In this document: piece by piece, positions 1 through 64,000 of the stretch
Layout: the number at the start of each line of letters is the position of its first letter
How positions within the stretch are numbered: position 1 is the stretch's first letter
IMG/VR virus record: IMGVR_UViG_3300034019_001677
Location: 4,047-68,046 of that record
Length of the DNA stretch: 64,000 bases
Reading direction: 5' to 3' (one strand)
From: a virus
Notes under the pieces: generated by a model
Databases searched by the model: none
Told to the model about the DNA's origin: nothing
The model's input: the letters and a program-made list of their open reading frames with translations, nothing else
Translations under genes and position numbers: made by a program

Positions 1-3000
1 GGCCAGAGTCGTTGTCAGCAGGCTCGGCACCAGTCGATGTGAGCAGGTGGATGTGATTTGGCAAGTAACGAGTATTGGTGGAGTTTTGATGCCAGGTCCT
101 GGTGGCAGGATTTGATTGATCCTGCAGGTAGCTGACCCTTGAGCCTATCTGATCAATCACCACAGGCTCAGCAGTGATCGGCCCGAGGAATGTGTGATGG
201 AACTGGCGCCAAGTCCAGGGTGCTGCAACTGACGTTGATCCATAGTGCGTATCGCCAGACATCGGCACGTCATTTGTTACCCCCATGCCGGCGCTGGAAA
301 TGGTCGTATTCCCGCGCAGATAAAGGGCGCTCCACCGCAGCTGGACCAGCCCGTTGGTTGCGATGTACGGCGGACGAGCGGCACCAAGTGAATCCTTGCG
401 CGAAGGCAGCGGCGAGCCGAACACAATGCCGCGCAGGTCTGCCACGTCGGTGGGGTTGCCCTCTAGCTGGATTGGCGGGGTGGTGGTCCAACTGTCGTAC
501 GCCGGGTTGCGGCCATTGCTGATCCGCAGCTGGTTCAGGAATGTATCAACGTTCGTGGCGGTGTTGGTGGTGAATGCACCGCTGGGGAGCGTGACGCTGC
601 CAGTAATGAACTGCCCTGCGGTGATTGCGCCTTCAGCCACCAGCTTGATCAACTCGGACACGCCCAGGAAGTGGAACCCACCACGAAAGTCCACACCACG
701 ACGCCAGCGCATTTGCCGACCGAATGTGCTTACGTGCAGCTGATTGTTGGCGGTCTGGCTGTCGCGTAAAAACAGCGTAAATGCCCTGAAATTCACCCGA
801 GTGCTGAGGTTGCCGTAACCTGAGCCATCAAACCAGGTTTCAGCGGTGGCAGGGTCGCCGGTTTCGGGGAAGATCAGCGGCCAGCCGGCCTGCGTCGGAT
901 CGCTGGCCCTGAACACCACATTGCATTCCCACACCGAAGCAGGATCGTAGAGCCCTGGCGCAATCCTGATTTCAGCGGTTTGGTTGCCGCTGCCAATCAC
1001 TGCATTCGCGTACTCCGCCGCCCGCGCCAGGGTGGGAATGGCGGCAACCGGACTGGTTGGCGGGGTGTCGAACATTTGATCCAGGGTTCGATCCGTCGCA
1101 GTGCTCTGCACGTAGATCGTGATTGTGCCGGTAGCGGCCGAGACCAGCCGTTGCGCCTGCCGCCAGCGGTTGAGGCCAGGGAGACTAACTAGCTTATTAT
1201 TTGCCCGTGATAGTTGTTCATCATTTGCTGCAATGACTGTACTGTTTAGATAATCTGCGATTGGTGCCAGTTGGCCAAACCCAAATTTGTTGGTTGTCAT
1301 GCCCATGGCATCGCCGCCATCGAGCTCGGAAACACCGTTTACGTCGAACTTACCGGTTGCCGTAAGGTTGTCAACTGTTAGATTATCGAGCCGTGTTGGC
1401 GGCGGGGTATCACCTTCTTTGCCAATGTCATCAACACCAATGACCTCGCCGGTGTCGGTGTTGATCAGCCCTTGATTGGTTACATCAAAGCCATCCTTGT
1501 TGGTGCCGCGAATTTCTACCCTGCCGCCTTGTTCTGGTGCAAAGTTTGCATTGAACTCGTTCCTGGCACTCATCGTGCGGCGCCAACGAGGCAGCGCTCT
1601 GGTGTAATTCCAGAAACCCACACCGTTAAGATTCTGCCCCAGCAGCTGGATGAAGCTGGGCTGTCGAAACTCCAGGGCCCAGTTGGCGCGGCCACTGGCA
1701 GCACCACCACTTGGCGGTGTGGGAAAGTCTGTGGCAGATGCGGGATCGAGCTCGCGGCTTGCTTCCGTACGCGGCACCAGGGCGTTGTGCGCAGCCGTGC
1801 TGCTGAAGCCCAGAGCCAGGAGCATGGCCAGTGCGCCGCGATAGTCGGTAGCGCTGCGCAGCTGATCGCGCACGCTGCCGGAGCTGGTGTAGATGGTGGC
1901 CCAGTTGATGCCGCAGGTGGTGGTCAGGTCAGTGCCGCCGTCGGTATCGGTGTCGAAAATCAGCTGCGGCGCTTCCAGAGAGGTTGGATCCTCGGCGTTG
2001 TAGTCCGACGCCTGCTGCACATAGGATTCCTGCCAGAAAGCCTCATCAGGCGTGCTTCCAGCGGAAACATGTGTGACGGTGGCGGTGAAGTGCTTGCCGG
2101 CATGCTTTACCGTTTCCCCCTTGCGATAGAAGCGGCCGGCGGCGTAGACCTCATCGGGACAGGAGCGGCGGATTGTGATCTCCGCCGACATCACCACCCC
2201 GGCACCTTCCGCTGGAATCTTGGTGGTCGTGGTCACGGCCAGCACCTCAGCACCACCAGGGGCCAGCACGCGATCAATGCCGCCGCCAGTCACCCCAGGC
2301 CGGGTCTGAAGAATGCTGTTGCGCACCGGCACCCTGGAGTTGGTGGTGTTCGCCAGCCTCAGCGATACCCGCCGCTGCGCAGAGCTGCGGTTGTCCCACA
2401 ACCGCCGGATGTAGACCTTCCGACCGACTGCCAAGGATGCTCCACCCGTTGCCGTGCCAATCGGGAGGTTGGTGCCGGCTTGCAGCGCCGCACCTGTGAT
2501 GTCGATCTCGGTAGCTGAGGTGCTGACCCAGGCATTGGCCGCCAGAGTGGCGCGCCAATCGGGGCCCCCTGGGTTCTCAATCCAGATCAGCGTGCCAGCG
2601 GGCAGCGAGTAGCCCTGAGCGGCCAGCACGGCGGGTATAGCCGGATCATCGCTAGGGGCCAGCGGCAGCTGAAGCGTGATCAGGCTGCCCGAAATGGCAG
2701 CCACGTTGCCGAGGCCAATCTGCCGCACGTTGCCGGTCTGATCGGCCACGCTGCGCGCCACCTTCAGGCGCCTGAGGTTCCAGTTCTGATCCAGCGGGTC
2801 GCTGTTGGGGGCATAGCCCTTGGCCACGGCAACGCAGCCACCGAAGTTGCTGGTGGAGTTGCTGAACTCCAGCTGGGCGCCGCTATCGGCAAAGTGATGG
2901 CGGCCAGCACCGATGGCAAACACGCTCACCATTTGCCCGAAGGCGCCGCTGATCAGGCTGACGTGGCGACTCATCCGCTGCGGCTTCATCCGCACGTCGT

Positions 3001-4186
3001 CGGCCTCGCTGTCGATCAGCTCCTGGTAGTTCACCGGCGCACGCCAGGCGCCCTCCCGGTAAATCTGCCAGCAGCTGAGATCGCGCTGCACGGAGATGCC
3101 GGTGAACTGGGCGATCACGATGGATTTCAGGCCCGTAACGCGGGCGCCATCCCAGAACGCTCCGCCCATGCCCCACTCGGTGCGCAGCGAGCAGTTGTAG
3201 ACGTAAGGGCTGGCGCCCTTCACTGTGTCGGACGCCTCCGAAGGGTTGGCGCCGAACGGGCCCACAATTTCGTATTCCGACAGGCGGGGGACGGCCAGGG
3301 CGTTGGAGATGTTGCCGCTGTTGCTGGCGCCGCCCATGGCGGTGCGCACCTTGGCGTAGAGCTGATTCAGATCCGCCTGGCTGGCGGCCTGAAAGCAATC
3401 GATGAGGTGGTGGCTGGAGTTGGCGCCCAGCTGGTCACGAAACGTAAGCCCGTAGACGTAGCTGGTGTTGGTGATCTTGAGGATTGCCGCTCGGTTGCTG
3501 TAGTCGACTGCCTCATCCGCCGCGGCCGGCACCCAGGAGGGCCTCACCGTGCATTGCCTGAGGCTGAGCGGGGCGCTGGCAGTGGCGTAACGGGGCAGAA
3601 CAATTCCGCCGCTGTTGGGGTTGAAGGCGATCAGGTGGTTTGGTGTGGGGTCAAACCCCTCGGCCGGCCATTCGGTGATCGGAATGGCGCTGGGGCTGTT
3701 GCCGGGGTCGTTGTAGAAAATATGTGTGCCCGGGGCAAACTCAACCGCTGGGCAGTCAACCTGAGCGTCTTCTGAATTGAGGGTGAAATAACTCTTGCTG
3801 GTGGCCAGGACGATCTCAATCGCCACCCGGTTGATGGTGCGGAACGGTCGCTGCTTGCTGTAGCCACAGGTAAGGCGCTGGTTTTCGAGGCGCCTGAGCT
3901 TGGCCCTGATCTTGGCGGCGTCGCTGGCGCCGGCCGGCTCCTCAAACCAGTTGTAGGAACCACCCACGAAACGGTCCGTGCCGATGTAGGGGTTGACGTA
4001 GATCGTGAACGGGCTGTTGAGCGGATCGGCCGGCTCGGAATTGCCCGGGGCAATATTGGCGTTGCCCACCAGCTGCAGCAGGGCATCCACCACCGCCGAG
4101 AGCTGATCCTTTGCCCGCAGCTGCCCACCAGCACCCACGGCGTTGCGAATGCCGGCAAGGGCGTTGGCGACGCTGATCCGAGCCAT
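1..4186 (-). CDS. Large tail fibre/receptor-binding structural protein (>1390 aa, runs off the left edge)
   Basis: ATG at 4186 (MARISVANALAGIRNAVG...FTIYVNPYIG). The same frame is open at the left edge. It is absent from the ORF track, consistent with a stop outside the window. Located after the tail-tip genes. Confidence 0.75.
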   Translation of the reverse strand, partial: MARISVANALAGIRNAVGAGGQLRAKDQLSAVVDALLQLVGNANIAPGNSEPADPLNSPFTIYVNPYIGTDRFVGGSYNWFEEPAGASDAAKIRAKLRRLENQRLTCGYSKQRPFRTINRVAIEIVLATSKSYFTLNSEDAQVDCPAVEFAPGTHIFYNDPGNSPSAIPITEWPAEGFDPTPNHLIAFNPNSGGIVLPRYATASAPLSLRQCTVRPSWVPAAADEAVDYSNRAAILKITNTSYVYGLTFRDQLGANSSHHLIDCFQAASQADLNQLYAKVRTAMGGASNSGNISNALAVPRLSEYEIVGPFGANPSEASDTVKGASPYVYNCSLRTEWGMGGAFWDGARVTGLKSIVIAQFTGISVQRDLSCWQIYREGAWRAPVNYQELIDSEADDVRMKPQRMSRHVSLISGAFGQMVSVFAIGAGRHHFADSGAQLEFSNSTSNFGGCVAVAKGYAPNSDPLDQNWNLRRLKVARSVADQTGNVRQIGLGNVAAISGSLITLQLPLAPSDDPAIPAVLAAQGYSLPAGTLIWIENPGGPDWRATLAANAWVSTSATEIDITGAALQAGTNLPIGTATGGASLAVGRKVYIRRLWDNRSSAQRRVSLRLANTTNSRVPVRNSILQTRPGVTGGGIDRVLAPGGAEVLAVTTTTKIPAEGAGVVMSAEITIRRSCPDEVYAAGRFYRKGETVKHAGKHFTATVTHVSAGSTPDEAFWQESYVQQASDYNAEDPTSLEAPQLIFDTDTDGGTDLTTTCGINWATIYTSSGSVRDQLRSATDYRGALAMLLALGFSSTAAHNALVPRTEASRELDPASATDFPTPPSGGAASGRANWALEFRQPSFIQLLGQNLNGVGFWNYTRALPRWRRTMSARNEFNANFAPEQGGRVEIRGTNKDGFDVTNQGLINTDTGEVIGVDDIGKEGDTPPPTRLDNLTVDNLTATGKFDVNGVSELDGGDAMGMTTNKFGFGQLAPIADYLNSTVIAANDEQLSRANNKLVSLPGLNRWRQAQRLVSAATGTITIYVQSTATDRTLDQMFDTPPTSPVAAIPTLARAAEYANAVIGSGNQTAEIRIAPGLYDPASVWECNVVFRASDPTQAGWPLIFPETGDPATAETWFDGSGYGNLSTRVNFRAFTLFLRDSQTANNQLHVSTFGRQMRWRRGVDFRGGFHFLGVSELIKLVAEGAITAGQFITGSVTLPSGAFTTNTATNVDTFLNQLRISNGRNPAYDSWTTTPPIQLEGNPTDVADLRGIVFGSPLPSRKDSLGAARPPYIATNGLVQLRWSALYLRGNTTISSAGMGVTNDVPMSGDTHYGSTSVAAPWTWRQFHHTFLGPITAEPVVIDQIGSRVSYLQDQSNPATRTWHQNSTNTRYLPNHIHLLTSTGAEPADNDSG

Positions 4187-4209
4187 CTGCTGCTGCTTCT
4201 CCCCGCAGG

Positions 4210-5292
4210 CTAGGCAGGGTCCATCTCTGACAAGGGATGAGTCCGATCAGCGATGACGTGGCGCACGTCGCCGATTGCTGCGAACTGGCCGGAGATCTTC
4301 ATCGTGTCGCCGGCCCGGGCCGACAGCCTCGTTTTGGTGAGGGCGATGTCGAACTCATAGAAGAGGCATTCCTCGCGAATAAACGCATGGCCATTGGAGT
4401 GGCCTCGCCGGCCATCGGCCACCAGCAGGCGGATTGTGGCGGTGCTGCCGTGCCGGCTGAGCTGCTGCAGCCTGAGCATCGCGGCGCCGGAGCTGACGCC
4501 AGGGCTGTAGGTGTTGCTCACCTCGCCAACGAACGAACCAGCGCCTGATGCCTGGCTGGCGATCACCGACCCAAAGGCCTCGCCGATCGCCTCGGTTTTG
4601 AGCATGCCGGCGTCGTCTTCCAGGTCCCATTCGAGAAGATCGGCTTGCCGTTTCCAGCCTCGCTCGTCCGCATCGGCGCCGGCCTCCTGGATCACCGCCG
4701 GCAGGGCCGGCACCAGATCGGCCAGCAGGCTCTCGGGCTCCTCGGGCCGGGGCAGGGCCAGGGCCAGGGCGAGCAGGGCCTCGGCGTAGCCGTTGCGGGT
4801 GCTGGCGACGCTGAGAATCAGCCGATCAAAGCCCACCAGCCGCAGGGGCAGCCGGCTCAGCTCGCCGCCGTTCACGGCAGACACCTCGAGGCTGTAGAAG
4901 GTGGCCCGCTCCAGCGCATCGCGGTGGATGAACACCGTGGCCTGCTGGGCAAAGCCCACCGTGCCGGCATGCTCCCAGAAGGTGGCGTTGTCGTCGGGCC
5001 CCCAGAACGGGGCATCGGCGCCGAGCCGGTGCGCGGTGGCCGGGCCTCCGGAGGCTGCATCGCCCCAGAAGGTGTGGCCATCGGGGCAGTTGGCGTAGCC
5101 GGTGCCGAGCACGTCGAGCGGCAGGCCCAGGGGAGCGGTGAGCAGCACCTGGTCGCCGTTGAGAAAGCCGGGCTCCTCCAACCGCAGGCGCACCACCGTG
5201 GCGGGCGCATCGATCACCGCATCGGTGAGCACCACCGCCGGCGGCCAGCTGCGGCTGAGGCTGAGGGTGCCGATCGTGCCGTCGATCGCCAT
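4210..5292 (-). CDS. Tail/baseplate-associated protein; C-terminal half looks tail-tube-like
   Basis: 360-aa ORF in the tail operon, 3 nt from the neighbouring gene. Confidence 0.6.
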   Translation of the reverse strand: MAIDGTIGTLSLSRSWPPAVVLTDAVIDAPATVVRLRLEEPGFLNGDQVLLTAPLGLPLDVLGTGYANCPDGHTFWGDAASGGPATAHRLGADAPFWGPDDNATFWEHAGTVGFAQQATVFIHRDALERATFYSLEVSAVNGGELSRLPLRLVGFDRLILSVASTRNGYAEALLALALALPRPEEPESLLADLVPALPAVIQEAGADADERGWKRQADLLEWDLEDDAGMLKTEAIGEAFGSVIASQASGAGSFVGEVSNTYSPGVSSGAAMLRLQQLSRHGSTATIRLLVADGRRGHSNGHAFIREECLFYEFDIALTKTRLSARAGDTMKISGQFAAIGDVRHVIADRTHPLSEMDPA

Positions 5293-5295
5293 CGA

Positions 5296-5694
5296 TCAGA
5301 AGCGACCGCTCATGTCGCCGTTCACCCGCATGCTGAGCGAGCAGGCGATCAATTCGCGCACCCGCACGGGTGCACCGAGAGAGGCCGTCAGCACCTCCAT
5401 CGTGAAATCTCCACGGGTGGAGCCTCGGCGGGTGACGATGCGCAGGGTGTCAAGGGCTTCGTTGTCGTCCCAGATGCTGTTGGCCATTGCGCATGCGGCG
5501 GCGTTGTCGGGGTCGTAGAGGAAGGTGCAGCTCAGCTGGGTGGAGCGCACCCCCTTGGCCACAGTGCCCGCGGCCTGTCCGATGCCTGTCGTTTCAAGCT
5601 CATCGCGGGAAACCGTGGGCGTTACATCTGTGATCTTCCCCACCAGCGAGCCGTTCCAGTACACATCACTCTGGGTCGTGTTCCTGACGCCCAT
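5296..5694 (-). CDS. Minor tail-tube-like protein
   Basis: 132 aa; 'VGKITDVTPTVSRDELETT...SCTFLYD...SLSMRVNG' fits a tail-tube beta-sandwich pattern. Confidence 0.6.
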   Translation of the reverse strand: MGVRNTTQSDVYWNGSLVGKITDVTPTVSRDELETTGIGQAAGTVAKGVRSTQLSCTFLYDPDNAAACAMANSIWDDNEALDTLRIVTRRGSTRGDFTMEVLTASLGAPVRVRELIACSLSMRVNGDMSGRF

Positions 5695-5740
5695 TTCTGG
5701 TTGGCTTCATACCTCATCAGGAGGCTAGGCAGGGCCAGGC

Positions 5741-6160
5741 CTATGGACTGTTCTGCAGCCGTGCCTGGAGCTGCACCGGCAGGTTGCAGCGGCGGCGGTA
5801 GACCAGGCTTTGCTGCGGCGTGGGGGCGTCCTGCCCCACAGGCCAAAACCACTTCAGGCCCGCTCCGGTGGTAACCGACTCGATGAAGGTCCGATCGGTG
5901 CTCGAGTAGCCGGCAAAGAGGATGTCGGGCAGGTCCAGGTCCAGTACGCCGGAATAGCTGGCGTGGAAGCTGGCGAGGATCAAGGTGGCGGCGTCCGTGC
6001 GGATGTTGCTGAACTCCAGATCAAACACCCCCCGCACCGCCACCGTGCCCCAGAGGCGCTGGTCTTCAAAGCCGGCCTCGCTCATCGCGCTGGTCACCGG
6101 ATGGCGGGGCATGGTGAACCTGAAGCCCGTGGGTTCGATGGCAGGGAAGGGGATACCCAT
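5741..6160 (-). CDS. Distal/minor tail protein (Dit/gpM-like)
   Basis: ATG at 6160 overlaps the stop of the J-like gene; size and position fit. Confidence 0.55.
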   Translation of the reverse strand: MGIPFPAIEPTGFRFTMPRHPVTSAMSEAGFEDQRLWGTVAVRGVFDLEFSNIRTDAATLILASFHASYSGVLDLDLPDILFAGYSSTDRTFIESVTTGAGLKWFWPVGQDAPTPQQSLVYRRRCNLPVQLQARLQNSP

Positions 6161-9100
6161 CAGCCGCGGATCACCCACGCACTCGGCGAATCCCAATCTA
6201 GGGAAATCAGCTGGCGGTTTTGCTCGTTGGTGGGCATGAGCACCGCCTCGATTTTCTGCCGGCCGTCATCGGTGGGGGTGACGCGCATCACCCGGAATGT
6301 CCGCACCTGGGGAGGGGCAGTACGGGTCCACTGGGTGCCCAGCAGGTTGCCGCGGGTGCCGCCGCCGCTCACCGTCAGGGTCTGAATGGTGGGACCCGGC
6401 GGTGTGGTGCCATCCCAGGCCAGCACCTGGTAGCTGCCGTCCTCGAGCGGTTCGGAGGCCACCAGGGTGCCATCGGGCAACACCGCGCCGTTTGACCAGA
6501 GGTCGTTGAGCTCCTCGTCGAAGGCCACCGCAATGTGATCCTCCGGCGCAATCGGCCGCAAGATGCCCGCGTAGGTGGTTTCAAAGCTGATCGGGTCTCC
6601 CACCAGCCGCCGCCAGCGGATCAGCAGTTTGGCCGCATCGATCAGATGCCAGCGATTGGTGCAGCTGGCCTTCATGTCCAGCGGCTCCACAGGGTCGCTG
6701 TCGCTGGCGGATGCCTCGCGGATCGTGATCTCCCGCACGGTGGAGAACACCCCGGGAGACAGCAGGTCGTCATTGCTGCGCTCCTCCCGGTACAGCCCGC
6801 TCACCTGGATCGGTCGCCGCTGGTCGTCGTCGCTGGTGGTGGACTGGAAGGTGCCTTTCTTGATGTTCTGAGCGGTGAACAGGTCTTTGATCTCCACCGG
6901 ATCAAACGACAACGCCGGCTTGAAATAGAACTTCCCATTCAGTTCATAGAACGCGAGCAAATGCAGGCTGGCCTGGTCTGCTGCCCACTGCCGCAGGTTC
7001 TCCGGCTCCGGCAAAGAACCATCAAAGAAATACCGTCGATCAAAGCACCACTGGGCGGAAGTCAGAAAACTGGGTGCGTCGATCTGTTCGGCGCTCACGT
7101 CCTGCCCAGCGCCAAATCGTGGGCTCAAAGCCAACCGAGAGAAGATGTCGGGCAGCAGATGGGTGGGGCCATCGCTGGCCTCGATGTAACGGGGGCAGAT
7201 GTGGCCGCCGATGATCTGGGCTGAGAGCTGATTCACGCTCTGAAGCTCCAGGGCCGAGCGGATGTTTTGCCCTACCAGAGCAATGTTCGAGTAGCTGGGT
7301 GCGGTGGGGTTGGTCTCGATGATGTTCACATAGCCGATCTCATGCTCTGGCCCCTGGTTGGCGGTGCTTTGGATCTCGTCGTAAACAAAACTTTCCGCCA
7401 ACTTCCCCCACGGATCGACAAGGTTTTCACCATCGCTCCAACCCAACCCCAAATCGGTCTTGCCAATGATGGCGGTGCCGGCCCAGTTGGTGGTGGGGCC
7501 GTTAATTTGCGTTGCAGTAATCACACCACTCCCATTGCTGGTGATGCTGACGGGAGCACCGTCAGCGGTGAGGCCGAGGTTAAATTCCGTCTCGGCTGGT
7601 TTGCTCACCACGAAATAGGTAGTGGAGCTGTTCAGCCCATTTGGCAGACTGCCGGTACTGGAAAGGGTCACACGGTTGCCAATCCGCGGTGCAGGCTCCC
7701 CGTCTTCAACCATCGCGAATTGGTTGAAGACAAATGGGTCGGCAGGGACTAGCTCAACTACGAAACTGCGGGTGGCGATTACTGGGAACGGAGCAGAACC
7801 CCCGGGCTTGCCATTGGCCAAGGTGATCGGTCCCACTTCATAGCCGCTTCCCCGGTTGGTAACATTGATATTGGAACTGTTGAAGCCACCGGAGCTCGGC
7901 ACGGTCACGGTGACCCGGCCGCCCAGGTCGATGCCGCCTTGCAACACCTGCACACCGGTGTAGACCCCAGGCACAGCCCCCACAGCAGCGGTGGTGGTGG
8001 TCAAGCCGGCCAGGGCGTCACGCCGATCCGGTTCGATGGAACGGAGATCAAAGCGCTTTTGGGTTCTGGCAAACGGCGCCTTGCCCAGGTAGCGCACCGT
8101 GCAATCGCCATCTACAACGGTCCGCAGGCTGGTTATGCGGCTGTCGAGTACAGCCAGCAGGCCAGTGGCGGTGCCGGAGCGAATCTCCCAGCCGCTGAGC
8201 GGTTCCAAACGGATCTGCGCACAGCGTGCATTGGCGGGCAACTCCAGCTGTATTTGATTGTTCTGGGCCTGCTGCGTCAGCCCCCGCACGCCATAGATGG
8301 TGGGCAACTCCACAAACGTCGCCTGGCCCTCGGGGCGATAGCTGAGGCGAAGGAACGAGTAGCGCTCCTCGGGGATATTGATGGTTGCACCCCTGTACTG
8401 GGAAACCTTCGGCTTCTCGCCCGACGGCAGGTTTTCGCCCTCTTGCTGCCCACCAGCAAGGCGATTGATCTCCTGCAGGGTGGGACACTTGCGAAGGTTG
8501 GCGAAGCCGCTGGTACGCATCCCCAAGGTGCTGCGGATGCCAATCTCAATGATGCGTGCGGGCTTGGTCAGGGTGAAATCGGCAATGGCACAGCGATGAA
8601 GGTGAGGGCGGCTGGTGCCAGTGGCGTAGCGGGGCCCGGAATCCACAGCGGACCAGTCCCAGTCCTGTTCAGGGCCAACCCGCTCGGGGAACTGTTCGGT
8701 GCCAGTGGCAGCCGGATCAATCTCCGAGTTGGGCGTCACGTAGATCGTGCCGGCGCGCACCACCCGGAAACGGGCGGTGATGTTCTGGCCATCACCCACC
8801 GGCTCGTTGTCGGCGTTGGAGGAGAAGAGATCATTGGACGGTGTGCGCTGCTCCAGCACTGCCAAGCAGCTGCCGGCCTTGAACAGCTCTCCCACCTGCA
8901 GGGCATCATCAGCACTGCGTTGGCGTGCACTGATCGCCGCGGCCACATCAGTGCAGTTTTCGCGGTGCTTGATATTGCTGTCGGTGTTGGTCTTGTCGAA
9001 CTTCAATCTGGTGTTGGCATCGCTACTTTTCGAGAGCAAGTAGTCGAACGTGGCACCGACGGGCAGGGTGACCAATCCACTTGCCCCGCCGATTGAGGTG

Positions 9101-10110
9101 TCGACCACGCCGCTGCGGCCGGACCACATCCGCTTGGCCTTCCAGATTGAGCCGAGTGCCACCGGATCATCAACCGGATCGATGGTCTGATTGCCGCTGC
9201 TGCCCCGTGGTTTGGTGGTGATCTGCCGTGTGGCCTGCATCTCGGGGTTTATCCGCAGGCCCAGCCCGTTGCCGATGGTGGCGTAGAGCCCGCAGGCGGT
9301 AGAGCTGCTGGGGCGTGCGGTTGCGCAGGCATCGGGGCGGATCACGCCGCCGGTGCTGCGCACCTGGAAGACATCGCCGCCGCCGTCGTTCTCCATGTTG
9401 CCGATGTCTTTGGCGGCAAGGCGGCCGGCAATGCGATCGGTGGAACGGATCCGCCCGCCGCCCAGGCGGGCGTAGACGGTGACGCGGGCGGCGGCCTCAT
9501 TGGCGGCGGCGGTGCCGAGGTCGTAGGAGCGGAGGGGGTTGTTGCCGATGGCAAAGCCGGCCGAGTCGACCTCGGCCATCGGCCCTTCGCCCAGCATGTA
9601 GAGCGCGCGAAAAAGCTGGCCGCCGTCAACGGCCACCAGTTGAGACCACAGGAGCTCCAGATCGACGCGGCAGCCGCCGTACCAGCCCGCGGGCCGGCCA
9701 TTGAGGGCGGGCAAATACTCACGCCGGGCGAACACGATGGGGATGACACTGCCAAGCCGCGCCACCTCCTGGGTGGAATCGAAGCCGGGCCGTGGGGCGT
9801 AGCGCGCGCTGCGGCTGATGTTGTCGGCCCGGTTGGTCTTGGAGATGAATCGCCCGGGCTGCCTCGGCTTGGGCGCCAACAGAGTGGACAGCACCGTGTA
9901 GCCCGTTGAGAGGATGGTGGTGGCCAGCGAGATGATCGCCCAGGTAGCGGCGGGCGTTGGACCGCAGGTGGCCAGTGGCGGGTTCCGCGTGTATTCGATC
10001 GCCGCGGCCTGCTGCCGTTCGATCTGATAGCGCAGCAGCTGGTCTTCGCTCCAGCCGAGCAGCTCCGCCAGGTAGGCGTCGCCAGGAAGGGGGCGGGGAT
10101 GGCGCGTCAC
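6160..10110 (-). CDS. Central tail tip / host-specificity protein (gpJ-like)
   Basis: About 1316 aa from GTG 10110; 'ARLGSVIPIVF', 'DAPSFLTSAQWC..FFDG' are J-like tail-tip motifs; follows L- and K-like genes. Confidence 0.8.
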   Translation of the reverse strand: MTRHPRPLPGDAYLAELLGWSEDQLLRYQIERQQAAAIEYTRNPPLATCGPTPAATWAIISLATTILSTGYTVLSTLLAPKPRQPGRFISKTNRADNISRSARYAPRPGFDSTQEVARLGSVIPIVFARREYLPALNGRPAGWYGGCRVDLELLWSQLVAVDGGQLFRALYMLGEGPMAEVDSAGFAIGNNPLRSYDLGTAAANEAAARVTVYARLGGGRIRSTDRIAGRLAAKDIGNMENDGGGDVFQVRSTGGVIRPDACATARPSSSTACGLYATIGNGLGLRINPEMQATRQITTKPRGSSGNQTIDPVDDPVALGSIWKAKRMWSGRSGVVDTSIGGASGLVTLPVGATFDYLLSKSSDANTRLKFDKTNTDSNIKHRENCTDVAAAISARQRSADDALQVGELFKAGSCLAVLEQRTPSNDLFSSNADNEPVGDGQNITARFRVVRAGTIYVTPNSEIDPAATGTEQFPERVGPEQDWDWSAVDSGPRYATGTSRPHLHRCAIADFTLTKPARIIEIGIRSTLGMRTSGFANLRKCPTLQEINRLAGGQQEGENLPSGEKPKVSQYRGATINIPEERYSFLRLSYRPEGQATFVELPTIYGVRGLTQQAQNNQIQLELPANARCAQIRLEPLSGWEIRSGTATGLLAVLDSRITSLRTVVDGDCTVRYLGKAPFARTQKRFDLRSIEPDRRDALAGLTTTTAAVGAVPGVYTGVQVLQGGIDLGGRVTVTVPSSGGFNSSNINVTNRGSGYEVGPITLANGKPGGSAPFPVIATRSFVVELVPADPFVFNQFAMVEDGEPAPRIGNRVTLSSTGSLPNGLNSSTTYFVVSKPAETEFNLGLTADGAPVSITSNGSGVITATQINGPTTNWAGTAIIGKTDLGLGWSDGENLVDPWGKLAESFVYDEIQSTANQGPEHEIGYVNIIETNPTAPSYSNIALVGQNIRSALELQSVNQLSAQIIGGHICPRYIEASDGPTHLLPDIFSRLALSPRFGAGQDVSAEQIDAPSFLTSAQWCFDRRYFFDGSLPEPENLRQWAADQASLHLLAFYELNGKFYFKPALSFDPVEIKDLFTAQNIKKGTFQSTTSDDDQRRPIQVSGLYREERSNDDLLSPGVFSTVREITIREASASDSDPVEPLDMKASCTNRWHLIDAAKLLIRWRRLVGDPISFETTYAGILRPIAPEDHIAVAFDEELNDLWSNGAVLPDGTLVASEPLEDGSYQVLAWDGTTPPGPTIQTLTVSGGGTRGNLLGTQWTRTAPPQVRTFRVMRVTPTDDGRQKIEAVLMPTNEQNRQLISLDWDSPSAWVIRG

Positions 10111-10550
10111 AGGATCAGGATGGGCGCGGTGGTGGATGGAGCCACAGGCAGGAAGTGAAACCAGCGGCGCACCTGGCAGGGCGCCAACGGCCTCCAGTGC
10201 ACGCCCTGGCCCTGGCAGGTGGTGAGGATTCCACCGGCCACGCACACACCCAGGGCGATCGGTTCACCGTCGGCCAGCAGCGCCACGTCGAGGGGCATGG
10301 CGCCGGGCACCGGTGTGGTGATGGCGGCAAGCTCCTCGAGCAGTGGCCGCCAGCGGCCACGGCTGGCGGCCCGATACCACTCCCGTTTGATCAGCGGCGG
10401 CCGGGGGGCGTCATAGAGGCCCAGCACGGCGATCGTGAGGCGCAAGCAGTCGGTGGCGCCATGGCGATCCGGATCCCCCCCCCAGCGGTAGGGGAGGCCC
10501 ATGTACCGCAACCAGGGGGCGGTCCGTGAGGCGTGCTGTGGCATGGGCAT
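10107..10550 (-). CDS. NlpC/P60-family tail assembly protein (gpK-like)
   Basis: 'YMGLPYRWGG...TDCLRL' NlpC/P60 catalytic Cys motif. Confidence 0.8.
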   Translation of the reverse strand: MPMPQHASRTAPWLRYMGLPYRWGGDPDRHGATDCLRLTIAVLGLYDAPRPPLIKREWYRAASRGRWRPLLEELAAITTPVPGAMPLDVALLADGEPIALGVCVAGGILTTCQGQGVHWRPLAPCQVRRWFHFLPVAPSTTAPILIL

Positions 10551-11014
10551 CAGGCGATGAAGATGGAGCCGGTGTCTGGCAGCTGGCCCACCAGCTCAGT
10601 GGTGAGGCGGCGGCGGGGCGCATCACCACGGATGGCATCCAGCGGTGATGTGAGGGTGACCTTGATGTACTCGCGCCGCTCGATCGGGCCCAGCCGCCAG
10701 AGATGGCGCGAGAGGAGGCGGACATCGGTGCCGGCGGCCACGTCGCACAGCACCACATCGGCGCGGAGCTTCCAGCGGTTGGCGCGGGCCTCGGCCAGCA
10801 CATTCAGCGCCAGCTGGTTGCGGTTCATCGCAAGCCGGCCCTCGGAGCGATCACCACCGCGGGCACCGGCCGAATCGGAAATTCGGAAGCCCATCGAGGT
10901 ATGGGGCCGGCCGTCGTAGGTGCGCGTCTGCCCGGTGAAGAGGTTCTGCCAGGCGTAGCCGGGCACTGGCGCGCCATTGGCCTGGAAGGAGATGTAGGCG
11001 CAGATGGCGATCAT
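10550..11014 (-). CDS. Minor tail protein (gpL-like)
   Basis: Between tape measure and NlpC gene; C-terminal 'LTSPLDA...PRRRLT...VGQLP'. Confidence 0.65.
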   Translation of the reverse strand: MIAICAYISFQANGAPVPGYAWQNLFTGQTRTYDGRPHTSMGFRISDSAGARGGDRSEGRLAMNRNQLALNVLAEARANRWKLRADVVLCDVAAGTDVRLLSRHLWRLGPIERREYIKVTLTSPLDAIRGDAPRRRLTTELVGQLPDTGSIFIA

Positions 11015-14000
11015 CAGCGCATCCCCACGCTGCTTTGAATGGAGGGGTTGTTGCGGAAGTCGTTGTAGACCGCTTCGCGGCTGGCTGCAGCGGCTGCGGC
11101 TGCGGCCTGGTGCACCTGCTCCACCGTGGCGTATTCCACGCCGTTGATCACCTGCGTTTCCACCTTGAGCCGCAGCGACCTGGAGGGGCCCATGGCGCTG
11201 GGGGGAGCGCCACCAGGCCCAGACCCTGCCATGGCGCCGCCGCTAGGGGATGACTTGAGGAAGGGAATCGGCGGCAAGCCAGACCGGCCGCCAGCACTCT
11301 GGGCGGGCCCGGCGGCCATGAAGGGGACTGGCGGCGCGCCAGACCGGCCGCCAGCACTCTGGGCGGGCCCGGCGGCCATGAAGGGGATGCCGAGCGAATC
11401 GCCACCGTCCGCCACCTGAGCACCGCCACCTGGGGTGCGCTGGAACGGCACACCCAGCGCCTTGGTGAGGGCCCGGTTGCTGTAGACCTTTCCGCCGGCC
11501 TTGTTGAACCGCACGATCTCCGCATTCTTCTCGCCCACCAGGTAGTCGAGCCCGTACTGGATCTCCCCCCCACCTGCGAAACCGGGGGTGAAGGAAAGGT
11601 TGGGGCTGCCCAGGTTGAGCATGGGACCAGCGGCAGACCAGTCAGGCCCCCCAAAAGCTGCTGCGCTGTTGAACGCGACATCCAGGTTGCCGAGGCCAGC
11701 GAAGCCGCTGATCAGGCTGGGGATTTTGGTGGCCAAGCTCCCCCACACGTTTGCGCTGTCGCCCACGGCAGCAGCTCCGGATGCACCGGCCGCAGACAGC
11801 AACGCCGCACCAGCGTTCATCAGCTGCAATGCAGCGCCCTGGTGGGCGCTTGCAGCGTTCGTGTGCGATGCCGCGGCCATCTCCAGTGCTCTGCCCGGGA
11901 TGTCGATCCCGGTGAACGTTTTCACGATCCCGCCCTGCAGCTGGGATAGCAGCGGGTTGAGGAGAGAGTCGAGTGTGGCCTTCATCAGCGACTGCCCCGC
12001 TTGCGCCAGCGCGCTGCTCACCGCCTGCCTCACATCACCACCAGTGAGCAGTGCCTGCACGGCGCCGGAAATAGAGCCGCTGATGCTGCCGCTCACCGCG
12101 TCGCCGGCGGAGATGGCCAGGCGGCCCTGGGGAGTCTGCATCACCTCGGCAGTGAGTTGGGCCTTTGTTCGCTCGTAGGCCAGCTGTGCTCGCTCTGCCA
12201 GCTGCTGCTCGGTGAGGTTTTCATTCTCCAGGCTGTTGGTGTTTTGGAGGTCTTTCAGGGCCTGGGTGTTGTCTTCTATGGCCCTGACCAGCCGGGTTTC
12301 GGCAGAATCCACGTCGTTCAGGCTCTGCTGCAGCGCTTCCGCCTGGTTGGCGGTGCTGGGCGCCACAACACCCCCAACGGCGGCAACTGTGGTGGCAACT
12401 GAGTCAGCAGGGAGGGCAGCCGCGGCCCGGGCCTGGCCCATACCGGTGAAGGGCTGCACGCCCAGCGGGATGGCTGCTCCAGGGGCCACGCCAGGGGGTG
12501 GGGCCACCGTGGAAAACGCATCTATGCGCTGGCTATGAGGCAACTGCCCTGAAGGGCGAAGGATCGAGGCTGAAGGGGCACCGACACTGGAACCAGCGGC
12601 CTGGCCCTGCACCCTCCCCGTAACGAGAAGGTCAGCGCTGCGGCGGGCGGCTGCCGTTTCTGCATTGCGCTGCAACGCCCCATTCGTTCCAGGGCTATTG
12701 ATGTCAACACTGTTATGTGCGCCAAACGTGCGGCCTGAACCATCAAAACGGCCCAGCACCTGCCCTCCAACTACGTGCTGTCCGACCTTTACGATTGCGG
12801 CCATGTGGCTATAGGTAGCCTCTAGTTTGTTGCCCAGGTCGTCAATGAACTCAATTACTGTGTAGTTTCCATTGTTACCTGCTCTGCTTATTTCGGTCAC
12901 CACGCCATTGTGGTAGCTGTGCATTTCATTGTTTGGTCCTACTGGCATGTCCGCGCCGTTCTGGCCGGACGCATCTAGCCGGCCACTGATGGAGCCCGGA
13001 AGCCGTGCAACACCTCCCAGCGATGGCACGCTGCTGGCCCCTGCCAGTCGTGGGGCGATTTCATCCTTCATCTGGGTCAGCCTGAGCCGACCCAGCTCTG
13101 CCGTCAGCTGCGCGCGCTGCAGGGCGATGTCCACCTTCTGCCGCTCCATCTGCAGCTTCTGGATCCGCAGCTCGCTCTCCTCTTTCTTGTGCTGCACCTC
13201 CTGCTGTTTCTGCGCCAGCTGGTGCTCGCGGGCCATCTGCCCCTCCTTGGCGTCGAACAGCCGCTGCTGCACTTCCGCCGCTGATTCCATCCCGCTCACC
13301 CCGGCCGCGGCCGCAGCGATCTGGGCCTCGATCACCGACGCGGTGCCGCCGCCACTGCGGGCGCGGTCTTGCAGCTCCTGCACTTCCGCGAGCCGCTCGG
13401 CGGCCTGCACCGCCGCCTTCTCGCGGGTCATGGCCAGATCGGCCTGGGCCTTCTCCAGCCGGCCCTGGCGCTCGAGGAGGGTGTTCTGACGGTTGATCGC
13501 GTCGCTCTGATCTTCCAGCTCTCGCTTTTTGGCGTTCTCCTTGTTGACGATCTCGTCGAGCGTGTTCGAGATGTTTTGCTCCGCACCGCTGATCTGGGCC
13601 AGGAGCAACTGCTGCTCACGGGTGTACTGGGCTTGCTGGCCCTGGATGTCGAGCTGCTGCTCCTGGAGGCCCAGTCGCTGGGCATCCAGAGCGATGATGG
13701 TGCCCAGCTGGCCTTCGGCCTCAAAAGCCAGCTGCACCTGCCGCCGGCTGCCCTCCACCTTGGCGTTGATGCGGGTCTGCTCGGCAGCATTGATGTTGAG
13801 CAGCTCTTGGTTCTTGCCCCACTCGGCGCTGTAGAGGGGCATATTTTTCTGCGTGCGCAGCAAAGCGTCTCGTTCCTTCTGCGCACGCACCTGTTCGGCC
13901 TGAGCTTCAGCCAGCTGGATCTTGAGCTGCTCCTGCTGGATCTTGATCTGCTTTTCCTGGATAAGCATCTGCCGCTGCTGCAGCTCCCGTTCGGTCTGGA

Positions 14001-16008
14001 GAATCCCCCGCCGTTCGGCGATAGCCTCTCGTTCCTGCCTGAGCTTCAGGTCAGCCAGGCGAGCCTCTGCAGCGGCTTTGGCCTCAGGGCTTGCAGCCAC
14101 CTGCGCGCCCAGCTCATAACCACGGGCCTCTAGAGCGCGGCGGGCTCCGGCAACAGAGCTCATGGCTTCCGCCACCTCCCGCTGCTTGTTCATCAGGGTG
14201 AGGCCCTGCTCCAGCGCCTTGATTTCGTTCTGGTAGGCCTTCTGCTTGATCTCTGACCATTCCTTGGAGATGTTCAAAGCCCGGATTGCTCCAGAGCCAA
14301 GCCTCTGTTCTCTGGCCTCGATCCGCTCTAGAACATCAGCTGGCAGCTTGAGGCTGCGCAGCGTTACCGGCTCGCTGAGGTTGGTTTGCCGGTTGAAGTT
14401 CTCCCTGAAGCTGAGCTGGGCTTCCTGAATTTGCTTTTCTGATGCACCGCTCGCCATCATTTGGGCGCGCATCGTAAACAAACGGAAGTTCAGAACGCTT
14501 TGCGCCCACTTCTTGTTCCAGTTGTCGATTGCTTTGCCGGCGCCTTCCGCGCCTGCTATGAGGTTGTCAAAGAATGTGTTAACGCCATCGGCATCTGCAT
14601 CGGCACTGGCATTAAACAGTGCCTTGATTGGGGTGATTGTTCCACCGATTAGATTCGCGAGATTTTCAAATTGTTTGGCAATCAGTTCAACAAACCTTGC
14701 AATCGTTACAAGAACAGGCTGCAGCACAAAACCCAGCACTGCGGTTGCCACGCCTACTACATCCATGATCACCCGACCCACCGATGAAGCGATAGCACCT
14801 ATAGATGTGAGAACTGAAATAACGGGGCCAAACACCTTGATAATTGGCCCAACAGCCTCGGCGATGCTCTTGAAGAACCCACTAAAGCTGCTCTGCAGAT
14901 TCTTGAAGGTGACCCCGATCGTTTGCAGCATCCTTGCCGTGTCGCGCTCCAGCGGCTGGCCAGCCTCAGATTGAATTGCCTGATTGGTTTCTTCAAAGTT
15001 GCTCAATACGTTTTCCATGCTTAGCGACAGCACCTTTTGGCCCTCGTAAAGTTTCTCCAGCCTCTGCATTAGGAAGTCGCTGAACGTCCCCTTGGCCTGT
15101 TGCTGGCGCACGTCCTCGTTGGAGATGCCTAGCTTTTGGGCCAGCATCGCGTCAGGGCCAATATTTCCCGTCATCAGGGCATTCACCTCCTGCCGCAGTT
15201 GGAAGGCAGGAATGCCAAGCGTGTTCATCCCGGCGGCTATCCTGGTGGCCAACTTGGCGGAATTTTCCAGCGTGCCCTTTTCGCCTAGAGCGCCGATGTT
15301 CTGGAGGATGATGTTGAAGCCGTCGTAGATTTCGCTGGCGGTGGCGCCGCTGATGTTGGCCACCTCTTTCTGGATGCCCTGGTATTCCTTCAAGATCGCG
15401 CCGCGCACGATCTGCATCTGGCGGGCAGTACCCTCCACCAGCTTCCCGTCTGGCCCGAGGATCGCAAAGCTCTGCGCCGCAAAGATCCCGGCCTCCGCCA
15501 CCTGCTTGTTGAGCCGGCCGGCCTCGGCCGAAAGTTGCTGCAAAGGGCCCAGCACGGCGTTAACTGCCCCCTGCAGCCCCCCGAAGATGGCCTGCAAACC
15601 CGTGGCCGCCAGGCCGAGCTGGCCCAGGATCGGTATCGCCTTCCCGGCCATCCCAAGCATTCCGGCCAGGCCATTGGTGGCGCCACCAAAGCCACCGCTG
15701 CCGCCAGCTGCTGCCGCCGCCTGGCCGGCGCCGCGCAGCTGCTGCGAAAGCATCGTGAACGCCTCGCCATCGCCCTGCACGCCGCGGCGCAAGGCCTCCA
15801 TGGTCGCGGCCAGCCCTTGATAGCCGCGCTGCGTTTCCGGTGGCGGCGGCGGGATGTTGGGGGCCGGGATTTTGGTGCCCCGCTTTTCCATGTCGGCGAT
15901 CACCGCCCGCATGCGCGCCAGGTCGCGCTCCAGCGGCTGCATGTCGCCGCGTAGGGTCAGCGTGGCTGTGCCCAGGCTGTATTCGCCGCCGCCGCCGCTC
16001 TGGGTCAA
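11014..16008 (-). CDS. Tape measure protein with an internal M23-peptidase-like domain
   Basis: 1664 aa, Ala/Gln-rich helical; follows tail chaperones; M23-like segment 'GNYTVIE...TYSHM..VKVGQHV..GQVLG...G.H' at about 12690-12970. Confidence 0.9.
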   Translation of the reverse strand: MTQSGGGGEYSLGTATLTLRGDMQPLERDLARMRAVIADMEKRGTKIPAPNIPPPPPETQRGYQGLAATMEALRRGVQGDGEAFTMLSQQLRGAGQAAAAAGGSGGFGGATNGLAGMLGMAGKAIPILGQLGLAATGLQAIFGGLQGAVNAVLGPLQQLSAEAGRLNKQVAEAGIFAAQSFAILGPDGKLVEGTARQMQIVRGAILKEYQGIQKEVANISGATASEIYDGFNIILQNIGALGEKGTLENSAKLATRIAAGMNTLGIPAFQLRQEVNALMTGNIGPDAMLAQKLGISNEDVRQQQAKGTFSDFLMQRLEKLYEGQKVLSLSMENVLSNFEETNQAIQSEAGQPLERDTARMLQTIGVTFKNLQSSFSGFFKSIAEAVGPIIKVFGPVISVLTSIGAIASSVGRVIMDVVGVATAVLGFVLQPVLVTIARFVELIAKQFENLANLIGGTITPIKALFNASADADADGVNTFFDNLIAGAEGAGKAIDNWNKKWAQSVLNFRLFTMRAQMMASGASEKQIQEAQLSFRENFNRQTNLSEPVTLRSLKLPADVLERIEAREQRLGSGAIRALNISKEWSEIKQKAYQNEIKALEQGLTLMNKQREVAEAMSSVAGARRALEARGYELGAQVAASPEAKAAAEARLADLKLRQEREAIAERRGILQTERELQQRQMLIQEKQIKIQQEQLKIQLAEAQAEQVRAQKERDALLRTQKNMPLYSAEWGKNQELLNINAAEQTRINAKVEGSRRQVQLAFEAEGQLGTIIALDAQRLGLQEQQLDIQGQQAQYTREQQLLLAQISGAEQNISNTLDEIVNKENAKKRELEDQSDAINRQNTLLERQGRLEKAQADLAMTREKAAVQAAERLAEVQELQDRARSGGGTASVIEAQIAAAAAGVSGMESAAEVQQRLFDAKEGQMAREHQLAQKQQEVQHKKEESELRIQKLQMERQKVDIALQRAQLTAELGRLRLTQMKDEIAPRLAGASSVPSLGGVARLPGSISGRLDASGQNGADMPVGPNNEMHSYHNGVVTEISRAGNNGNYTVIEFIDDLGNKLEATYSHMAAIVKVGQHVVGGQVLGRFDGSGRTFGAHNSVDINSPGTNGALQRNAETAAARRSADLLVTGRVQGQAAGSSVGAPSASILRPSGQLPHSQRIDAFSTVAPPPGVAPGAAIPLGVQPFTGMGQARAAAALPADSVATTVAAVGGVVAPSTANQAEALQQSLNDVDSAETRLVRAIEDNTQALKDLQNTNSLENENLTEQQLAERAQLAYERTKAQLTAEVMQTPQGRLAISAGDAVSGSISGSISGAVQALLTGGDVRQAVSSALAQAGQSLMKATLDSLLNPLLSQLQGGIVKTFTGIDIPGRALEMAAASHTNAASAHQGAALQLMNAGAALLSAAGASGAAAVGDSANVWGSLATKIPSLISGFAGLGNLDVAFNSAAAFGGPDWSAAGPMLNLGSPNLSFTPGFAGGGEIQYGLDYLVGEKNAEIVRFNKAGGKVYSNRALTKALGVPFQRTPGGGAQVADGGDSLGIPFMAAGPAQSAGGRSGAPPVPFMAAGPAQSAGGRSGLPPIPFLKSSPSGGAMAGSGPGGAPPSAMGPSRSLRLKVETQVINGVEYATVEQVHQAAAAAAAASREAVYNDFRNNPSIQSSVGMR
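11279..11387. repeat. 60-bp-period tandem repeat in the tape measure C-terminus (PFMAAGPAQSAGGRSG x2)
   Basis: The lines starting at 11281 and 11341 are identical for their first 47 bp. Confidence 0.9.
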
Positions 16009-16050
16009 ACCCGTTCATCCCTGCTTGGGGTCAGTCTGGCGCCGGGCTAG

Positions 16051-16548
16051 TCAGTAGCCAGAGCGCTGCAGCTCTTCGTGGGCCACCACCAGCACCCGTG
16101 GCGGCATCTGGTTGTTGCTGAGCAGCCAGCGGATCGTGGCGGCCGTCGCCTGGGTGATGCGAGCGTTCTTGCCCGGGGCGTCGGAGATCTTGAACGGCAG
16201 GAACTGATCCTCGCTGCGGCCCTTGTTGCCCAGGCCCGGGAAGGCAGCAATCTCAACCATCGAGGCCAACCGCGCCATGGTGGTGCTCAGCTCGTTGGTC
16301 CGTTTGGCCCGTTCCTTCAGGGCCCAGGCGTAGGCCTTGAGCACCGCATCCACCGGCTGGTACGCGAAGCGCTCGGCATGCCAGCGGGGGTCCTGCGTCA
16401 GCCCGCTGGTGAGGATCAGCTGGATCTCATCCCAGTCGGTAGGGGCAGTCTTGAGGTATGCCTCTATGCGGGCGCGGTGCTCGTCGCGGCTGAGGTTTTC
16501 TTCTGGCCTCGGGGCTTCGGCGCCGTCTTCGGCGCCGGCGGCTTTCCC
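16051..16548 (-). CDS. Tail assembly chaperone GT extension (expressed by -1 frameshift)
   Basis: The -1 frame from GGGAAAG reads GKAAGAEDG...RIEAYLKTAPTDWDEI...VDAVLKAYAW and joins ORF 16051..16353. Confidence 0.8.
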   Translation of the reverse strand, partial: GKAAGAEDGAEAPRPEENLSRDEHRARIEAYLKTAPTDWDEIQLILTSGLTQDPRWHAERFAYQPVDAVLKAYAWALKERAKRTNELSTTMARLASMVEIAAFPGLGNKGRSEDQFLPFKISDAPGKNARITQATAATIRWLLSNNQMPPRVLVVAHEELQRSGY

Positions 16549-17087
16549 CCCGCCGTCATCGCCGCCTTCTCATCGATCAGGAACTGCTGCAGCTCATTGA
16601 TCAGGTCAGCTGGCAGCTGACTGGTGTCGTTCTCGCTCCAGTCGCCGGGCTCCAGCTTCACCCAGTCCTGGCTGTCGGGGTCGAGGTAGTCGCCGCGGCC
16701 GATCAGCAGAGTGGTGACAAGGGCTTTCTTCTGATCGTCCATGGTGGCCTGGGACGAGAGGAAGGTGATCAGCCTCTGCGGATCACTGTTGAGCAACCCG
16801 AAGGCCTGCAGGGTGCCCTGCAGCGAATCCGGATCGTTGGGGTTGGCCACCCTTGATAGATCCTGGATCAGCTTGTCCACCTCCTCGATGGACATGCCGG
16901 TGTCCTTGGCGATGCCATCGGCCAGGCGGTAGAAGCTGCCGAGAGAAACGCACCGCTCCCGGTCGTGCTGCTCCATCAGTTCTGCTTCGCCCTGCAGCAC
17001 CTTGCCGTAGACGGCGAGGCGGAACACGCCGCCGATCACCTTGTGGCCGGTGCGGAACGACGCCAGAAGGCGACTGGCTACGGTCAT
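16464..17087 (-). CDS. Tail assembly chaperone (gpG-like)
   Basis: 207 aa upstream of tape measure, with a slippery heptamer near its 3' end. Confidence 0.8.
   Translation of the reverse strand: MTVASRLLASFRTGHKVIGGVFRLAVYGKVLQGEAELMEQHDRERCVSLGSFYRLADGIAKDTGMSIEEVDKLIQDLSRVANPNDPDSLQGTLQAFGLLNSDPQRLITFLSSQATMDDQKKALVTTLLIGRGDYLDPDSQDWVKLEPGDWSENDTSQLPADLINELQQFLIDEKAAMTAGGKPPAPKTAPKPRGQKKTSAATSTAPA
16542..16548 (-). other. Programmed -1 ribosomal frameshift site G GGA AAG
   Basis: Plus-strand ctttccc; same heptamer as the lambda G/T site, in the correct frame. Confidence 0.85.
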
Positions 17088-17332
17088 GTGAGAGGCCGGA
17101 TGGCCGCACGGATCTGAAAGCCAACGTAGCGCTGGCCTTGGTTCAGGACATCCTCCGGCAGGGTCAGCCAGAACTCAGCGCCGCCCTGGGGCGGGGTGAC
17201 AAGCACCTCTGCATCGGTGGCGCCGGCCTCCACCACCAGCATGCCCACCATCAGCTCCGGGGCGTTGTCGGGTGCCCTGCAGTCGATCGCCACCACGTTC
17301 TGCATGGGGGTGAGCAGCAGGCGATGGAACAT
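17084..17332 (-). CDS. Hypothetical protein (82 aa)
   Basis: Stop overlaps the chaperone start; preceded by the late-promoter-like motif. Confidence 0.6.
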   Translation of the reverse strand: MFHRLLLTPMQNVVAIDCRAPDNAPELMVGMLVVEAGATDAEVLVTPPQGGAEFWLTLPEDVLNQGQRYVGFQIRAAIRPLT

Positions 17333-17395
17333 GGGGCTGGAGCTGCTGCTGCCAGTGTGGCCCGGGTCATGCCCGGGCCCTGCTGCAGGTGCTGC

Positions 17396-18391
17396 TCACA
17401 CTCGCATGAACAGCCAGCTGGCGCAGCCCGGTGGATAGACGCTGCATTGCTTGCCGGCGGAGAGCTTGCCGCGGCCGATGAGGCGCCAGCCGTCGCGTTT
17501 GGCGCCGACTGAACGGGCGGCGGCCCACTTGTTGATGGTGTGGGCCTCCAGGCCGAGCAGGTGGGCCAGCTCGGGGCCGGTGATCAGATCGCCAGGCCGG
17601 TAGCCGTCGGGCTGCTGCGCAGACTGCGGAGGCATGGGCGGCCCCGGGGGCGCCTGGTGCTGGCGAGGAGGACGCGGACCAGGGGCCGGCGCCGCCGGCG
17701 CGGGTGCGGGGGGCCGGGGCGGAGCGGCCACGGCTGCCGCCACAGCCTGGCTCCTACGACTCGGCCGCAGGGTCATGGTGGGGTGCTGGTACACGAATTC
17801 CGTCCAGTCGTTGTGGCAGGCCAACCAGAACAGTCGCAGGCTCAGGCAGTTGTGCAGCTCCGTCAGCTGCTTCCGCTGCCGCCAGAGCTGATCAGCCACA
17901 AAGTCATGCGGCTGCGCAACGGCAGGCACTCCTACCGGTTCGCCAGCTGGTCGGACCCTGACATGCAGCTCGGTGCCAATCCGTTCGATGGCCACCATCG
18001 GCAGTGTGGGCGCCTCGGTGCGATCAGCGGCGATCCTGGGGGTGAGGCTCTCCAGGAACCAGCCGTCCATCCACACGGCGAAGGCGGGGGAAATCCAGCG
18101 GGCAAGGTCGACGGCGAGCTGGGGGTGAACCCAGGTGCCCTGCAGATGGGGAAGGCCACCCTGGATGGTCTGGATCAAACCATCGGGGCCCGTTGTGGGG
18201 ATCTGCACAACGGCTGCCAGAGCAGCGATGTAGGCCTGTGTGCGGTCTAATCGGATGTAGTCGGGCCAGCGCTTGCCGTTGGCCTTGCACATTGCCGTGG
18301 CGTTGACATAGCCGTCGGCCGGCCGGCGCTGAATCTCCACACCGTTCCAGGTGCGCGACTCCATCCCCTTGGGGGTGAGGGTGCTGTTCAT
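17396..18391 (-). CDS. KilA-N domain protein (antirepressor-like) with C-terminal HTH
   Basis: 'IQRRPADGYVNATAMCKANGKRW...GTWVHPQLAVDLARWISPAFAVW' is KilA-N; C-terminal 'ITGPELAHLLGLEAHTINKW' is HTH-like. Confidence 0.9.
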   Translation of the reverse strand: MNSTLTPKGMESRTWNGVEIQRRPADGYVNATAMCKANGKRWPDYIRLDRTQAYIAALAAVVQIPTTGPDGLIQTIQGGLPHLQGTWVHPQLAVDLARWISPAFAVWMDGWFLESLTPRIAADRTEAPTLPMVAIERIGTELHVRVRPAGEPVGVPAVAQPHDFVADQLWRQRKQLTELHNCLSLRLFWLACHNDWTEFVYQHPTMTLRPSRRSQAVAAAVAAPPRPPAPAPAAPAPGPRPPRQHQAPPGPPMPPQSAQQPDGYRPGDLITGPELAHLLGLEAHTINKWAAARSVGAKRDGWRLIGRGKLSAGKQCSVYPPGCASWLFMRV

Positions 18392-18635
18392 CAATGGCTC
18401 CCGCTCGAAGCGGGCGTATGAGTTGCCCGGTGCTGCCACCAGGTTTCGCCAGAGTACAGCAGATCACTTTGTCAAGGGGTGGCGGGTGGGGCCTCCAGTA
18501 CCGAGCCCGAACGGCGACTCACGGCACCGCTCCCGGCGCCCAGCCTTGCGGGGAGGGCCGACCCCACCCACCAGTGCAAGAGTACGGGAGGCGGGGCAAC
18601 GCCAGCCATCCCGCGATCACCTTGCTTCGGATCCG

Positions 18636-18908
18636 ATGCGACCACGCCGCTTCGCCTTTCTGCTCGCCGCGGCTGCCTTGGGAGTCAGCGTGCTCGCTTC
18701 AACAAGCGCAAAGTCGCAGGTAAGTACGTTTGATTGTTCAGTTTACCTGGAAAGTATTGAAGCATTTAGAAGTTGCCTAAAGTCCAATCGTATTGCGGAA
18801 GACGCAAACCGCAATATCTGTATTTCATACATTGACTTGGCTCGGAAAGCTGCTGCAAGAGGAGACAGCTCTGGTTGGAGCAGGGTCCCGACCTGGTGTC
18901 TGTACTAA
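18636..18908 (+). CDS. Small secreted 4-Cys protein (moron-like)
   Basis: Signal peptide MRPRRFAFLLAAAALGVSVLA; AT-richer body; opposite strand to the tail operon. Confidence 0.65.
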   Translation: MRPRRFAFLLAAAALGVSVLASTSAKSQVSTFDCSVYLESIEAFRSCLKSNRIAEDANRNICISYIDLARKAAARGDSSGWSRVPTWCLY

Positions 18909-18929
18909 AGCCCCTTGCGGGGCGCCCTC

Positions 18930-19121
18930 TCAGCAGGTCCACTCCTCCTCGATGGCGGCCATGTCGCGCAGGCGGTGCGCGGTGGCAAGCTGCTCATCGA
19001 TGAGCTGGTCCCACTCCTCGAAGAGAACCTCGATCTCGGCGAAAATCGCGTCGACCTCCGGATCTCCCGTCGGGGGTCCGAAGATGGACTCCTTTTGAGG
19101 GGTGCGGGTGGGGTTGGTCAT
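18930..19121 (-). CDS. Small acidic hypothetical protein
   Basis: 63-aa ORF with GGAGG upstream of the ATG. Confidence 0.5.
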   Translation of the reverse strand: MTNPTRTPQKESIFGPPTGDPEVDAIFAEIEVLFEEWDQLIDEQLATAHRLRDMAAIEEEWTC

Positions 19122-19312
19122 GGTGCCTCCGGTGGTGGGTGAGCCCCCTGGCGGGACTCAGAGGTGCCAGGGATCGGCACCACCGGGGCGGGCCAACCGC
19201 CCGCGGGATATTCAGCTGTCCAGGTCCTGGGGGTGTCCCCCGATGACTGCACCGTAACGGCTGCGGGCGGCCCTGCTGGGCAGTTTTCGCGCGAAAGACC
19301 AGAGGCCACCCA

Positions 19313-19345
19313 TGAAAAAGGGGCCCCGCAGGGCCCCTCTCTTTG
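19313..19345 (-). terminator. Intrinsic terminator after the major tail gene
   Basis: Minus-strand AGGGGCCC-tgcg-GGGCCCCT hairpin followed by a T run. Confidence 0.8.
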
Positions 19346-19368
19346 CTCTGGCGGCCGCGGCCTGGTGA

Positions 19369-20379
19369 TCAGGCGGTGCGGAAGGTGGTGGAGAAGCCTG
19401 CCAGCGGCCGGCGGATGCCGGCGGCATCGGCCACCAGGGAGGCATTGACGGCCTGGGTGATCGCCCCGTCGCGCACCACCAGACGGTAGATGGTGGCGGC
19501 CGCCAGGTCGGCGGAGGGGTTGATCGTCACCACACCACCAGCCAGGGTCACCACCGCCGGCACGCGCACGCCGGAGCTGGCCACCTCGAGGCGGAAGCCG
19601 CTGCCATCGGCCGCGCCCAGCGCCAGCTGGGTGAGCGGAGCGGTGCCATCGCTGGTGTAGGTCACGGTCAGGTTGTTGCCTACCACCACCGCCGTGCCGT
19701 TGTCGGCCGGCACCACCGCATAGCGACGGCTGCCGCTGGAGGGGGCCGTGCTGAGAATCACGCTCTGAACCGCACCGGTGGCCAGCGGCGCGCTGCCGGC
19801 GTTGAAACGGCCGAACATCGCCCGGCCGCGGCTCATGCCATCGAAGGTGACGTTGATCAGGTCTTCGGCGGCCTGGGGCTCCTTGTAGTTGCGCAGCGCA
19901 GCGTTGAAACAGGCGTAGTCGTAGATGTAGTCGCCGGTGTTGCCGCCAGCGCGGCCCAGCTCCTTGAACATCTCCACGAACACTTCCGAGTCGGTGTCGT
20001 AGCGGGCCTGCTCAACAATGGCGAACTCCTCGGAGTAGTCGCCGCGGAACTCAGGGCAGCCACCAGCGGCGCCCTGCACGATCAGCTTGGAGAAGAAGGT
20101 GTCGAACGAGGCGCTCACCTTGCTGCCGGTGGTCACCGAATCGCTCCAGCCTTCGTCACCGATCAGGCGAAACTCCCGATCGTTGTTGTCGACATTGAAC
20201 GACACCTGTTTGACGGTCTGCAGCTCCCGGGCCCAGTCGCCAGGGTCGAGGGTGGGGCGGGTGATGAAGCCGGACTCATCGCGCGTGGCGAAATAGCGGC
20301 AGGGGGCGCGCAGGGGGGTCATCAGCAGCACACTGCGGTGCGCCTTGACAAAGCTCTGCCCGATCGCGGTATCAGTCAT
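19369..20379 (-). CDS. Major tail tube protein with C-terminal Ig-like domain
   Basis: 336 aa; 'VTINPSADLAAATIYRLVV...FSTTFRT' is Big_5-like; position after the tail terminator. Confidence 0.8.
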   Translation of the reverse strand: MTDTAIGQSFVKAHRSVLLMTPLRAPCRYFATRDESGFITRPTLDPGDWARELQTVKQVSFNVDNNDREFRLIGDEGWSDSVTTGSKVSASFDTFFSKLIVQGAAGGCPEFRGDYSEEFAIVEQARYDTDSEVFVEMFKELGRAGGNTGDYIYDYACFNAALRNYKEPQAAEDLINVTFDGMSRGRAMFGRFNAGSAPLATGAVQSVILSTAPSSGSRRYAVVPADNGTAVVVGNNLTVTYTSDGTAPLTQLALGAADGSGFRLEVASSGVRVPAVVTLAGGVVTINPSADLAAATIYRLVVRDGAITQAVNASLVADAAGIRRPLAGFSTTFRTA

Positions 20380-20441
20380 GGTGGGGTCCTTGAAGGGGTC
20401 GGGGTAAAGGAGAAAGGCGGCCGCTGTGCAGCCCGTGGCTG

Positions 20442-20879
20442 TCAGCCGGAGGCTGCCAGGGAGGCGATGTAGACGGGATCGGGCAGCTCCACGATGAGCC
20501 GCTCGTAGGTGTCATCAGTTTGTGGCTGGTGACGTTGCTGGGCGGTGGGCCAGGCGCGGAACGCCAGCAGCCGCACCGCCTCGAGGTTGCTGCTGGTATC
20601 GAACTGGGTGAAGGTCACCGTCCAGGTGCGCATCGTGGCCATGGTGCGCGTGGGGGCACCCAGGAGCTCGCGCTCCGGGGCCTCGGTGAGCACTGCCTCG
20701 ATGCCGGTAGCGGTGTAGCTGGGCCGCACCTGCCCCTTGCCCACCGTCCAGAAGGCCTGAATCGGCGGGCCTTCAGAACGGTGGTACTGACCCAACAGTG
20801 GGCCAAACAGCATGCGCAGCTCATCGGCCACCTGCCGCAGGCTGGCGCCCAGCTCCACCTGGCACTGGGCCTGGGTCAT
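20442..20879 (-). CDS. Tail terminator/completion protein
   Basis: Synteny and size (145 aa). Confidence 0.55.
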   Translation of the reverse strand: MTQAQCQVELGASLRQVADELRMLFGPLLGQYHRSEGPPIQAFWTVGKGQVRPSYTATGIEAVLTEAPERELLGAPTRTMATMRTWTVTFTQFDTSSNLEAVRLLAFRAWPTAQQRHQPQTDDTYERLIVELPDPVYIASLAASG

Positions 20880-21361
20880 GCTGCACCTCCAGCCGGCGGC
20901 AGGGCCGAGGGCCCCGCCGGAGCGGCGCCACCACGGCGGGTGCCGCCCAGGCCCCGGCGCTTGGCCGAAAGGGTGAAGTGCAACTGAAAGGCGCGCTGCA
21001 GCTTCACGCGCTCGCGCTGCAGCTCCCGCGTCCAGGGCCGGGCCGGCCTGGTGCGGGGCTGCCCCTCGCTGTCATTGGCCTTGTAGACGGCGCCGTCGTG
21101 CACCGCAGGGGCATGGGGGGCAGTCCAGCGGAATTTCGTTTCCATCACCCCCGGGCGGGGGTTGATTGCCATCTCCTGCGAGTTGCGCAGGTCGCCGATG
21201 TCCACGATGTCGCGGGGGCTTTCCCCACTCGGCCAGTCCCATTTCGGCTCGGTGATGTGCCTCGTGAGCTCCGAATCCACAAACGTGCTGAAGCGGCCCC
21301 AGGCCTCACCCACCACCTCGCGCAGAAGCTGCTGATCCATTCCCTGCTCAGCCATTGCCAC
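20876..21361 (-). CDS. Tail completion protein (HK97 gp10-like)
   Basis: 'DIVDIGDLRNS...W.APHA..VHDG...PARPW' motif. Confidence 0.7.
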   Translation of the reverse strand: MAMAEQGMDQQLLREVVGEAWGRFSTFVDSELTRHITEPKWDWPSGESPRDIVDIGDLRNSQEMAINPRPGVMETKFRWTAPHAPAVHDGAVYKANDSEGQPRTRPARPWTRELQRERVKLQRAFQLHFTLSAKRRGLGGTRRGGAAPAGPSALPPAGGAA

Positions 21362-21749
21362 GGCCTCCCGTCACCCGAAAGGTGCCGTTGATCTGCTGGC
21401 GCAGGAGCGGCATGGCCCCCACCGGCGCCCCCAGGTCTTCCTGCAGCTCGAAGCGGCCGCGGCGGCCGTTGATTACCGCCGCGGCCTTGCTGCCGCTCAC
21501 AATCCGCGGATCGAGGGTGGCGGGACTCAGCAGCCGGCCGGTGCAGGGGAAAGTGGTCTCATCGACGCCCACCTGCTTCTCCCAGCGGCCGCGGTTGAGG
21601 CGCAGCGCCGCCAGGTAGTGGAGCGTCTCGGTGGCTGCCACCTGATTGCCGGTTTCGGGATCCTCGGTGAGGGTGGCGCCGGCCACCTCGAACGCCAGGG
21701 TGGCGGTGGCGAGGTGGCCGTAGGCGCTGGCGGGCTGGGGAGTGCTCAT
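21348..21749 (-). CDS. Head closure protein
   Basis: Synteny; ATG at 21749. Confidence 0.55.
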   Translation of the reverse strand: MSTPQPASAYGHLATATLAFEVAGATLTEDPETGNQVAATETLHYLAALRLNRGRWEKQVGVDETTFPCTGRLLSPATLDPRIVSGSKAAAVINGRRGRFELQEDLGAPVGAMPLLRQQINGTFRVTGGRGNG

Positions 21750-21753
21750 CAGA

Positions 21754-22062
21754 TCAGACCATGAAGCCGCAGGTGAGCGGTAGGCAGGCCTGCAGCTCGG
21801 CAAACTCCTGGCCGTAGTGGGTGGCCTCCAGGCCGCTGCCGGCGGAAGGCGGCGCCTGGCCTACCTGGGCGCCCACCTCCCGCACCCGGCAGGCGATCAG
21901 ATGGGCGGCAAACAGGCCCACCCCATCACCATGCAGGTCTCCCCACACCGCTTCGCTGCAGCGCCGGCCGGCGGTGGCCAGCGCCGCCTCCAGCTGGGCG
22001 TGCGTGTGCACCTCCAGCTCAGGAAAGCGGTCGAGCAACTCGGAGAGGGTGGGGATTGCCAT
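21754..22062 (-). CDS. Head-tail adaptor (DUF4054-like)
   Basis: 'RFPEL...WG...LFAAHLI...ATHYGQEF' pattern. Confidence 0.7.
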   Translation of the reverse strand: MAIPTLSELLDRFPELEVHTHAQLEAALATAGRRCSEAVWGDLHGDGVGLFAAHLIACRVREVGAQVGQAPPSAGSGLEATHYGQEFAELQACLPLTCGFMV

Positions 22063-22064
22063 GG

Positions 22065-22613
22065 TCAGGGCCGGCCGTCGAGGAGCTCTTTCACGCGGGT
22101 GGCGAGCTTCTCGCGCACCACCTGCCGGTCTTCCTTGCGCAGCCACTGCTCCAGCTGCTCGGTGTTGCGGCAGCCGTAGATCAGTCGGATGGCCACCGCA
22201 TTGGGCACGGCGGCCAACGACACCTCGCCGTCGGCAGTGGTGGCGCCATCGGTGAGCTCGATCTCTTGGATCAGGCCGCGGCCCATCAGCTCTTGGGTGT
22301 CGGGGCGGGCCTTGGCCTGCTCCCACAGCTTGCGGGGCACCGGGGCGTTGAGGCCCGGGTTGATCCGGAGAGTGGTGGGATTGGCGACGGGCCCGAACGC
22401 CCAGGCGATGGCGCCGCCACGGCAGCTCTGGAGACAGGCCTCGTTCAGCTCGGGGGTGAAGATCACCGCCAGCTCGCCGGCCTCCGGTTGGACGGAGACC
22501 GCCAGCTCGCCGGCCTCCGGTTGGACGGAGACCACCAGCTCGCCGGCCTCCGGTTGGTCCTCGGCGGGCTCGGCCTGGGGCTTGCTGATGAGTTTGGTGG
22601 GGGTGGTGGTCAT
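22065..22613 (-). CDS. Hypothetical head-associated protein with 11-aa tandem repeats
   Basis: 182-aa ORF directly after the capsid gene; QPEAGEL repeated three times. Confidence 0.65.
   Translation of the reverse strand: MTTTPTKLISKPQAEPAEDQPEAGELVVSVQPEAGELAVSVQPEAGELAVIFTPELNEACLQSCRGGAIAWAFGPVANPTTLRINPGLNAPVPRKLWEQAKARPDTQELMGRGLIQEIELTDGATTADGEVSLAAVPNAVAIRLIYGCRNTEQLEQWLRKEDRQVVREKLATRVKELLDGRP
22467..22557. repeat. 33-bp tandem repeat (about 2.8 copies)
   Basis: ccagctcgccggcctccggttgg occurs three times at 33-bp spacing. Confidence 0.85.
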
Positions 22614-22662
22614 GGAAAACCGATGGGGAACAGGGAAATGGTGCGGGGCTGATCAGCGGGGA

Positions 22663-23598
22663 TCAGCCGCCGTCCTGGATGTAGAGGAAGGCCAGGGGAT
22701 AATCGGGGATGAAGCCGCCAATTTTGCTCATCGAGGGCACCACGAACTTGAGGTTCTTCGGCTGAGGCGGCAGGAAGGTGAGCGGCAGGGGGATGTGGAA
22801 TTTCCCCTTGGTCGGATCCTTTCGGTAGAACAGCATCCGCCGGGCGCTGAGGTTGCCGCCGCTGTTGGCCGGGTCGAGCTCGTTGATCGGCTCCACCGAC
22901 GTGATGCCCGGGTTCATCTTCAGGAACAGCTCCAGCACCGTGGTGTTGTCGGTCGTGGAACGGCAGGTAGTGGAGACGATGCGGTGATCCGATTCACCCA
23001 TCAGCACGGCATTGGGCTGCTCAATCTGCTTGGAGTTGACCCGCATTTGGGTGACGCCGAAGTTGAGCAGATCGAGCATCTGCTGGGGGGTGGTGTTGGG
23101 GTCGTTGAACCAGGCGTCGCTGTTGTTGCCCGTCACCACCACACGATCGATGGCCGGGTGGTTGAGCATGCCCCGCAGGCCGGTGCCGGCCCGGCCAAAC
23201 AGGCAGGTGATGTTGTTGCGGCGCTCGTAGGAGTCGCGCACCGCTTCGGCCTTCTCGTTGGTGAGGTTGACGCCGGCCATCTTTGCGGCCAGCAGCTCGC
23301 CCTGGGTGTAGTCGAACGAGCCGCCGAACTCGCGGATCTCGTTGACGATCTCACCCACCTTCACGCCGGAGCGGGGCAAATCGTCGGCCGCATCAGCGAT
23401 CAGATCAAAGGCGCCGGTGCGATCCCACAGGGTGCGCTTGATCGACGTGGCGCCGGGGTTCACCTCGAAGCTGACCGGGCAAATCCTGGGGTAAACGATT
23501 TCGGCATAGGGTTTGCGCAGCACACCGGGAATGATGTGCTGCAGCTGGTCGGCCAGGAACGCCCCACTCTGGTAGGCGTCGTCCATTCGGTGGCTCAT
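22663..23598 (-). CDS. Major capsid protein (DUF2184/encapsulin-like HK97 fold)
   Basis: 'ADDLPR...YT..EL.AA...G...GLRGMLNHP...TVLE.F...FHIPLP'; position after protease and decoration genes. Confidence 0.88.
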   Translation of the reverse strand: MSHRMDDAYQSGAFLADQLQHIIPGVLRKPYAEIVYPRICPVSFEVNPGATSIKRTLWDRTGAFDLIADAADDLPRSGVKVGEIVNEIREFGGSFDYTQGELLAAKMAGVNLTNEKAEAVRDSYERRNNITCLFGRAGTGLRGMLNHPAIDRVVVTGNNSDAWFNDPNTTPQQMLDLLNFGVTQMRVNSKQIEQPNAVLMGESDHRIVSTTCRSTTDNTTVLELFLKMNPGITSVEPINELDPANSGGNLSARRMLFYRKDPTKGKFHIPLPLTFLPPQPKNLKFVVPSMSKIGGFIPDYPLAFLYIQDGG

Positions 23599-23650
23599 TG
23601 TTCGGGCTCCAGGAGGGGGCAGGGGGAAGGAAGGGGGATGGTGGGGAGGA

Positions 23651-24223
23651 TCAGGTGTCAGCGGTGAAGGTCAGCGCGGCAGGCGCGTTGACCCGCAGCA
23701 CCAGCAGGCCACCGGCAGCGGCGCCGCGTTCGATCTCCCAGGCGCCGGCAGCCAGGTTGAGGCTGTTGCCCGCCGAGGCCGTCTTGCCCCACTTGCCGGC
23801 ATTGGCGCCGGACTTGAAGTAGCGCAGGGCCCCTCCGGGATCAACGGCCTCGAAGACCTCGATGTAGATCGAGCCCTCCTTGAGGATGTTCACCGCATAA
23901 CCGGGATGAATGCCCTCCTGGTAAGAAGTCGCGGCATCACGGTGGCTGAGCTCCTGGACATCGGTGAGCACCGAGATGCCGAGGATCGCGCCGGCGGCGG
24001 TGGCCACCTGGGCGGAGTTGGGCAGCACGCCGGAGCCGTTGCGCACCAGCGGCACGCCAAAAGGCAACACGCCATTGGTTTCGTTGCTGCCGCTGATGAT
24101 CCGGCTCCCGCTGATGTCGGCCAGCTCGCCGATGCGGCCGATGGCCATCTGCATCGGGTAGTCACGGCCCACACCCACTTGGGGGTTCATGCTGCCGGCG
24201 TTGTTGGTGAAGGTCTGGGCCAT
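23651..24223 (-). CDS. Capsid decoration/cement protein
   Basis: Between protease and capsid; 'LPFGVPLV...VNILKEGSIYI'. Confidence 0.7.
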   Translation of the reverse strand: MAQTFTNNAGSMNPQVGVGRDYPMQMAIGRIGELADISGSRIISGSNETNGVLPFGVPLVRNGSGVLPNSAQVATAAGAILGISVLTDVQELSHRDAATSYQEGIHPGYAVNILKEGSIYIEVFEAVDPGGALRYFKSGANAGKWGKTASAGNSLNLAAGAWEIERGAAAGGLLVLRVNAPAALTFTADT

Positions 24224-24270
24224 GGAAGGAATGCGGAGGGGCGGGGGGAGGGGGAAGGGCTAGGGGGGAA

Positions 24271-25566
24271 TCAGCTGGCGGGGTCCTGCCAGGCGTTGGC
24301 CAGCGCGTTCTGGTGCTCCGCCGCGGCCGCTGCGATGCCATCGGCGCCGTCGGTGCGGGGGCCGGTGGTGATGCCCTGCAACTGGCGGACCAGCATCTGG
24401 GCGGCATCGGCCTGGTAGGGCACCTGTTCGGCAGCCTCGTAGGCGGCATCGAAGCGGGCGGCGATGTACTCGTCGCTGCGGTTCTCGATGCCATCGATGC
24501 GCACCTCAGCAGCCTCGAGGGCGAGCACCTGCACCTCGCGGTTGCTGAGGCCGTCGTGCCGCTCGCGCTGGCCGCCCATGATCAGGCTGGCCTTCTCGAG
24601 CACGTCGACGCGCTCGGCCACCAGCTGCTGAATCAGCTCCGGATCAGGCTGAGGGGCGGAATCAGCCCGCTCGGCCACCAGGGCCTCCAGCTCGCTCAGC
24701 TGCTCGGCCAGGCTGTCGAAGCGCAGCTCGGCGGCGGCCAGGTCGTCAACGGTGGCCTTGTAGACCTCCCACGGCACGCTGCGGCCGGGGGTGGCGGAAT
24801 CGCCGCGGGCTCGCTTGCGCTTGGCCATGCCGTAGCCGTCTTCCTTCTCGTCGGGCTCCATCTCGCCCTTGTCTTCCATTTCTTCGGGGTCCATCTCTTC
24901 CTCGGCGTTTGCCTTGGATTTGGAGGAGCTCTTCATGTCGGCACGGTCGGTGGGTTGAGCGGAAGCGGGCATGGGGGTGGCCTCAGGAAGGGAAGGGAGA
25001 AGATCGGCGGAAACAGCGATGACCGGCGGGTCGTCGGCATCGGCGGAGTCGAAGTGCAGGCACACTTCGGCGCCCGCGCGGGCCTTGCGGGTGACGGCGA
25101 GATGGTTGCCGCTGATGTTCCGCTGCACGCCGTCGTAACGAGTGCCATCGGGCGCCACGCCGGGGGTGGGGTCGTACTCGCAGCGGTAGCCCACGGAGAG
25201 CTCCACCGCATCGCGACGCTTGACGGCCTCGATGGCTTCTCGATCCGTCAGGGTGACGGTGCCATGCACAAAGCCGTCGGTGAACTCCACCTGGGTGCCG
25301 CTGTGGCCCCGGGTGTGTTGCCGCACGGTGTCGGGCGTGAGCAGCTGGGGCGGATGCTCCAGCGTCACCGGCAGGCCGCCCATCGACAGAAGAGAATCCG
25401 GACGGGACACCTCTTCCGGCGGGCGATATTCGACCCGTTTCGACCCATCCGGGTTGGTGTAGGTCTGGCAGCCGCTGCGGGAGAACGTCCCACGCACGCG
25501 CACGTAGCCCTCTGGAGTTTCCAGAAAGCTGGCGGGTAGGTTGGAGCGATCGAAGCGGAATTGCAC
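24271..25566 (-). CDS. DUF2213-family prohead protease/scaffold
   Basis: 'TPEGY...R.G...Y...EYRPPEEV...PVTLEHP...ELSVGY...QRNI.GNHLAV...ARAG' plus an acidic coiled C-terminus. Confidence 0.9.
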   Translation of the reverse strand: MQFRFDRSNLPASFLETPEGYVRVRGTFSRSGCQTYTNPDGSKRVEYRPPEEVSRPDSLLSMGGLPVTLEHPPQLLTPDTVRQHTRGHSGTQVEFTDGFVHGTVTLTDREAIEAVKRRDAVELSVGYRCEYDPTPGVAPDGTRYDGVQRNISGNHLAVTRKARAGAEVCLHFDSADADDPPVIAVSADLLPSLPEATPMPASAQPTDRADMKSSSKSKANAEEEMDPEEMEDKGEMEPDEKEDGYGMAKRKRARGDSATPGRSVPWEVYKATVDDLAAAELRFDSLAEQLSELEALVAERADSAPQPDPELIQQLVAERVDVLEKASLIMGGQRERHDGLSNREVQVLALEAAEVRIDGIENRSDEYIAARFDAAYEAAEQVPYQADAAQMLVRQLQGITTGPRTDGADGIAAAAAEHQNALANAWQDPAS

Positions 25567-25641
25567 CGGCAGATAGCAGGAGCTGCCAGCAAGATGGGGC
25601 CGCCGGGTCTAACTTGCGCCTGTTGATGCCATAAACGCACC

Positions 25642-25869
25642 GTGCCCACTCTCCTGCCAGACGCAATGGTGCGGCGCCTGTTGGGTGCACGTTTGGGCGT
25701 GATTATGCAGCAGCGGGGCGTCAGCCAGCAGCAGCTGGCGCAGCACCTGGAGGTGCACCGCAGCGCCGTGAGCCGCTGGTGCTCCGGCGAGCGGGATCCC
25801 AACCCAGGCCAGCTGCGATCGATCTGCCTGCTGCTGGCGATCGATCCGGCCCTGCTGCTGGGGCTCTGA
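25642..25869 (+). CDS. XRE-family HTH regulator
   Basis: 'RGVSQQQLAQHLEVHRSAVSRWCSGERDP'. Confidence 0.85.
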   Translation: MPTLLPDAMVRRLLGARLGVIMQQRGVSQQQLAQHLEVHRSAVSRWCSGERDPNPGQLRSICLLLAIDPALLLGL

Positions 25870-26035
25870 TCAGCGCTTGGCCTGTGGCTTGCCTTCGCGG
25901 GCGGTGGCCACAGGAGGGGCATCCTGGAGGCGCAGCATCACCGTGGTCTCCACGGCCACGTTGGCCCAGTCGATGGGCTCGCCATCGGCCCGGGGGGCCT
26001 GGGGGGGGAAAGCTGGGGGGCTGGTGGGTGCTCAT
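25870..26035 (-). pseudogene. Small ORF apparently frameshifted at a G8 tract
   Basis: With one C fewer it reads MSTHQPPSFPPQAPRADGEPIDWANVAVETTVMLRLQD...AKR* and ends flush with the XRE stop. Confidence 0.45.
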
Positions 26036-28023
26036 TGGGCCAGGGTGGCGCATTGCATCCGGAGGGCATCGATCCGGACCTCCAGGATGTTGGCAGCGGC
26101 ATCACGGCGCCGGCTGCCACCAAGGCGTTGCCGCGGCCCGGCGGCCAGGCCGGCGGCTTCCTTTCCCCGTACCGGAGCAATGCCCCGCTGGGCGCGGCAC
26201 TCTTTCGGCAGAGAGATGCAGGCGTTCCCGCAGCTGTAGCCCGTGCGGCACTGCCGCTTGAGAGCGTCGATTCGCTCCTGCAGGCTGTCGGCCCGGGGCC
26301 GCTTGCGCAGACCCAGGGCCATCAGCTCCTGCTCTACAGCGGCGAACACGTCCCGCTCCAGCTCCTGCCGCACCTTCGTTTCAGATTCGCCCGCTTCCAC
26401 TCGATCAGCAGCGCGGTTGAGAGCGGAGCTGATGGGCCCGCTGGAGCTCTTCAGACGCTCGAACACCGACAGGGCCTCGCTGGCCTCGCCGGCAACCTTG
26501 GCGCTCTGCTGCTGGTTGATCACGTTGCCAGCCTTCTCCGCGAGGGTGGAGGCTGCTCTGGTCTTGGAGACGGTGCCAAACAGGCGCTTCTCCCGCGTGA
26601 TTTTGGCCTTCAGGCCGGCGGAGAGCTTGGCCCGGGTGAAGAGGTTGTCCTTGACCTCCTGGCTCATCCCGAAGAGGTCCATCGTGGTCTGGGTGCGCTG
26701 CTCGCTGGCAGCGGCATGTTCCACCAGCTCGAGCAGCGTCTGATCAGCAATGCCCTTGCGGGAGCCGATCATCTTGAACACCTCCCGCTGCTTTGCCTCA
26801 TCGAGGCCGCTGCCGCCAATGATCGCGCCGCGGTTCACGCTCAGATCACCGCGCACCACGGCGTTGAACACCTCGCCGGGCAGCTTGCTGAGTTTGAGGC
26901 CCTTCTCCGCCTGGCCGCTGCGCAGCGGCAGGCCCTTGGCCTCCACATCAGCCTGGGACCTGATGCCAGTGTCGCGGAAAAATTTGGCGGCATCCATCGG
27001 GGTGCCGGCACCCTCGGCAATGTTCTGCATGGCGCCGATCGCCCGGGCTTCGGTGGCGGTTTTTGCGTTGAGGAAGCGCACGGTCACCTCCTCGGCTCCC
27101 AGGCGCCGGGCCAGGGCCATCCGGTTGTGGCCGTTCACCACGTAGACCTTGCCGTCGGCTGGGTCCTTCCAGACGCTCATCACGCCGGCGAGGTTTGGAT
27201 CCCACTTGCGAACACCCGAGAGGCTGCCCACCTCACCGGTGCCCTCAGTGGCGTTCAACTTGTACTGGAACCGCCCTGGATCGAAGACGATCTCACCGGG
27301 CTTCATGTTGCGGACGGTGCCGGGCTCCGTGGAAGCGCTGGCGGCCTCGGGGAGCTTGCCGGTGCGCAGGTACTCGGCAATCTCGGGCCGGGCCAACAGC
27401 TTCTCCACCCGCTTGGTGGTGCGCTCCTGTTGCCGCTCTCTTGCGGCCACTCCCCGGGCGGCCGACACCTGAGAGGCGGTGGCCACGGCGGCCTTGTCGC
27501 CGGCGGCCGCCAGCTGCTGCAGACGCCGCAGGCGAGCCTGGCCGATCGCGCTGCCCGGGGTGATCCGGCATTCCTTCTGCAGGGAGATGCAGGCGGAGCC
27601 GCAGCTGTAGCCGGTGGTGCATTTGCGCTTCTGACCGGTGGCCCGGTTACTGCGGCGGAAATCCATCCGCACGGCAGGAGCCCGCAGCTGCAGGAACGAA
27701 TCCGATCTCAGCTCCCAGCCACGCTCACCGATGCCGTCCCAGGCGGGCCGGTAGCCGACACCTTCCGCATCGACACGAAAGCGGTAGACCAGACCATCGG
27801 CGGCCATCCGCCCGGCATGGCCGGCGCCCTCCTGCCGCCAGTCGAGCACCAGGGCGCCGGGAAGGACCTCCGCCAGCAGCTGTTGCAAGACCGGAGAGAC
27901 CCGATCGGCAGCGTCATGCCGCAGGGCCGCCGGCCGGCGGGGCAGGGCCTGCCGGGCCGTCGAGACAGGCAACTGGGCCTCGATGGCCGAGAGGCGATCC
28001 TGCAGGGCCTGGTGACGGCTCAT
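26032..28023 (-). CDS. Modular head-module protein: ParB-like domain flanked by two Cys4 motifs
   Basis: 'GKVYVVNGHNRMALARRLG' is ParB/Srx-like; CxxGYSCGxxCISxxKEC occurs twice. Confidence 0.8.
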   Translation of the reverse strand: MSRHQALQDRLSAIEAQLPVSTARQALPRRPAALRHDAADRVSPVLQQLLAEVLPGALVLDWRQEGAGHAGRMAADGLVYRFRVDAEGVGYRPAWDGIGERGWELRSDSFLQLRAPAVRMDFRRSNRATGQKRKCTTGYSCGSACISLQKECRITPGSAIGQARLRRLQQLAAAGDKAAVATASQVSAARGVAARERQQERTTKRVEKLLARPEIAEYLRTGKLPEAASASTEPGTVRNMKPGEIVFDPGRFQYKLNATEGTGEVGSLSGVRKWDPNLAGVMSVWKDPADGKVYVVNGHNRMALARRLGAEEVTVRFLNAKTATEARAIGAMQNIAEGAGTPMDAAKFFRDTGIRSQADVEAKGLPLRSGQAEKGLKLSKLPGEVFNAVVRGDLSVNRGAIIGGSGLDEAKQREVFKMIGSRKGIADQTLLELVEHAAASEQRTQTTMDLFGMSQEVKDNLFTRAKLSAGLKAKITREKRLFGTVSKTRAASTLAEKAGNVINQQQSAKVAGEASEALSVFERLKSSSGPISSALNRAADRVEAGESETKVRQELERDVFAAVEQELMALGLRKRPRADSLQERIDALKRQCRTGYSCGNACISLPKECRAQRGIAPVRGKEAAGLAAGPRQRLGGSRRRDAAANILEVRIDALRMQCATLAQ

Positions 28024-28517
28024 CGATCAGGGGCCTCCTTCCATGGCCGTGGCGGTGTCAGGCGGCTGCGCAGGTGGTCCGCCGCGGCAGCACTTGTCGA
28101 AGATGCTGCGGAGGTGATCGCGGCCCTCACGTCTGCGGCGGGAATCATCCCGGCTGCCTTGGCAGCATCCTCAACCTCCTGATGCGTCGGGAATCGAGCC
28201 CCCGGTGCAAGGGTCGTCATCGCCTGCTGCTGGATCTCTGCAGCTTGCGACCAGACATCAGCCCGGAGCCTTTCGGCATCCACCACCTGTTGTTGGAAGG
28301 TGATGACCGGCGCCAGCGCCGCTTTCAGGTCTTCGATGGGCTTTGTGGCCACCGCCAGCAGCCGCTCCTCCAGTCCCTCGAGGGCCGTGTCGATCCGGTC
28401 TTCCGCCCGATCCAGCGCGGCATCGATCGCCCCGTTCAGCTGTGGGCGGACCTTGTTTGCCAGTTTCAGGACGAGGCGATCCAGGAGGGGGTCCAGCAGT
28501 CGATCAAGCCAGTTCAT
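28020..28517 (-). CDS. Hypothetical helical protein
   Basis: 165 aa with overlapping start/stop codons on both sides. Confidence 0.65.
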   Translation of the reverse strand: MNWLDRLLDPLLDRLVLKLANKVRPQLNGAIDAALDRAEDRIDTALEGLEERLLAVATKPIEDLKAALAPVITFQQQVVDAERLRADVWSQAAEIQQQAMTTLAPGARFPTHQEVEDAAKAAGMIPAADVRAAITSAASSTSAAAADHLRSRLTPPRPWKEAPDR

Positions 28518-28786
28518 CGGGATACTCCGAGAAGAGTTTTCATGCGCTCGAGCCGGGCCTGCAGGGCATCAATGCGGCTGTCGCCCCGGTCGCTCTGGCC
28601 CGTGCCTTTCGGTCGGTAGGTAACCATGCCGCTTTTGGTGAACTTGAACGTGAAGCGCTGCTGGTTGGACACAAACTCTCCCTGGGGCTCGCCGCCCTGG
28701 TCAGAAATCGAGAGGATCCGCACCGGTCTGATTTGCTCGCTGAGCAGCTCGGTGGCCAGCTGCACCATTTCGGTTCGTCGGTCCAT
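28514..28786 (-). CDS. Hypothetical protein ending in an 'RGDSRIDAL' linker motif
   Basis: 90 aa; 'FTFKF...VTYRP' resembles 'YRFRV...VGYRP' in the N-terminus of 26032..28023. Confidence 0.65.
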   Translation of the reverse strand: MDRRTEMVQLATELLSEQIRPVRILSISDQGGEPQGEFVSNQQRFTFKFTKSGMVTYRPKGTGQSDRGDSRIDALQARLERMKTLLGVSR

Positions 28787-28923
28787 AGGTTCGATGCGCT
28801 TTGGCCTCAGTCTGGGCCCGGTATGGTTGCCCGCTGTGATTCAGTTGCCGTGACCACTAGACCCTCCATTTGAACGGCGGGGAACGCGGATTCTTGAAAT
28901 ACTTCCCGCTCGGGGTGCCTGTT

Positions 28924-29031
28924 GCCGGCGCCAAACCCGCCGAAGACGTGGAGACTACTCCGGGCAACCCCAACAGGCTGTTGTAAGCGATCTGCGCTCC
29001 ATCGCCGCCGTCGTGGTTGTGGCTGTTGCCG
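28924..29031. repeat. 108-bp direct repeat, copy 1 (copy 2 at 31221-31328)
   Basis: Hand alignment shows 4 mismatches in 108 bp. Confidence 0.9.
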
Positions 29032-29188
29032 CGAACGTAGGTTTCGATCATCACCGGCAGCGCCTGATCGAGCCGGCCCAGGCTGGCGCCCGTGGTGCCC
29101 GGGGCGTTGACCGGGTTGTCCTCACCGGGGCTGACGGTGATTGCCGGGGCTTCGGACCTGGAGTAAGCCTGCGCTCTGCTGCAGTAGA

Positions 29189-29245
29189 TCCGCGTGCCGA
29201 CCTGCACCGTGCCCGGCAGGGTGACGGTGCAGGTCGGCACGCGGA
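29189..29245. repeat. Perfect 22-bp inverted repeat with 13-nt spacer
   Basis: tccgcgtgccgacctgcaccgt / acggtgcaggtcggcacgcgga. Confidence 0.9.
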
Positions 29246-29295
29246 GGCTGGGGTGGTCATGGGTGGGGCGTTGTAGTCGGGGATGCTGCGGGGGG

Positions 29296-30183
29296 CTAGA
29301 TCGGGTAGCGGATAATGACGATGCCGGAGCCGCCGTTGCCGCCAGTACCGCTTGCACCCGCAGCGCTATGACCACCACCACCACCACCGGTATTTGGCTG
29401 ACCACTGTTTGAGCTTCCGCTGCTAACGCCTGCAGCGCCACCGCCCAAGCCCCCAGCACCGCCTGAGCCGCCTGGGCGGATGCCGCCGCCGCCGCCGCCT
29501 GCTCGTGCAACTGCTGTGCCAGTGATGGTGGATGTTATGCCGTTACCGCCTGCGCCGCTTTGTGTCGAGCTTGTCGCATTTCCGCCCGGTGCACCCGCGC
29601 CGCCGCCGCCACCTGTCGGGAATGGTGACAAGCGAATATTGCCATTACCACCACCGATAGATCCTTGTCCCGTCGTTCCCGAACCGCCAAATGACTGGCC
29701 AAGGCTATTTTCGCCGCCGCCGCCGCCGCTGCCGCCGCTATTGCCGTCACTGGATTGAGCGCCAGCGCCACCTCCTATAGCGATAACCGAAGAAAAACTG
29801 GAGTTGCCTCCATTCGTGGCTGTGGCGAAGCCTGCTGTGCCGCCTGCGCCAACGACTACGGGATAAGACCCCGCTGTTAATACAAGGGGTGTTTCTGCGC
29901 TGACATTCTGACCAGACAATTCACCTTGAACTGAACATCTATAACCACCGGCGCCACCACCTCCTTTAATAGCAGCGCCACCGCCAGCAACAATTAAATA
30001 CTCAACACTCCCTCCATTGGTAACAGAAAACGTAGATGCGCCAACAGTCGTAAACCGGTGCACACGGTAGTTGATGCCGCCAACAGTTATATCTGTAACA
30101 GTATCGCCACCAGTGGCAATAACGCCGCCGGAAGGCGGGGTCAAGCTCCCCACAAACGCCACATCAAACAGGCTGAACGTCAT
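29296..30183 (-). CDS. Glycine-rich fibre/adhesin-like protein
   Basis: 'YRVHRFT...VEYLIVAGGG...GGSGIVIIRY', typical glycine-rich phage domain; lower GC. Confidence 0.8.
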   Translation of the reverse strand: MTFSLFDVAFVGSLTPPSGGVIATGGDTVTDITVGGINYRVHRFTTVGASTFSVTNGGSVEYLIVAGGGAAIKGGGGAGGYRCSVQGELSGQNVSAETPLVLTAGSYPVVVGAGGTAGFATATNGGNSSFSSVIAIGGGAGAQSSDGNSGGSGGGGGENSLGQSFGGSGTTGQGSIGGGNGNIRLSPFPTGGGGGAGAPGGNATSSTQSGAGGNGITSTITGTAVARAGGGGGGIRPGGSGGAGGLGGGAAGVSSGSSNSGQPNTGGGGGGHSAAGASGTGGNGGSGIVIIRYPI

Positions 30184-30911
30184 AACTGCACTTCCACCGG
30201 CAGCCACTGCAGCGCCGATTCCAAGGCCTCGGTCTCGGGATCGTCCGGCGCATAGGTGCCATCCACCGCCCTCGGCTGATCCCATCGCCACCGCGACCCA
30301 TCAGGGCCGGTCCACTCATCGCCTCGCGCCGGATTCGGCGGCCAGTTCCACTGCTGCTGTGCCCCGGCCAGGCCCACCACGAACTCAGCGGGAAGGTCGT
30401 ACTGAGTGGCGAGCATCTGCAGCCCTGCGACCAGCTCAGGCGCGATCAGGCCAATGTCCTGGCAGGTCTGCCAGGCGCCCAGGAACACCCTGCTGTCACC
30501 ATCGGCAGCCTTCCCGAGACCCACGCCCAGGGCCAGTGCAAGGCGCGGCGAGACGGTCTGCGCAGCGGCCAGGAGCTGATCCACTCCCACCGGCAGGGCG
30601 TCAGAGAATTCGATCCAGCGGGGCGGGTGCGTCTGGCGGTAGTGCGCCTCTCGCTCAGCTTGGGTCAGCTCCACCAGCTCCCACTGCTGCAGCCACTGGC
30701 CATCGGCTTCGACTGGCTGAGCCTCCACCACGCGATGGGTGGCGGGGTTGGGCTGAGGCTGAGGCTGCGGCGCCACGCGGAACACGCCGTAGTGCGCCAG
30801 CTCAGCATCACTCGGCGCCGCCGAGAACGATCGGGCGGGCTCATCGGTGCGGAGCTGGCCCAGCGAATACGGCCAGCGGAGCGGGTTGAGGCGGATCAGG
30901 GTGCTCATCAT
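30180..30911 (-). CDS. Fibre-associated protein (chaperone-like)
   Basis: 'WPYS..QLR.D.P..SF...L..YGVF.V...W.Q.W' pattern seen next to fibre genes. Confidence 0.6.
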   Translation of the reverse strand: MMSTLIRLNPLRWPYSLGQLRTDEPARSFSAAPSDAELAHYGVFRVAPQPQPQPNPATHRVVEAQPVEADGQWLQQWELVELTQAEREAHYRQTHPPRWIEFSDALPVGVDQLLAAAQTVSPRLALALGVGLGKAADGDSRVFLGAWQTCQDIGLIAPELVAGLQMLATQYDLPAEFVVGLAGAQQQWNWPPNPARGDEWTGPDGSRWRWDQPRAVDGTYAPDDPETEALESALQWLPVEVQL

Positions 30912-32170
30912 CAGCTCTGCACGGCGTAGGCCGCCACCACGTCAGCGTTGGTGGTTCCAAATGCGGTGATGCTGAGCACGCCCACCTTCGACGCGGCGAT
31001 GTTCGCGGGCTTGGTGCCCAGGAACTTCCAATCAGTCGGGAACGTGAGCGTGCGCTGGTTGGCATCGGCCACCAGCCGAATCACCAGCGTCCGCCCATTG
31101 GCCAGGTTGCTGGTGGTCAGCTCCAGATTCCCGGTGAGGCTGATCGTCCGGTACTGGGCATCGAGGCTGGCGAAGTCCAACGCCACCGTCGCGCCGTAGG
31201 TGATCGTCGAAAACGACCTGGCCGGCGCCAAGCCAGCCGAAGACGGGGAGACTACTCCGGGCAACCCCAACAGGCTGTTGTAAGCGATCTGCGATCCATC
31301 GCCGCCGTCGTGGTTGTGGCTGTTGCCGTTCGTGACGCCCTGGTTGGCGGGTGCCGCGCCGACATCACCGAACCCGAGGACGACGTCACCGGTCTGGCTG
31401 TTGACGCTGGAGACGGGGGCGATCGGATACCCGAGGCGCTGCCAGTGCGCCAGTGACGATCCGCCATCAACGACCAGGACCCAGGTGCCGCCGTTGGCGC
31501 CGGCATCGGTGCGGATACACCAGTCACCGCGCTGCCCTGAGAAGGTCAGCATCGCCGCTTGGTTGGCGGCCGTGCCCAGAAACTCAGTGATTGCCAACGA
31601 CGGCAGCTGAGACGTTGGGATGACGCCCCCAATCAGGTCCGCCTTCAGGGAGAGGTTGGGGGCTCCGGCGAGGCTGGTGTACGGGAGCTGGCCCGTAACC
31701 TCGCTGGAGAGATCTACCGCCGTTCCGGCGCTCCAGGTGTCGGCCGCTGTCCGGCGCACGATGCCGGTGCCGCTTAACCCCTCAACCGCTGCCAGATCGT
31801 TGGCCAGCGCCAGGGTGATCGAGCCGGAAGAGGTGATAGGCCCACCGCTAACCGTGATCCCCGCTGCCGGCTGGCTGATGTTGACGCTGGTGACCGTGCC
31901 AGTCCCGGTAGCGGTAACAGTCAGATTCGTGCCGGTGATGCTCAGCCCATCCGCCAGGTTGAGGTACGTGAGCTTGCCGGCGCTGGCATCCCAGAACAGG
32001 AGCACGTCTCCAGCAGGGCCCTCGGCATTCAGCTGCTGGCCCGCCAGGCTCAGCACGTCATCGACGCTGGCCCCCAGCGTCACATCTGTTCCGCTTCCTG
32101 GATCGGGGTTCCCGATGGTCGCCTGCAGAACGGTTTCCTGTAGCTGGACGACAGCCGAGATGTCAGTCAC
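30911..32170 (-). CDS. Tail-fibre-like structural protein
   Basis: Gly/Thr/Ser-rich; 'GTVTSV', 'VSSVNSQTGDVVL' fibre repeats. Confidence 0.75.
   Translation of the reverse strand: MTDISAVVQLQETVLQATIGNPDPGSGTDVTLGASVDDVLSLAGQQLNAEGPAGDVLLFWDASAGKLTYLNLADGLSITGTNLTVTATGTGTVTSVNISQPAAGITVSGGPITSSGSITLALANDLAAVEGLSGTGIVRRTAADTWSAGTAVDLSSEVTGQLPYTSLAGAPNLSLKADLIGGVIPTSQLPSLAITEFLGTAANQAAMLTFSGQRGDWCIRTDAGANGGTWVLVVDGGSSLAHWQRLGYPIAPVSSVNSQTGDVVLGFGDVGAAPANQGVTNGNSHNHDGGDGSQIAYNSLLGLPGVVSPSSAGLAPARSFSTITYGATVALDFASLDAQYRTISLTGNLELTTSNLANGRTLVIRLVADANQRTLTFPTDWKFLGTKPANIAASKVGVLSITAFGTTNADVVAAYAVQS
31221..31328. repeat. 108-bp direct repeat, copy 2 (inside the fibre gene)
   Basis: Matches 28924-29031. 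Confidence 0.9.
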
Positions 32171-32520
32171 GACGCACTCCCGATTCGGGTGATCTCTTGC
32201 GTGCCAGCGAAGAGCGGAACGATCAGTCCGGTGGATAGAATGACAATGATCTCCCAGTAGTAGAGACCGACCGTCAACGGGAGGACCTGCGGCAGCACCC
32301 GAAAAACACCGCCGGTGGCGTTGGTGATCTGGATGCCGGTGTTGACCCCCATCGCCAGTCGCTCGGCTCTCTCTCCCACTCGCCGGTAAACCATTTGCAG
32401 CTGCGCACCGGTGAGGTTTAGAGGCGTGCCGGCCGGCATCTCCAGGGTGACCGAATTGATTCCCTCCCAGGTCGTGCCTTCATAGACGGCATCGAGCTGC
32501 AGGGTTTGCGGCTGTGTCAC
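32167..32520 (-). CDS. BppU-N-like fibre attachment/baseplate protein
   Basis: GTG start; 'G.T......PLNLTGA...GIQITNATGG.F...G.Y.WEI'. Confidence 0.6.
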   Translation of the reverse strand: MTQPQTLQLDAVYEGTTWEGINSVTLEMPAGTPLNLTGAQLQMVYRRVGERAERLAMGVNTGIQITNATGGVFRVLPQVLPLTVGLYYWEIIVILSTGLIVPLFAGTQEITRIGSAS

Positions 32521-32557
32521 GACTGATGAACGGATGCCGTCAAGGTAGGCATGGCGC

Positions 32558-32911
32558 TCAGCCAGCCTCAGCCGACTCCTTTTCGCTTTCCGCGATGTCA
32601 GCAGCAGGCGCAACTGCACCATCAGCTGGTGCGGCTTCAGGCGGCGGTGCAGCGGCCAGCTCGTTTGGTGCGGCTTCAGGCGGCGGTGCAGCGGCCAGCT
32701 CGTTGGCCTCGGCGGCAACTTCATCGAAGGCTTGAACAACGGTCGCCAGGTGATCGCCACTTGCCAGGGCATCCGGAGCTTGCAACGCTTCCAGCGCCGT
32801 GGTCATCGCCCAGATCGCTTCCAACGGGCCCACACGCTGCAGGAAGGCCAACAGATGCTGGGCGGCATATTCACGGTCTGCGGTGGTCATTCCGTTGCTG
32901 CGGATCGGCAC
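32558..32911 (-). CDS. Hypothetical protein with a 13-aa tandem repeat
   Basis: NELAAAPPPEAAP x2 (39-bp repeat). Confidence 0.5.
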   Translation of the reverse strand: MPIRSNGMTTADREYAAQHLLAFLQRVGPLEAIWAMTTALEALQAPDALASGDHLATVVQAFDEVAAEANELAAAPPPEAAPNELAAAPPPEAAPADGAVAPAADIAESEKESAEAG

Positions 32912-32974
32912 CTACACCGTAGGCGCTTTGTTGTCACTCCGATCTGATGCCAGACCGTAACAGCGCCAGATCGC

Positions 32975-33268
32975 TCAAGGATTGAGCGGGGCAACCAAGG
33001 AAACCGATTGATTGCGATAGATCGTGTCGCGAAGGATGGTGAAGGCAACCAGCCCCATCACCATGCCAGCGGCGACAGCAAACAAAGCCAGCACAGCCAC
33101 CTCATCGGAGCTGTAATGGCGCCTGGTGGCGGCGCGATTTGGGCGCTCGTGCTGAGCTGGCAAGCGGCGTGTCCTGGCTCGTTGACCGCCGCTGAGCGGC
33201 TGCACGGCGGTGGCGGGGCGGATCTGGGGCAGCGCCGGAGCGCGCCGCCGGGAAAAGGATTCAGCCAT
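32975..33268 (-). CDS. Small membrane protein
   Basis: One C-terminal hydrophobic helix (VAVLALFAVAAGMVMGLVAFTIL). Confidence 0.55.
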   Translation of the reverse strand: MAESFSRRRAPALPQIRPATAVQPLSGGQRARTRRLPAQHERPNRAATRRHYSSDEVAVLALFAVAAGMVMGLVAFTILRDTIYRNQSVSLVAPLNP

Positions 33269-33300
33269 TACTACCTAGGGTTGTTGCTGTCTGGGTGCAA

Positions 33301-33316
33301 TAGTACACAGGTCCGA
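33301..33316. promoter_or_regulatory. Cyanobacterial LexA-box-like site
   Basis: TAGTACACAGGTCCGA versus TAGTAC-N4-GTACTA, in a divergent intergenic region. Confidence 0.45.
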
Positions 33317-33368
33317 GAGGTTCGCTACGATTTCGGACATTGCCAGTCTGGTCCGTACCCATCGAGCC

Positions 33369-33665
33369 ATGAGATTTCTTCATGTTTTGGCTGCCGCAGC
33401 TCTCGGCACCGGCGCTTGCCAGCCGCAGCCGGCCCAGGCCTACAGCCTGACCACGGCGGCCTGGGCCTCAGCAGGTTCGATCTGCCAAGTCATGGCCGCT
33501 GGCTTTTCGATGCCTGAGGCCGTTCGCATCGGCCTCACCGACAGCCTGATGCTGTGGTCGGCTGAGATGCAGCATCCGGCCTTTTCTCGGCTCATGGCCG
33601 CGGAGGTGGTGCGGCGATGCCCAGATCTGCTGCGCTCGGCTCCAGGGGGAGGGACGCAGCTGTGA
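33369..33665 (+). CDS. Small secreted/lipoprotein-like protein
   Basis: Signal peptide MRFLHVLAAAALGTGAC; Cys pair in the mature part. Confidence 0.65.
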   Translation: MRFLHVLAAAALGTGACQPQPAQAYSLTTAAWASAGSICQVMAAGFSMPEAVRIGLTDSLMLWSAEMQHPAFSRLMAAEVVRRCPDLLRSAPGGGTQL

Positions 33666-33907
33666 GCCAGGGGAAGGCCTCAACCGCTGCACGACCTCAG
33701 AATCTGCTGCTGACAGTGGCCGATGCCGCGGAAGCGTTGAGTGTGAGCGAGAAGTACATCAGGCGCCTGACTCTGCGCGATGCACTGCAACAGCGCCTGA
33801 TCAGCTACGCGGCTGAGGTGCGATCGGGTCACCACCAGGCCCCACCGTCACCGACCGCAGCACCGCCGCAAACAGCACCCGTTGCTGTTCAGGTGTCGCG
33901 CCATTGA
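33662..33907 (+). CDS. Excisionase-like HTH (possibly truncated)
   Basis: 'LLTVADAAEALSVSEKYIRRL' is HTH_17/Xis-like; converges on and overlaps the integrase 3' end. Confidence 0.55.
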   Translation: MSQGKASTAARPQNLLLTVADAAEALSVSEKYIRRLTLRDALQQRLISYAAEVRSGHHQAPPSPTAAPPQTAPVAVQVSRH

Positions 33908-35117
33908 AGAACCACGGATCCTGCAGCGCTGAATAGGCAGCAGGATCAATGGCCGGTTGCTCCACGCGCTGCTCCGTCTCGATTCGCTGCCGCTGCTCCG
34001 CCACTGCTGCCGCCATCGCCCGGTTGTCCGGGTTACGGGCCGCCATCCGCTCCATCAGCTCCAGCTCGCCGCGCATCGCTGCCAGTGCTGGATCTTCTGC
34101 TGCTGGTTCGCTCAGCACGGCCGCTAGTCGCCGCGCCTCAGCCACGCACGCCTCGACAACTACCGGAAGGATTCGATCCTCCCTGGCTCCGCCACGGGCA
34201 TCGCAGAGCCGGTGCCGGCACCGCCACCACGCCACGCCGTTCGATGTGTTTCGTCGCAGCAGGTGGCCGCAGGATGCGCACCGCAGCAGCCCCGTCAGCC
34301 CGTGCCGGGTCTCGGTGGTGCCCGCTGCCTTGAACCGGTTGGTGGGTCGCTGCAGCAGTGCGGCCAGCTCCCGCCAGTCCTGTTCGCTGATTAGTGCCGG
34401 GTGCTGGTCGTAGTGGATCTCACCCCACTGCCGCCGCCAGCCCTTGCCGCTGCCCCTGTCGAGCTGGTGGCCGATGTGCCCGCGGATCACGGGATTCACG
34501 AACCACGCCTGCAGGTTGGTGGCGGCCGGCGTCCACGCGCACCACTGCGGCATGGAGCGGGCCACCGCCGCAAAGCTCGCCAGCCGCCGCAGCTCACGCA
34601 ACACGCGCAACGCCTCCCCCCAGTGCTCAGGGTGCGGCTCCAGCCGATGGCCTGGCCCGTTCTGGTAGCCGAAGGGCTTGCGCCGCCTGAGGTGCCGTCC
34701 CTCGGCGCGGTAGACGGTGAACTGGCGACGTAGGCGCATCGAGAGCATGCGCGATTCCATCTCCGCCAGGCCCGTCTGCAGCCTGGCCATCAGGAACCCC
34801 TGAGGAGTCGCCGTCTCGATCGCGCCACCGTCCAGGGCCCGAACCGTGACGCCCCGCGCCTCGCACTGGGCCAGCAGGGCGTCGGTGTAGGCCGCATCAC
34901 GCCCCAGTCGGTCCACGCGGGTCACCAGCAGCTCCGAGACCTCGCCGGCCTGCACCATCGCCATCAGCTCCAGCAGTCCGTCCCGATCCGAGCTGCGGCC
35001 TGTTTCTATGTCGGTGATCACACGGCTGCAGCCGGCGGCATTGAGGCGGCTGACCTGGGCGGGGAGGGCGTCGGCCTGATCGTCCTTGCTGACGCGGGCG
35101 TAGCCGATGGCAGCCAT
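33801..35117 (-). CDS. Large serine recombinase (integrase; XisF-like)
   Basis: 'GYARVS' catalytic Ser, 'VTRVDRLGR', 'PFGY' recombinase domain, Zn ribbon 'LTGLLRCASCG...WWRC...C'. Confidence 0.95.
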   Translation of the reverse strand: MAAIGYARVSKDDQADALPAQVSRLNAAGCSRVITDIETGRSSDRDGLLELMAMVQAGEVSELLVTRVDRLGRDAAYTDALLAQCEARGVTVRALDGGAIETATPQGFLMARLQTGLAEMESRMLSMRLRRQFTVYRAEGRHLRRRKPFGYQNGPGHRLEPHPEHWGEALRVLRELRRLASFAAVARSMPQWCAWTPAATNLQAWFVNPVIRGHIGHQLDRGSGKGWRRQWGEIHYDQHPALISEQDWRELAALLQRPTNRFKAAGTTETRHGLTGLLRCASCGHLLRRNTSNGVAWWRCRHRLCDARGGAREDRILPVVVEACVAEARRLAAVLSEPAAEDPALAAMRGELELMERMAARNPDNRAMAAAVAEQRQRIETEQRVEQPAIDPAAYSALQDPWFFNGATPEQQRVLFAAVLRSVTVGPGGDPIAPQPRS

Positions 35118-35280
35118 AGGATCAGCCCAGAACGGCCGCTCACACTACCCTGCGCTATGGACACTTTTTCCTTAGATAGCGGCAGCAGAGCGCTCGATTC
35201 GTGGTAGGGTCTGCCTATCGGAAGCGCCGGGCAAGGCCCGCCACCGATCACCCCATCGCCCGGCACTGGCCGGAGGAACC

Positions 35281-35655
35281 ATGGCAACCAATCTCACCAC
35301 TATTGCCGGCACCGCAGGCCGCATCTCCGGCACCACCGCCCGGGGCCTGCTCTGGCTCAACGAACAGATCGACTGGGCCGAGGTAGCCCAGATCGTGCTA
35401 CGCGGACTGCAGGTTTTGATCGTGCTCACCCTGCTGGCAGGTCATTACTGCCGCCGAGCCTGGGATCACCTGCCTGCGCTCAGTGAGCAGCTGGGCCGCT
35501 GGTATGCCGGCCTGATGGCGCCCGCTGCTGTTGAGCTTGCCTCCGCGCCAGTGACGCAGATGCAGCTCCTGCTGGCGCCGATCACGGCCACAATGGCCGC
35601 GGCCCGAGAGGCACTGGAGCGGCTTGTGCGGCGCCTCTATCCCGTGCTGGCCTGA
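35281..35655 (+). CDS. Hypothetical membrane-associated protein
   Basis: GGAGG ribosome-binding site; hydrophobic segment. Confidence 0.6.
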   Translation: MATNLTTIAGTAGRISGTTARGLLWLNEQIDWAEVAQIVLRGLQVLIVLTLLAGHYCRRAWDHLPALSEQLGRWYAGLMAPAAVELASAPVTQMQLLLAPITATMAAAREALERLVRRLYPVLA

Positions 35656-37041
35656 TCACACCTCCAGCTCCGCCACCTCAGTGACCATGGCCTCGTAGGC
35701 CTCGCGAGCGGCGGCATTGATCCATCCCCTGGAGGGGGTCCACACCGGATCCCCTGATGGCCAGGGCCTGGCGCCGCCGTTTGCCGGGTTGTTGGCCTGG
35801 TTCGGCCGGGGTGTGGTGGCCGGCAGGGCGGTGCGCTCCATCAGCGGGAAGTCGCCCGGGCCGCGGGGCTCACCGGTGCCGCCGATCGGCCGCCAGGGCC
35901 TGCTGCTGGCCTGGTCGTACTTCTGCCGCGTCGCCGCGGCCAGGGCCTGCTGCTGCGCCTCCCATCGCTCGCCGCGGCCGCTGGCCAGCTCGTTCTGGAT
36001 CACCAGGGCCTCGAGGGTGATCGGGGACAGGGCGCAACGGCAGTTCGGGTGCGCGGGGGTCTTCACGCTGCCGGCGTAGTAGAGGCATCCCATGCGGGGC
36101 GCACACCACTCACAGACCCGATCGTCGGCCGTGGCGACCCACCGCACAAAGCCGGCCCCAACACGGCGGAAAGTGCGCTCGCGGGCCTCGCCGGCGGCGA
36201 TGTGGGTTTCGGTGCGTGCCACGGTCTCGGCCCGGTTGCGGAAGGCGTCGTTGATGTGGGGCAGGCGGGCCTTGAGGGTGCGGGCCAGCGTGCGGCTGTC
36301 CACGCCGGTGGCCAACTGGGTGGCGGTCTCGAACTGCACCGTGTCGCCCCAGTCACGCCACCAGCGGAAGAAGTAGTCCTTGGAGGCGCGCACCCGCTCA
36401 TCGGTGGCAGTGTTGCGCTGGCGCCGGTAGTTGGCGCTGAGGCTCTGGAAGTCGCGCTCGGCCGCGGCGATGGTGGCGCCCATGTTGAGCAGCCTGGTGA
36501 AACTCTGGCCCTCCTGGTAGGGGCTGCCCGGGGCGGGCGCATCGGTGGGGGCCGGAGGGGCGGCGGGCGGCAGCTGGGGGTCCTGCAGGGCCGGGTGCCG
36601 GCCGGAGAGCACGGCGGCCGGGGGGAGCATGTCGCGCGAGAGCTCGAGGGCGTACTCGGTCCCCAGGTCCTGGGCCTTGTTGTAGAGCTCCGTGAGCTCA
36701 CGGTTGAGGGCTGTGTTGGCGGCCCGGGCGGCCGGGAAGCGGTTGATGATCGCCTGCAGGTCCTGGGCGAGCTGGCCCTGTAGGTAGAGGCTGGCCTGGT
36801 TTTTCTGCAGGGGGGTGATGGGCACCGGGCCGCCGGGGGTGCTGCCGAGGAATGCGCCGGGGGTGGTGGCCGGGTCGTACTCGGGCTGCTCCGCGATCCG
36901 CTCCAGGCGATCGGTGATGCTTCGGATGGTGCGGCGCAGGGCCTCATCGAAGATCCCGCGCAGCTTGCGAAGCTGCCGATCCTCCAGGCCCCGCAACTGC
37001 TGGTCGAGCTCCTCGAGCAGCTCCAGGGACCGGTCAGCCAT
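35656..37041 (-). CDS. MuF / SPP1 gp7-family head morphogenesis protein
   Basis: 'RAETVARTE...W.AT.DDRVCEWC...PAHPNCRC'. Confidence 0.92.
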   Translation of the reverse strand: MADRSLELLEELDQQLRGLEDRQLRKLRGIFDEALRRTIRSITDRLERIAEQPEYDPATTPGAFLGSTPGGPVPITPLQKNQASLYLQGQLAQDLQAIINRFPAARAANTALNRELTELYNKAQDLGTEYALELSRDMLPPAAVLSGRHPALQDPQLPPAAPPAPTDAPAPGSPYQEGQSFTRLLNMGATIAAAERDFQSLSANYRRQRNTATDERVRASKDYFFRWWRDWGDTVQFETATQLATGVDSRTLARTLKARLPHINDAFRNRAETVARTETHIAAGEARERTFRRVGAGFVRWVATADDRVCEWCAPRMGCLYYAGSVKTPAHPNCRCALSPITLEALVIQNELASGRGERWEAQQQALAAATRQKYDQASSRPWRPIGGTGEPRGPGDFPLMERTALPATTPRPNQANNPANGGARPWPSGDPVWTPSRGWINAAAREAYEAMVTEVAELEV

Positions 37042-37045
37042 GGGC

Positions 37046-37288
37046 TCAGATCCTCAGCCGGGCTTCTTGCACAGCCGCCGGAATGCCGCTCAGGAATGCC
37101 CCCAGCCAGCGCTGATCAGCCTCTGTCTGCGCCAGGGGGTAAAAGGCCTCAGCCATGGCTGCCACCGCTTCACGATCACGCCCGGTGGTTTTGGCCTTCA
37201 GGGCTGCCCACCTGACCACACCAGCACGATCGAGCTTCCGGCCCATGCCGCGGATGATCTCCTGGGCCTCGTCAATGGCTGCAGTCAT
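37046..37288 (-). CDS. Small hypothetical protein downstream of the peptidase module
   Basis: 80 aa; ATG within a TGATG overlap. Confidence 0.55.
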   Translation of the reverse strand: MTAAIDEAQEIIRGMGRKLDRAGVVRWAALKAKTTGRDREAVAAMAEAFYPLAQTEADQRWLGAFLSGIPAAVQEARLRI

Positions 37289-37362
37289 CAGTACCTCTCA
37301 TTGAACGCCAGTTTGCCATGCTTCACCATTGTTTGCCTTGCCTGAGTCACACTTGATTCCAC

Positions 37363-40300
37363 TCAATCATGCAGTGCTGGGTGATACTGCTTCAGAGCGC
37401 GAGGGGCAAAAACCCACGCAGTGAAAGACTCGGCGAACAGCTCCTCTCGGTTTGTCAGTGAATACTTAGACGGCCCACGACCCTGATTCAAGGACTGGGT
37501 AACAGCTGCCGGTGTTGAACGTTGCCGTTCAGAATGCAGGCTGTGCATCAGGACAGTTTCACCTTTGCCGCTCGAAGTGTTTGCCGGCAGATCAGTGCGC
37601 AGCCGCACGCCGGCAAAACTGTCGACAGCGTGCCCTAATTCGTGTACGTGAACAGAAATAGCCTTTTCTGCACCTGTCAAATTAAAGCCGTATCCGATTG
37701 GCATACTTTTAACATTCCACGTCTCTGGATCCGAATCACTTAGACTGCCTAGTCGCTCTGGCAGGTGCTTTGCTATGTGGCTGCTGTAAGACCGCCTAAG
37801 TTTTCTAGGGTCTATTTTGGACGCTTCAGGCTTAAGGTCACCGTCCCATCCAGTAGTCCCAGCTCTTGCCACATAGGCTTTTTGCCCAAACACATAAAAG
37901 CCTCCTGAGTTGAGGTCGGCGAGCCCCTTTGTGTTACTGGTTATCAGTTCTTGAGCCGCCCATTTCAATTCATTTAGGCGACTCTCTTTAAGAGAGTTGT
38001 ACGTTTTTCGTGCATAAGAGACATTTGTGGTGTAGTAAGAAAGCTCCTTTTTCCTGTCTTCTTCAAATCGCCATCCCTGAGCGATGCCTCGGTCGAACTG
38101 GGCCGTTTGATCTGCGAGGTCTGCAAGGTGATCGGCCAGTCGTTGCTTTGCCCTCAGTTCTTCCGGTGCTGGCTTGAGCTTTGACGGGTTCCTGATTATC
38201 TCCGCCTTGCGGACCAAGCCTGCACCGGCGATGGTGTTGTCTTTCCGCATCCATTCCATGCGTTCATCACTGACCAGCCCCATCTCGACAACCATTTTGG
38301 CAAGTTTTTTTCCGTCATTCCATGGGATCTCTTTAGACCCAATTTCCTTGCCGGTGATTCGCTTGATTTCGCCGGAACTTTCTGCTGCCACGTTTACAAG
38401 GATGCCGGCTTCCTCCATAAACGCCAGAGCCTTCCTCGCGTTCACACCAGCCTCTCCTGGCGCATCACGCGCCACCTTCAGGAGCGCTGCCGCCAATTCC
38501 TCGCCCCCGTAGTTCACTGCACCGGTGCGAATTGTGCGCTCCTTGATGCCCTGTGCAATGCGGGCTTCCACCTCAGGGCTGAATGGCAGGTTTGTGGGGA
38601 TCAGTCCATCACGACCTAACTGCCCCCTTTGCTCCAGCAGCTGCAGGGCTTTCTGGCTTCGTTGGGCGGCGATGCCCTGAGCAATCTCCGCAGCCTCTCC
38701 AGTCTTCACCGTGCCGATGCCTCGCTGGTTAGATGGGGCCCCGCCGGCCAGGGCCAGCAGGCGCTTCAGCCGTTCCTTCCCGATTGCGCTGCCCGGACTG
38801 GTGCGGCACTCCTTCCGCAGGCTGATGCACGTCGCCCCGCAGCTGTAGCCCGTGCTGCATTTTCGGCGAAGGGCGTCGATCCGCTGCTGCAGGCTGTTGC
38901 CTCTGAAGAGGCTTTTCAAGGTCGAATCAGCCCGCGGCGACTGCAGGCGCTCTCTCCTGATCCGCACAGCTCGGAAGACGTTGTTCAGGCCCCAGACCCA
39001 TTGATCCTGATCGCCCTGCTCAGGGACGATCCAATCCTCAAAGCGGGGGTCTCGATAGCGCTCATTCCTTCGCTGGCGGGCGGGGCTGGCATCAGTCAGC
39101 AGCCTTGACGCCGACATGAAACGCTGGCCTGCGATGTAGCGCTCAGCATCCACTCCGGTCAGTTGCGTGCGCGCAGTCCAGCGATGTCCATCCGGTCCCC
39201 CATACGCTTCTGGTCCCCCATAGCGGGCAATTTCGTCGTCAATGTCTGCCATCTGATCGTCAAAAAACTTCCTGCGCTCAGGATCTGTCGATCGGTAAGC
39301 CTGCTGCTTGATCTGCTCGGTGGCCCAGTTCAGCTCATCGGTGCTCATCCGCTGGGTGACAGCCGCCTCAAACAGGCTGCCCACCAGCCCTGGCGTCTTG
39401 TCACTGGGTTGGCGCCGTGGGTAGAGGATGTAGCCGTCATCCCCGAAGAACAGCTCGTCATTCTTGGCGGCCATTTTTTTGAGTCCGGTGGGCCGCGGGA
39501 GGCCTTCACCTTTCGGCTTGATCGGTCGTTCAGGGAAGGAAGGCCGCTTGTTGCGGATGACCCGTGGTTCTCTGTCGCCACCTGTGGCCTTCTCCCCTTG
39601 GCCGCCCGCCTCCCCTTCGCCGAGCTTCAGGGGCTTGGCTCCGACAAAGGAGCCCTCGCTCATCCAGGCGCCTCCCGGATACCAGTGGCCATCGGGCCCT
39701 GTTTCGCCGCCAGGCTTGGCCCGCCGCAGCTGCACGATCACCTTGGGCTTCTTCACCCCTGCGGCGGCGGCCGCGGCTTCCTGCCGCTTGCGTTCGGCTT
39801 TCACCAGGGCCTGCTTTTCGCTGTTCTCTGCCCGGATCTTTCCGGCCATCGCCTGGGCTTCGGCTGCATTGGGCACGCCGATTCCCCGGGGCTTGATGTC
39901 ACCTCGAGCCAGTGAGAAGAGGCGCTGCAGCCGCTCTTTTCCCGTCGTGCTGCCGGGGCTGACCCTGCACTCCTTCTGGATGCTGATGCAGGCGCGGCCG
40001 CAGCTGTAGCCGGTGGTGCAGCGGCGCTTCAAGGCATCAATCCGTTCCTGGATGCTGTCGGCACGGTTGGCTCCCTGCTCGGCCTCAGCCGCCACAACGG
40101 CCTCCAGGCGCTTTCTGGCCTTCTGGATTCGCTTATCCACGTCCTCCACCTTGTAGTGCATGTCGCCGTTGAAAGACCCATGGGTCGGCATGCGCGTTTT
40201 CCCGAGTCGTTCCGCAACACGCGCAGCAACCCAGTGGCTGACCATGGTGGAGCGCTCATGCGGCATCAGATGGGCCTCCTCAGGCGTTGAGGCGGCCCGG

Positions 40301-41052
40301 GGGGCGATGCCAACGCGCCGGGCCATCACCTTGGCGGGCATGGCGTGGCTGCTGCCTGGCATGACCCATTCGAGGCCGCGGCCATACTCGTTGCGGCTGA
40401 TCTGCGGCTCAGGCGGGGTTTCCTGCTCGATCTCGCGATAGATGTTGCCGATCCGCTTGAGCTCTTGCTGGAGCTGGGCCTTCTCCATCTCGAGCTTGGC
40501 AACCGTCTGGGCACTGGATCGGACCCGCTTGAACCCTGCTTTTTGGTCGGCGGTGTTGAAGCCCAGCAGCTTTACCGCCGTCTCGCTGCTCACCAGGCCG
40601 GTGCTGCCATCGGGCCTGCGCACCTTGAACTGGTGAACCACCCGTCTGCCGGTTTCGGCATTCTGCTCTGAACGCTCCCAGTCGCTGACCCGCTTGAGCT
40701 GCTCCTCTCCGTGGCTGTCCTGGAAGCTGTCCATCATCCACTGCCATTCGTAGGCCAGCAGCTCAGCCCCTGATGGGCCCTTCACTGGCGGATTGAAGGA
40801 AATGGGCTCCACAGGCCGGCGGCGGCGGGTGTCGTCTGGTGGAGCGCCTGGATCTGCCCCTTGGCCTTTGTGGCATTCCTTGTCGCGATTGATCCAGCCC
40901 TGACCGCACGGCTCACCAGTGCCCTTACCTGCTGCTGGAGGGCTGCCTCCTAAATCGAGACCCAGCTGGCCTGGGACTTCAGCTCGGCGCCGGAGGGCAT
41001 CCAGGCGGTGCTGGATCAGCTGTGCACGGATCAGCGCAGGCCGGGTCTGCAT
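37363..41052 (-). CDS. Large modular protein with three Cys-motif-delimited modules and a C-terminal zincin metallopeptidase
   Basis: 'HELGHAVD...SKYSLTNREELFAESF' (HExxH plus E); two full Cys4 linkers and one variant; likely start is ATG 41052. Confidence 0.8.
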   Translation of the reverse strand: MQTRPALIRAQLIQHRLDALRRRAEVPGQLGLDLGGSPPAAGKGTGEPCGQGWINRDKECHKGQGADPGAPPDDTRRRRPVEPISFNPPVKGPSGAELLAYEWQWMMDSFQDSHGEEQLKRVSDWERSEQNAETGRRVVHQFKVRRPDGSTGLVSSETAVKLLGFNTADQKAGFKRVRSSAQTVAKLEMEKAQLQQELKRIGNIYREIEQETPPEPQISRNEYGRGLEWVMPGSSHAMPAKVMARRVGIAPRAASTPEEAHLMPHERSTMVSHWVAARVAERLGKTRMPTHGSFNGDMHYKVEDVDKRIQKARKRLEAVVAAEAEQGANRADSIQERIDALKRRCTTGYSCGRACISIQKECRVSPGSTTGKERLQRLFSLARGDIKPRGIGVPNAAEAQAMAGKIRAENSEKQALVKAERKRQEAAAAAAGVKKPKVIVQLRRAKPGGETGPDGHWYPGGAWMSEGSFVGAKPLKLGEGEAGGQGEKATGGDREPRVIRNKRPSFPERPIKPKGEGLPRPTGLKKMAAKNDELFFGDDGYILYPRRQPSDKTPGLVGSLFEAAVTQRMSTDELNWATEQIKQQAYRSTDPERRKFFDDQMADIDDEIARYGGPEAYGGPDGHRWTARTQLTGVDAERYIAGQRFMSASRLLTDASPARQRRNERYRDPRFEDWIVPEQGDQDQWVWGLNNVFRAVRIRRERLQSPRADSTLKSLFRGNSLQQRIDALRRKCSTGYSCGATCISLRKECRTSPGSAIGKERLKRLLALAGGAPSNQRGIGTVKTGEAAEIAQGIAAQRSQKALQLLEQRGQLGRDGLIPTNLPFSPEVEARIAQGIKERTIRTGAVNYGGEELAAALLKVARDAPGEAGVNARKALAFMEEAGILVNVAAESSGEIKRITGKEIGSKEIPWNDGKKLAKMVVEMGLVSDERMEWMRKDNTIAGAGLVRKAEIIRNPSKLKPAPEELRAKQRLADHLADLADQTAQFDRGIAQGWRFEEDRKKELSYYTTNVSYARKTYNSLKESRLNELKWAAQELITSNTKGLADLNSGGFYVFGQKAYVARAGTTGWDGDLKPEASKIDPRKLRRSYSSHIAKHLPERLGSLSDSDPETWNVKSMPIGYGFNLTGAEKAISVHVHELGHAVDSFAGVRLRTDLPANTSSGKGETVLMHSLHSERQRSTPAAVTQSLNQGRGPSKYSLTNREELFAESFTAWVFAPRALKQYHPALHD

Positions 41053-41053
41053 G

Positions 41054-43825
41054 TCAGCAGCATCTGGCGCGCAGGGCATCGAGGCGATCCTGAATGACGG
41101 AATCCATCAGTGCTTTCACGCTGTTCTTCATGCTGACCAGCTTCTCGAACACCTTCCGATCACCGCCGGCATCCGGGTGGTGCTTCATGGCCAGCTTGCG
41201 GAAGGCCTTGTCCACATCGGCCTTGGTGGCCTTTTTCGGATCCAGGCCGAAGGCCACCCAGGGGCGGAAGTTCTTGAGGATGTCCACCCCGTTGATGACG
41301 CTGCCGCCGTCCTTGAGGCCACGCTCATCCCTGGGGACCGCAACGAACCGCCGATAGAGCTGGCGCCACTCCTCCTCGGCGTTCTTGCCCTTGAGGGTGC
41401 GGGGGTTGTCACCCACGACCGACTGCTGAAAATTCTTGTTGGCCATCAGGGCGGCCGTGCTCTTCACGTTGAACGACTTGAAAACCGCCGATCGCATCTC
41501 CCTGATGGTCATGGGCTTGGCCGTGCTGGCCGGGCCCTTCCCTTGGCCCTCCGATGCCTTCTCACTTCCTCCCCTGCTGGAGGGGGCCTCCTTGGCCCTG
41601 GCGCCACCGCTGACAGCAGGGCCGCCTTCCTTGCCAGCCGCCAGGGCGAGAATCCGCGTCATCTTCTGCTGATTGGCGCCGCCGGGGGTCTTGCGGCAGA
41701 CCTTGCCCATCGAAATGCAGCTGGCCCCGCAGCTGTAGCCGGTGCGGCACTGCCGCTTCACGGCATCGATGCGCTGCGTGGCCATCGCCTCACGGATCAG
41801 CCGCTGGATTCGCTGCTCACGGCTGTCGGTGCGGCGGTTCATGCTGCCGAAGGTGTTGGTGCCCACGGCCTTCATCAGCTCATCCAATGCGGGGGCCATC
41901 TTCGCGATCTGCTCCTTGTTGGGCCACAGGGGGCTCTCACCGCCCAGGCCTGAGAGGTAGGTGTTCTCCTGCCCCTTGGTCTTCAGCTTGTGCTGCACGT
42001 ACCGCTCGAAGGTGCGGGCGAACACCTCACGGCCTGAAGTCCAGTATGAATATTGAGCGCTGCCAGCTTTGATTCCATAGCCTGCCAGTCCGTCTCTCAG
42101 GGTAAACCGAAAGTCTGTGTCATCGATAGCCTTTCGGACGCTATCCATAGCCTTCCAAACCGGATTATCCGCCTGGCTTTTAGTCCCACCATTCGGGTCC
42201 CAGTACAAACCACTGGTTTGCTCGCTCAGGTATGCTGGTCCACTCCTCATGCGTGATTTACCGCGGGGAGTTTGCTGGCCGATGTAATCATCCAAGGCGT
42301 GCCCCCATTCGTGGGCCAGGGTGCCGACACCGTTCTTCCGGGTGATGTTGATCACTTTTGTCCCCGGCTCGTAGTGTGCCGCGGCCCGACCCTTGCCTCT
42401 GGCTCCGAAGGCCAGGCCCAGCTGGCCGTCCAGCGAGATGGCCCGATCTGGGAGCCCCGTCACGTCCGCCAGGTCGACCAGGGCCTCGGCGGTCTTGCGC
42501 AGGTGGTGGGCCCTTTCTTCATCGGTGACGCTGTTGCCGAACTGCAGGCCCCGCATTCCCATTCGGTTGGCGAGCACCGTGGTGGACCCGGCCGGCGTGT
42601 CATCGACACCCAGGGCGCGGCCGCCAGTGCGGACCGCCCTCTTCACGTAGAGGTCGGCGGCGTTGATGGTCGCCCCGCCGCGCTGCACCCCGGTGACCTT
42701 GTCGATCGAGGCCCCCCCCAGGATCTCCTGTGTGGCGTTGCGCATCACATCCGCCAGCTCAGCGGTGCTCTTTCCGTCGTTGGCCTTCTTGAGGCGGACC
42801 CCCAGGGTGTTGATCTGCCCGGTAACTGACGTTTTGGAGTAGCTGCCTCTGCTGGCCTTGTTGGTGAGGTCCACCAAGGAGTTGGCCAGGGGGTTGTAGC
42901 GATCGTATGTGTCCAGGGAGCGATTCCCCCTGATGGCCGTGATCCGGTTGGTGGTGGCCCGGGAAATTTCCGCGAGCATCTCGCGCGGATCAGCATCATC
43001 CCGTCGGCGGTCGATGATGCCCTTCACCTCCTGAAGGTGGTCGTAGTAGAGCTTGCGCATCTCCGCCGGGGTCTTCTTCCCGGTGATCTGGGCCCGGTTG
43101 TAAGCCTGGAAGGCCTTATCGGTGAAAGGCTGCGCCGGAAAGGATTTCAGGGCCAGGTGGCCGGCCAGGCGGGTGAGGTAGTTGGCGTTGGTGAGGCCTT
43201 CCGTCAGGTCGAGCGGCTCGGCTTTGAGCAGCTTGTCTCGGGTGACCATGGCCGCGGCCGTGCCATCGGCTTCTGCCTCGCTCAGCGAACGCCACTGGTT
43301 GGCCTTGTGCCGAGCGGAGCCCTTCAGGTCTTCCCCGACATTCCCCACAGTTGACGGCCTGGCGAACTCGTAGTCCGGATCCGCTGCCTTGGCGGCCCGA
43401 TCGGCCTCACCCCGGGGGGTGCCGGCCGGCGCCATAGGGCGATCGCCGGCGCTTGGGCGTGGCTGGCGGGCCTGTGCGGCGGCCTTGGCCGCGGCCTCTG
43501 CCGCCTGTGCTGCTTGGGCCTTCTCTGCCGCGGCCTGCTGGCGTACCCCCCGCAGCTGGCCCGCTTTCTCCCCCCGGCGGGTGGCGATACCCTCGGCCAG
43601 CTCACCGGCCTCCTTGGCCTTCACCGGGGCAATGCCGCGCTGGCTGGAGGCGCCCCCGGCCGCCAGGGCCAGCAGGCGCTTGAGGCGTTCCTTCCCGATC
43701 GCCGACCCCGGGCTGGTGCGGCATTCCTTCCGCAGGGAGATGCAGGTGCTCCCGCAGCTGTAGCCCGTGCGGCACTGCCGTTTGAGGGCGTCGATCCGCT
43801 GCTGCAGGCTGTCAGCCAGGTTCAT
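41054..43825 (-). CDS. Polyvalent protein: Cys4 motif, LPD1-like domain, Cys4 motif, DnaJ domain
   Basis: 'GLQFGN...LGLAFGARG...AHYEP...AHEWGHALD...EVFARTFE' is LPD1-like; 'AFRKLAMKHHPDAGG' is a J-domain. Confidence 0.85.
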   Translation of the reverse strand: MNLADSLQQRIDALKRQCRTGYSCGSTCISLRKECRTSPGSAIGKERLKRLLALAAGGASSQRGIAPVKAKEAGELAEGIATRRGEKAGQLRGVRQQAAAEKAQAAQAAEAAAKAAAQARQPRPSAGDRPMAPAGTPRGEADRAAKAADPDYEFARPSTVGNVGEDLKGSARHKANQWRSLSEAEADGTAAAMVTRDKLLKAEPLDLTEGLTNANYLTRLAGHLALKSFPAQPFTDKAFQAYNRAQITGKKTPAEMRKLYYDHLQEVKGIIDRRRDDADPREMLAEISRATTNRITAIRGNRSLDTYDRYNPLANSLVDLTNKASRGSYSKTSVTGQINTLGVRLKKANDGKSTAELADVMRNATQEILGGASIDKVTGVQRGGATINAADLYVKRAVRTGGRALGVDDTPAGSTTVLANRMGMRGLQFGNSVTDEERAHHLRKTAEALVDLADVTGLPDRAISLDGQLGLAFGARGKGRAAAHYEPGTKVINITRKNGVGTLAHEWGHALDDYIGQQTPRGKSRMRSGPAYLSEQTSGLYWDPNGGTKSQADNPVWKAMDSVRKAIDDTDFRFTLRDGLAGYGIKAGSAQYSYWTSGREVFARTFERYVQHKLKTKGQENTYLSGLGGESPLWPNKEQIAKMAPALDELMKAVGTNTFGSMNRRTDSREQRIQRLIREAMATQRIDAVKRQCRTGYSCGASCISMGKVCRKTPGGANQQKMTRILALAAGKEGGPAVSGGARAKEAPSSRGGSEKASEGQGKGPASTAKPMTIREMRSAVFKSFNVKSTAALMANKNFQQSVVGDNPRTLKGKNAEEEWRQLYRRFVAVPRDERGLKDGGSVINGVDILKNFRPWVAFGLDPKKATKADVDKAFRKLAMKHHPDAGGDRKVFEKLVSMKNSVKALMDSVIQDRLDALRARCC

Positions 43826-45792
43826 GTCTCTGCTCCATGCCCTGAAACGTAGGCATCACACACAGCGCCCATCGCCACCAGGTCGACGCCATCGATTCGG
43901 CGGATGGTGGCATTGGCGCCAATGGCATCACGAATCCCCCGCAGGTGCTGGTGTCCCAGGGCCAGCAAGTAGGCGCCGGTGGAGGGCTCGAACACCTCCC
44001 AGGCGCCGCTCAAATCCGGCCCCACCGCCACGGGGTAGGGGAGGGTCTGGCCGTAGGGCCCCTGCAGGCGGCCGATGCCCGGGCCATCCATCCGCACGCT
44101 CACCCCGAGGATCTGATGCACCTGGCCGGTGGCATCGTTGCGGGGCTCTTCATCCCGGCGGCGCTTGCGGCGGCCGCGGTGCTCGGTGATCTGCTCGGCC
44201 AGGGCCTGGGCCCGTTCTTCGCAGGCATCACAGCAGGGCTCATCGTCGGCATCGGTGCGGGGCGGAGTCTCGGGCGGCGCGGCGCCCTCCAAGGCCGCCT
44301 CATCGCCGGCAGCCTGAGCCTGCCCTGGAGGGGTTGCGGCCGGGTCGCCCTCGAGCGTGCCGCCAAACTCCACCGGGTCATCCTGCTCCGGCTGCGGAAT
44401 GGAACCATCCGCCTCGCGGTTCAACAGGGTGGTGTCGAGGCTGAAGCGGGGCTTCCCGAACCGCGCGAGCGCCACCTCGTTGGGCTGCAACACAGCGGTC
44501 TGGATGTATTGGCTGTCGGCCGCGGCCATTTTCTGGCGCAGCTCGGCCTGCTCGTCATCCGTGGGGGTGTAGGTGGGGCGAAAGGTGATCTCCCAGTCGG
44601 CGGGCAGGGCCTTGCCCTTCCAGGGGCCATCAGAGCAGGCCATCACCAGCTCGTAGATGTGCTGGAGGGGTTCTTTGAGGTGCTGGGCCTGCCAGTCGGC
44701 CACCTCGTTCCCGAAGGCCGCCTGTTCGCTGCGGCCATCGGCGCCGAGGCCCGAGGGGCTCTCGCCCCATAGCAGGGTGTGGGGCAGGCCGCTGGCGCCG
44801 GTGATCTCGGACTTCAGGCTGGTGAGGATGTCGGCGATACCGGCGGCCGAGCGGGTGAAGTTGGTGAGCTCCTCGTTGTCGTTCAGCAGGTAGGCGCCGA
44901 TGGTGGAGCGGGCCAGGGCGTTGGCCTGCAGTCGCGCGCGCAGCTTGTCTTCGCCACCGGCGGCGAGCATGTTGGAGAGGCCCGGCAGCTTGTGCACCAC
45001 CAGGTCGAAGTCGTGCAGGATGTCGGCGGCGCTCTGCTGGCCGGTCTCGTAGCGCTTGAACACGTCCCAGATCAGATCCACCACCGAGACGCCCCACCAC
45101 TGCCGCTCCTGCTGCGAGCGCCAGGAGCAGGGCATGCCCTCGATGCGGATCACCCGGCTGCTGTGGATCTCGATCTGGGTGGCATCGGTGAGGCCGAGGC
45201 CGGCGCTGGTGACTTGCTTGGCACCGGCCTGCTCGTTCAGCTTCTGGAGGTCGCGATCGGCCTGGGTCCAGAACCAGTAGCGCTCCGGTTCCCCGATCCC
45301 TGACCAGCCGGCAGCGGGGTAGAGGCGCCAGCGATCGATCGGGTAGAGGCCATGGATGGTGCGCAGCCGCTTGAGATTCAGCGGCTGATCGATCGGCGTG
45401 CGGTCGTCGGCAATCACGATGATCGCGCCGCCGCCGTAGAGGCGGCTGTAGGTGGCGGCCTGGGCGAGGGCCTGGCGGAGGTGCAGCTTCTCGCTCCAGC
45501 CGACCACATCATCGAGCTGCTTTTTCATGCGGCTGGAGGTTTCATCCCCCACGCTCAAATCCCAGCCGCTGCGGGTGCCCTGCTGGGGGAGCTTTTCGAC
45601 GATGCGGCGGATCAGCCAGCTCTGTTCGTAGAGGGCATCAATGGCCCTTTCTGTGAGGATGCGCGAGCGCTTGACGCCGATTGCCTCGTTGCGGTCCTTG
45701 GCGGTGCCCAGGCCGGTGAGCACATTGATGAGCGCACCATCAAGGCGATACCCGCCGCCGGGATCATTCGACTGCAGGAAACCGATCGCCAC
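43822..45792 (-). CDS. Portal protein (DUF1073 type) with C-terminal extension
   Basis: 'LY..SWL.RRIVE.L...R.G...RLYGG...IH.SR...SG.PHT.LWGESP.GL...W.I.F.P'. Confidence 0.9.
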   Translation of the reverse strand: MAIGFLQSNDPGGGYRLDGALINVLTGLGTAKDRNEAIGVKRSRILTERAIDALYEQSWLIRRIVEKLPQQGTRSGWDLSVGDETSSRMKKQLDDVVGWSEKLHLRQALAQAATYSRLYGGGAIIVIADDRTPIDQPLNLKRLRTIHGLYPIDRWRLYPAAGWSGIGEPERYWFWTQADRDLQKLNEQAGAKQVTSAGLGLTDATQIEIHSSRVIRIEGMPCSWRSQQERQWWGVSVVDLIWDVFKRYETGQQSAADILHDFDLVVHKLPGLSNMLAAGGEDKLRARLQANALARSTIGAYLLNDNEELTNFTRSAAGIADILTSLKSEITGASGLPHTLLWGESPSGLGADGRSEQAAFGNEVADWQAQHLKEPLQHIYELVMACSDGPWKGKALPADWEITFRPTYTPTDDEQAELRQKMAAADSQYIQTAVLQPNEVALARFGKPRFSLDTTLLNREADGSIPQPEQDDPVEFGGTLEGDPAATPPGQAQAAGDEAALEGAAPPETPPRTDADDEPCCDACEERAQALAEQITEHRGRRKRRRDEEPRNDATGQVHQILGVSVRMDGPGIGRLQGPYGQTLPYPVAVGPDLSGAWEVFEPSTGAYLLALGHQHLRGIRDAIGANATIRRIDGVDLVAMGAVCDAYVSGHGAET

Positions 45793-45893
45793 GGGCCGAT
45801 GCGCACAGGGCCAGGGTAGGCCTTATCACACAGGGACAACCTTGGCTGGGGATGTTACAACCCATAGGCTGGTAGAACATCCGACCTATCCCG

Positions 45894-46892
45894 GTGAGCT
45901 CGCCGCTGGACGCGATGATGAAGGCCTACGGGCGGCTGCCGATCCCCACCAGGGAGGAGCAGGTGCTGCTGGGCCGGAAGATTCGCGCCTGGCTGGACTG
46001 GGAGCCATCGCTCGAGGAGCAACAGCAGGGCATCACCGAACCCCCGAAGCGGCTGCGGCGGGCTGGGGAGCGGGCGCGAGAGCAGTTGATCAGCAGGAAC
46101 ATGCTGCTGGTGGCGGACCAGGCCCGTTCATTTTCGGTGAGCTCCACGCCGGCGCTGGAGCTGCAGGATCTGATCCAGGAGGGTGCGATCGGGCTATGCA
46201 GGGCGGCGGAGCTGTTTGATCCGGCCCTGGGCTATGCCTTCTCCACCTATGCGGTGCTGTGGATCCGGCAAAGCATGACGCGGCTGGTACATGGCTCTGG
46301 AGCCATCCATATCCCCACGAAACGATCCCAGGCGATGCACGGGCTGCGGAAGTGGTGCGAGGCGTTCAGTGCGGAAGAGGGGAGGCCTCCCACCGATGCC
46401 GAGCAACTGGCAGCAGGCATCACCGGCGTGCAGCGGCCCGGTGATCTGGTAATCCTGCGCCAGGCGGCGGCCGTCTACCAGCTGCGCTCTCTCGATGTGG
46501 TGATGGGTGATGAGGATGGCGACACCTGGTTGAGCACCGTGGCGGCCCCTGCAGATGATCCGCAGCCAACCGCCAGCAACAGGGAGTTGGATCAGGTACT
46601 GCAGATGCTGCAGCCCTGGCCGGTGCTGCAGGAGGTGATGGAACGGCGGCTGGCAGGCCAGACATTCTGGGAGATCAGCCTGGCAATGGGAATGAGCGAG
46701 CGGGCGGCGATTCGCCGCGGACGGCAGGCGCTGGCGATGGCGCAGCTGTTGGCGCGCAACAGCGCCATGGGGGATGAGCTGCAGGAGGAGGAGCTGGATT
46801 CTGATGAACCGCCAGCGGAAACTGCGCCGGCGCCGCCGCAGCATGTGGTGTACGTGCAGCCGTCCCTCCTGCCAGAGCCTGTACCCGCCTAG
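45894..46892 (+). CDS. Phage sigma70-family (RpoD/group-2-like) sigma factor
   Basis: 'AREQLISRNMLLV...DLIQEGAIGL.RA.E.FDP..GY.FSTYA..WIRQ' region 2. Confidence 0.92.
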   Translation: MSSPLDAMMKAYGRLPIPTREEQVLLGRKIRAWLDWEPSLEEQQQGITEPPKRLRRAGERAREQLISRNMLLVADQARSFSVSSTPALELQDLIQEGAIGLCRAAELFDPALGYAFSTYAVLWIRQSMTRLVHGSGAIHIPTKRSQAMHGLRKWCEAFSAEEGRPPTDAEQLAAGITGVQRPGDLVILRQAAAVYQLRSLDVVMGDEDGDTWLSTVAAPADDPQPTASNRELDQVLQMLQPWPVLQEVMERRLAGQTFWEISLAMGMSERAAIRRGRQALAMAQLLARNSAMGDELQEEELDSDEPPAETAPAPPQHVVYVQPSLLPEPVPA

Positions 46893-46905
46893 CACGTATG
46901 TTCCA
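46890..46905. promoter_or_regulatory. LexA-box-like site upstream of the LexA-like/nblA genes
   Basis: TAGCACGTATGTTCCA; close to RGTAC-N3-DGTWCB. Confidence 0.5.
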
Positions 46906-46947
46906 TTCCGGGGTAAAGTCGACCCGAAACCAGTCCATCACGATTTC

Positions 46948-47220
46948 ATGCGGGCACAGGCGCAACACCCCGAAGTCACCTCGGAGAGGGAGAAGGCGCT
47001 GACGGAGATGCAGCAGCGCACCCTGAATGCAGTTCGGGCCTACATCGATGCCAACGGCATCAGCCCCACCCTGAAAGATCTGAAGGCAGCGCTGGGGCTC
47101 TCATCTCTTAGCCCGGTGCAGTTCCACCTGAGGAACCTGCAGGCTGCCGGGGCGATCGAGCAGCGCCGTGGTGTGCCCCGCTCGATTCGGGTGTTGTGGC
47201 CCCGCCCTGAGGTGGCCTGA
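46948..47220 (+). CDS. LexA-like winged-HTH DNA-binding domain only (no S24 peptidase)
   Basis: 'LT..Q...L..V..YI...G.SPT.KDL...LGL.S.S.VQ.HL..L...G.I.....PRSI'. Confidence 0.85.
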   Translation: MRAQAQHPEVTSEREKALTEMQQRTLNAVRAYIDANGISPTLKDLKAALGLSSLSPVQFHLRNLQAAGAIEQRRGVPRSIRVLWPRPEVA

Positions 47221-47465
47221 TGGGCTGGGAGACGTTGCCAGGGGTGCCGGCTGAACCTGGGCCCATTGCGCTCACAGACGCCCAGGCTTTCGAGGTGGAG
47301 CGGTTTTCCCGGGCCATTGATGCCACCTCTGACCTGGAAGCTCTGCGGGGCCTGTGCAAGCAGCTGTTGCAGGCCTGGATGACACAGAAGTCTGTGACCT
47401 GCTGGGTCATGCGTCAAAACCTGTCAGAGCCTGCTCTAAACCACCGGATTTTGGAGGATTTCTGA
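47220..47465 (+). CDS. nblA: NblA-like phycobilisome degradation adaptor
   Basis: 'LTDAQAFEVERFSRAID...LRGLCKQLLQAWMTQK' helix-loop-helix NblA pattern. Confidence 0.75.
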   Translation: MGWETLPGVPAEPGPIALTDAQAFEVERFSRAIDATSDLEALRGLCKQLLQAWMTQKSVTCWVMRQNLSEPALNHRILEDF

Positions 47466-47773
47466 TGGTCTGGGGGCAATGGAGAGTGCCGGAGCTGAGC
47501 GAAGAAGACCGGTTTGCCTTGCGCGTGCTGGAGCTACAGCTTCTCGAAACAGTGGAGCGCCATCCCAGAACGTTGGTTCGGATGTGCGTGGTGCTGTCTG
47601 AGCAGTGCCGGGTCAGGGACAACATCATCAACAAGGCCAGCAAGCTGATTGCCGAGCTAGAAGCGAGCCAGGCCATTGCAGAGCCGCCGGCACCTCAGCG
47701 GCCTCAGCGGCGCCGGCGGCGCTGGCTGTGGCGCGGAGTTGAGTTCGTGCGGGCGGTGGTGCTGGGCCAATGA
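47465..47773 (+). CDS. Second, divergent NblA-like protein
   Basis: 'ELSEEDRFALR...L.EQCRVRDNII' aligns with canonical 'ELSLEQQF.IR...LYEQM.VRE'. Confidence 0.55.
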   Translation: MVWGQWRVPELSEEDRFALRVLELQLLETVERHPRTLVRMCVVLSEQCRVRDNIINKASKLIAELEASQAIAEPPAPQRPQRRRRRWLWRGVEFVRAVVLGQ

Positions 47774-47819
47774 TCGACCCTTCACACCTCGCCCAGCTGC
47801 AGGGCTGAACCGCAACGGT

Positions 47820-49376
47820 TCAGACCATGTTGATCCAATCGGCGATCATCGGCCGCACCCTGGCGCCGGCTTCACAGGCCGCGGCCAGGCTCATCACGGC
47901 GTCATCGTGGCAGCCGGCTGCAGCCTCGCGCGTACCATCCGGCCCCTGGCGGAACACGCGCATCTGCTCCCCGTAGATGCTGTCGGGCGGGATGCCCAGT
48001 TCGCCCTGCTCGAGCAGCAGCAGCACCCGGTCGGTCATGGCGATCTTGCTGGGCCTGGATGTGGCGAACTCCTCAATGGGCACCCCGGGCCGCAGGCGGG
48101 CCAGGGACTCGCCCACAGCGGCGCCGACGCCGTTCTTCTCGATCATCACCATCTCGGGGTTGTACTGATCCATCAGGCGGGCGGTGCGCTGCAGGCCGTA
48201 GTCGCGGCTGCGGCGCGCGTCGTTGAAGTAGGCCACCACCTGCCAGGGGTTGGTGGTGACATCGAGCACGGTGGTGACCCATTCGTCATCGCCGGAGCCG
48301 TTCGGGTCGATCCCGATCACGTAGTTGTGGCCCCTGGTGGGCAGATCCAGCCCGCCGATGGCCTCGCTGGCCTCGATCAGATCGTGGGGGTAGACCTCGG
48401 CATCGGTGGCGGCGAAATCGAGCTCGAACTCCTGCCGGTAGCGCTGCTCGGTGAGCTGGAATTTGCGCCGGGTGTTCTCCGCGTAGTTCGGATCCTGGCT
48501 GTAGATCGGGTGCTGGCTCCAGTGGATGGCCACCTTCGCGAAGCCACCGCAGGGGCTGCAGCGAAGGATCGGGATCCCGTTGACCGTGACCTCGCCGATC
48601 TGCTGCTCGCCGTGGTCCGTGCTCCAGTGCTCGTGGAAACGGCCACTGCGGCCGTTGGGGGTGCTCACCCACACGGCGCGGGCGCGGGGGCCCAGCAGGC
48701 TGAGGGTGGGCATGGCGCCGGTTTCAATGCCGCCCAGCTTTTCGATGAACGCACCCTCATCGAACAGCACGAAACTGGCCGATGGGATGCCCCGGGCGGC
48801 CCGCTCGGTGGGGGGCAGGAAATGGAGGCTGCCGCGGCCTTGGAAGACCAGTTTGCGAGCGGAATCCTTCGGGAGGGGTGGGCAGTAGGCACCCAGGCTG
48901 GCGGCCTGGCCCTTGATCCGGGCCGCCAATTCAGAGGCGTCCTCTCCAGTCTTGGAGAAGATGATTCCCACCCAGGCCGGCCGCTGGATGGCCTGCTGCA
49001 GCATGTAGGAGATGACGGTCTCTGAAACGCCGGTCTGGCGGCTCTTGAGCACGTAGGTGTTCTGGAATGCGCGGATGGTGCGCACCAGCGACAGCTGGTA
49101 GTCCCAGGCCTGGAAGGGCAGGTATTTGCCCTGGGAGGCGATGTAGGTGCGTGCGGCAAAGTCGGGCCAGCGCTTGGGGAGCTGATCCCACAGCTGCACC
49201 GCCTGCTCCTGGGAGAACAGGCCGCGGCGGGGCAGGTACTGCAGCACCGGCCGCACAACCTTCTTGCGGGGCAGGTGGGGGCCTGTGGAGCCCTTGCTGC
49301 GGGGCCAGGCATAGCAGGGTGTCTGGGTGCGGAGCTGGGCCTCGTATTCAGCCCAGGCCTCGTCATCCCAGGCCAT
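47820..49376 (-). CDS. terL: Terminase large subunit
   Basis: 'KSRQTGVS' Walker A, 'VLFDEGAF' Walker B, 'STPNG', nuclease 'IGIDP...HDDAVMS'. Confidence 0.95.
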   Translation of the reverse strand: MAWDDEAWAEYEAQLRTQTPCYAWPRSKGSTGPHLPRKKVVRPVLQYLPRRGLFSQEQAVQLWDQLPKRWPDFAARTYIASQGKYLPFQAWDYQLSLVRTIRAFQNTYVLKSRQTGVSETVISYMLQQAIQRPAWVGIIFSKTGEDASELAARIKGQAASLGAYCPPLPKDSARKLVFQGRGSLHFLPPTERAARGIPSASFVLFDEGAFIEKLGGIETGAMPTLSLLGPRARAVWVSTPNGRSGRFHEHWSTDHGEQQIGEVTVNGIPILRCSPCGGFAKVAIHWSQHPIYSQDPNYAENTRRKFQLTEQRYRQEFELDFAATDAEVYPHDLIEASEAIGGLDLPTRGHNYVIGIDPNGSGDDEWVTTVLDVTTNPWQVVAYFNDARRSRDYGLQRTARLMDQYNPEMVMIEKNGVGAAVGESLARLRPGVPIEEFATSRPSKIAMTDRVLLLLEQGELGIPPDSIYGEQMRVFRQGPDGTREAAAGCHDDAVMSLAAACEAGARVRPMIADWINMV

Positions 49377-49888
49377 CAGAAATCACCTTCTCGATCCAGC
49401 GCTTCCTGCTCCTCCGGGGTGAGGGGTGCGGCACCAGAACCACCATCGCCGAGCTCCTGCTGGGCGCGCTCGAACTTGTCGATGCTGAGGATGAATTTGT
49501 TGATCTCGGCCAGGGTGCCAAGGGCGGTTTGCAGTTGCCGGGCCTGCAGGGATCTGCGCAGCAGCGATTCCATTCGGCTCACCTGAATGGCGCCCATCCG
49601 CAGGCGGTCGTAGAGGCTGGTGCTCTGGATGCAGAGCTCGTAGGCATCGGCCACCAGGCGGGCAGCTACGGCAGGGCTGACCTTGAAGCCCTTGGTCGCC
49701 ACGGTCATCAGATCGTGAGCCCCGTAGCCCTCCTTCACAGCCAGGCCCAGCAGGGCATGCACCCGGTAGTTGCGTTCAGCGGCCTTAGAGATGCTGCGGT
49801 CCTTGGTTTTCGGCTTGGCCTTGGGTTTCCGGGGCTTGGGATTGGCGCCGGCCTTTTCGCTGCTCACGCCGGTGTGCCTCCTGCTCAA
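49376..49888 (-). CDS. Probable terminase small subunit
   Basis: Helical, directly upstream of and coupled to terL. Confidence 0.65.
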   Translation of the reverse strand: MSRRHTGVSSEKAGANPKPRKPKAKPKTKDRSISKAAERNYRVHALLGLAVKEGYGAHDLMTVATKGFKVSPAVAARLVADAYELCIQSTSLYDRLRMGAIQVSRMESLLRRSLQARQLQTALGTLAEINKFILSIDKFERAQQELGDGGSGAAPLTPEEQEALDREGDF

Positions 49889-50469
49889 AACGTAGGCGCC
49901 TCATGCTCAACAACTCCCGCAGAGATGTGATTCGCTTCGCAGCGGCGAGCGTGCTCCTTCAGCCAGCTCCTCACCGCCCAGGTGCTGCGATTCAGCATCA
50001 GGCCGATGGTGGCCATGTCGCGGCCCTCGGCGCGCAGACGCAGGGCCCGGGCGCCCTCTTCCGCCGTCCATCGCCTCAGGGCCACAGGCACTCGATGCCG
50101 CCGGGCACGGATCGTCACGCCAGCCTCCACCAGCAACTTTCGGATCCGCTGCGGCGACACCCCGTAGCAGGTTGCGATCGACTTGATGCTCGCATCGGCC
50201 AGGTAGCGGTTCACCACCATCTGCACCGGCAGGGGCACTGCAGGCGGCACCAGGCCATCTCCACCGGCCTGGAGGTTGTTCACCAACGCACGCCGTTGCC
50301 TCACCCAGCCGCCGTTGATCCGCGCATCAGCCAGCAGCTGGTAGACGGCCTGATGAGAGCAACCCACGGCCGCGGCGATCGCCTTCACGGGCACGCCTTG
50401 CCGGTGCAGGTCCAACATCAAGCAATGGTGGTAACGGGTGAGCGGCCGGCCTTTGGCCATCACCGTCAA
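49885..50469 (-). CDS. Multi-HTH DNA-binding protein
   Basis: Three HTH-like segments (KAIAAAVGCS..AVY; KSIATCYGVS..RIR; ATIGLMLNRS..AVR). Confidence 0.7.
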   Translation of the reverse strand: MTVMAKGRPLTRYHHCLMLDLHRQGVPVKAIAAAVGCSHQAVYQLLADARINGGWVRQRRALVNNLQAGGDGLVPPAVPLPVQMVVNRYLADASIKSIATCYGVSPQRIRKLLVEAGVTIRARRHRVPVALRRWTAEEGARALRLRAEGRDMATIGLMLNRSTWAVRSWLKEHARRCEANHISAGVVEHEAPTF

Positions 50470-51155
50470 CGGCCCCGCTGGGCCAGCAAGGCCTCCACTG
50501 CCCGAGTGATGCGGGCCTCGGTGGTCTCCTCCTCCGGCAGGGCCGCGGCCAGCCGGCCCATCAGAGCCTGGAAATCGGTGAGGGCCTGCTGGTCGAGGAA
50601 GGTGAGCTGCACCGTCAGCCCGGCGGGGCCTGGATCGGTCGGGTCGGGTTCCGGAGGTGGCGGTGGCTCGTCAATCCCCTCCACCTGCTGCCGCCATTCC
50701 TCATCCGTGAACCAAGGGCTCATGTCGAGATCGGCGTGCTCCTCCAGCAGGTTTGCCAGGGCAGCGCCATCGAACTCGCTCAGGTCGCTGGCACGGTTGT
50801 CGGCAACGCCATACTCCGCCTTCTGGGAGGGGGAGAGGTCGGTGCGCTGCACCGCCACCAGCGTGCGGCCATCGGCGGGCACCACCAGCACCTTTTCGAT
50901 ACCGATGGCGGCGGCGGCCTCGGCGGTGCCGTTGCCGGCGAGGATCCTGCCAGCCTCATCGATCACCAGACTCCGTGCGGCGCCAAACTCCTGGAGCGAG
51001 CGCTCGATCATCGCCGTGCTGCGCTGCGTGCGGCGTCGGGCGTTCTTGGGATCCTGGGTCAGGGCCTCCAGCGTGGTCTCGGTCGGCATGGTCACCGGGA
51101 CCATGGCGAGGCGGCGGCGGGCCGGCATGGTTGGCAAAATATGGTTGGTTGCCAA
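50466..51155 (-). CDS. ParB-like N-terminal domain protein
   Basis: 'DPKNAR...SL.EFG...VIDE.GRILAGNG...ADNR..LSEFD'. Confidence 0.8.
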   Translation of the reverse strand: MATNHILPTMPARRRLAMVPVTMPTETTLEALTQDPKNARRRTQRSTAMIERSLQEFGAARSLVIDEAGRILAGNGTAEAAAAIGIEKVLVVPADGRTLVAVQRTDLSPSQKAEYGVADNRASDLSEFDGAALANLLEEHADLDMSPWFTDEEWRQQVEGIDEPPPPPEPDPTDPGPAGLTVQLTFLDQQALTDFQALMGRLAAALPEEETTEARITRAVEALLAQRGR

Positions 51156-51204
51156 CGTAACCGGATGAGAACGTAGTTGTCACGGCATGAACCGTTGAAT
51201 AGGG

Positions 51205-52065
51205 ATGTCTTTCCATTCCGGCGAGTCTGTGCGCAAGATGTCTGCTGACAGGCTGAGAATCCTGCTACAGACAGGGTTTCGCTGGTCGGAAGCGGCAGAA
51301 ATCAGTGGGGTGTCGCTTTGGGTGCTCCGGACCTGGTGGCAGCGAACAGGCATACATCTCTGCGATCCGATCGAGCGGGCCCAGGCAGAGCGATTGATAC
51401 AAGCGAACTACCGGCAATGCTCACCTCGGCTGTTTGACGGTTTGGTGGTCTGCAGCAAGTGCCGCGGCCTGCTGAAGCCGCCGGATCAGAGGGATGTCTG
51501 TGGCCGCCCGCACCGCTGGGCCTGCACTCGCTGCCGCACCGCTGGCCGCCGGGAGTGGGTATCAGCCGCGGCCATCAAGCGGGCTGTGTTTGAGGCACTG
51601 CAGCGGCGGCTGCCGGAGATGGCCCGGCTGTGTGAGCACCGCACGAAGTTTCAACGGGAGCGCGAGCAGCGGTGGCTGGAGCAGCTGGAGCAGTTCCAGG
51701 CGATGGCCCAGCGGTTGCATGAGGCTGGCTTACCGCGCCTGGCAATTTTGGCGCGGGCGGCCCAGGTGCAGCTGGCGGAGGATGAGCTGGGAGATCCGCC
51801 CTACCTCGATCGACACAACTGGGGCGAGACGTTCAGCAGCTGGGGGGCGTGGGAAGGTGCCAGTTCACACCAGTGGCGGATGGTGACCGCCTTCTTCTGC
51901 CGAAAGGTCGTCTGGGATGGCGAGCGGCTGCAGGTCGTCCTTTTCGGCCGGCGGTTTGTCGATCCACTGCTGATGAATGGCAACGAGGACCTCGTTGATC
52001 AGCCCCTCTGGCGGCCGCCCGTTCATCCGTTGGCGTTCAGCCATCCTGCTCATCGGGTGGGTTGA
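51205..52065 (+). CDS. HTH plus serine-recombinase-type Zn-ribbon/coiled-coil protein lacking the catalytic domain
   Basis: 'LFDGLVVCSKCRGLL...WACTRC...IKRAVFEAL'; no YxRxS motif. Confidence 0.7.
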   Translation: MSFHSGESVRKMSADRLRILLQTGFRWSEAAEISGVSLWVLRTWWQRTGIHLCDPIERAQAERLIQANYRQCSPRLFDGLVVCSKCRGLLKPPDQRDVCGRPHRWACTRCRTAGRREWVSAAAIKRAVFEALQRRLPEMARLCEHRTKFQREREQRWLEQLEQFQAMAQRLHEAGLPRLAILARAAQVQLAEDELGDPPYLDRHNWGETFSSWGAWEGASSHQWRMVTAFFCRKVVWDGERLQVVLFGRRFVDPLLMNGNEDLVDQPLWRPPVHPLAFSHPAHRVG

Positions 52066-52426
52066 CGACGCAGGCAGGACAGTTTGGCAAACCTCAGCTG
52101 GGGACGAGGGGGTGAGTATGGAGGACCTACTTCATCAACGATCAGGAAAGTCGCAGCCGGCTGTGGTTCAGCGAAAGAGGCAATCTTTGCCAGCTCCTGT
52201 TTAAGTAATCCCATGGTGCGCACCCCCGCTCCGCGGCGGCCAGCAATGAACAATGCTCGGCGGCAAAGTTCACTTGTGATCATCGCTTGAGTTTCGGATT
52301 TCATTCACGGTGGGGGATAGGGGTGTGGTTGGGGTGGTCATGGTTGAACTCCGTGGGGATACAGTTGATGGACTATTTCGTAAAGGAAATAACAAATCCA
52401 AAACACAGTGAAGGCGTCTCGTTTCA

Positions 52427-52624
52427 TCACCCCACCTCCGCACCGGGCGCCGGCAGCTCGATGCAGCGCCCGCAAGCATCCCCGCCCGGAGTGGGGAACA
52501 CATCGCCCCGGCTGCCCCATCTCCAGCCGCGCTCTACTCGCGTCCACCATCCGCCATTGTATGCGTGGGCCTTGGTGCCGAGCGGGTAGTCGCGCCACGG
52601 GCGATCGACAGTTAGGAGGCTCAC
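52427..52624 (-). CDS. Small hypothetical protein
   Basis: 65 aa, overlapping the upstream stop. Confidence 0.5.
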   Translation of the reverse strand: MSLLTVDRPWRDYPLGTKAHAYNGGWWTRVERGWRWGSRGDVFPTPGGDACGRCIELPAPGAEVG

Positions 52625-53181
52625 GATTGCACCTCCGCACCGGGCACCGGCAGGGCGTTGATGGCGGCAGGGTGAGCCAGGATCGCCTCAGCTAGTGCAG
52701 CAGCGCCTAACCGCCGGTGTGTGCCGTCCACCTCGCGGATGATGGCGGCCAATGTGTCCGCGCTCATGGGTGCGGGCACGGGCACCGGCTCGATGGTGGG
52801 GCGGGCGTAGCGGGCGAGAACGGCGGTAACCAAGGCGGGCACGTCTTCCGGCGCAATTCCTATTCGGAGATCGCCTAGGTCGCTGCAATGCTGCTCCGTC
52901 AGCTCGTCAATTTCGGCCTTGCTCACCGGCACCGGCTCGATGGTGGGGCGGCTCACGGCGAAGATGCTCAGCTTTGGGGCTGAGATAATCGGCCGATTCG
53001 AGGGTGCTATCACCCCCTCCGGCTCGGGCTGGGCCAGGGCGGTGCGGGTCTGGGATAGGTGCTCGCGGCACTCCATCAGGGCGACGGGATCGAAACAGTC
53101 ACGATCAACGCAATCAATCAGGTAACGGACGTTTTCAATTAGCTCGGCGCATGTCTTGCGCCAATCAGTTCGTTTAGTCAT
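52621..53181 (-). CDS. Hypothetical phage protein
   Basis: ATG 53181; RPTIEPVPV repeated twice. Confidence 0.6.
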   Translation of the reverse strand: MTKRTDWRKTCAELIENVRYLIDCVDRDCFDPVALMECREHLSQTRTALAQPEPEGVIAPSNRPIISAPKLSIFAVSRPTIEPVPVSKAEIDELTEQHCSDLGDLRIGIAPEDVPALVTAVLARYARPTIEPVPVPAPMSADTLAAIIREVDGTHRRLGAAALAEAILAHPAAINALPVPGAEVQS

Positions 53182-53261
53182 CGCTTCACCTTGAGAATAG
53201 ACCAAATCAGCACTATCGCTAGTGCTAAGTCCGCAACAGAGGCGGGGGAAATGTTGACCAT
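53178..53261 (-). CDS. 27-aa hydrophobic peptide
   Basis: MVNISPASVADLALAIVLIWSILKVKR with start/stop overlaps on both sides. Confidence 0.4.
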   Translation of the reverse strand: MVNISPASVADLALAIVLIWSILKVKR

Positions 53262-53440
53262 CATGGCCGCGCCAGCATGGGGCAGGCGGCCAGGGATAAC
53301 CGGGTGGAGGGTGTTGGTGGGCGCTGGGCCTGATCGCTGGTGGCGGGCGCGGTGGCAATGCGGGCCATGGCCTGCTGGGTGGGGGTCGTGAGGGTGATCA
53401 TCGGGGGGTGGGGTTGTGGATGCGGTCGCTGGGGAGGAGG

Positions 53441-53959
53441 TCAGGCCACCTCCCGGTCACGAGGGTCCACCCAACCCAGGCCGATCAGGCGGAACAACTC
53501 CGGCTCGGTGCGCACTGGCACAACCGACCCATCGGCGCGGCGCAGCAGGCCGCCTTCGGAGTGGTAGCCAGCCCGCACCCAGGCTGGGGCCAGGATCGTG
53601 CGGCACCAGTCCGCCGAGCCGGTGCGGATCGCCCGCTGCAGGCCGTAGCCATCGGCATCGACCATGAACAGGTCGAGCTTGATGCCCTTCGGCAGCAGGC
53701 GCTGGGTGTAGCGGCAGGGCAGCTCACCCCGCACCTTCATCCACTGGTTCACCACGGTGGCCAGGCCGCTGGCGAACAGGGGCGAGGCGTCGTAGGGCTT
53801 CGGCACGCAGACGATCTCGATGTCGCCGATCGTGGGCCGCTGCCGGCGGATGCTGCCGGCGAGACTGATCACCTCGCAGTGCGGGTCGAGCTGCTCCATC
53901 ACGCCCACGGCGATGGCCTCGGCTTGGGCCAGGGGGATGCGGTCGGTGCTGCTGCTCAT
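53441..53959 (-). CDS. Minimal PolX-family nucleotidyltransferase
   Basis: 'AGSIRR....GDIEIV...KLDLF...RTGSA...E.ELF..IGL.WV.P..R'. Confidence 0.85.
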   Translation of the reverse strand: MSSSTDRIPLAQAEAIAVGVMEQLDPHCEVISLAGSIRRQRPTIGDIEIVCVPKPYDASPLFASGLATVVNQWMKVRGELPCRYTQRLLPKGIKLDLFMVDADGYGLQRAIRTGSADWCRTILAPAWVRAGYHSEGGLLRRADGSVVPVRTEPELFRLIGLGWVDPRDREVA

Positions 53960-54360
53960 GACGCTGTTCCCTTGCGATCGAGATCCTTCGCTACGTCCAT
54001 CAGGTCGTCGGCTTGCAGCAGTGCGATCTCTCGCTGCCGGTCGTGCTCAATCGCCTTGTTCGGATCGGCCGTGCGCCAATCCGGCCATGTGCGGCTCTCG
54101 TTGGTGCGCTGCTTGGCCAGCAGGGCGGCGATCACCTGTTCTGGTGTGGCACCGCTGCGCAGAGCCCCGTCGAATCCAAGAATGATCACGTCGATCCACT
54201 CGGGCAGGGTTGGCTGCCCCTGGTCGGCCGCGGCCTCGACCTCCTGCAGCTCCTTGCGTAGGTGATTGCAGACGCCACGGGTCCGGTCACCAGGGCCGAA
54301 CGTGAGCTGGCTGAAGGCGGCCTGTCCGTGGAGGTGCGCCAACAGGTCGAAGCTGCTCAT
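53956..54360 (-). CDS. DUF550-family dATP/dGTP pyrophosphohydrolase (MazG-like)
   Basis: 'TFGPG.R..G...HL.KE..EV...EW.DV.IL..DG..R.G...K...N..R.WPD...IEH'. Confidence 0.85.
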   Translation of the reverse strand: MSSFDLLAHLHGQAAFSQLTFGPGDRTRGVCNHLRKELQEVEAAADQGQPTLPEWIDVIILGFDGALRSGATPEQVIAALLAKQRTNESRTWPDWRTADPNKAIEHDRQREIALLQADDLMDVAKDLDRKGTAS

Positions 54361-54578
54361 AGCCCCCGCTCCGCGAGAAGGCGGCGGGCCGGCTGGCCCA
54401 GGTGGCCGCCACCGGCAGCGTGCAGCTTCAGCTGCTTGGCCAGCACCCCCGGGCGCTCGCGCCGCAGGAATGCCATCCAGAAGGGATTGATGAACCGTGG
54501 CGCCTGAAACAGGGCCTGGATGGTCTCCTCCTGGCTGGCCGTGGCCCAGTTGTCCGGGCGATCCTGCAGATGGCTCAC
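54357..54578 (-). CDS. Hypothetical protein
   Basis: 73 aa, translationally coupled. Confidence 0.5.
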   Translation of the reverse strand: MSHLQDRPDNWATASQEETIQALFQAPRFINPFWMAFLRRERPGVLAKQLKLHAAGGGHLGQPARRLLAERGL

Positions 54579-54832
54579 GCTTCACCTCCCAGCTGGTCGC
54601 ACAGGGGGCACGGGAAGCCCATCAGCCGGACAACCGTGGCCATCTCGCGCCAGTAACGGCGCCAGGCGGTCGCTGCGGCATGTTTCAGGGCATGGCCGGC
54701 CTGGTGGCCAGCAGGGAGGGCCTCCAGCTGGTGCCGGAGCTCCTGGACCTGGGCACCAGCAAGGTGCGCTCGATCAGTGGCCAGGCGGGCCAACTCGGAA
54801 AACAGGGGCGAGTAGGTCATGTAAGCGTTCAT
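54575..54832 (-). CDS. Hypothetical protein with C-terminal CxxC
   Basis: ATG 54832; coupled to neighbours. Confidence 0.5.
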   Translation of the reverse strand: MNAYMTYSPLFSELARLATDRAHLAGAQVQELRHQLEALPAGHQAGHALKHAAATAWRRYWREMATVVRLMGFPCPLCDQLGGEA

Positions 54833-55515
54833 AAGGATTTCTCCCACTGAAAAGATCGGGACATGAAGCGGTAGAGATCGAGCGCATCTACCCAGCTGCC
54901 AACGGCAACATCGACATCGATGAGCTCCACGGCGGTGTGGCCGGGGCTGCAGAAGAGCACGAACGCACGCTGCGGCCACCAGCTGTGGGTGTCGATCAGC
55001 AGCGCCAGGGCTGCTCCCAGCTCAGCCGCCACACGCTGGGGGTTGAGCTGATCCGGTGAGCCGGCCTGCACCATGCCAATGCCAATGTCGCTGCCATCTC
55101 TGAACCGCACCAGCAGGTCGGCAGATGTGGCCACGGGCAGGCGCCAATGCCGCAGGGGCAATGGCGCAGCAAGCACCTCGAGGCGCTGCCAAAAGGGATG
55201 GGCGATCAATGGCTCGATCGTGGGCAGAGCCGAAGTGAACGGAGCCACGCTGGGCGCCCAGGGGCCCCTGGTGGCCGCGGCCGGGTTGTGGAGGCTGTTG
55301 GCGTAGATGGTGCAGGCCCGCACCACCACGGGATCCTGCGCAGAGATGGTGTGCCTCTGGTCGTGGGGATAGATGCGATCAAGGATCTGGTGAGCCGAGA
55401 GAAGCTCTTCCCCGTTCGGGCTTACGAAGCCGCCATCCGGGAGGGGGAGCAGAGCCTGGCCTTCGGGAGTGGAGAACCAGGTGAGCGGTTCGGGGAGGGA
55501 GAGGGAGGTCACCAT
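54829..55515 (-). CDS. Degenerate PD-(D/E)XK (Cas4/RecB-like) nuclease homologue
   Basis: 'HPFW...EVLA...ATSADLLVRFRDG...ELGAA' scaffold without the DxK motif. Confidence 0.5.
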   Translation of the reverse strand: MVTSLSLPEPLTWFSTPEGQALLPLPDGGFVSPNGEELLSAHQILDRIYPHDQRHTISAQDPVVVRACTIYANSLHNPAAATRGPWAPSVAPFTSALPTIEPLIAHPFWQRLEVLAAPLPLRHWRLPVATSADLLVRFRDGSDIGIGMVQAGSPDQLNPQRVAAELGAALALLIDTHSWWPQRAFVLFCSPGHTAVELIDVDVAVGSWVDALDLYRFMSRSFQWEKSL

Positions 55516-55657
55516 GACTTTCCCCGCAGATGGGGCGGCATGGCGGTGATTGAGCAGCCGAATTTCTGCCAGCGCATCTCCCAGCCGCAGGGGAGTGGGA
55601 TGCGCCAGCTCAGGCCGCCGCTGCGCACATCATTGGTCCTACAGAAGATCAGCATGA

Positions 55658-56065
55658 TCACCAGTGCTCTGTGGGCTCAACAGGGCCCACGGGTTCGGGC
55701 AGTGCCAGCCAGGACGGGGCAACGGCGACTGGTGGTAGCGGTGCACTGCTGGCCTGGGCCTCTGTTTCCTTGGGATTGAGCAGGACCACGGGTGCCGCGG
55801 CCGCTGCAAGGGCAAGCAGATGCTCGGCTTCTTCGGGTGGCAGCTCCACCACGAATGCCGCAGTCGTGCGCCATAGCCGGCGGTTCGTGTCCCTGAAATG
55901 GCCAACGGCAAGATCGTCAGCCACATGGAACCGGTGCTCACCGGCGTAGAAGTAGCGGCCCAGGTATCTCTCCACTGGCACCACGTAGCTCTGCGTGGCA
56001 CCGCGATCAGTGATCAGGACCATGGCGCCGAGGGGCGGATGCTCGCGTTTCAGGGCAACGGCCAT
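55658..56065 (-). CDS. Hypothetical protein
   Basis: 135 aa, coupled. Confidence 0.55.
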   Translation of the reverse strand: MAVALKREHPPLGAMVLITDRGATQSYVVPVERYLGRYFYAGEHRFHVADDLAVGHFRDTNRRLWRTTAAFVVELPPEEAEHLLALAAAAAPVVLLNPKETEAQASSAPLPPVAVAPSWLALPEPVGPVEPTEHW

Positions 56066-56553
56066 CAGATCTTCTCCGCACCCATGGAAGGCAACAGGTT
56101 GCCGATGGCCTCTCGGGATGCCTGCAGCTGGCGGGCCTGTTCTGCGGTGGCCTGCACCGCCGCGTAGGCGAGCTGTCGACGGTTGCGGTGAATGGCGGCA
56201 ATCACCTCCTGGGGCAGCTCGATGCCGATCAGGCGAGGGCCCATGGCGGATTCGACCCTGAGAGGGCCGGATGAATCTCGAAAGCCACCGCCACGGCCGG
56301 TTCCGGAGTAGGCCGCGTGGCAGCAGCAGATCACGGCCGGATCAGAGCCTGCCATCCACTCACCGGTGGGCAACACGTCGTAGTCGCTCAGGTGGTCGTT
56401 GATGGCCCGGTCGTAGTTGCCCACGATGCCGGTGTCGAAACAGGCGAAGCAGGTGTAGCTCGGCAACACAAAAGCCGGGCCAGCGGGTGGGCGCCGCTTG
56501 TGGGGGGCAAGGTCGAAAACGGCGGCCGGTGATGGCGTGATGGAAGAGATCAT
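56065..56553 (-). CDS. Zn-binding replication-associated protein
   Basis: 'YTCFACFDTG...ICCC' directly downstream of the initiator. Confidence 0.6.
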   Translation of the reverse strand: MISSITPSPAAVFDLAPHKRRPPAGPAFVLPSYTCFACFDTGIVGNYDRAINDHLSDYDVLPTGEWMAGSDPAVICCCHAAYSGTGRGGGFRDSSGPLRVESAMGPRLIGIELPQEVIAAIHRNRRQLAYAAVQATAEQARQLQASREAIGNLLPSMGAEKI

Positions 56554-57914
56554 TGGCCGGTGACGTGACGGTGGTAGGCGAACGGGTCGGGGGCGTTGGT
56601 TTCGGGATCGATGGGAGCAACGAAGGTGGCCGCGGCCACGGCAGCAACGGGCTGGTTTTGGGGCAGGTAGGCCACAAACCGCCGCTCTTTCAGCCAGCGG
56701 GCCAGATCGGGAAAACAGGGAGCAAAACCAGTGGTGGCAAGCTGCTGGTCTTGGGCTCGAAGCTCAGCAGCGTGCGCAACCACCAGGTGGTCGATGGTGT
56801 GGCCCTCGGCGAGGACAACAGCAAGCTCACGCTGGGCAGCGGGGAGAGACTGGCAGGTGGCGCGGCGGGGGCTGCACAGGTAGGCGGCGCTGAGCTGCTC
56901 GAACGCGGCAGAGGCTGCAGGGCCGGCGCGGAGCTGCTCACAACGGCGGCGGTAGCCGGTGTGGAGCGATTTGCAGCCGCTGGCCGCGGCGTGCTCAAGG
57001 AAAGGCTGCAGCACCCCCAGGGCATGGGCATGGAGGATGGCAGATCGATCGCCGGCACTGAGCTCTTTGGGCGCGGCTGGGTGCTTCTCGCGCCGGCGGT
57101 GCCACCACTCCACCAGCAGCTGGCGGTGGGGCTTGGCGCAATCAGGCAGGGCGCTGTCCTGAGCAGCGGCTGAGGCGATGGCTGAGGGCTGATCGTCGGC
57201 AGGGGAACAGCGGTCACTGCAAGCCAGGTCGGCATGTCGCTGGGGAGCGGCGTTCTGGTTTGAGGTTACCACGATCTGGCGATCTGTCACAAGCGCGTCA
57301 GCGGTTGTGACCTGGGGTGCGGAAGCGGAGTCGGTTACGACTCGTTGGGACATATTTATCTTTGAAGAAGTAGTTAACCCTTCTAAGATTTCTTCTTCTG
57401 TGTTTAAGGGTTTATTGATTGGGTCCCCCTGGGGGGGAGTCCCCCCTGGGGGGAGTGGTGCCCCTGGAGGGGACTCCCCCTGGGGGGAAGGGGTGGTCCC
57501 CCTGGGGGGCCTCCCCCCTGGGGGGAGGGGTGCTGTCGTCTTCCGTTCTGCTGCAACGGATTTCGGCCGTTGCCTTTTACGCTTGGTCTCCATCCGCACC
57601 CGGTAGACATTGGTGCCACGAGGACCGGTGCCCGCCAGGACGATCCATCCCTCTGCCAAAAGGGTGGAAACCGCTGCGCGAATGTCGCGTTCTTTCATCC
57701 CACACTCCAACGCAAGGCGCGGCACAGACGGGAATGCGTTATCACCCTGTCCAGCGTAAAACCAGAGCCAGGCATATACAAAGATCAGCCTTCTTCGTCC
57801 TATTTCTGCACAGCTGCTCAGTAATTCCAGCGGTATCTGAGCGAAACGAGGGCGGTATAGTTCAGCATTGGAAAGATCGCGTGGCATGGCAAGATCTGGT
57901 GTGGTTGAGTCCAC
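56550..57914 (-). CDS. Replication initiator (N-terminal wHTH, lambda-O-like layout)
   Basis: 'AFPSVPRLA.ECGM.ER.IR.AV..L...GWI...TNVY' wHTH, with internal iterons. Confidence 0.8.
   Translation of the reverse strand: MDSTTPDLAMPRDLSNAELYRPRFAQIPLELLSSCAEIGRRRLIFVYAWLWFYAGQGDNAFPSVPRLALECGMKERDIRAAVSTLLAEGWIVLAGTGPRGTNVYRVRMETKRKRQRPKSVAAERKTTAPLPPGGRPPRGTTPSPQGESPPGAPLPPGGTPPQGDPINKPLNTEEEILEGLTTSSKINMSQRVVTDSASAPQVTTADALVTDRQIVVTSNQNAAPQRHADLACSDRCSPADDQPSAIASAAAQDSALPDCAKPHRQLLVEWWHRRREKHPAAPKELSAGDRSAILHAHALGVLQPFLEHAAASGCKSLHTGYRRRCEQLRAGPAASAAFEQLSAAYLCSPRRATCQSLPAAQRELAVVLAEGHTIDHLVVAHAAELRAQDQQLATTGFAPCFPDLARWLKERRFVAYLPQNQPVAAVAAATFVAPIDPETNAPDPFAYHRHVTGQ
57350..57530. other. Putative replication origin: CCCCCTGGGGGG iteron-like repeats plus AT-rich tract
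   Basis: About six (C)nTG(G)n units at 57425-57530 next to AT-rich 57350-57420. Confidence 0.75.
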
Positions 57915-58306
57915 TCCCCTATGCCTGCAAAGTGCGGTTGATGCCGTAGAATGACCGCGGTGCGGCCATCAGATTCGCTGGGGAGCGTGACTGGTGGCCG
58001 CAGCCCGAGAGGGCAACATGGGCTCCGCCGATTTGGCGGAGCCTTTGTTGCGTTCGGGGAACCGGCCACTGAGCTTCAACCATAGCCGGTTCGGGATGTC
58101 GCCACCTGGGGCCGTTACCAATCTGCCGCCGCCCGTGACCTGGGCCAGCGACAGAGCACCTGTACGGCTGTCTCATTCTGGGCAAGGTTAGGAGTGGTGA
58201 GAGCTGCTAAAACGTGTTCGAGTTTGAAAATGCTCGTTTCCCGTCGCTAAGACGTGTGTTCGAGACCAGACCGGCTCGTTCTCTGTCTCCGCCTCCTCGG
58301 ATCGCC

Positions 58307-59245
58307 ATGGCCAAGAAGCAAAGCCAGAGCAACCTCCCGGTGGAGTCTCAGTTGCTGACGGGATCCGAGCAGCTGGGTTGGCTCACGGCAGAGGTCGATG
58401 GTCGTGAGCGGTTGCGCCAGCTGCTTCAGCAGTGGCAGAAGCGCAACGGCTGGAGCCTCGCGGTAATGTCCCGCCTGGCGGAGCTGTCGCTGCTGGCGAA
58501 CGCGAAGGTGCCGGTGCCCGATTGGATTGCCGGCATGCCGCTTCAACCCGGTGATCTGGTGAACCATCGGGGCCACTCCTGGGAGGCCGTTGGCAACCCG
58601 TTGACCGAGCCGGCCGAAGGCGCTGCGGGCTGGATTGATCGAGGCCTCACCAGCCGGTTGCATGCTTCCGGCCTTAACCTCTTCTTCCGCAATCAGAAAT
58701 CTTCGATCACGGTCTCTTTTCTGCTGGAGATGGGCCGGCTGAACGAGTGGATTGCCCGGGTGCAGGCCGGCAAAGCACAGCCGCCAGCTGAACAGCGCTT
58801 GTCTGAGCTGGTGATGGGGTCCACGGTGATCCGCGACAGCGAAGGCCCCCTGGGCCCTGAAGAGTTTCTCTCGATCGCTGGTAGTCGCCTCGAGCCGCCG
58901 CCATGGCCCGATCAACCAGCGGCCCCTGCCGATGTCGCCACTGTGCCGGCCCGCCAGCTGAGGGCCGCGGCCGCGGCCGCCGGGCTGGACATCATCGACG
59001 ACTGGGCCACCATTGCGGAGCTCTACCCCAGCGACGACCCAGAGCGGCTGAAGCGGCTGCAGAAGGTCCTCCAGGGCCTGGCTCAATGGGACGCCAAGCA
59101 GGAGGAGAATGAGCGAGTTGCAGCCCATGTGCTCCTCCAACGGCTCCAGCACACAGTCGACATGCGCGCGAAACAGGCTGCAGACCAGCAGGATGCAGAC
59201 GAACCGGCCGCGGCATCCGTGGTGATCCCAGCGGTGGTGCAGTAG
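58307..59245 (+). CDS. Divergently transcribed regulator-like protein (XRE-like helices with CBM5/12-like insert)
   Basis: Repressor position; 'LRQLLQQW..RNGWSL..MS.LA'; insert 'W....LQPGDLVNHRGHSWEA'. Confidence 0.55.
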   Translation: MAKKQSQSNLPVESQLLTGSEQLGWLTAEVDGRERLRQLLQQWQKRNGWSLAVMSRLAELSLLANAKVPVPDWIAGMPLQPGDLVNHRGHSWEAVGNPLTEPAEGAAGWIDRGLTSRLHASGLNLFFRNQKSSITVSFLLEMGRLNEWIARVQAGKAQPPAEQRLSELVMGSTVIRDSEGPLGPEEFLSIAGSRLEPPPWPDQPAAPADVATVPARQLRAAAAAAGLDIIDDWATIAELYPSDDPERLKRLQKVLQGLAQWDAKQEENERVAAHVLLQRLQHTVDMRAKQAADQQDADEPAAASVVIPAVVQ

Positions 59246-59246
59246 A

Positions 59247-59522
59247 TCAGCGGCGGCGCCAGCTGAACTGACGTTCGGACCACACAGGCTGGCACTGGAG
59301 TTCCTTGGTGGAGCAATTCGCCTGGGCAGGGGACAGCATGATCAGTCGCAGGCTGATGCAGCCGTGGATCTGGAGAAGCTGCTGGCGGTTCTGCCAAAGC
59401 AGATCCGCTGCTGCAGCGTGAAGAACTGTGACACGTAGTTCGCTTCCAAGTCTGGCCAGGGTCACCAGTGGCGGTGCGTCTGGAACTGGAACTGGGCCGT
59501 GGTCATTACCAGATCGGTTCAT
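59247..59522 (-). CDS. Small protein paralogous to the middle domain of the KilA-N protein
   Basis: Hand alignment with the 17396..18391 product. Confidence 0.6.
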   Translation of the reverse strand: MNRSGNDHGPVPVPDAPPLVTLARLGSELRVTVLHAAAADLLWQNRQQLLQIHGCISLRLIMLSPAQANCSTKELQCQPVWSERQFSWRRR

Positions 59523-59528
59523 CACGAG

Positions 59529-59544
59529 TAGGACATAGGTGCTA
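59529..59544. promoter_or_regulatory. LexA-box-like quasi-palindrome
   Basis: TAGGACATAGGTGCTA between divergent genes. Confidence 0.5.
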
Positions 59545-59610
59545 GGTTTCGCTCGTGCTTGGCCGAGCGTAGCCAGGCAGCTCCCCACCTCAACCAGAGC
59601 AACGCACCTG

Positions 59611-60594
59611 ATGGACGCTCTCCCGCCTTCTGGCCCGCCAGCGGAGCCGGCGCAGGAAGCGCCTGCACCGGCTGATCCGCTCACCCAGACGGTTCTTGAC
59701 ATTGCCGATCGTCTTGCCGCGCTGGAAGAACACACGGCCGTCAAGCACGAGGCGGTGCGCGAGGCCTTTGCTGGTCTCCGTGCTGAGCTGCGCAAAGGTC
59801 TGGACTCTCAAGGCAAGATTACGGATGACCCGGGCCGCCGGCTGGTGGGGTTTCTGGGCTATCAGCCCAGCACCCAGCAGCAGATTGAGCTGTTCACTGC
59901 CTACGCGGCCTGGCATGCCACCAATCCCAAGCTGGTAGAAAACCGCACGGCCGAGTACACAACAAAGAAAGGCCAGTTGGTGTCCTACGGCTATGCCGAT
60001 CTGGCTGGCGTGATCGCCACGGCTCAGACTGCAGCGCCGTTTGGTCTCTGTGCTTTCACCAGGCAGGAGTTTGACGATAACGGCCATCCCATCGTGACCG
60101 GCTACCTGGTGCACACCGGTGGTGGGGCAACCAGCACGGGCCCAGTTCCACTGTTCACGGCCGATAGCGACCGCCCGGGTCAGGCACATGCCAGTGGCCT
60201 CACAACCTGCCGGCGCCTGGCGCTGCAGATGGCCATCGGCCTGGCCGCTGAGCGCGAAGACGATTTCAACTCGAGCAATGAAACCTCAGCTGCCACCCGG
60301 GCAGCACCACGGTCAGCAGCACCGGCTCGCACCGTTGGGGAGCGACCGATTGCAAACCCACCGCGCCGTGTTGCAGACCCAGAACGAGATCAGCGCAACA
60401 CAGCTGCCACCACTCGGCCAGCGCCCGTCACGCGCCAGGGGCCCCCACCCGGCTGGCTGAGCAAGGAAGAGCGCGACGCGCTTGAGCAGGAGCTCATGGA
60501 TCCCGCCATCACCCCGCCGCGATTTGCTGAGATCGAGGAGAAGCTGCTCGCCGCCAAACAGTCGGTCAGCACCTCCGGAGGTGCTGGGCAATGA
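59611..60594 (+). CDS. ERF-family single-strand annealing protein
   Basis: 'Y.YADL..V...Q...L.H.GG...Q..ASG.T..RR.AL...GLA.E.EDD'. Confidence 0.85.
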   Translation: MDALPPSGPPAEPAQEAPAPADPLTQTVLDIADRLAALEEHTAVKHEAVREAFAGLRAELRKGLDSQGKITDDPGRRLVGFLGYQPSTQQQIELFTAYAAWHATNPKLVENRTAEYTTKKGQLVSYGYADLAGVIATAQTAAPFGLCAFTRQEFDDNGHPIVTGYLVHTGGGATSTGPVPLFTADSDRPGQAHASGLTTCRRLALQMAIGLAAEREDDFNSSNETSAATRAAPRSAAPARTVGERPIANPPRRVADPERDQRNTAATTRPAPVTRQGPPPGWLSKEERDALEQELMDPAITPPRFAEIEEKLLAAKQSVSTSGGAGQ

Positions 60595-60858
60595 ACCACT
60601 ACGGCCGCAGGGTGTCAGCACGCAGCCCATAGGGCTCTGTGCTGATGCTGCAGCACATGAGACGCGTGTGATGGCCTCCCAGGGGATGCCGGCCACTGAG
60701 CGGACGACTCGGTGGGGTCAAACCCAGCCTCTCCCCAGACACGGGCCCCGCCGCGGGATGTGGGTTCGCTCCAGGTCATGGGCCATCAAGCCCACATCAA
60801 GGTCATCAGCAGCATATTGCCCAGCAATCAATTCCCACTCCATTATTCCTGATTGATC

Positions 60859-61722
60859 ATGGCTGATTTTGAACCTCATTCTTTCGATGCTCCCACGAGT
60901 ATTCGCACTGAAGCCGACGCAGTGCACCAGCAGACTCTGCTTGGTGTAGAGCCGGTATGTCTTGATCCTGGCAAGATCTACGCGATCCGCACTTCTGATG
61001 GATTCAAGACGATTGATCTCACCACTGAGTCAATTCTTCAGGCTGCCGGGCAGCTGCGGTCTCGCCCTCTATCGCATTATGCCTTCCACAAAATTGAAAG
61101 CTTTGTTGCCTATGTGAAAAACGTTATGGGCACAGACTCTGCTCGCGATGGTGATGTGTTGTGCATTGCCGATGAAAGCACAAAGACCATACGGGTGATT
61201 TTTGACGCTCTAGATTACCAATGGGGTGACGTGTACACGGATCTGAAGCTCCAAACCAGCTCCGAGTGGCAACGCTGGATGAGTAACAGTGGCCGGTACA
61301 TCTCGCAGCAGGACTTTGCCGAGTTTTGCGAGCTCAACCTCAATTCTTTTGCTACTCCATCAGCTGCCACCATCCTGGAAATCGCCCAGACCTTCCAGGC
61401 CAAAAAAACCGTTGATTTTGCCAGTGCTGTTCGCCTCTCGAGTGGCGCCATCAAGCTGAAGCATGAGGAGAAGATTGAGGCCACCGCCGGAGAGCGCGCT
61501 GACATCACCATCCCCGAGGAACTGCGCCTGGGCCTGCCGATCTTCAAGTACGACAAACCCTATGCGGTGCGGGCCCGCCTGCGCTACCGGATCGTGGATG
61601 GTTCGGTGCGCCTTTCGGTGCTGCTGCTCGATCCAGAAATGGCACTTGAGCACATCTTCAAGGCAGTGGTCGACCAGGTGGCCGAGCAGTTGGAGATGCC
61701 TGTGTTCTACGGCAAGGTCTGA
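60859..61722 (+). CDS. DUF2303-family protein
   Basis: 'SSEW.RW......SQ..FAEF.E...F.SA.RL.SG...IPE...L.LPIF...ARLRYR'. Confidence 0.85.
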   Translation: MADFEPHSFDAPTSIRTEADAVHQQTLLGVEPVCLDPGKIYAIRTSDGFKTIDLTTESILQAAGQLRSRPLSHYAFHKIESFVAYVKNVMGTDSARDGDVLCIADESTKTIRVIFDALDYQWGDVYTDLKLQTSSEWQRWMSNSGRYISQQDFAEFCELNLNSFATPSAATILEIAQTFQAKKTVDFASAVRLSSGAIKLKHEEKIEATAGERADITIPEELRLGLPIFKYDKPYAVRARLRYRIVDGSVRLSVLLLDPEMALEHIFKAVVDQVAEQLEMPVFYGKV

Positions 61723-61772
61723 GGCCTTGCTTTTCATGTCCACCCCCTTTTTATCCATCCCCTTACAACCAC

Positions 61773-62174
61773 ATGACTAGCGATCCAAAAACCATCGACA
61801 GCGAAGAAGATCTTGAAGCTTCGCCCTTCGGGCAGTTTCTCTTCTCCCAGCGGGATGGCAAGACCCACACCGAGCTGTCACAGGCCATAGCCCAGGTGAG
61901 CGAGGCAGTGCTGGCCACCGGCGGCACTGGCACCATCACCCTGAAAATCACCGTGAGCCCCTTGGGGCACGAAAACCGTCTGGTGGTCAAAGACGACGTG
62001 GTGGTCAAGCCACCCAAACCGATCAGGGATTCGAGCATCTGGTTCTACAACGAAAGCCAGCGTGGCCTCAGCCGCAACAATCTCACCCAGGGCGAGCTGG
62101 ATCTGGCGGTGATCCCCATGCGCCCGCGAGCTGGTGCGGCCATTGCCGCCGATCGCAATAACACCGGCGCCTGA
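61773..62174 (+). CDS. Conserved DUF2303 partner protein
   Basis: 'G..H.ELS.....V..AV..TG..G.ITLKI.V.P...V.V..P...FY.....LSR..Q'. Confidence 0.75.
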   Translation: MTSDPKTIDSEEDLEASPFGQFLFSQRDGKTHTELSQAIAQVSEAVLATGGTGTITLKITVSPLGHENRLVVKDDVVVKPPKPIRDSSIWFYNESQRGLSRNNLTQGELDLAVIPMRPRAGAAIAADRNNTGA

Positions 62175-62208
62175 TCTGCATCATCACTTTCCCCACTGCA
62201 TTGCAGCC

Positions 62209-62703
62209 ATGGACTCCCCCAACGACCAAACCATCACCGGGTTCGCCTTGTTTGCCGATGGCAGCCTCCACCTGCAGCGTGGCTACGACCAGCAGCATTT
62301 TCAGCCCTGCCAGCCGGACCATCTGCTCTCCGACGACTTCAAGGCCCTGATCTGGGTCATCGAGGCCGCCCTGGGCGCCTGCCACAACGAGCTCCAGCAG
62401 ATCGAACCCTCCTCCATGGATTCGGTGTTGCGGGTGATAGCCCTTTGCAACAGTCACCGGGCGCCGGATCCATTCACCGGGGCCGTCATGACCTGGGTTC
62501 GTCCCCATCCCAACCGCTGCCACGACGATGCCCAGCCATCTGGAAGAGAGCTTTGCCAACCAATGGTTGGTCTCCTTCCCAGGTCTTCCCTTCGTCAGGG
62601 AACACACCTTGCCAGTGTGGAGCGACTGGGCGGTGTTCCAGAAGCAGGAGGGCCTGCGATCGCGTCTACCGCCCGCCTTCCGGGCGGACTTTGCCTGGCC
62701 TGA
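62209..62703 (+). CDS. Hypothetical protein (3' end uncertain)
   Basis: ATG 62209; overlaps the next gene by 176 bp. Confidence 0.4.
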   Translation: MDSPNDQTITGFALFADGSLHLQRGYDQQHFQPCQPDHLLSDDFKALIWVIEAALGACHNELQQIEPSSMDSVLRVIALCNSHRAPDPFTGAVMTWVRPHPNRCHDDAQPSGRELCQPMVGLLPRSSLRQGTHLASVERLGGVPEAGGPAIASTARLPGGLCLA

Positions 62704-63124
62704 TGCCATGGTCGCGGTCGAGATCAATGGTGGCCTGTGGCGCCCCGGCGGCCACTCCACCGGCAGCGGCATCACGCGCGACATCACGAAAACCACTCTC
62801 GCCCAGCTGTCCGGCTGGGTGCTCATCCCTCTTTCCGATGCTCACATCTTCGATGGCACCCCCTTCTGGCTCCAGCTCATCGCCGATCTCATCACCCACC
62901 GCAGAGATTTTCTACTCAGCCGAAACGCGCCAGGTGCTCCAGCTGGGGGGGGTGAACCTGCATCCTGCGGGGCACTGCCTGATGCCATGGATGATCCACG
63001 ACTCGGATCTTCACCCCAGCCTCCAGGCCGGCGCCGTCGCCGGGATGGAGCACAACGGGATCGAGTGGATCTCCGTGCAACACTCGGGCAACTACGGCAG
63101 CAGGCAGCTGCGCCTAGTCTATAA
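62528..63124 (+). CDS. Vsr/DUF559-like endonuclease
   Basis: 'LE..F...RE....FRADFAWP...VAVEINGG.W..GGH..G.G..RD..K...A...GW'. Confidence 0.8.
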   Translation: MPSHLEESFANQWLVSFPGLPFVREHTLPVWSDWAVFQKQEGLRSRLPPAFRADFAWPDAMVAVEINGGLWRPGGHSTGSGITRDITKTTLAQLSGWVLIPLSDAHIFDGTPFWLQLIADLITHRRDFLLSRNAPGAPAGGGEPASCGALPDAMDDPRLGSSPQPPGRRRRRDGAQRDRVDLRATLGQLRQQAAAPSL

Positions 63125-63557
63125 CGCTCGGGGAATCCTGCTCACGCCATGGGGCGGTTACATCCAACAGGAGGACAGCCTCAAGGAGCTGCACGTCAAT
63201 GACGGCGACTTTGTGTTGCATGCGCCGCTGCCGGGAATGACCATCCCTGTTGCTGGTCGCTACTTCCCGCCTGGTTCGTTGCAGATCATTGTGGATAAAT
63301 ACGAGCTGCAGATCACAAATCAGCACACTACGCTGCCCACTCCAGTGATGGTGGATTTGCTGCCTTGCAGCGGCTGGTGCAAGAAACAGCACATCTACAT
63401 CGACAACGGCATGACTGAACAAGCAGTGGTTTTCTTTGATAAAAACGGCTGGCCCATTGCCTGCCGCGAGAACTTTTTCAACGACGCAGACCGCAAAGCG
63501 GTGCGGTGGTGGCGGTACGACTACAGCCGGCCCCTGCCCAGCGGAGTGATGGTGTGA
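62952..63557 (+). CDS. Hypothetical protein
   Basis: 3' part of ORF 62445..63557; GTG start at 62952 is inferred. Confidence 0.5.
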   Translation: MNLHPAGHCLMPWMIHDSDLHPSLQAGAVAGMEHNGIEWISVQHSGNYGSRQLRLVYNARGILLTPWGGYIQQEDSLKELHVNDGDFVLHAPLPGMTIPVAGRYFPPGSLQIIVDKYELQITNQHTTLPTPVMVDLLPCSGWCKKQHIYIDNGMTEQAVVFFDKNGWPIACRENFFNDADRKAVRWWRYDYSRPLPSGVMV

Positions 63558-63808
63558 TGGCCACCGAGATCATCTATCGCACTGATGAGCCGGAATGGCA
63601 GGTTGAGCGCCAGCCGGCGGGAGTCACCGACCCCAGGGTGGTGCGCTTTCGCAAGGTCGGCAAGAACAGAACCTTGCTCGATCAGAACGCCCGCTGGACG
63701 CCCTTGGGATGGGACTGCAAACGCTGGGTGCCAAGCTCGCCGAAGGTGCCCCAGTGGCTGCTTGAGAAGGTTGTGCTCCACATGCAACTCCTGGTGCCCC
63801 AGCCATGA
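63557..63808 (+). CDS. Hypothetical protein
   Basis: ATG in a TGATG overlap. Confidence 0.55.
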   Translation: MATEIIYRTDEPEWQVERQPAGVTDPRVVRFRKVGKNRTLLDQNARWTPLGWDCKRWVPSSPKVPQWLLEKVVLHMQLLVPQP

Positions 63809-64000
63809 GCATTGCCCTCTGCTGCGAGCCAGGCTGTCAGCAAGCCCACGACAACTGGCCGGGCCCGGGCCCTACAGGACAGCTCTGCCAAGACCACTGG
63901 GAGGCCTATTGCGACCGCCAGTGGTGGGAGGCCTGCACCGCCATCGATGAGGCCGGCCTGATGGTTTGGCCAGGGCATTCCCCTGCTCCCAGACTGACAT
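63805..64000 (+). CDS. Hypothetical Cys/His-containing protein (runs off the right edge)
   Basis: ATGA overlap; MSIALCCEPGC...LCQDHW. Confidence 0.45.
   Translation, partial: MSIALCCEPGCQQAHDNWPGPGPTGQLCQDHWEAYCDRQWWEACTAIDEAGLMVWPGHSPAPRLT

Follow-up and report, generated by a model that had tools for sequence, protein, structure and literature searches.

A repeated helix-plus-four-cysteine unit in polyvalent phage proteins as a probable signal for loading and cutting of capsid cargo

Putative cargo genes in the virion gene block

The window analyzed here is a stretch of 64,000 nucleotides (positions 4,047 to 68,046 of IMG/VR record IMGVR_UViG_3300034019_001677), from an uncultured, temperate, S-CBS4-like siphophage whose host is probably Cyanobium. 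Its virion genes run in the order portal, P0003, P0002, MuF and, further along, P0001, protease, cement and capsid protein. The genes that matter for the argument are the following:

43822..45792, minus strand: portal protein with a C-terminal extension of ~145 aa
41054..43825, minus strand: P0003, putative cargo protein of 923 aa (translation, Pfam)
37363..41079, minus strand: P0002, putative cargo protein of 1238 aa (translation, Pfam)
35656..37041, minus strand: separate MuF-family gene (PF04233, E 4.1e-10), without unit and without R-x-D
28514..28786, minus strand: 90-aa ORF ending RGDS-RIDAL, candidate small head-internal protein
26032..28023, minus strand: P0001, putative cargo protein of 663 aa (translation, AF2 model)
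24271..25566, minus strand: DUF2213 protease-scaffold protein (PF09979, E 6.8e-40; phrog_530)
22663..23598, minus strand: major capsid protein (PF09950), N-terminus MSHRMDD

P0003 consists of a junction unit (U), an LPD1/HEWGH zincin module (LPD1, PF18796, E 3e-12), a second unit, a DnaJ module (PF00226, E 2.4e-6) and a C-terminal half-unit, and its architecture, U-M3-U-M6, is common to 13 proteins. P0002 opens with an RLDAL helix and a two-cysteine loop and continues with module M8, a unit, module M7, a unit and the C-terminal HELGH zincin M4 (M8-U-M7-U-M4); M7 and M8 have no assigned kind, and the zincin matched the Pfam families ATLF and M90 below cut-off only. P0001 carries an R-x-D-rich N-terminal module (M2), a unit, a ParB/Noc-like module (Foldseek match to Noc/ParB, E 5.8e-6), a second unit and a C-terminal half-unit, with no zincin motif. 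A frameshift fusion of P0003 and P0002 was rejected, as the two carry separate RLDAL segments in their respective frames. None of the three proteins has a Pfam match to PF04233, so they are not MuF-fused effectors. With disparate domains (ParB/Noc-like, LPD1, DnaJ, HELGH and HEWGH zincins) and genes that neighbor those for portal, MuF and head morphogenesis, P0001-P0003 are, as judged from sequence, phage-type polyvalent proteins with a putative cargo role.

Six copies of one junction unit

A six-frame regular-expression scan of the window for C..G[YFW].CG..C[IVL].....C returned six matches, all on the minus strand, with knuckle cores at 43721-43774 and 41696-41749 (ORF 41054-43825, 923 aa), 39967-40020 and 38806-38859 (ORF 37363-41079, 1238 aa), and 27568-27621 and 26197-26250 (ORF 26032-28023, 663 aa). 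A profile built from the six units recovered just those six sites across the whole 68,046-bp record, so that scan and profile agree on the six motif copies that a first-pass annotation had placed in these three proteins. The units and their partial forms are:

43571..43825, minus strand: junction unit 1, P0003 N-terminus (regular expression, profile)
41546..41800, minus strand: junction unit 2, ahead of the P0003 DnaJ module (regular expression, profile)
41057..41107, minus strand: C-terminal half-unit of P0003 (MDS..RLDALRARCC)
40873..41007, minus strand: two-cysteine flavour of the unit, P0002 N-terminus
39817..40071, minus strand: junction unit 3, ahead of P0002 module M7 (regular expression, profile)
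38656..38910, minus strand: junction unit 4, ahead of the P0002 zincin module (regular expression, profile)
27418..27672, minus strand: junction unit 5, ahead of the P0001 ParB-like module (regular expression, profile)
26047..26301, minus strand: junction unit 6, behind the P0001 ParB-like module (regular expression, AF2 model)
26035..26109, minus strand: C-terminal half-unit of P0001 (RRDA..RIDALRMQC..)

As the annotation had said of most copies, five of the six head a different module (ParB/Noc-like, M7, HELGH zincin, LPD1/HEWGH and DnaJ); the sixth (P0001 residue 592) has just a short tail behind it. RSDS and RMDF motifs lie directly upstream of unit 5, and an AF2 model of P0001 puts the RADS site of unit 6 (RPRADS, residues 574-579) between two helices at pLDDT <50. 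R[IL]DA[LV] occurs nine times in the window, confined to P0001-P0003 and the 90-aa ORF at 28514-28786: five occurrences are upstream of a knuckle and, as the annotation had described, three cap protein ends and one lies in the small ORF. The variant that it had noted near 40870-40912, CGQGWINRDKEC, was located at P0002 residues 57-68; the two-cysteine flavour in this protein runs in the order RLDAL helix, PGQLGLDL, Gly-rich spacer and C-x10-C loop.

The six units have a mean DNA column identity of 70% (alignment A2), with many synonymous differences. Because they differ at so many synonymous sites, the units are old copies maintained by protein-level selection; the same divergence ruled out recent duplication or gene conversion.

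A predicted cysteine hairpin with two cysteine states

The cysteine half has the consensus C-x2-GYSCG-x2-CIS-x2-K-x-C, with a C-x5-C-x3-C-x6-C spacing and no CxxC pair. The unit and distant knuckle proteins matched no family in Pfam or NCBIfam at E <= 1, which bears out the earlier remark that the motif belongs to no named family. Foldseek comparison of the unit model (overall pLDDT 68, predicted hairpin ~80) with the PDB gave no match at E <= 0.001, a wide VIA-align search with the same model found nothing (best Z 3.0), a PDB sequence profile search with profile A5 returned 0 matches at E <= 10, and the ESM Atlas gave no usable match. The profiles of PHROG 33618 and 16619 do match the unit of P0002 (E 5.4e-14 and 5e-8, respectively); one of these families has no function label and the other is labelled 'minor head protein', and the unit is not delimited as a domain in either.

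Across the sequences collected, 349 copies have all four cysteines, 44 have C2 and C4 only, and every other partial state is seen three times or fewer; in the 44 two-cysteine copies, position C3 is always W, H, F or Y. Such a two-state pattern agrees better with cysteine pairing than with a classical zinc knuckle, and it makes a clear-cut prediction about the structure of a domain unnamed in the libraries.

An alternative raised in the annotation makes the knuckle a zinc- and DNA-binding element, which would tie the cargo to the packaged genome so that each module exits with the DNA. We consider this unlikely. Four invariant cysteines, basic flanks (75-90% K/R at positions -3 to -1, 77% R after C4) and the predicted hairpin would suit such an element, as would the precedent of P1 DarA-Hdf, described in the available part of PMC12810830 as contacting both capsid and DNA. 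However, classical zinc knuckles and ribbons have two CxxC- or CxxH-type pairs, which the 5-3-6 spacing does not provide, and the searches against Pfam, NCBIfam and the PDB gave no match. The two-cysteine form with an aromatic residue at C3 is incompatible with a four-ligand zinc site, and some small bacterial proteins have the same core downstream of a signal peptide, which again fits paired cysteines better.

R-x-D motifs and the helix half are shared with head proteins

Among the 29 window proteins, [RK]xDS occurs 10 times. All occurrences fall in P0001-P0003, in the 90-aa ORF or in the protease-scaffold protein, and the last of these has 4 against 0.31 expected. R[ILFVM]D[ASG][LIV] occurs 12 times, in those same proteins and the portal tail, and 0 times in the other 23. 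R-x-D itself is present 14 times in the protease-scaffold protein (2.8 expected), including RGDS, RFDSL, RADS and RIDGI, and 9 times in P0001 (3.1 expected), counts that 0 of 1000 shuffles reached in either protein. Five of the six R-x-D of the portal sit in its C-terminal extension (PPRTDA, IRRIDGVDL). Of 306 distinct four-cysteine units, 227 are preceded by R-x-D-[ASG] at a distance of at most 30 residues, compared with a background rate of 10%.

Profile match and a solved member, Pa193 gp24 (PDB 9b40_G, E 1.1e-13), place ORF 24271-25566 in the DUF2213 family, and its putative protease role takes its name from PHROG 530. Scaffold homologs of 42-45% identity keep GRLDAL..RLDSLE at the aligned place, with R282, D284 and L286 invariant in 11 sequences, and R-h-D is retained at the N-termini of capsid proteins of 49-95% identity and also of those of S-CBS4 and CL131. 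The sharing of R-x-D-S and R-I-D-A-L between cargo and scaffold is a new observation here. Since these motifs are otherwise confined to the protease-scaffold protein and the portal tail, and an R-x-D tripeptide stands at the capsid protein N-terminus, the helix half would most likely be a signal for head assembly and protease cutting, copied by the cargo. The earlier idea of an R-x-D cleavage site gains from this confinement to cargo, 90-aa ORF, scaffold and portal tail, with cutting itself still a prediction.

R-x-D is absent from MuF and TerL, yet the cement protein and many non-head proteins lack it as well, so that the contrast depends on few proteins. Because S-x-x-E after the Asp (DSLQE, DSLAE) is also a common helix N-cap, some of the D-S conservation may reflect structure rather than a cutting site. 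The DUF2213 literature, in the parts consulted, does not cover cleavage specificity, and complex prediction returned no answer for the unit paired with the scaffold domain at residues 250-431 (score 0.00), which speaks neither for nor against binding.

Cutting of the junctions by the cargo's own zincin modules instead of the prohead protease is improbable. An HExxH module is present in both P0002 and P0003, U-M4 zincin proteins are common, and self-processing of polyvalent proteins was predicted by Iyer et al. 2017 (PMC5512222, as far as available). Yet R-x-D and RxDS are also present in S-CBS4, in its scaffold and its capsid protein, although this phage lacks a large cargo gene between portal and protease and gave no tblastn match to the unit. 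The scaffold of the window bears the same motifs, and P0001 has candidate cutting motifs without a zincin.

Relatives of the unit and their genomic context

The unit is rare: a set of 1.84 billion proteins contains 167 representatives. Its position in 101 relatives is without exception N-terminal or between modules, which fall into 31 families; the swappable modules include ParB/Noc-like, zincin, LPD1 and DnaJ modules, kinases, ADP-ribosyltransferases and zeta toxin. Individual modules turn up in more than one architecture, with M4 standing alone (U-M4) in 15 proteins and elsewhere behind M7, M17 or M29. Of 231 unit-bearing proteins, 125 have their first unit starting no further than 45 residues from the N-terminus. 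These relatives bear out the reusable nature of the unit that was first proposed: polyvalent-type proteins encoded in the virion gene block carry it as a junction, at their N-termini and where their modules meet.

A portal, MuF or head morphogenesis gene lies within the flank of 53 of 58 related loci, which upholds the suspected tie to head modules in part. The tie is not strict: because the six units of cultured phage CL131 (40% GC), which also has a DUF2213 gene, adjoin its tape-measure gene, the unit is tied to virion genes rather than strictly to head genes. CL131 was the sole match in a tblastn search of the unit against cultured phages (E 2e-3); S-CBS4 and the Pbunaviruses gave no match in that search, and megablast of 20 kb of the window against cultured phages found none. 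Among 401 cyanobacterial genomes sampled with profile A5, with at most 13 candidates scored per genome, only the starting MAG matched. Related-loci searches with distant giant proteins gave weak matches and no knuckles (P0178) or nothing (P0238, P0183).

There is little chance that the unit is a mere structural linker and DNA recombination joint for module swapping, with no part in loading or cutting. Module exchange does fall exactly at the units, and the C-terminal half-units resemble units truncated at varying points past C1, but the core is invariant across genomes of 29% to 66% GC while synonymous sites differ among the window copies, the upstream motifs are common to an unshuffled scaffold, capsid protein and portal, and N-terminal copies need no linker.

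It is just as doubtful that the knuckle is a membrane or periplasm element of ejection proteins, disulfide-locked outside the cytoplasm and with its main role in genome delivery. Gly/Ala-rich, membrane-like stretches follow five of the six CL131 units, and similar hydrophobic stretches follow the N-terminal unit of several giant relatives. Together with the flanking tape-measure gene, the CL131 stretches suggest a role during ejection, beyond head loading alone, and relatives among secreted bacterial proteins point the same way; the main text of the CL131 paper (PMC6293099), in the part available, is silent on virion presence of ORF045, ORF047 and ORF048. Against this, what comes after the units in the window is amphipathic, charged helices and soluble enzyme modules (ParB-like, DnaJ, zincin).

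Proposed mechanism

Taking up the observed anatomy, module shuffling, rarity and motif sharing of the unit, we propose that it probably directs the loading of capsid cargo and sets the points at which the cargo is cut, a conclusion drawn from sequence patterns. The specific version that we favor, at slightly better than even confidence, is that the helix loads the cargo, the prohead protease cuts at R-x-D, and a paired-cysteine cap remains on the modules. The first part of the junction, [R/K]-x-D-S followed by the R-(I/L)-D-A-L helix, would copy the motifs of the DUF2213 scaffold and carry cargo into the assembling procapsid along with it, and cutting at its R-x-D would turn cargo strings into single modules. 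The second part, a predicted C-x2-G-x2-CG-x2-CI-x5-C beta-hairpin, would be retained at the N-terminus of each freed module. Its cysteines would be paired C1-C3 and C2-C4, making a disulfide- or redox-stabilized cap more likely than a classical zinc finger. Like loading and cutting, delivery of the modules is something we infer.

A bolder version, which we think rather unlikely as a whole, combines a scaffold-mimic address, a protease cut site and a redox latch, general to DUF2213-head phages and forming one widespread cargo-tag superfamily. The C1-C3 and C2-C4 disulfides would then be oxidized in the free virion and reduced on reaching the host cytoplasm, and injected enzymes would stay tethered or inactive until delivered.

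To our knowledge, T4 and a handful of giant phages are the only tailed phages in which the selection, loading, separation and release of injected enzymes are understood in detail. One recognizable junction on every cargo module would supply a concrete rule for loading and cutting (R-x-D plus helix), applicable to the large DUF2213/PF09950 head type, including the Pseudomonas Pbunavirus phages. The unit could also serve as a search handle for injected anti-defense enzymes in metagenomes and, if sufficient for loading, as a tag for packaging foreign proteins into capsids.

Comparison with known systems

In T4, the internal proteins IPI-III and Alt carry a capsid targeting sequence that is removed by the prohead protease gp21, and giant phages such as SPN3US use propeptides; the T4-type signal is an N-terminal peptide of ~10-20 residues, and the cutting consensus in these phages is L/I-x-E or A-x-E. 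By analogy, the junction described here would also be a short signal common to scaffold-core proteins and cargo, with motifs shared by scaffold, capsid protein and portal tail and with predicted cutting at a protease consensus. It is set apart from the T4 signal in that the unit is not known to resemble it in sequence and is not a short N-terminal peptide: it spans 60-85 residues, occurs internally and at C-termini as well, and matches no named family. Its consensus would be R-x-D, and the conserved cysteine hairpin behind the signal has no T4 counterpart.

Pa193 and E217 have a homologous scaffold, gp24 (PDB 9b40), and the same order of gp24, cement protein and capsid protein. In Pa193, a helix-turn-helix fragment of gp24 remains attached within the capsid, and the model of the capsid protein starts at residue 66 (PMC11456595, available part); in the relative LBL3, residues 62-65 are A-M-D-S. 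Helices without assignment have also been seen beneath the Pa193 capsomers. Residue-level alignment of our scaffold helix to the Pa193 helix-turn-helix is unreliable. Unlike our phage, the Pbunaviruses gave no tblastn match to the unit, and the available part of PMC11456595 describes no cargo with a helix that mimics the scaffold. The P1 Dar system, according to the available part of PMC12810830, holds anti-defense cargo at the inner capsid surface, from where it exits with the DNA, resembling the role predicted here; the Dar proteins are unrelated to ours, and they are separate proteins without a repeated junction.

The closest likeness is to the polyvalent proteins of Iyer, Burroughs, Anand, de Souza and Aravind (2017, PMC5512222), for which those authors predict processing and co-entry into the host alongside the DNA. 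As far as the available text of that paper goes, they too are large, are encoded beside portal and MuF genes and combine disparate domains (ParB-like, zincin, LPD1, kinases, ADP-ribosyltransferases). The words 'cysteine', 'knuckle' and 'linker' are absent from its main text, which describes no conserved junction element. In contrast to that set, MuF is a separate gene here, and a single conserved unit, with a helix half that appears to mimic the scaffold, is present at every module boundary.

Gene order and repeated units in the virus record

The source virus record spans 68,046 bp and is rated 96% complete; the window takes in its bases 4047-68046, with a GC content of ~65%. Its terminase, virion and cargo genes lie on the minus strand in the following order:

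47820-49376, minus strand: large terminase (TerL), phrog_2
43822-45792, minus strand: portal, PF06381 (E 4e-64)
41054-43825, minus strand: cargo protein P0003, 923 aa
37363-41079, minus strand: cargo protein P0002, 1238 aa, then an 80-aa ORF, all between portal and MuF
35656-37041, minus strand: MuF, PF04233
after MuF, minus strand: large serine recombinase and tail-fibre-like genes
after the tail-fibre-like genes, minus strand: 90-aa ORF and 165-aa ORF, ahead of P0001
26032-28023, minus strand: cargo protein P0001, 663 aa
24271-25566, minus strand, next after P0001: DUF2213 protease-scaffold gene, PF09979 (E 7e-40)
between the protease-scaffold and major capsid genes, minus strand: cement protein, PF22758
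22663-23598, minus strand: major capsid protein, PF09950

The six strict copies of the four-cysteine motif (C-x5-C-x3-C-x6-C, C1 to C4) that the first-pass annotation had reported were each recovered in place by a six-frame regex scan of the window, with none elsewhere, and a profile built from them returned the same six places across the whole record. The variant CGQGWINRDKEC was also found, as were RIDAL caps, both at protein ends and on the 90-aa ORF. The repetition is genuine and goes far past what chance would give. In an 85-residue alignment the copies share 43-73% identity with the first, with R10, R16, C18, T20-G25, C28-S30, K33, C35 and R36 among the invariant positions. Their many synonymous differences show that they are old copies, maintained by selection at the protein level.

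No Pfam (E <= 1) or NCBIfam family matched the unit, bearing out the earlier impression that it is not a named family. It does occur in PHROGs 33618 (unknown function) and 16619 ('minor head protein'), and Iyer et al. 2017 (PMC5512222) do not use the words 'cysteine', 'knuckle' or 'linker' in their main text. An AF2 model built on a 68-sequence alignment (pLDDT 68) contains the RIDAL helix (3-16), a hairpin bearing the cysteines (22-24/27-29; block pLDDT ~80) and helices at 42-55 and 70-84; neither Foldseek nor VIA-align found a solved structure similar to this model. We regard the unit as a rare junction domain, so far without a name, that belongs to polyvalent virion proteins.

Several features nearby were recorded separately. 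In the stretch 38000-44000, the P0002 and P0003 genes have lower GC (0.61-0.66) than their neighbours and a strong AT skew (-0.22 to -0.27), with an A-rich coding strand; P0002 falls under the GC3 cut-off (0.68) of the rough gene caller. A sigma-70-like gene (45894-46892, plus strand; PF04542 E 3e-12) sits between the portal and terminase genes. The serine recombinase (33801-35117, minus strand; phrog_95, E 4e-45) lies within the virion gene block, with MuF on one side and the tail-fibre-like genes on the other. A 96% identical 108-nt direct repeat (28924-29031 and 31221-31328) duplicates the C-terminal coding part of a tail-fibre-like gene, and close by lies an inverted repeat (29189-29245) whose 22-nt arms match perfectly across a 13-nt spacer; recombinase and repeats may form an integrase plus receptor-binding cassette. 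The tail-fibre region also holds an extremely Gly-rich 331-aa ORF, at most a candidate gene (29296-30291, minus strand; GGGxGG runs), overlapping its neighbours. Elsewhere among the virion genes, a 347-aa protein (17396-18439, minus strand) has an N-terminal domain matching phage regulator/BstA-like families (phrog_129 E 1.5e-22, phrog_6287 E 1.6e-7).

Units separate interchangeable cargo modules

We split 101 proteins (three from the window, 98 relatives) at every unit and sorted the fragments by clustering into 31 module families. Units always occupied the N-terminus or a position between modules, and in 125 of 231 proteins with units the first one began no more than 45 residues from the N-terminus. 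Combinations varied: the zincin module M4 stood alone behind a unit in 15 proteins and elsewhere came after M7, M17 or M29; M12 came after M9 or M5, and M13 after M1 or M5. The slot after 'M2-U-ParB-U-' (U, unit; M2, N-terminal module of P0001) could be empty, which is its state in the window, and otherwise took at least eleven different modules. Some of the cargo had Pfam names, among them zeta toxin, AAA_33, ADP-ribosyltransferases, protein kinases, ABC1, M90/ATLF-like zincins and DnaJ.

Sixty of 241 proteins ended in '..D[SA]..R(I/L)DAL-R-x-x-C' plus 0-14 further residues, and a profile recognized 24 'C1 only' ends; C-termini thus retain the helix, and the hairpin travels with the downstream module. 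These half-units fit cutting ahead of the helix, or a helix being required at both protein ends, and they also fit scars of lost modules.

The helix half is shared with head proteins

Comparison of the 29 window proteins and their homologs yielded our main new result, that the helix half of the unit appears to be a head-assembly motif. The motif [RK]-x-D-S occurred 10 times, confined to five proteins: P0001 (2), P0002 (2), P0003 (1), the 90-aa ORF (1) and the protease-scaffold protein (4; 0.31 expected). Twelve occurrences of R[ILFVM]D[ASG][LIV] fell in the cargo proteins (eight), the 90-aa ORF (one), the scaffold (two, RFDSL and RIDGI) and near the portal C-terminus (one), and the other 23 proteins had none. 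R-x-D itself was enriched in the protease-scaffold protein (14 vs 2.8 expected) and in P0001 (9 vs 3.1), counts reached in 0 of 1000 shuffles each, and was absent from TerL and MuF.

Five of the six portal R-x-D sites fall within the C-terminal 145 residues. This extension of ~145 aa (residues ~500-656; 43822-44300, minus strand) also carries a conserved EPCC-x2-C and an Arg run, is conserved among relatives (80-91% identity) and may be removed when the virion matures.

The motif is conserved in homologs of the head proteins. Scaffold homologs of 42-45% identity have GRLDAL(I/S)xRLD(S/E)LE at the aligned place, and scaffold R282, D284 and L286 are invariant across 11 sequences. Capsid protein N-termini keep R-h-D (MSHRMDD, MSHRLDN, MTFRLDN, MTVRMDN, TRQDA, MSEFRMDE in phage S-CBS4, EIRMDA in phage CL131). 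S-CBS4 has a scaffold with GRADALAEQVDALK, RGDS and RADS, and its MuF-like protein has SDSWPRFDA at the N-terminus, but it is without a large cargo gene between portal and protease; the helix-half motif thus belongs to the head machinery and is older than the cargo units.

Among all relatives, R-x-D-[ASG] lay within 30 residues upstream of 227 of 306 distinct four-Cys units (background 10%), and distant giant proteins share the two-part pattern '[RK]xDS ... R-h-D-A ... basic ... C'. In an AF2 model of P0001 (pLDDT 68), RPRADS 574-579 lies between two helices in a segment with pLDDT <50, and the RIDAL helix (578-590) and hairpin (595-604) are ordered.

Probable cysteine pairs in the knuckle

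On the skeleton x..G..xG..x[IVL].....x, the state CCCC was counted 349 times and xCxC 44 times (32 proteins), with any other partial state at most 3 times. C3 was replaced in all 44 xCxC copies (W 18, H 15, F 8, Y 3), thus C1 and C3 are lost together and C2 and C4 stay. Because of this joint loss and of relatives behind signal peptides, two cysteine pairs (C1-C3, C2-C4) fit the pattern better than a single four-ligand zinc site, and the knuckle as a zinc- or DNA-binding element is the less favoured reading. The two-Cys flavour, one copy of which forms the P0002 N-terminus, follows R-L-D-A ... PGQ(L/M)GLD(L/F) ... and a Gly-rich spacer; R-x-D-[ASG] lay within 60 residues upstream of 28 of 36 distinct copies.

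Distribution and association with virion genes

A word-seeded search with P0003 residues 1-62 gave 98 clusters among 239 candidates, all metagenomic and many on contigs of 64-69 kb. Run exhaustively against 1.84 billion representatives, a profile recovered no more than 167 proteins at E <= 1e-3, with 79 left at 1e-10 and 11 at 1e-30. In the 68-sequence alignment C18, G21, C24, G25, C28, I29 and C35 were invariant, with Y22 and K33 kept in >90%. Distant members formed two groups. The first consisted of giant proteins (1100-3600 aa) that carried two to six units, in many cases ahead of hydrophobic stretches rich in Gly and Ala. In the second, small bacterial proteins (P0220, P0224, P0189, P0228) had one or two knuckles behind a signal peptide, and P0206 (527 aa, C-terminal hydrophobic stretch) had 10 matched stretches, amounting to 9-10 knuckles; none of these five had a Pfam or NCBIfam name. 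The core looks like an unnamed cysteine mini-domain of wider, non-phage distribution.

The phage host is probably Cyanobium, since the closest cultured phage is the Synechococcus siphophage S-CBS4 (protease domain identity 47.5%) and the only three unit matches in 185,579 species genomes were all on contigs of Cyanobium MAGs. One of 401 cyanobacterial genomes sampled with the unit profile matched, the starting MAG itself.

Of 58 related IMG/VR loci, 53 were flanked by a gene homologous to portal, MuF, protease or capsid protein; the loci are mostly of one lineage and so do not count as independent support. The cultured phage CL131 (113 kb; GC ~40% over the stretch examined) carries six units: gp048 (1811 aa) contains four, and gp045 and gp047 contain one apiece. 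The three genes sit immediately upstream of the tape-measure gene, and five of the six units are followed by hydrophobic Gly/Ala-rich stretches. CL131 also encodes a DUF2213 product, gp038, with RKDS and RTDS, and a capsid protein with R-M-D-A at its N-terminus. The proposed link to head modules therefore stands as one to virion genes and DUF2213-type heads, CL131 included, and not as a strict head-module link, and the unit may act during ejection as well. Separately, the CL131 portal gp012 (801-4982 of the CL131 locus) has 1393 aa, roughly double the normal length, which suggests a portal-cargo fusion; a search for the cysteine unit in it found none.

Proposed mechanism and comparison with known systems

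A motif common to scaffold, capsid N-terminus, portal tail and cargo junctions has the look of the prohead-protease consensus and scaffold-type address of T4 and giant phages. On this reading, the DUF2213 protease would cut at R-x-D sites and the R-I-D-A-L helix would let cargo co-assemble with the scaffold. The best-supported mechanism is a scaffold-like address plus an R-x-D cutting site plus a cysteine cap, which we hold with slightly more confidence than doubt; loading, cutting and injection are all inferred steps. One caveat on R-x-D as the cutting site is that S-x-x-E following the Asp doubles as a helix N-cap.

The window's protease-scaffold protein and gp24 of phage Pa193 are homologs (PDB 9b40_G, E 1.1e-13), with an unreliable alignment at the level of individual residues between the scaffold helix and the Pa193 helix-turn-helix. 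According to the Pa193 report (PMC11456595), gp24 residues 286-326 stay bound inside the capsid, unassigned helices of ~16 residues lie beneath the hexons, and the capsid protein is modelled from residue 66 onward. Residues 62-65 of the LBL3 capsid homolog (382 aa) are A-M-D-S. The Pa193/LBL3 comparison lends thin but real outside support to cutting and co-assembly.

Follow-up and report, generated by a model that had tools for sequence, protein, structure and literature searches.

The window analysed here, i.e. the whole stretch of 64,000 nucleotides taken from the IMG/VR virus record IMGVR_UViG_3300034019_001677, reads as containing a portal gene and a large terminase gene, both on the minus strand, which enclose four plus-strand ORFs. 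The initial annotation had placed these four genes inside the packaging module and had described the last three as coupled by TGATG overlaps, and both points are confirmed by the coordinates and by the junctions. Indeed, the TGA stop codon of ORF2 (47218-47220) overlaps the ATG of ORF3 (47220-47222), and the stop codon of ORF3 (47463-47465) overlaps the ATG of ORF4 (47465-47467), each junction reading TGATG. What is left of a fifth gene, 12 codons, begins with an ATGA overlap at 47770-47773; in L070, the most divergent relative, the same ATGA-overlapped start leads into a 156-aa winged-helix regulator with weak matches to MarR and GntR (about 1e-5). The features of the locus are as follows.

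43822-45792, minus strand: portal protein, left flank (Pfam Phage_portal_3, 4.3e-64; phrog_146, 5.8e-87)
45793-45893, no strand: divergent intergenic region between the portal and sigma genes, presumed to hold the cassette promoter
45894-46892, plus strand: ORF1, sigma-70 family factor of cyanobacterial group-1/2-like type, 332 aa, GTG start (Sigma70_r2, phrog_351, TIGR02997)
46891-46904, plus strand: LexA-box-like imperfect palindrome AGCACGTATGTTCC, one mismatch to the consensus
46948-47220, plus strand: ORF2, LexA DNA-binding domain alone, 90 aa (LexA_DNA_bind, TIGR00498)
47220-47465, plus strand: ORF3, NblA of picocyanobacterial (Cyanobiaceae) type, 81 aa, core at about residues 17-68 (family membership, hhalign)
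47465-47773, plus strand: ORF4, lineage-restricted protein, 102 aa, NblA-like core at about residues 9-65 (hhalign)
47770-47808, plus strand: remnant of a fifth cassette gene, 12 codons (MIDPSHLAQLQG*; comparison with L070)
47820-49376, minus strand: large terminase subunit (TerL), right flank (phrog_2, 1.3e-33)

The closest relatives of the terminase are those of Cylindrospermopsis, Nodularia and Synechococcus phages. The cassette lineage comprises 11 distinct IMG/VR contigs, nine of which carry the complete series of portal, sigma, LexA-like, ORF3 and ORF4 genes, the series being interrupted by contig ends in the remaining two; of the nine, seven extend as far as TerL and two stop inside ORF4. 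The stretch is present in 20 lake or freshwater sequencing runs from 18 studies, and there are no RNA runs among the listed runs containing the cassette region. Pairwise dN/dS against L070 was 0.20 for ORF1, 0.38 for ORF2, 0.45 for ORF3 and 0.48 for ORF4, and over the comparisons made ORF3 and ORF4 ranged from 0.45 to 0.70 against 0.18-0.20 for the sigma gene. At the level of sequence comparison, ORF1 to ORF4 are thereby established as real genes under purifying selection. The intergenic region at 45793-45893 differs in L070 at 7 of its 101 positions, despite a dS of about 0.35 in the flanking genes; no sigma-70 consensus promoter was found in a scan of positions 45600-48000.

The first gene was correctly annotated as a sigma-70 factor. 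ORF1 combines region 2 of this family (Pfam Sigma70_r2, 3e-12) with regions 1.2 (weak, 0.1), 3 and 4, and matches phrog_351 (1.5e-26). It aligns over residues 13-253 with positions 11-262 of the 298 positions of the cyanobacterial profile TIGR02997 (Sig70-cyanoRpoD; 4.4e-32, 111 bits, under the equivalog cut-off of 384 bits) and, over residues 61-282, scores 60 bits with TIGR02937, above the cut-off of 42.9. The Synechococcus siphoviruses S-CBS1, S-CBS3, KBS-S-2A and S-LBS1 encode group-2-like sigma factors with 30-38% identity to ORF1 in alignments covering 52-73% of it, from genes that differ from ORF1 in genome position.

The description of ORF2 as a protease-less LexA-like regulator also holds. 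Residues 16-78 match LexA_DNA_bind (PF01726, 1.2e-13), and the protein further matches phrog_3502, phrog_24920 and phrog_362. With the full-length LexA model TIGR00498 it aligns only over profile positions 2-69 of 203 (5e-14, 52 bits for a cut-off of 110.95), and its identity to the N-terminal domain (residues 2-69) of the LexA of a Cyanobium MAG is 37%; LexA-domain repressors of enterobacterial and Bacillus phages share 35-39% with it. ORF2 thus has in common with LexA the N-terminal winged-helix DNA-binding domain and lacks the C-terminal half: the TIGR00498 search revealed no S24 peptidase, dimerisation domain or self-cleavage site. Since the protein ends at residue 90 without this half, it is not a LexA but a DNA-binding domain only, and RecA-stimulated self-cleavage is impossible for a protein that lacks the cleavage site, the dimerisation domain and the Ser-Lys peptidase. 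DNA binding by a LexA domain deprived of the dimerisation half should be weak.

A LexA box had been proposed for the cassette, and the site is real as a sequence pattern. AGCACGTATGTTCC begins within the sigma stop codon, 44 nt 5' of ORF2, and departs at one position from the LexA-box consensus RGTACNNNDGTWCB. Six contigs have it, together with the following 8 nt, in unchanged form; of the 37 other spacer positions, 7 differ in L070. A distant relative, the G384 element described below, carries AGCACTGACGTACC at the matching offset: the half-sites are kept, the central four bases differ and the remaining spacer looks unrelated by eye. The corresponding pattern AGCAC-N4-GTWCC (AGCACNNNNGTWCC) has exactly one match in the window and one in the G384 relative. 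The annotation as a LexA box is weakened by the lack of enrichment and by the distance from the host-type box. LexA-box-like sites are not enriched in the window (12 for 6.4 +/- 2.6 expected, at least 12 being obtained in 2 of 100 shuffles), nor is the host-type pattern GGTAC-N4-GTACC (10 sites for 11.2 expected), whose window matches at up to 2 mismatches do not include the cassette site. The box upstream of a Cyanobium lexA, GGTACACCTGTACC, agrees with the site at all but 3 of the 10 half-site positions.

The G384:C27 element, found in 1 of 401 genomes searched, presents the same gene order with identities of 83% for TerL, 79% for the portal protein, 58% for the sigma factor and 52% for the LexA-like protein, and ORF3 and ORF4 are absent from it. 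As this relative has both regulators without nblA genes, the regulators appear older and the nblA pair an add-on; for the same reason, the idea that the regulators are dedicated to NblA had to be given up. The element shares its contig with rplS, gltX, polA, cysS and dxr, cyanobacterial housekeeping genes being located within about 1.4-9 kb beyond the end of homology. In the window, nucleotide homology to it stops at position 35652, beside a recombinase locus with two features.

33801-35117, minus strand: large serine recombinase, candidate integrase (Resolvase, 4.2e-30; Zn_ribbon_recom, 3e-07; Recombinase, 6.7e-4; phrog_95, 3.8e-45)
35118-35655, no strand: candidate attachment-site region, placed from the end of homology to G384:C27

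The term "temperate" used initially gains support from this recombinase and from the related element joined to host genes, although no integration of this phage itself was seen; it is possibly a phage with lysogenic potential. Its host probably belongs to Cyanobium or to Synechococcus subcluster 5.2.

ORF3 had been annotated as nblA, and we reach the same assignment by another route than the Pfam family. Neither ORF3 nor ORF4 matches PF04485 (gathering score 25 bits) at E<=1, nor does any part of the whole virus record at E<=10, and NCBIfam provides no match for either protein. Picocyanobacterial NblAs are reported to escape PF04485, and a general NblA profile with a stated cut-off of 20 bits has been described (PMC12695635). 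By homology, ORF3 belongs to a family of 288 representative clusters (E<=1e-3), which is the same family as the NblAs listed for Cyanobium and Synechococcus 5.1/5.2/5.3 in Supplementary Dataset 11 of that work. The archive of supplementary files that contains this dataset has the signature KQLLQAW at 69 places; among the 30 of them listed, 28 are "Cyanobiaceae" NblAs (Cyanobium NS01, PCC6307, PCC7001, WH5701 and others) and the other two are one T7-like phage entry, present twice. ORF3 scores 108 bits with a profile of 123 family representatives, which share motifs with the NblA sequences listed in PMC12695635 and follow the pattern LxLSxxQxFExERxxRAIDxxxDxxxLxxxAKQLLQAW..QKAAT.W. Compared by hhalign with 49 canonical NblAs, these 123 members gave 92.7% (P 4.3e-7) over 55 columns and the whole core, with a real score of 38.0 for a best column shuffle of 12.5. 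Of 201 host-order genomes, 145 have the family, at 1 to 7 matches each, and a Cyanobium MAG devoid of any PF04485 match has four. PF04485 itself is touched by 8 of the 123 members (best E 0.023) and Acyl-CoA_dh_C by 11. The shared clade and this profile-profile homology place ORF3, on sequence grounds, firmly within the divergent NblA family of picocyanobacteria.

The checks suggested with the first annotation, an NblA HMM and a structure search on both ORFs, gave mixed outcomes. PF04485 misses both proteins; a canonical NblA HMM, for its part, gives 7.8 bits for ORF4 and 7.6 bits for ORF3 (E about 0.2, insignificant alone), and these are ranks 1 and 2 of 918 stop-to-stop ORFs. Likewise, single-sequence hhalign of 51 window proteins ranks ORF4 (23.2) and ORF3 (18.7) first and second, the next protein reaching 14.5. 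The AF2 model of ORF3 has the helix-loop-helix form, with a short helix (residues 20-35) and a long one (39-68) at pLDDT 85-91, and the core positions common to host NblAs are retained. Searches of this model with Foldseek and VIA-align against the PDB returned generic helical hairpins, without NblA among the matches listed; fold searches do not discriminate such two-helix hairpins and are uninformative for ORF3. Sequence searches of the PDB with the ORF3 and ORF4 profiles (small alignments) gave nothing useful. The profile of the ORF3 family meets the NblA structure 1OJH at E 0.52 and over the first helix only. The BFVD matches of ORF3 are family members only: a protein from an uncultured phage and C7F495 (75 aa, 31% identical).

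In ORF4, the NblA-like core is followed by a linker rich in Pro and by an amphipathic tail rich in Arg. Its initial label "nblA-like" is supported by a similarity above controls, but this similarity is moderate only: hhalign against canonical NblA gives 54.2% (P 1.3e-4) over 54 columns at 31% identity, with a query alignment of 8 near-identical rows (Neff 1.3), and a real score of 26.3 for a best shuffle of 16.5 and a reversed alignment of 12.2. Within the alignment, LSEEDRF is in register with LSlEQQF and QCRVRDN with QmMvreN. ORF4 shows no similarity to ORF3 (hhalign 0.4%) or, by the same method, to the picocyanobacterial NblA clade, and its motifs were not found in the searched part of the published NblA set (PMC12695635 supplement). 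Its seven homologues all belong to the cassette phage lineage, and in the viral loci compared it always accompanies ORF3, directly coupled. Its profile found no homologue in the 201 host-order genomes (best E 0.056, with matches mostly in the low-complexity Arg/Pro-rich tail), tblastn against the phage collection found nothing at E<=10, BFVD contains no match, the best ESM Atlas score (0.84) is at chance level, and a metagenome scan for ORF4 diversity recovered a single identical copy, on the 113,169-bp contig Ga0208594_1000005, where the end of the window corresponds to about base 62,400. The AF2 model is poor (pLDDT 53) and its long helix is broken. Taken together, these results make ORF4 a probable second NblA-like protein that evolves fast and whose sequence pattern is closer to canonical NblA. 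NblD was considered as another identity for ORF4 and dropped: whereas four Cys are conserved in NblD, ORF4 has two invariant ones, and NblA is the protein it resembles most.

We lean towards considering the cassette as an auxiliary host-derived operon of a freshwater picocyanobacterial phage, in which an NblA and a probable NblA-like ORF4 were added to an older regulator pair. The older core would consist of a cyanobacterial-type sigma-70 factor and a LexA DNA-binding domain uncleavable by the RecA route, and two small, translationally coupled genes would have joined its 3' end in this lineage. In the infected cell, ORF3 would most likely act as an NblA, forming a small helical dimer able to bind the phycobiliprotein rods and the ClpC chaperone, after which the Clp protease would degrade the phycobilisome; its loss would free amino acids, cut light harvesting and appear as bleaching. 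ORF4 would be made in step with ORF3; it might pair with it as a subunit, or be a second adaptor that acts on a different target. It is less probable, but a serious competitor, that only ORF3 is an NblA and that ORF4 is an unrelated small helical protein, either a modulator of the sigma or LexA-like protein or a binder of nucleic acid or membrane through its Arg-rich tail, whose likeness to NblA would come from the common pattern of two amphipathic helices. The scores, low in absolute terms (canonical HMM 7.8 bits, hhalign 54%), the broken AF2 model (pLDDT 53), the absence of anything in common with the ORF3 sequence, the 37-residue C-terminal tail (AEPPAPQRPQRRRRRW...), which is not found in NblAs, the confinement to one phage lineage and the three regulators surrounding ORF4 in the fuller form of the cassette (L070) all suit such a protein. 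A chance pattern accounts less easily for a match that spans the NblA core in full and keeps the signature positions aligned, that scores above every column shuffle and the reversed control and ranks above all other window ORFs and proteins, in a gene found only alongside ORF3 and directly coupled to it.

The initial annotation had proposed a two-subunit NblA under LexA control, linking antenna breakdown to induction. Developed in full, this model makes ORF3 and ORF4 an obligatory heterodimer like NblA1/NblA2, with LexA at the box silencing the operon in the lysogen, DNA damage and induction triggering antenna breakdown and the uncleavable LexA-like protein resetting LexA-controlled genes; we consider it rather unlikely. 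The tight TGATG coupling of ORF2, ORF3 and ORF4 and the absence of any ORF4 without ORF3 are in its favour, and tandem nblA pairs (two matches within about 300 nt) are common in cyanobacteria, occurring in 6 of 51 NblA-positive genomes among the 151 searched; NblA1 and NblA2 reportedly form a heterodimer, going by the title of a J Biol Chem paper of 2014 cited in PMC7865187. The serine recombinase with the related integrated element, and half-sites equally placed in two phages whose flanking proteins are just 52-58% identical, point in the same direction. However, ORF3-type NblA is single, without partner, in 27 other viral loci and in phage PSS2, there is no enrichment of LexA-like sites, the cassette site departs from the Cyanobium box at 3 half-site positions, and a LexA domain without its dimerisation half should bind weakly. 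Moreover, the site lies before the LexA-like gene and the nblA-less relative has it too, so that mere autoregulation of the regulator explains it equally well. That the cassette encodes a two-part antenna-degradation adaptor, made of a host-type NblA and a phage-only subunit and wired to an SOS-type switch in a temperate freshwater cyanophage, seems to us improbable, and its link between SOS induction and bleaching is a conjecture. There, host LexA would read the AGCAC-N4-GTWCC operator in the lysogen and the uncleavable LexA domain of the phage would do so after induction; if true, the phycobilisome would be dismantled exactly when the prophage wakes and the host SOS regulon would be shut again. 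Finally, phage NblA-type proteins might instead block host NblA, through dead-end dimers with its paralogues or by occupying ClpC, so that the antenna is kept in lysogeny or early infection. The 1 to 7 same-family paralogues per host would be available for pairing, and the phage copies are extended at the N- and C-terminus and change more quickly than the genes beside them (see the dN/dS ranges above), but the tested viral NblA, that of S-TIP37, promotes degradation (PMC12695635), ORF3 retains the host-shared core positions and no analysis gave supporting evidence, which makes this blocking role very improbable.

Compared with known systems, degradation of the antenna by viral NblA is established and what is new is the arrangement, an operon with two regulators, a host-type NblA and a second look-alike. 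The NblA of the T7-like cyanophage S-TIP37 promotes phycobilisome degradation in experiments, and viral NblA lowers photosynthesis in marine picocyanobacteria (PMC12695635). According to PMC12695635 and PMC11477984, S-TIP37, Ma-LMM01 and PaV-LD have a small virus-encoded NblA that dismantles the host antenna in infection, the role we favour for the operon here. The differences here are the host picocyanobacterial type, the interval between terminase and portal genes, the coupling to sigma and LexA-like genes and the second NblA-like gene, whereas nblA of S-TIP37 and other viruses lies beside an exonuclease/HNH gene in lytic podoviruses or alone in freshwater phages. The "other cyanophage" NblAs in the searched part of the PMC12695635 set are three only (Ma-LMM01, PaV-LD and "gene_1"), none of ORF3 type. 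With the "Cyanobiaceae" NblAs of the same material, ORF3 shares the sequence family, the two-helix core of about 60 residues and the PF04485 miss, and differs by being phage-borne, by a 16-residue N-terminal extension and by a Cys in place of Ala before KQLLQAW. Synechocystis PCC 6803 likewise has two adjacent small nblA-type genes, NblA1/NblA2 (ssl0452/ssl0453), but these are clear paralogues that both pass PF04485, whereas ORF3 and ORF4 are mutually dissimilar and neither passes. An uncultured, putatively temperate marine cyanophage lineage (bioRxiv 10.1101/325100) is described, in the text accessible to us, as having nblA along with an integrase and a DNA polymerase in split form, with two different nblA copies in 3 of 4 genomes; it is marine and of another genome type, and the words "sigma" and "LexA" are absent from that text.

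Sharing an operon with a phage-encoded sigma factor and a LexA domain devoid of protease, nblA offers in this lineage a testable handle on the timing of antenna destruction, possibly in a temperate cyanophage, and the coupling of the orphan NblA-like ORF4 to ORF3 lends itself to asking whether viral NblAs function in mixed dimers. The G384 comparison adds an order of assembly, regulators first and nblA genes later. The literature consulted contains no experiments on phage-borne members of the Cyanobiaceae-type clade. Viral nblA is undercounted by surveys that rely on Pfam or cover T7-like phages only. This host-type, Pfam-invisible clade also travels in phages unrelated by their flanking genes to the one studied here: ORF3-type NblA occurs at 38 IMG/VR loci, and the isolated phage PSS2 has it under the bare annotation "hypothetical".

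The initial annotation placed four plus-strand genes inside the packaging module, and this arrangement was confirmed, the flanking portal and large terminase genes both being encoded on the minus strand:

43822-45792, minus strand: portal, left flank of the cassette
45894-46892, plus strand: ORF1, sigma-70 family
46948-47220, plus strand: ORF2, LexA DNA-binding domain
47220-47465, plus strand: ORF3, picocyanobacterial-type NblA
47465-47773, plus strand: ORF4, NblA-like
47820-49376, minus strand: large terminase, right flank of the cassette

The TGATG coupling proposed for the last three genes was found at the ORF2/ORF3 and ORF3/ORF4 junctions, each with a one-base overlap, and Shine-Dalgarno-like motifs can be read in the sequence ahead of ORF3 (GAGGTGG) and ORF4 (GGAGGA). 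In IMG/VR, the cassette lineage comprises 11 distinct contigs; 9 contain the complete portal/sigma/LexA-like/ORF3/ORF4 series (7 also reach the terminase and 2 stop within ORF4) and the other 2 are cut by contig ends. Relative to L070, the most divergent of these contigs, dN/dS is 0.20 for ORF1, 0.38 for ORF2, 0.45 for ORF3 and 0.48 for ORF4, and this marks each of the four as a gene under selection. Proteins of the cassette are more diverged (81-84% identity) than the terminase (95%) and the portal (90%). Between the window and L069, another related contig, the sigma and LexA-like genes are nearly identical (dS about 0.04) whereas ORF3 (dS 0.07, dN 0.05) and above all ORF4 (dS 0.18, dN 0.08) lie well above, which suggests recombination or quicker turnover limited to the nblA-type pair. 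The portal-sigma intergenic region, 93% conserved in L070, carries shortly 5' of the sigma start two 7-nt inverted arms 19 nt apart (GGATGTT/AACATCC, 45850-45882), a possible operator or RNA structure.

ORF3 is very probably a phage-borne version of the picocyanobacterial NblA, as clade membership, profile alignment with shuffle controls and predicted helices agree; the nblA call is thus upheld. General resources were silent: ORF3 has no Pfam NblA or NCBIfam match, a PF04485 scan over the whole virus record returned nothing, and neither did a PDB sequence search with a 15-sequence ORF3 alignment. According to PMC12695635, picocyanobacterial NblAs are too divergent for general profiles, and its authors built a separate profile because general profiles miss them. 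A profile of the 15 close ORF3 homologues retrieved 288 clusters (E<=1e-3) among 1.84 billion representatives, with the family pattern L(S/T)xxQxFExERxxRxIDxxxDxxxLRxxAKQLLQAWxxQKAATxW. The KQLLQAW motif occurs 69 times in the archive containing Supplementary Dataset 11 of that paper, and the 30 matches listed include "Cyanobiaceae" NblAs of Cyanobium NS01, PCC6307 and PCC7001 and Synechococcus WH5701, CB0101 and RCC307; these published NblAs and the 288 clusters visibly form one family. We also aligned a 123-member ORF3 family with 49 distinct canonical NblAs, collected from the 51 genomes, out of 151 cyanobacterial ones, that match PF04485. The hhalign probability was 92.7% (P 4.3e-7) over 55 columns, i.e. 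the whole core, with a score of 38.0 versus at most 12.5 for column shuffles and 10.6 for the reversed alignment. In the AF2 model, a short loop joins a 16-residue to a 30-residue helix (pLDDT 85-91). Direct matches are fainter: just 8 of the 123 members match PF04485 (best E 0.023), fewer than match a family with no relation to it, and the family profile reaches the PDB NblA 1OJH at E 0.52 only.

The ORF3 family is host-encoded. Of 201 genomes in the order to which the Cyanobium MAG belongs, 145 contain it, at 1-7 matches per genome, and this profile search found it absent from the listed 1.6-1.9 Mb genomes; the Cyanobium MAG itself has four family matches and zero PF04485 matches. Two contigs of MAGs labelled Candidatus Paceibacteria/Paceibacterota encode ORF3 homologues (59-65% identical) and are probably cyanophage or cyanobacterial contigs mis-binned as CPR bacteria.

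For ORF4, the evidence leans modestly towards the proposed "NblA-like" label. Seven homologues only were recovered, all in this phage lineage and each directly 3' of ORF3; no relatives were found in the 201 host-order genomes or in the phage collection, and a metagenome scan returned a single identical copy. The ORF4 motifs searched are absent from the accessible part of the published NblA set (PMC12695635 supplement), and hhalign detected no similarity between ORF4 and ORF3. Against canonical NblA, hhalign gave 54.2% only (P 1.3e-4, 54 columns), but in a register that places LSEEDRF opposite LSlEQQF and QCRVRDN opposite QmMvreN, and with a score of 26.3 compared with 16.5 for the best shuffle and 12.2 for the reversed control. 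The NblA HMM check suggested for both ORFs gave a mixed outcome: PF04485 did not match, whereas the unfiltered canonical NblA HMM ranked ORF4 first and ORF3 second among 918 stop-to-stop ORFs (>=40 aa), with only 7.8 and 7.6 bits. Single-sequence hhalign over 51 window proteins gave the same order (23.2 and 18.7, next 14.5). The AF2 monomer of ORF4 is poor (pLDDT 53), and its core is followed by a Pro-rich linker and an Arg-rich amphipathic tail of a kind NblAs do not have.

Both regulators match their initial description. ORF1 has a sigma-70 region 2 match (3e-12) and a phrog_351 match; its top NCBIfam model is the cyanobacterial RpoD/SigA subfamily, far under the cut-off. It is 30-38% identical to annotated sigma factors of the Synechococcus siphoviruses S-CBS1, S-CBS3, S-LBS1 and KBS-S-2A, and a phage sigma is therefore a known feature of such cyanophages. 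ORF2 matches PF01726 (1.2e-13), aligns to TIGR00498 at profile positions 2-69 of 203 only and is 37% identical to residues 2-69 of the Cyanobium MAG LexA. It is a LexA DNA-binding domain alone and not a LexA; having neither the cleavage site nor the peptidase/dimerisation half, it cannot undergo RecA-responsive self-cleavage, in line with the protease-less regulator first described. In the phage collection it is related to repressor-like proteins from phages of enterobacteria and Bacillus, with no cyanophage protein among the 15 matches listed.

The LexA-box received partial support. The site AGCACGTATGTTCC (46891-46904, plus strand) starts within the sigma stop codon, 44 nt 5' of ORF2, and is one mismatch from RGTACNNNDGTWCB, which we take to be the cyanobacterial LexA-box consensus. 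Comparably good sites show no clear enrichment in the window (12 versus 6.4 +/- 2.6 expected; 12 reached by 2 of 100 shuffles), nor is the host-type LexA-box pattern, and AGCACGTATGTTCC differs at three half-site positions from the box 5' of the Cyanobium lexA (GGTACACCTGTACC). On the other side, the site and the following 8 nt are unchanged in six contigs, while L070 differs at 7 of 37 other spacer positions. At equal offset, the much more distantly related phage-like element of G384:C27, a contig of one host-order genome, has AGCACTGACGTACC, which retains the half-sites with all four central bases changed, in a spacer otherwise seemingly unrelated by eye; the pattern AGCACNNNNGTWCC has its single exact match at that site in both the window and this element. 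The site looks like a real operator. It lies ahead of the LexA-like gene and is present in G384 where nblA is missing, so the simplest interpretation is that ORF2 regulates itself; putative control by host LexA is possible, and would hence provide the proposed link to induction. Elsewhere in the G384 element, AGTACATGTGTACC (L123 86-99) matches the assumed consensus exactly, just 5' of the homologue of window 56065-56553, where no comparable site was seen in the window.

G384:C27 (48,776 bp) was the one relative retrieved by a terminase search of 401 host-order genomes (83% identity). Its bases 1 to about 15,900 hold homologues of the window replication and packaging genes (portal 79%, Mu-F 86% identity), with sigma (58%) and LexA-domain (52%) genes between terminase and portal, oriented as in the window. 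The element has no ORF3 or ORF4 homologue; the regulator pair is therefore older and the nblA-type genes were appended 3' in the window lineage. In L070, a fifth cassette gene (5318-5788) encodes a 156-aa winged-helix (MarR/GntR-like) regulator whose start overlaps ORF4 by ATGA. Only its 12 leading codons remain at window 47770-47808 (MIDPSHLAQLQG*); the window cassette once included this fifth gene.

A temperate lifestyle, as initially proposed, is plausible: among the window's genes is one for a large serine recombinase (Resolvase, Recombinase and zinc-ribbon domains), and a relative is joined to host genes, but the phage of the window itself was not observed in integrated form. On G384:C27, the phage-like part is followed by rplS, gltX, polA, cysS, dxr, ilvH and other housekeeping genes, and nucleotide homology with the window does not go beyond window 35652, where the Mu-F-like gene ends, beside the recombinase locus. 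This layout would be expected of an integrated relative with its attachment site beside the recombinase gene; alternatively, the phage/host junction may come from a mis-assembled contig.

The source record is linear, with 68,046 bp and a CheckV completeness of 96%; the window has 64.7% G+C, and the majority of its genes lie on the minus strand. It also encodes a major head protein, a head protease, a Mu-F-like protein, tail proteins and KilA-N, ParB-like and Cro/CI-type HTH proteins. Its large terminase is closest to those of Cylindrospermopsis, Nodularia and Synechococcus phages (25-31% identity), and a nucleotide search of the phage collection gave no match. The cassette sequence is present in 20 lake/freshwater DNA runs from 18 studies. 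In the contig of one public run, DNA extends at least 5.4 kb beyond the record end (window base 64000), and the identical ORF4 lies on a 113,169-bp metagenome contig at a position that implies about 50 kb past this end; possible readings are that the record represents a provirus that was trimmed, or that the genome is larger or has circularly permuted ends. Adjoining the portal, a 923-aa protein (41054-43825, minus strand) combines an LPD1 "polyvalent protein" domain with a C-terminal DnaJ domain and has a Cys-rich stretch (QCRTGYSCG..CIS..K.CR) that recurs near its N-terminus and at about residue 690.

Viral nblA is well documented (PMC12695635; PMC11477984), earlier work describes cyanophages that combine an integrase with two copies of nblA (10.1101/325100), and sigma factors of Synechococcus siphoviruses are also known. 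Among the papers listed on cyanophage NblA, LexA, sigma and prophages and in the searched part of the PMC12695635 supplement, where an entry may have been missed, we found in print neither a picocyanobacterial-type NblA in a phage nor an nblA in one operon with a sigma and a LexA-domain gene. An ORF3-type gene without any cassette neighbour was detected at 27 other viral loci and in the Prochlorococcus MIT9313 phage isolate PSS2. There, the 75-aa "hypothetical protein" ACT65611.1 (GQ334450.1 28259-28486, equivalent to L121 2483-2710) reaches 51.8 bits against the family profile of picocyanobacterial NblAs and, in a search of five proteins, E 4e-4 against the canonical NblA HMM, and looks like an unannotated viral NblA.
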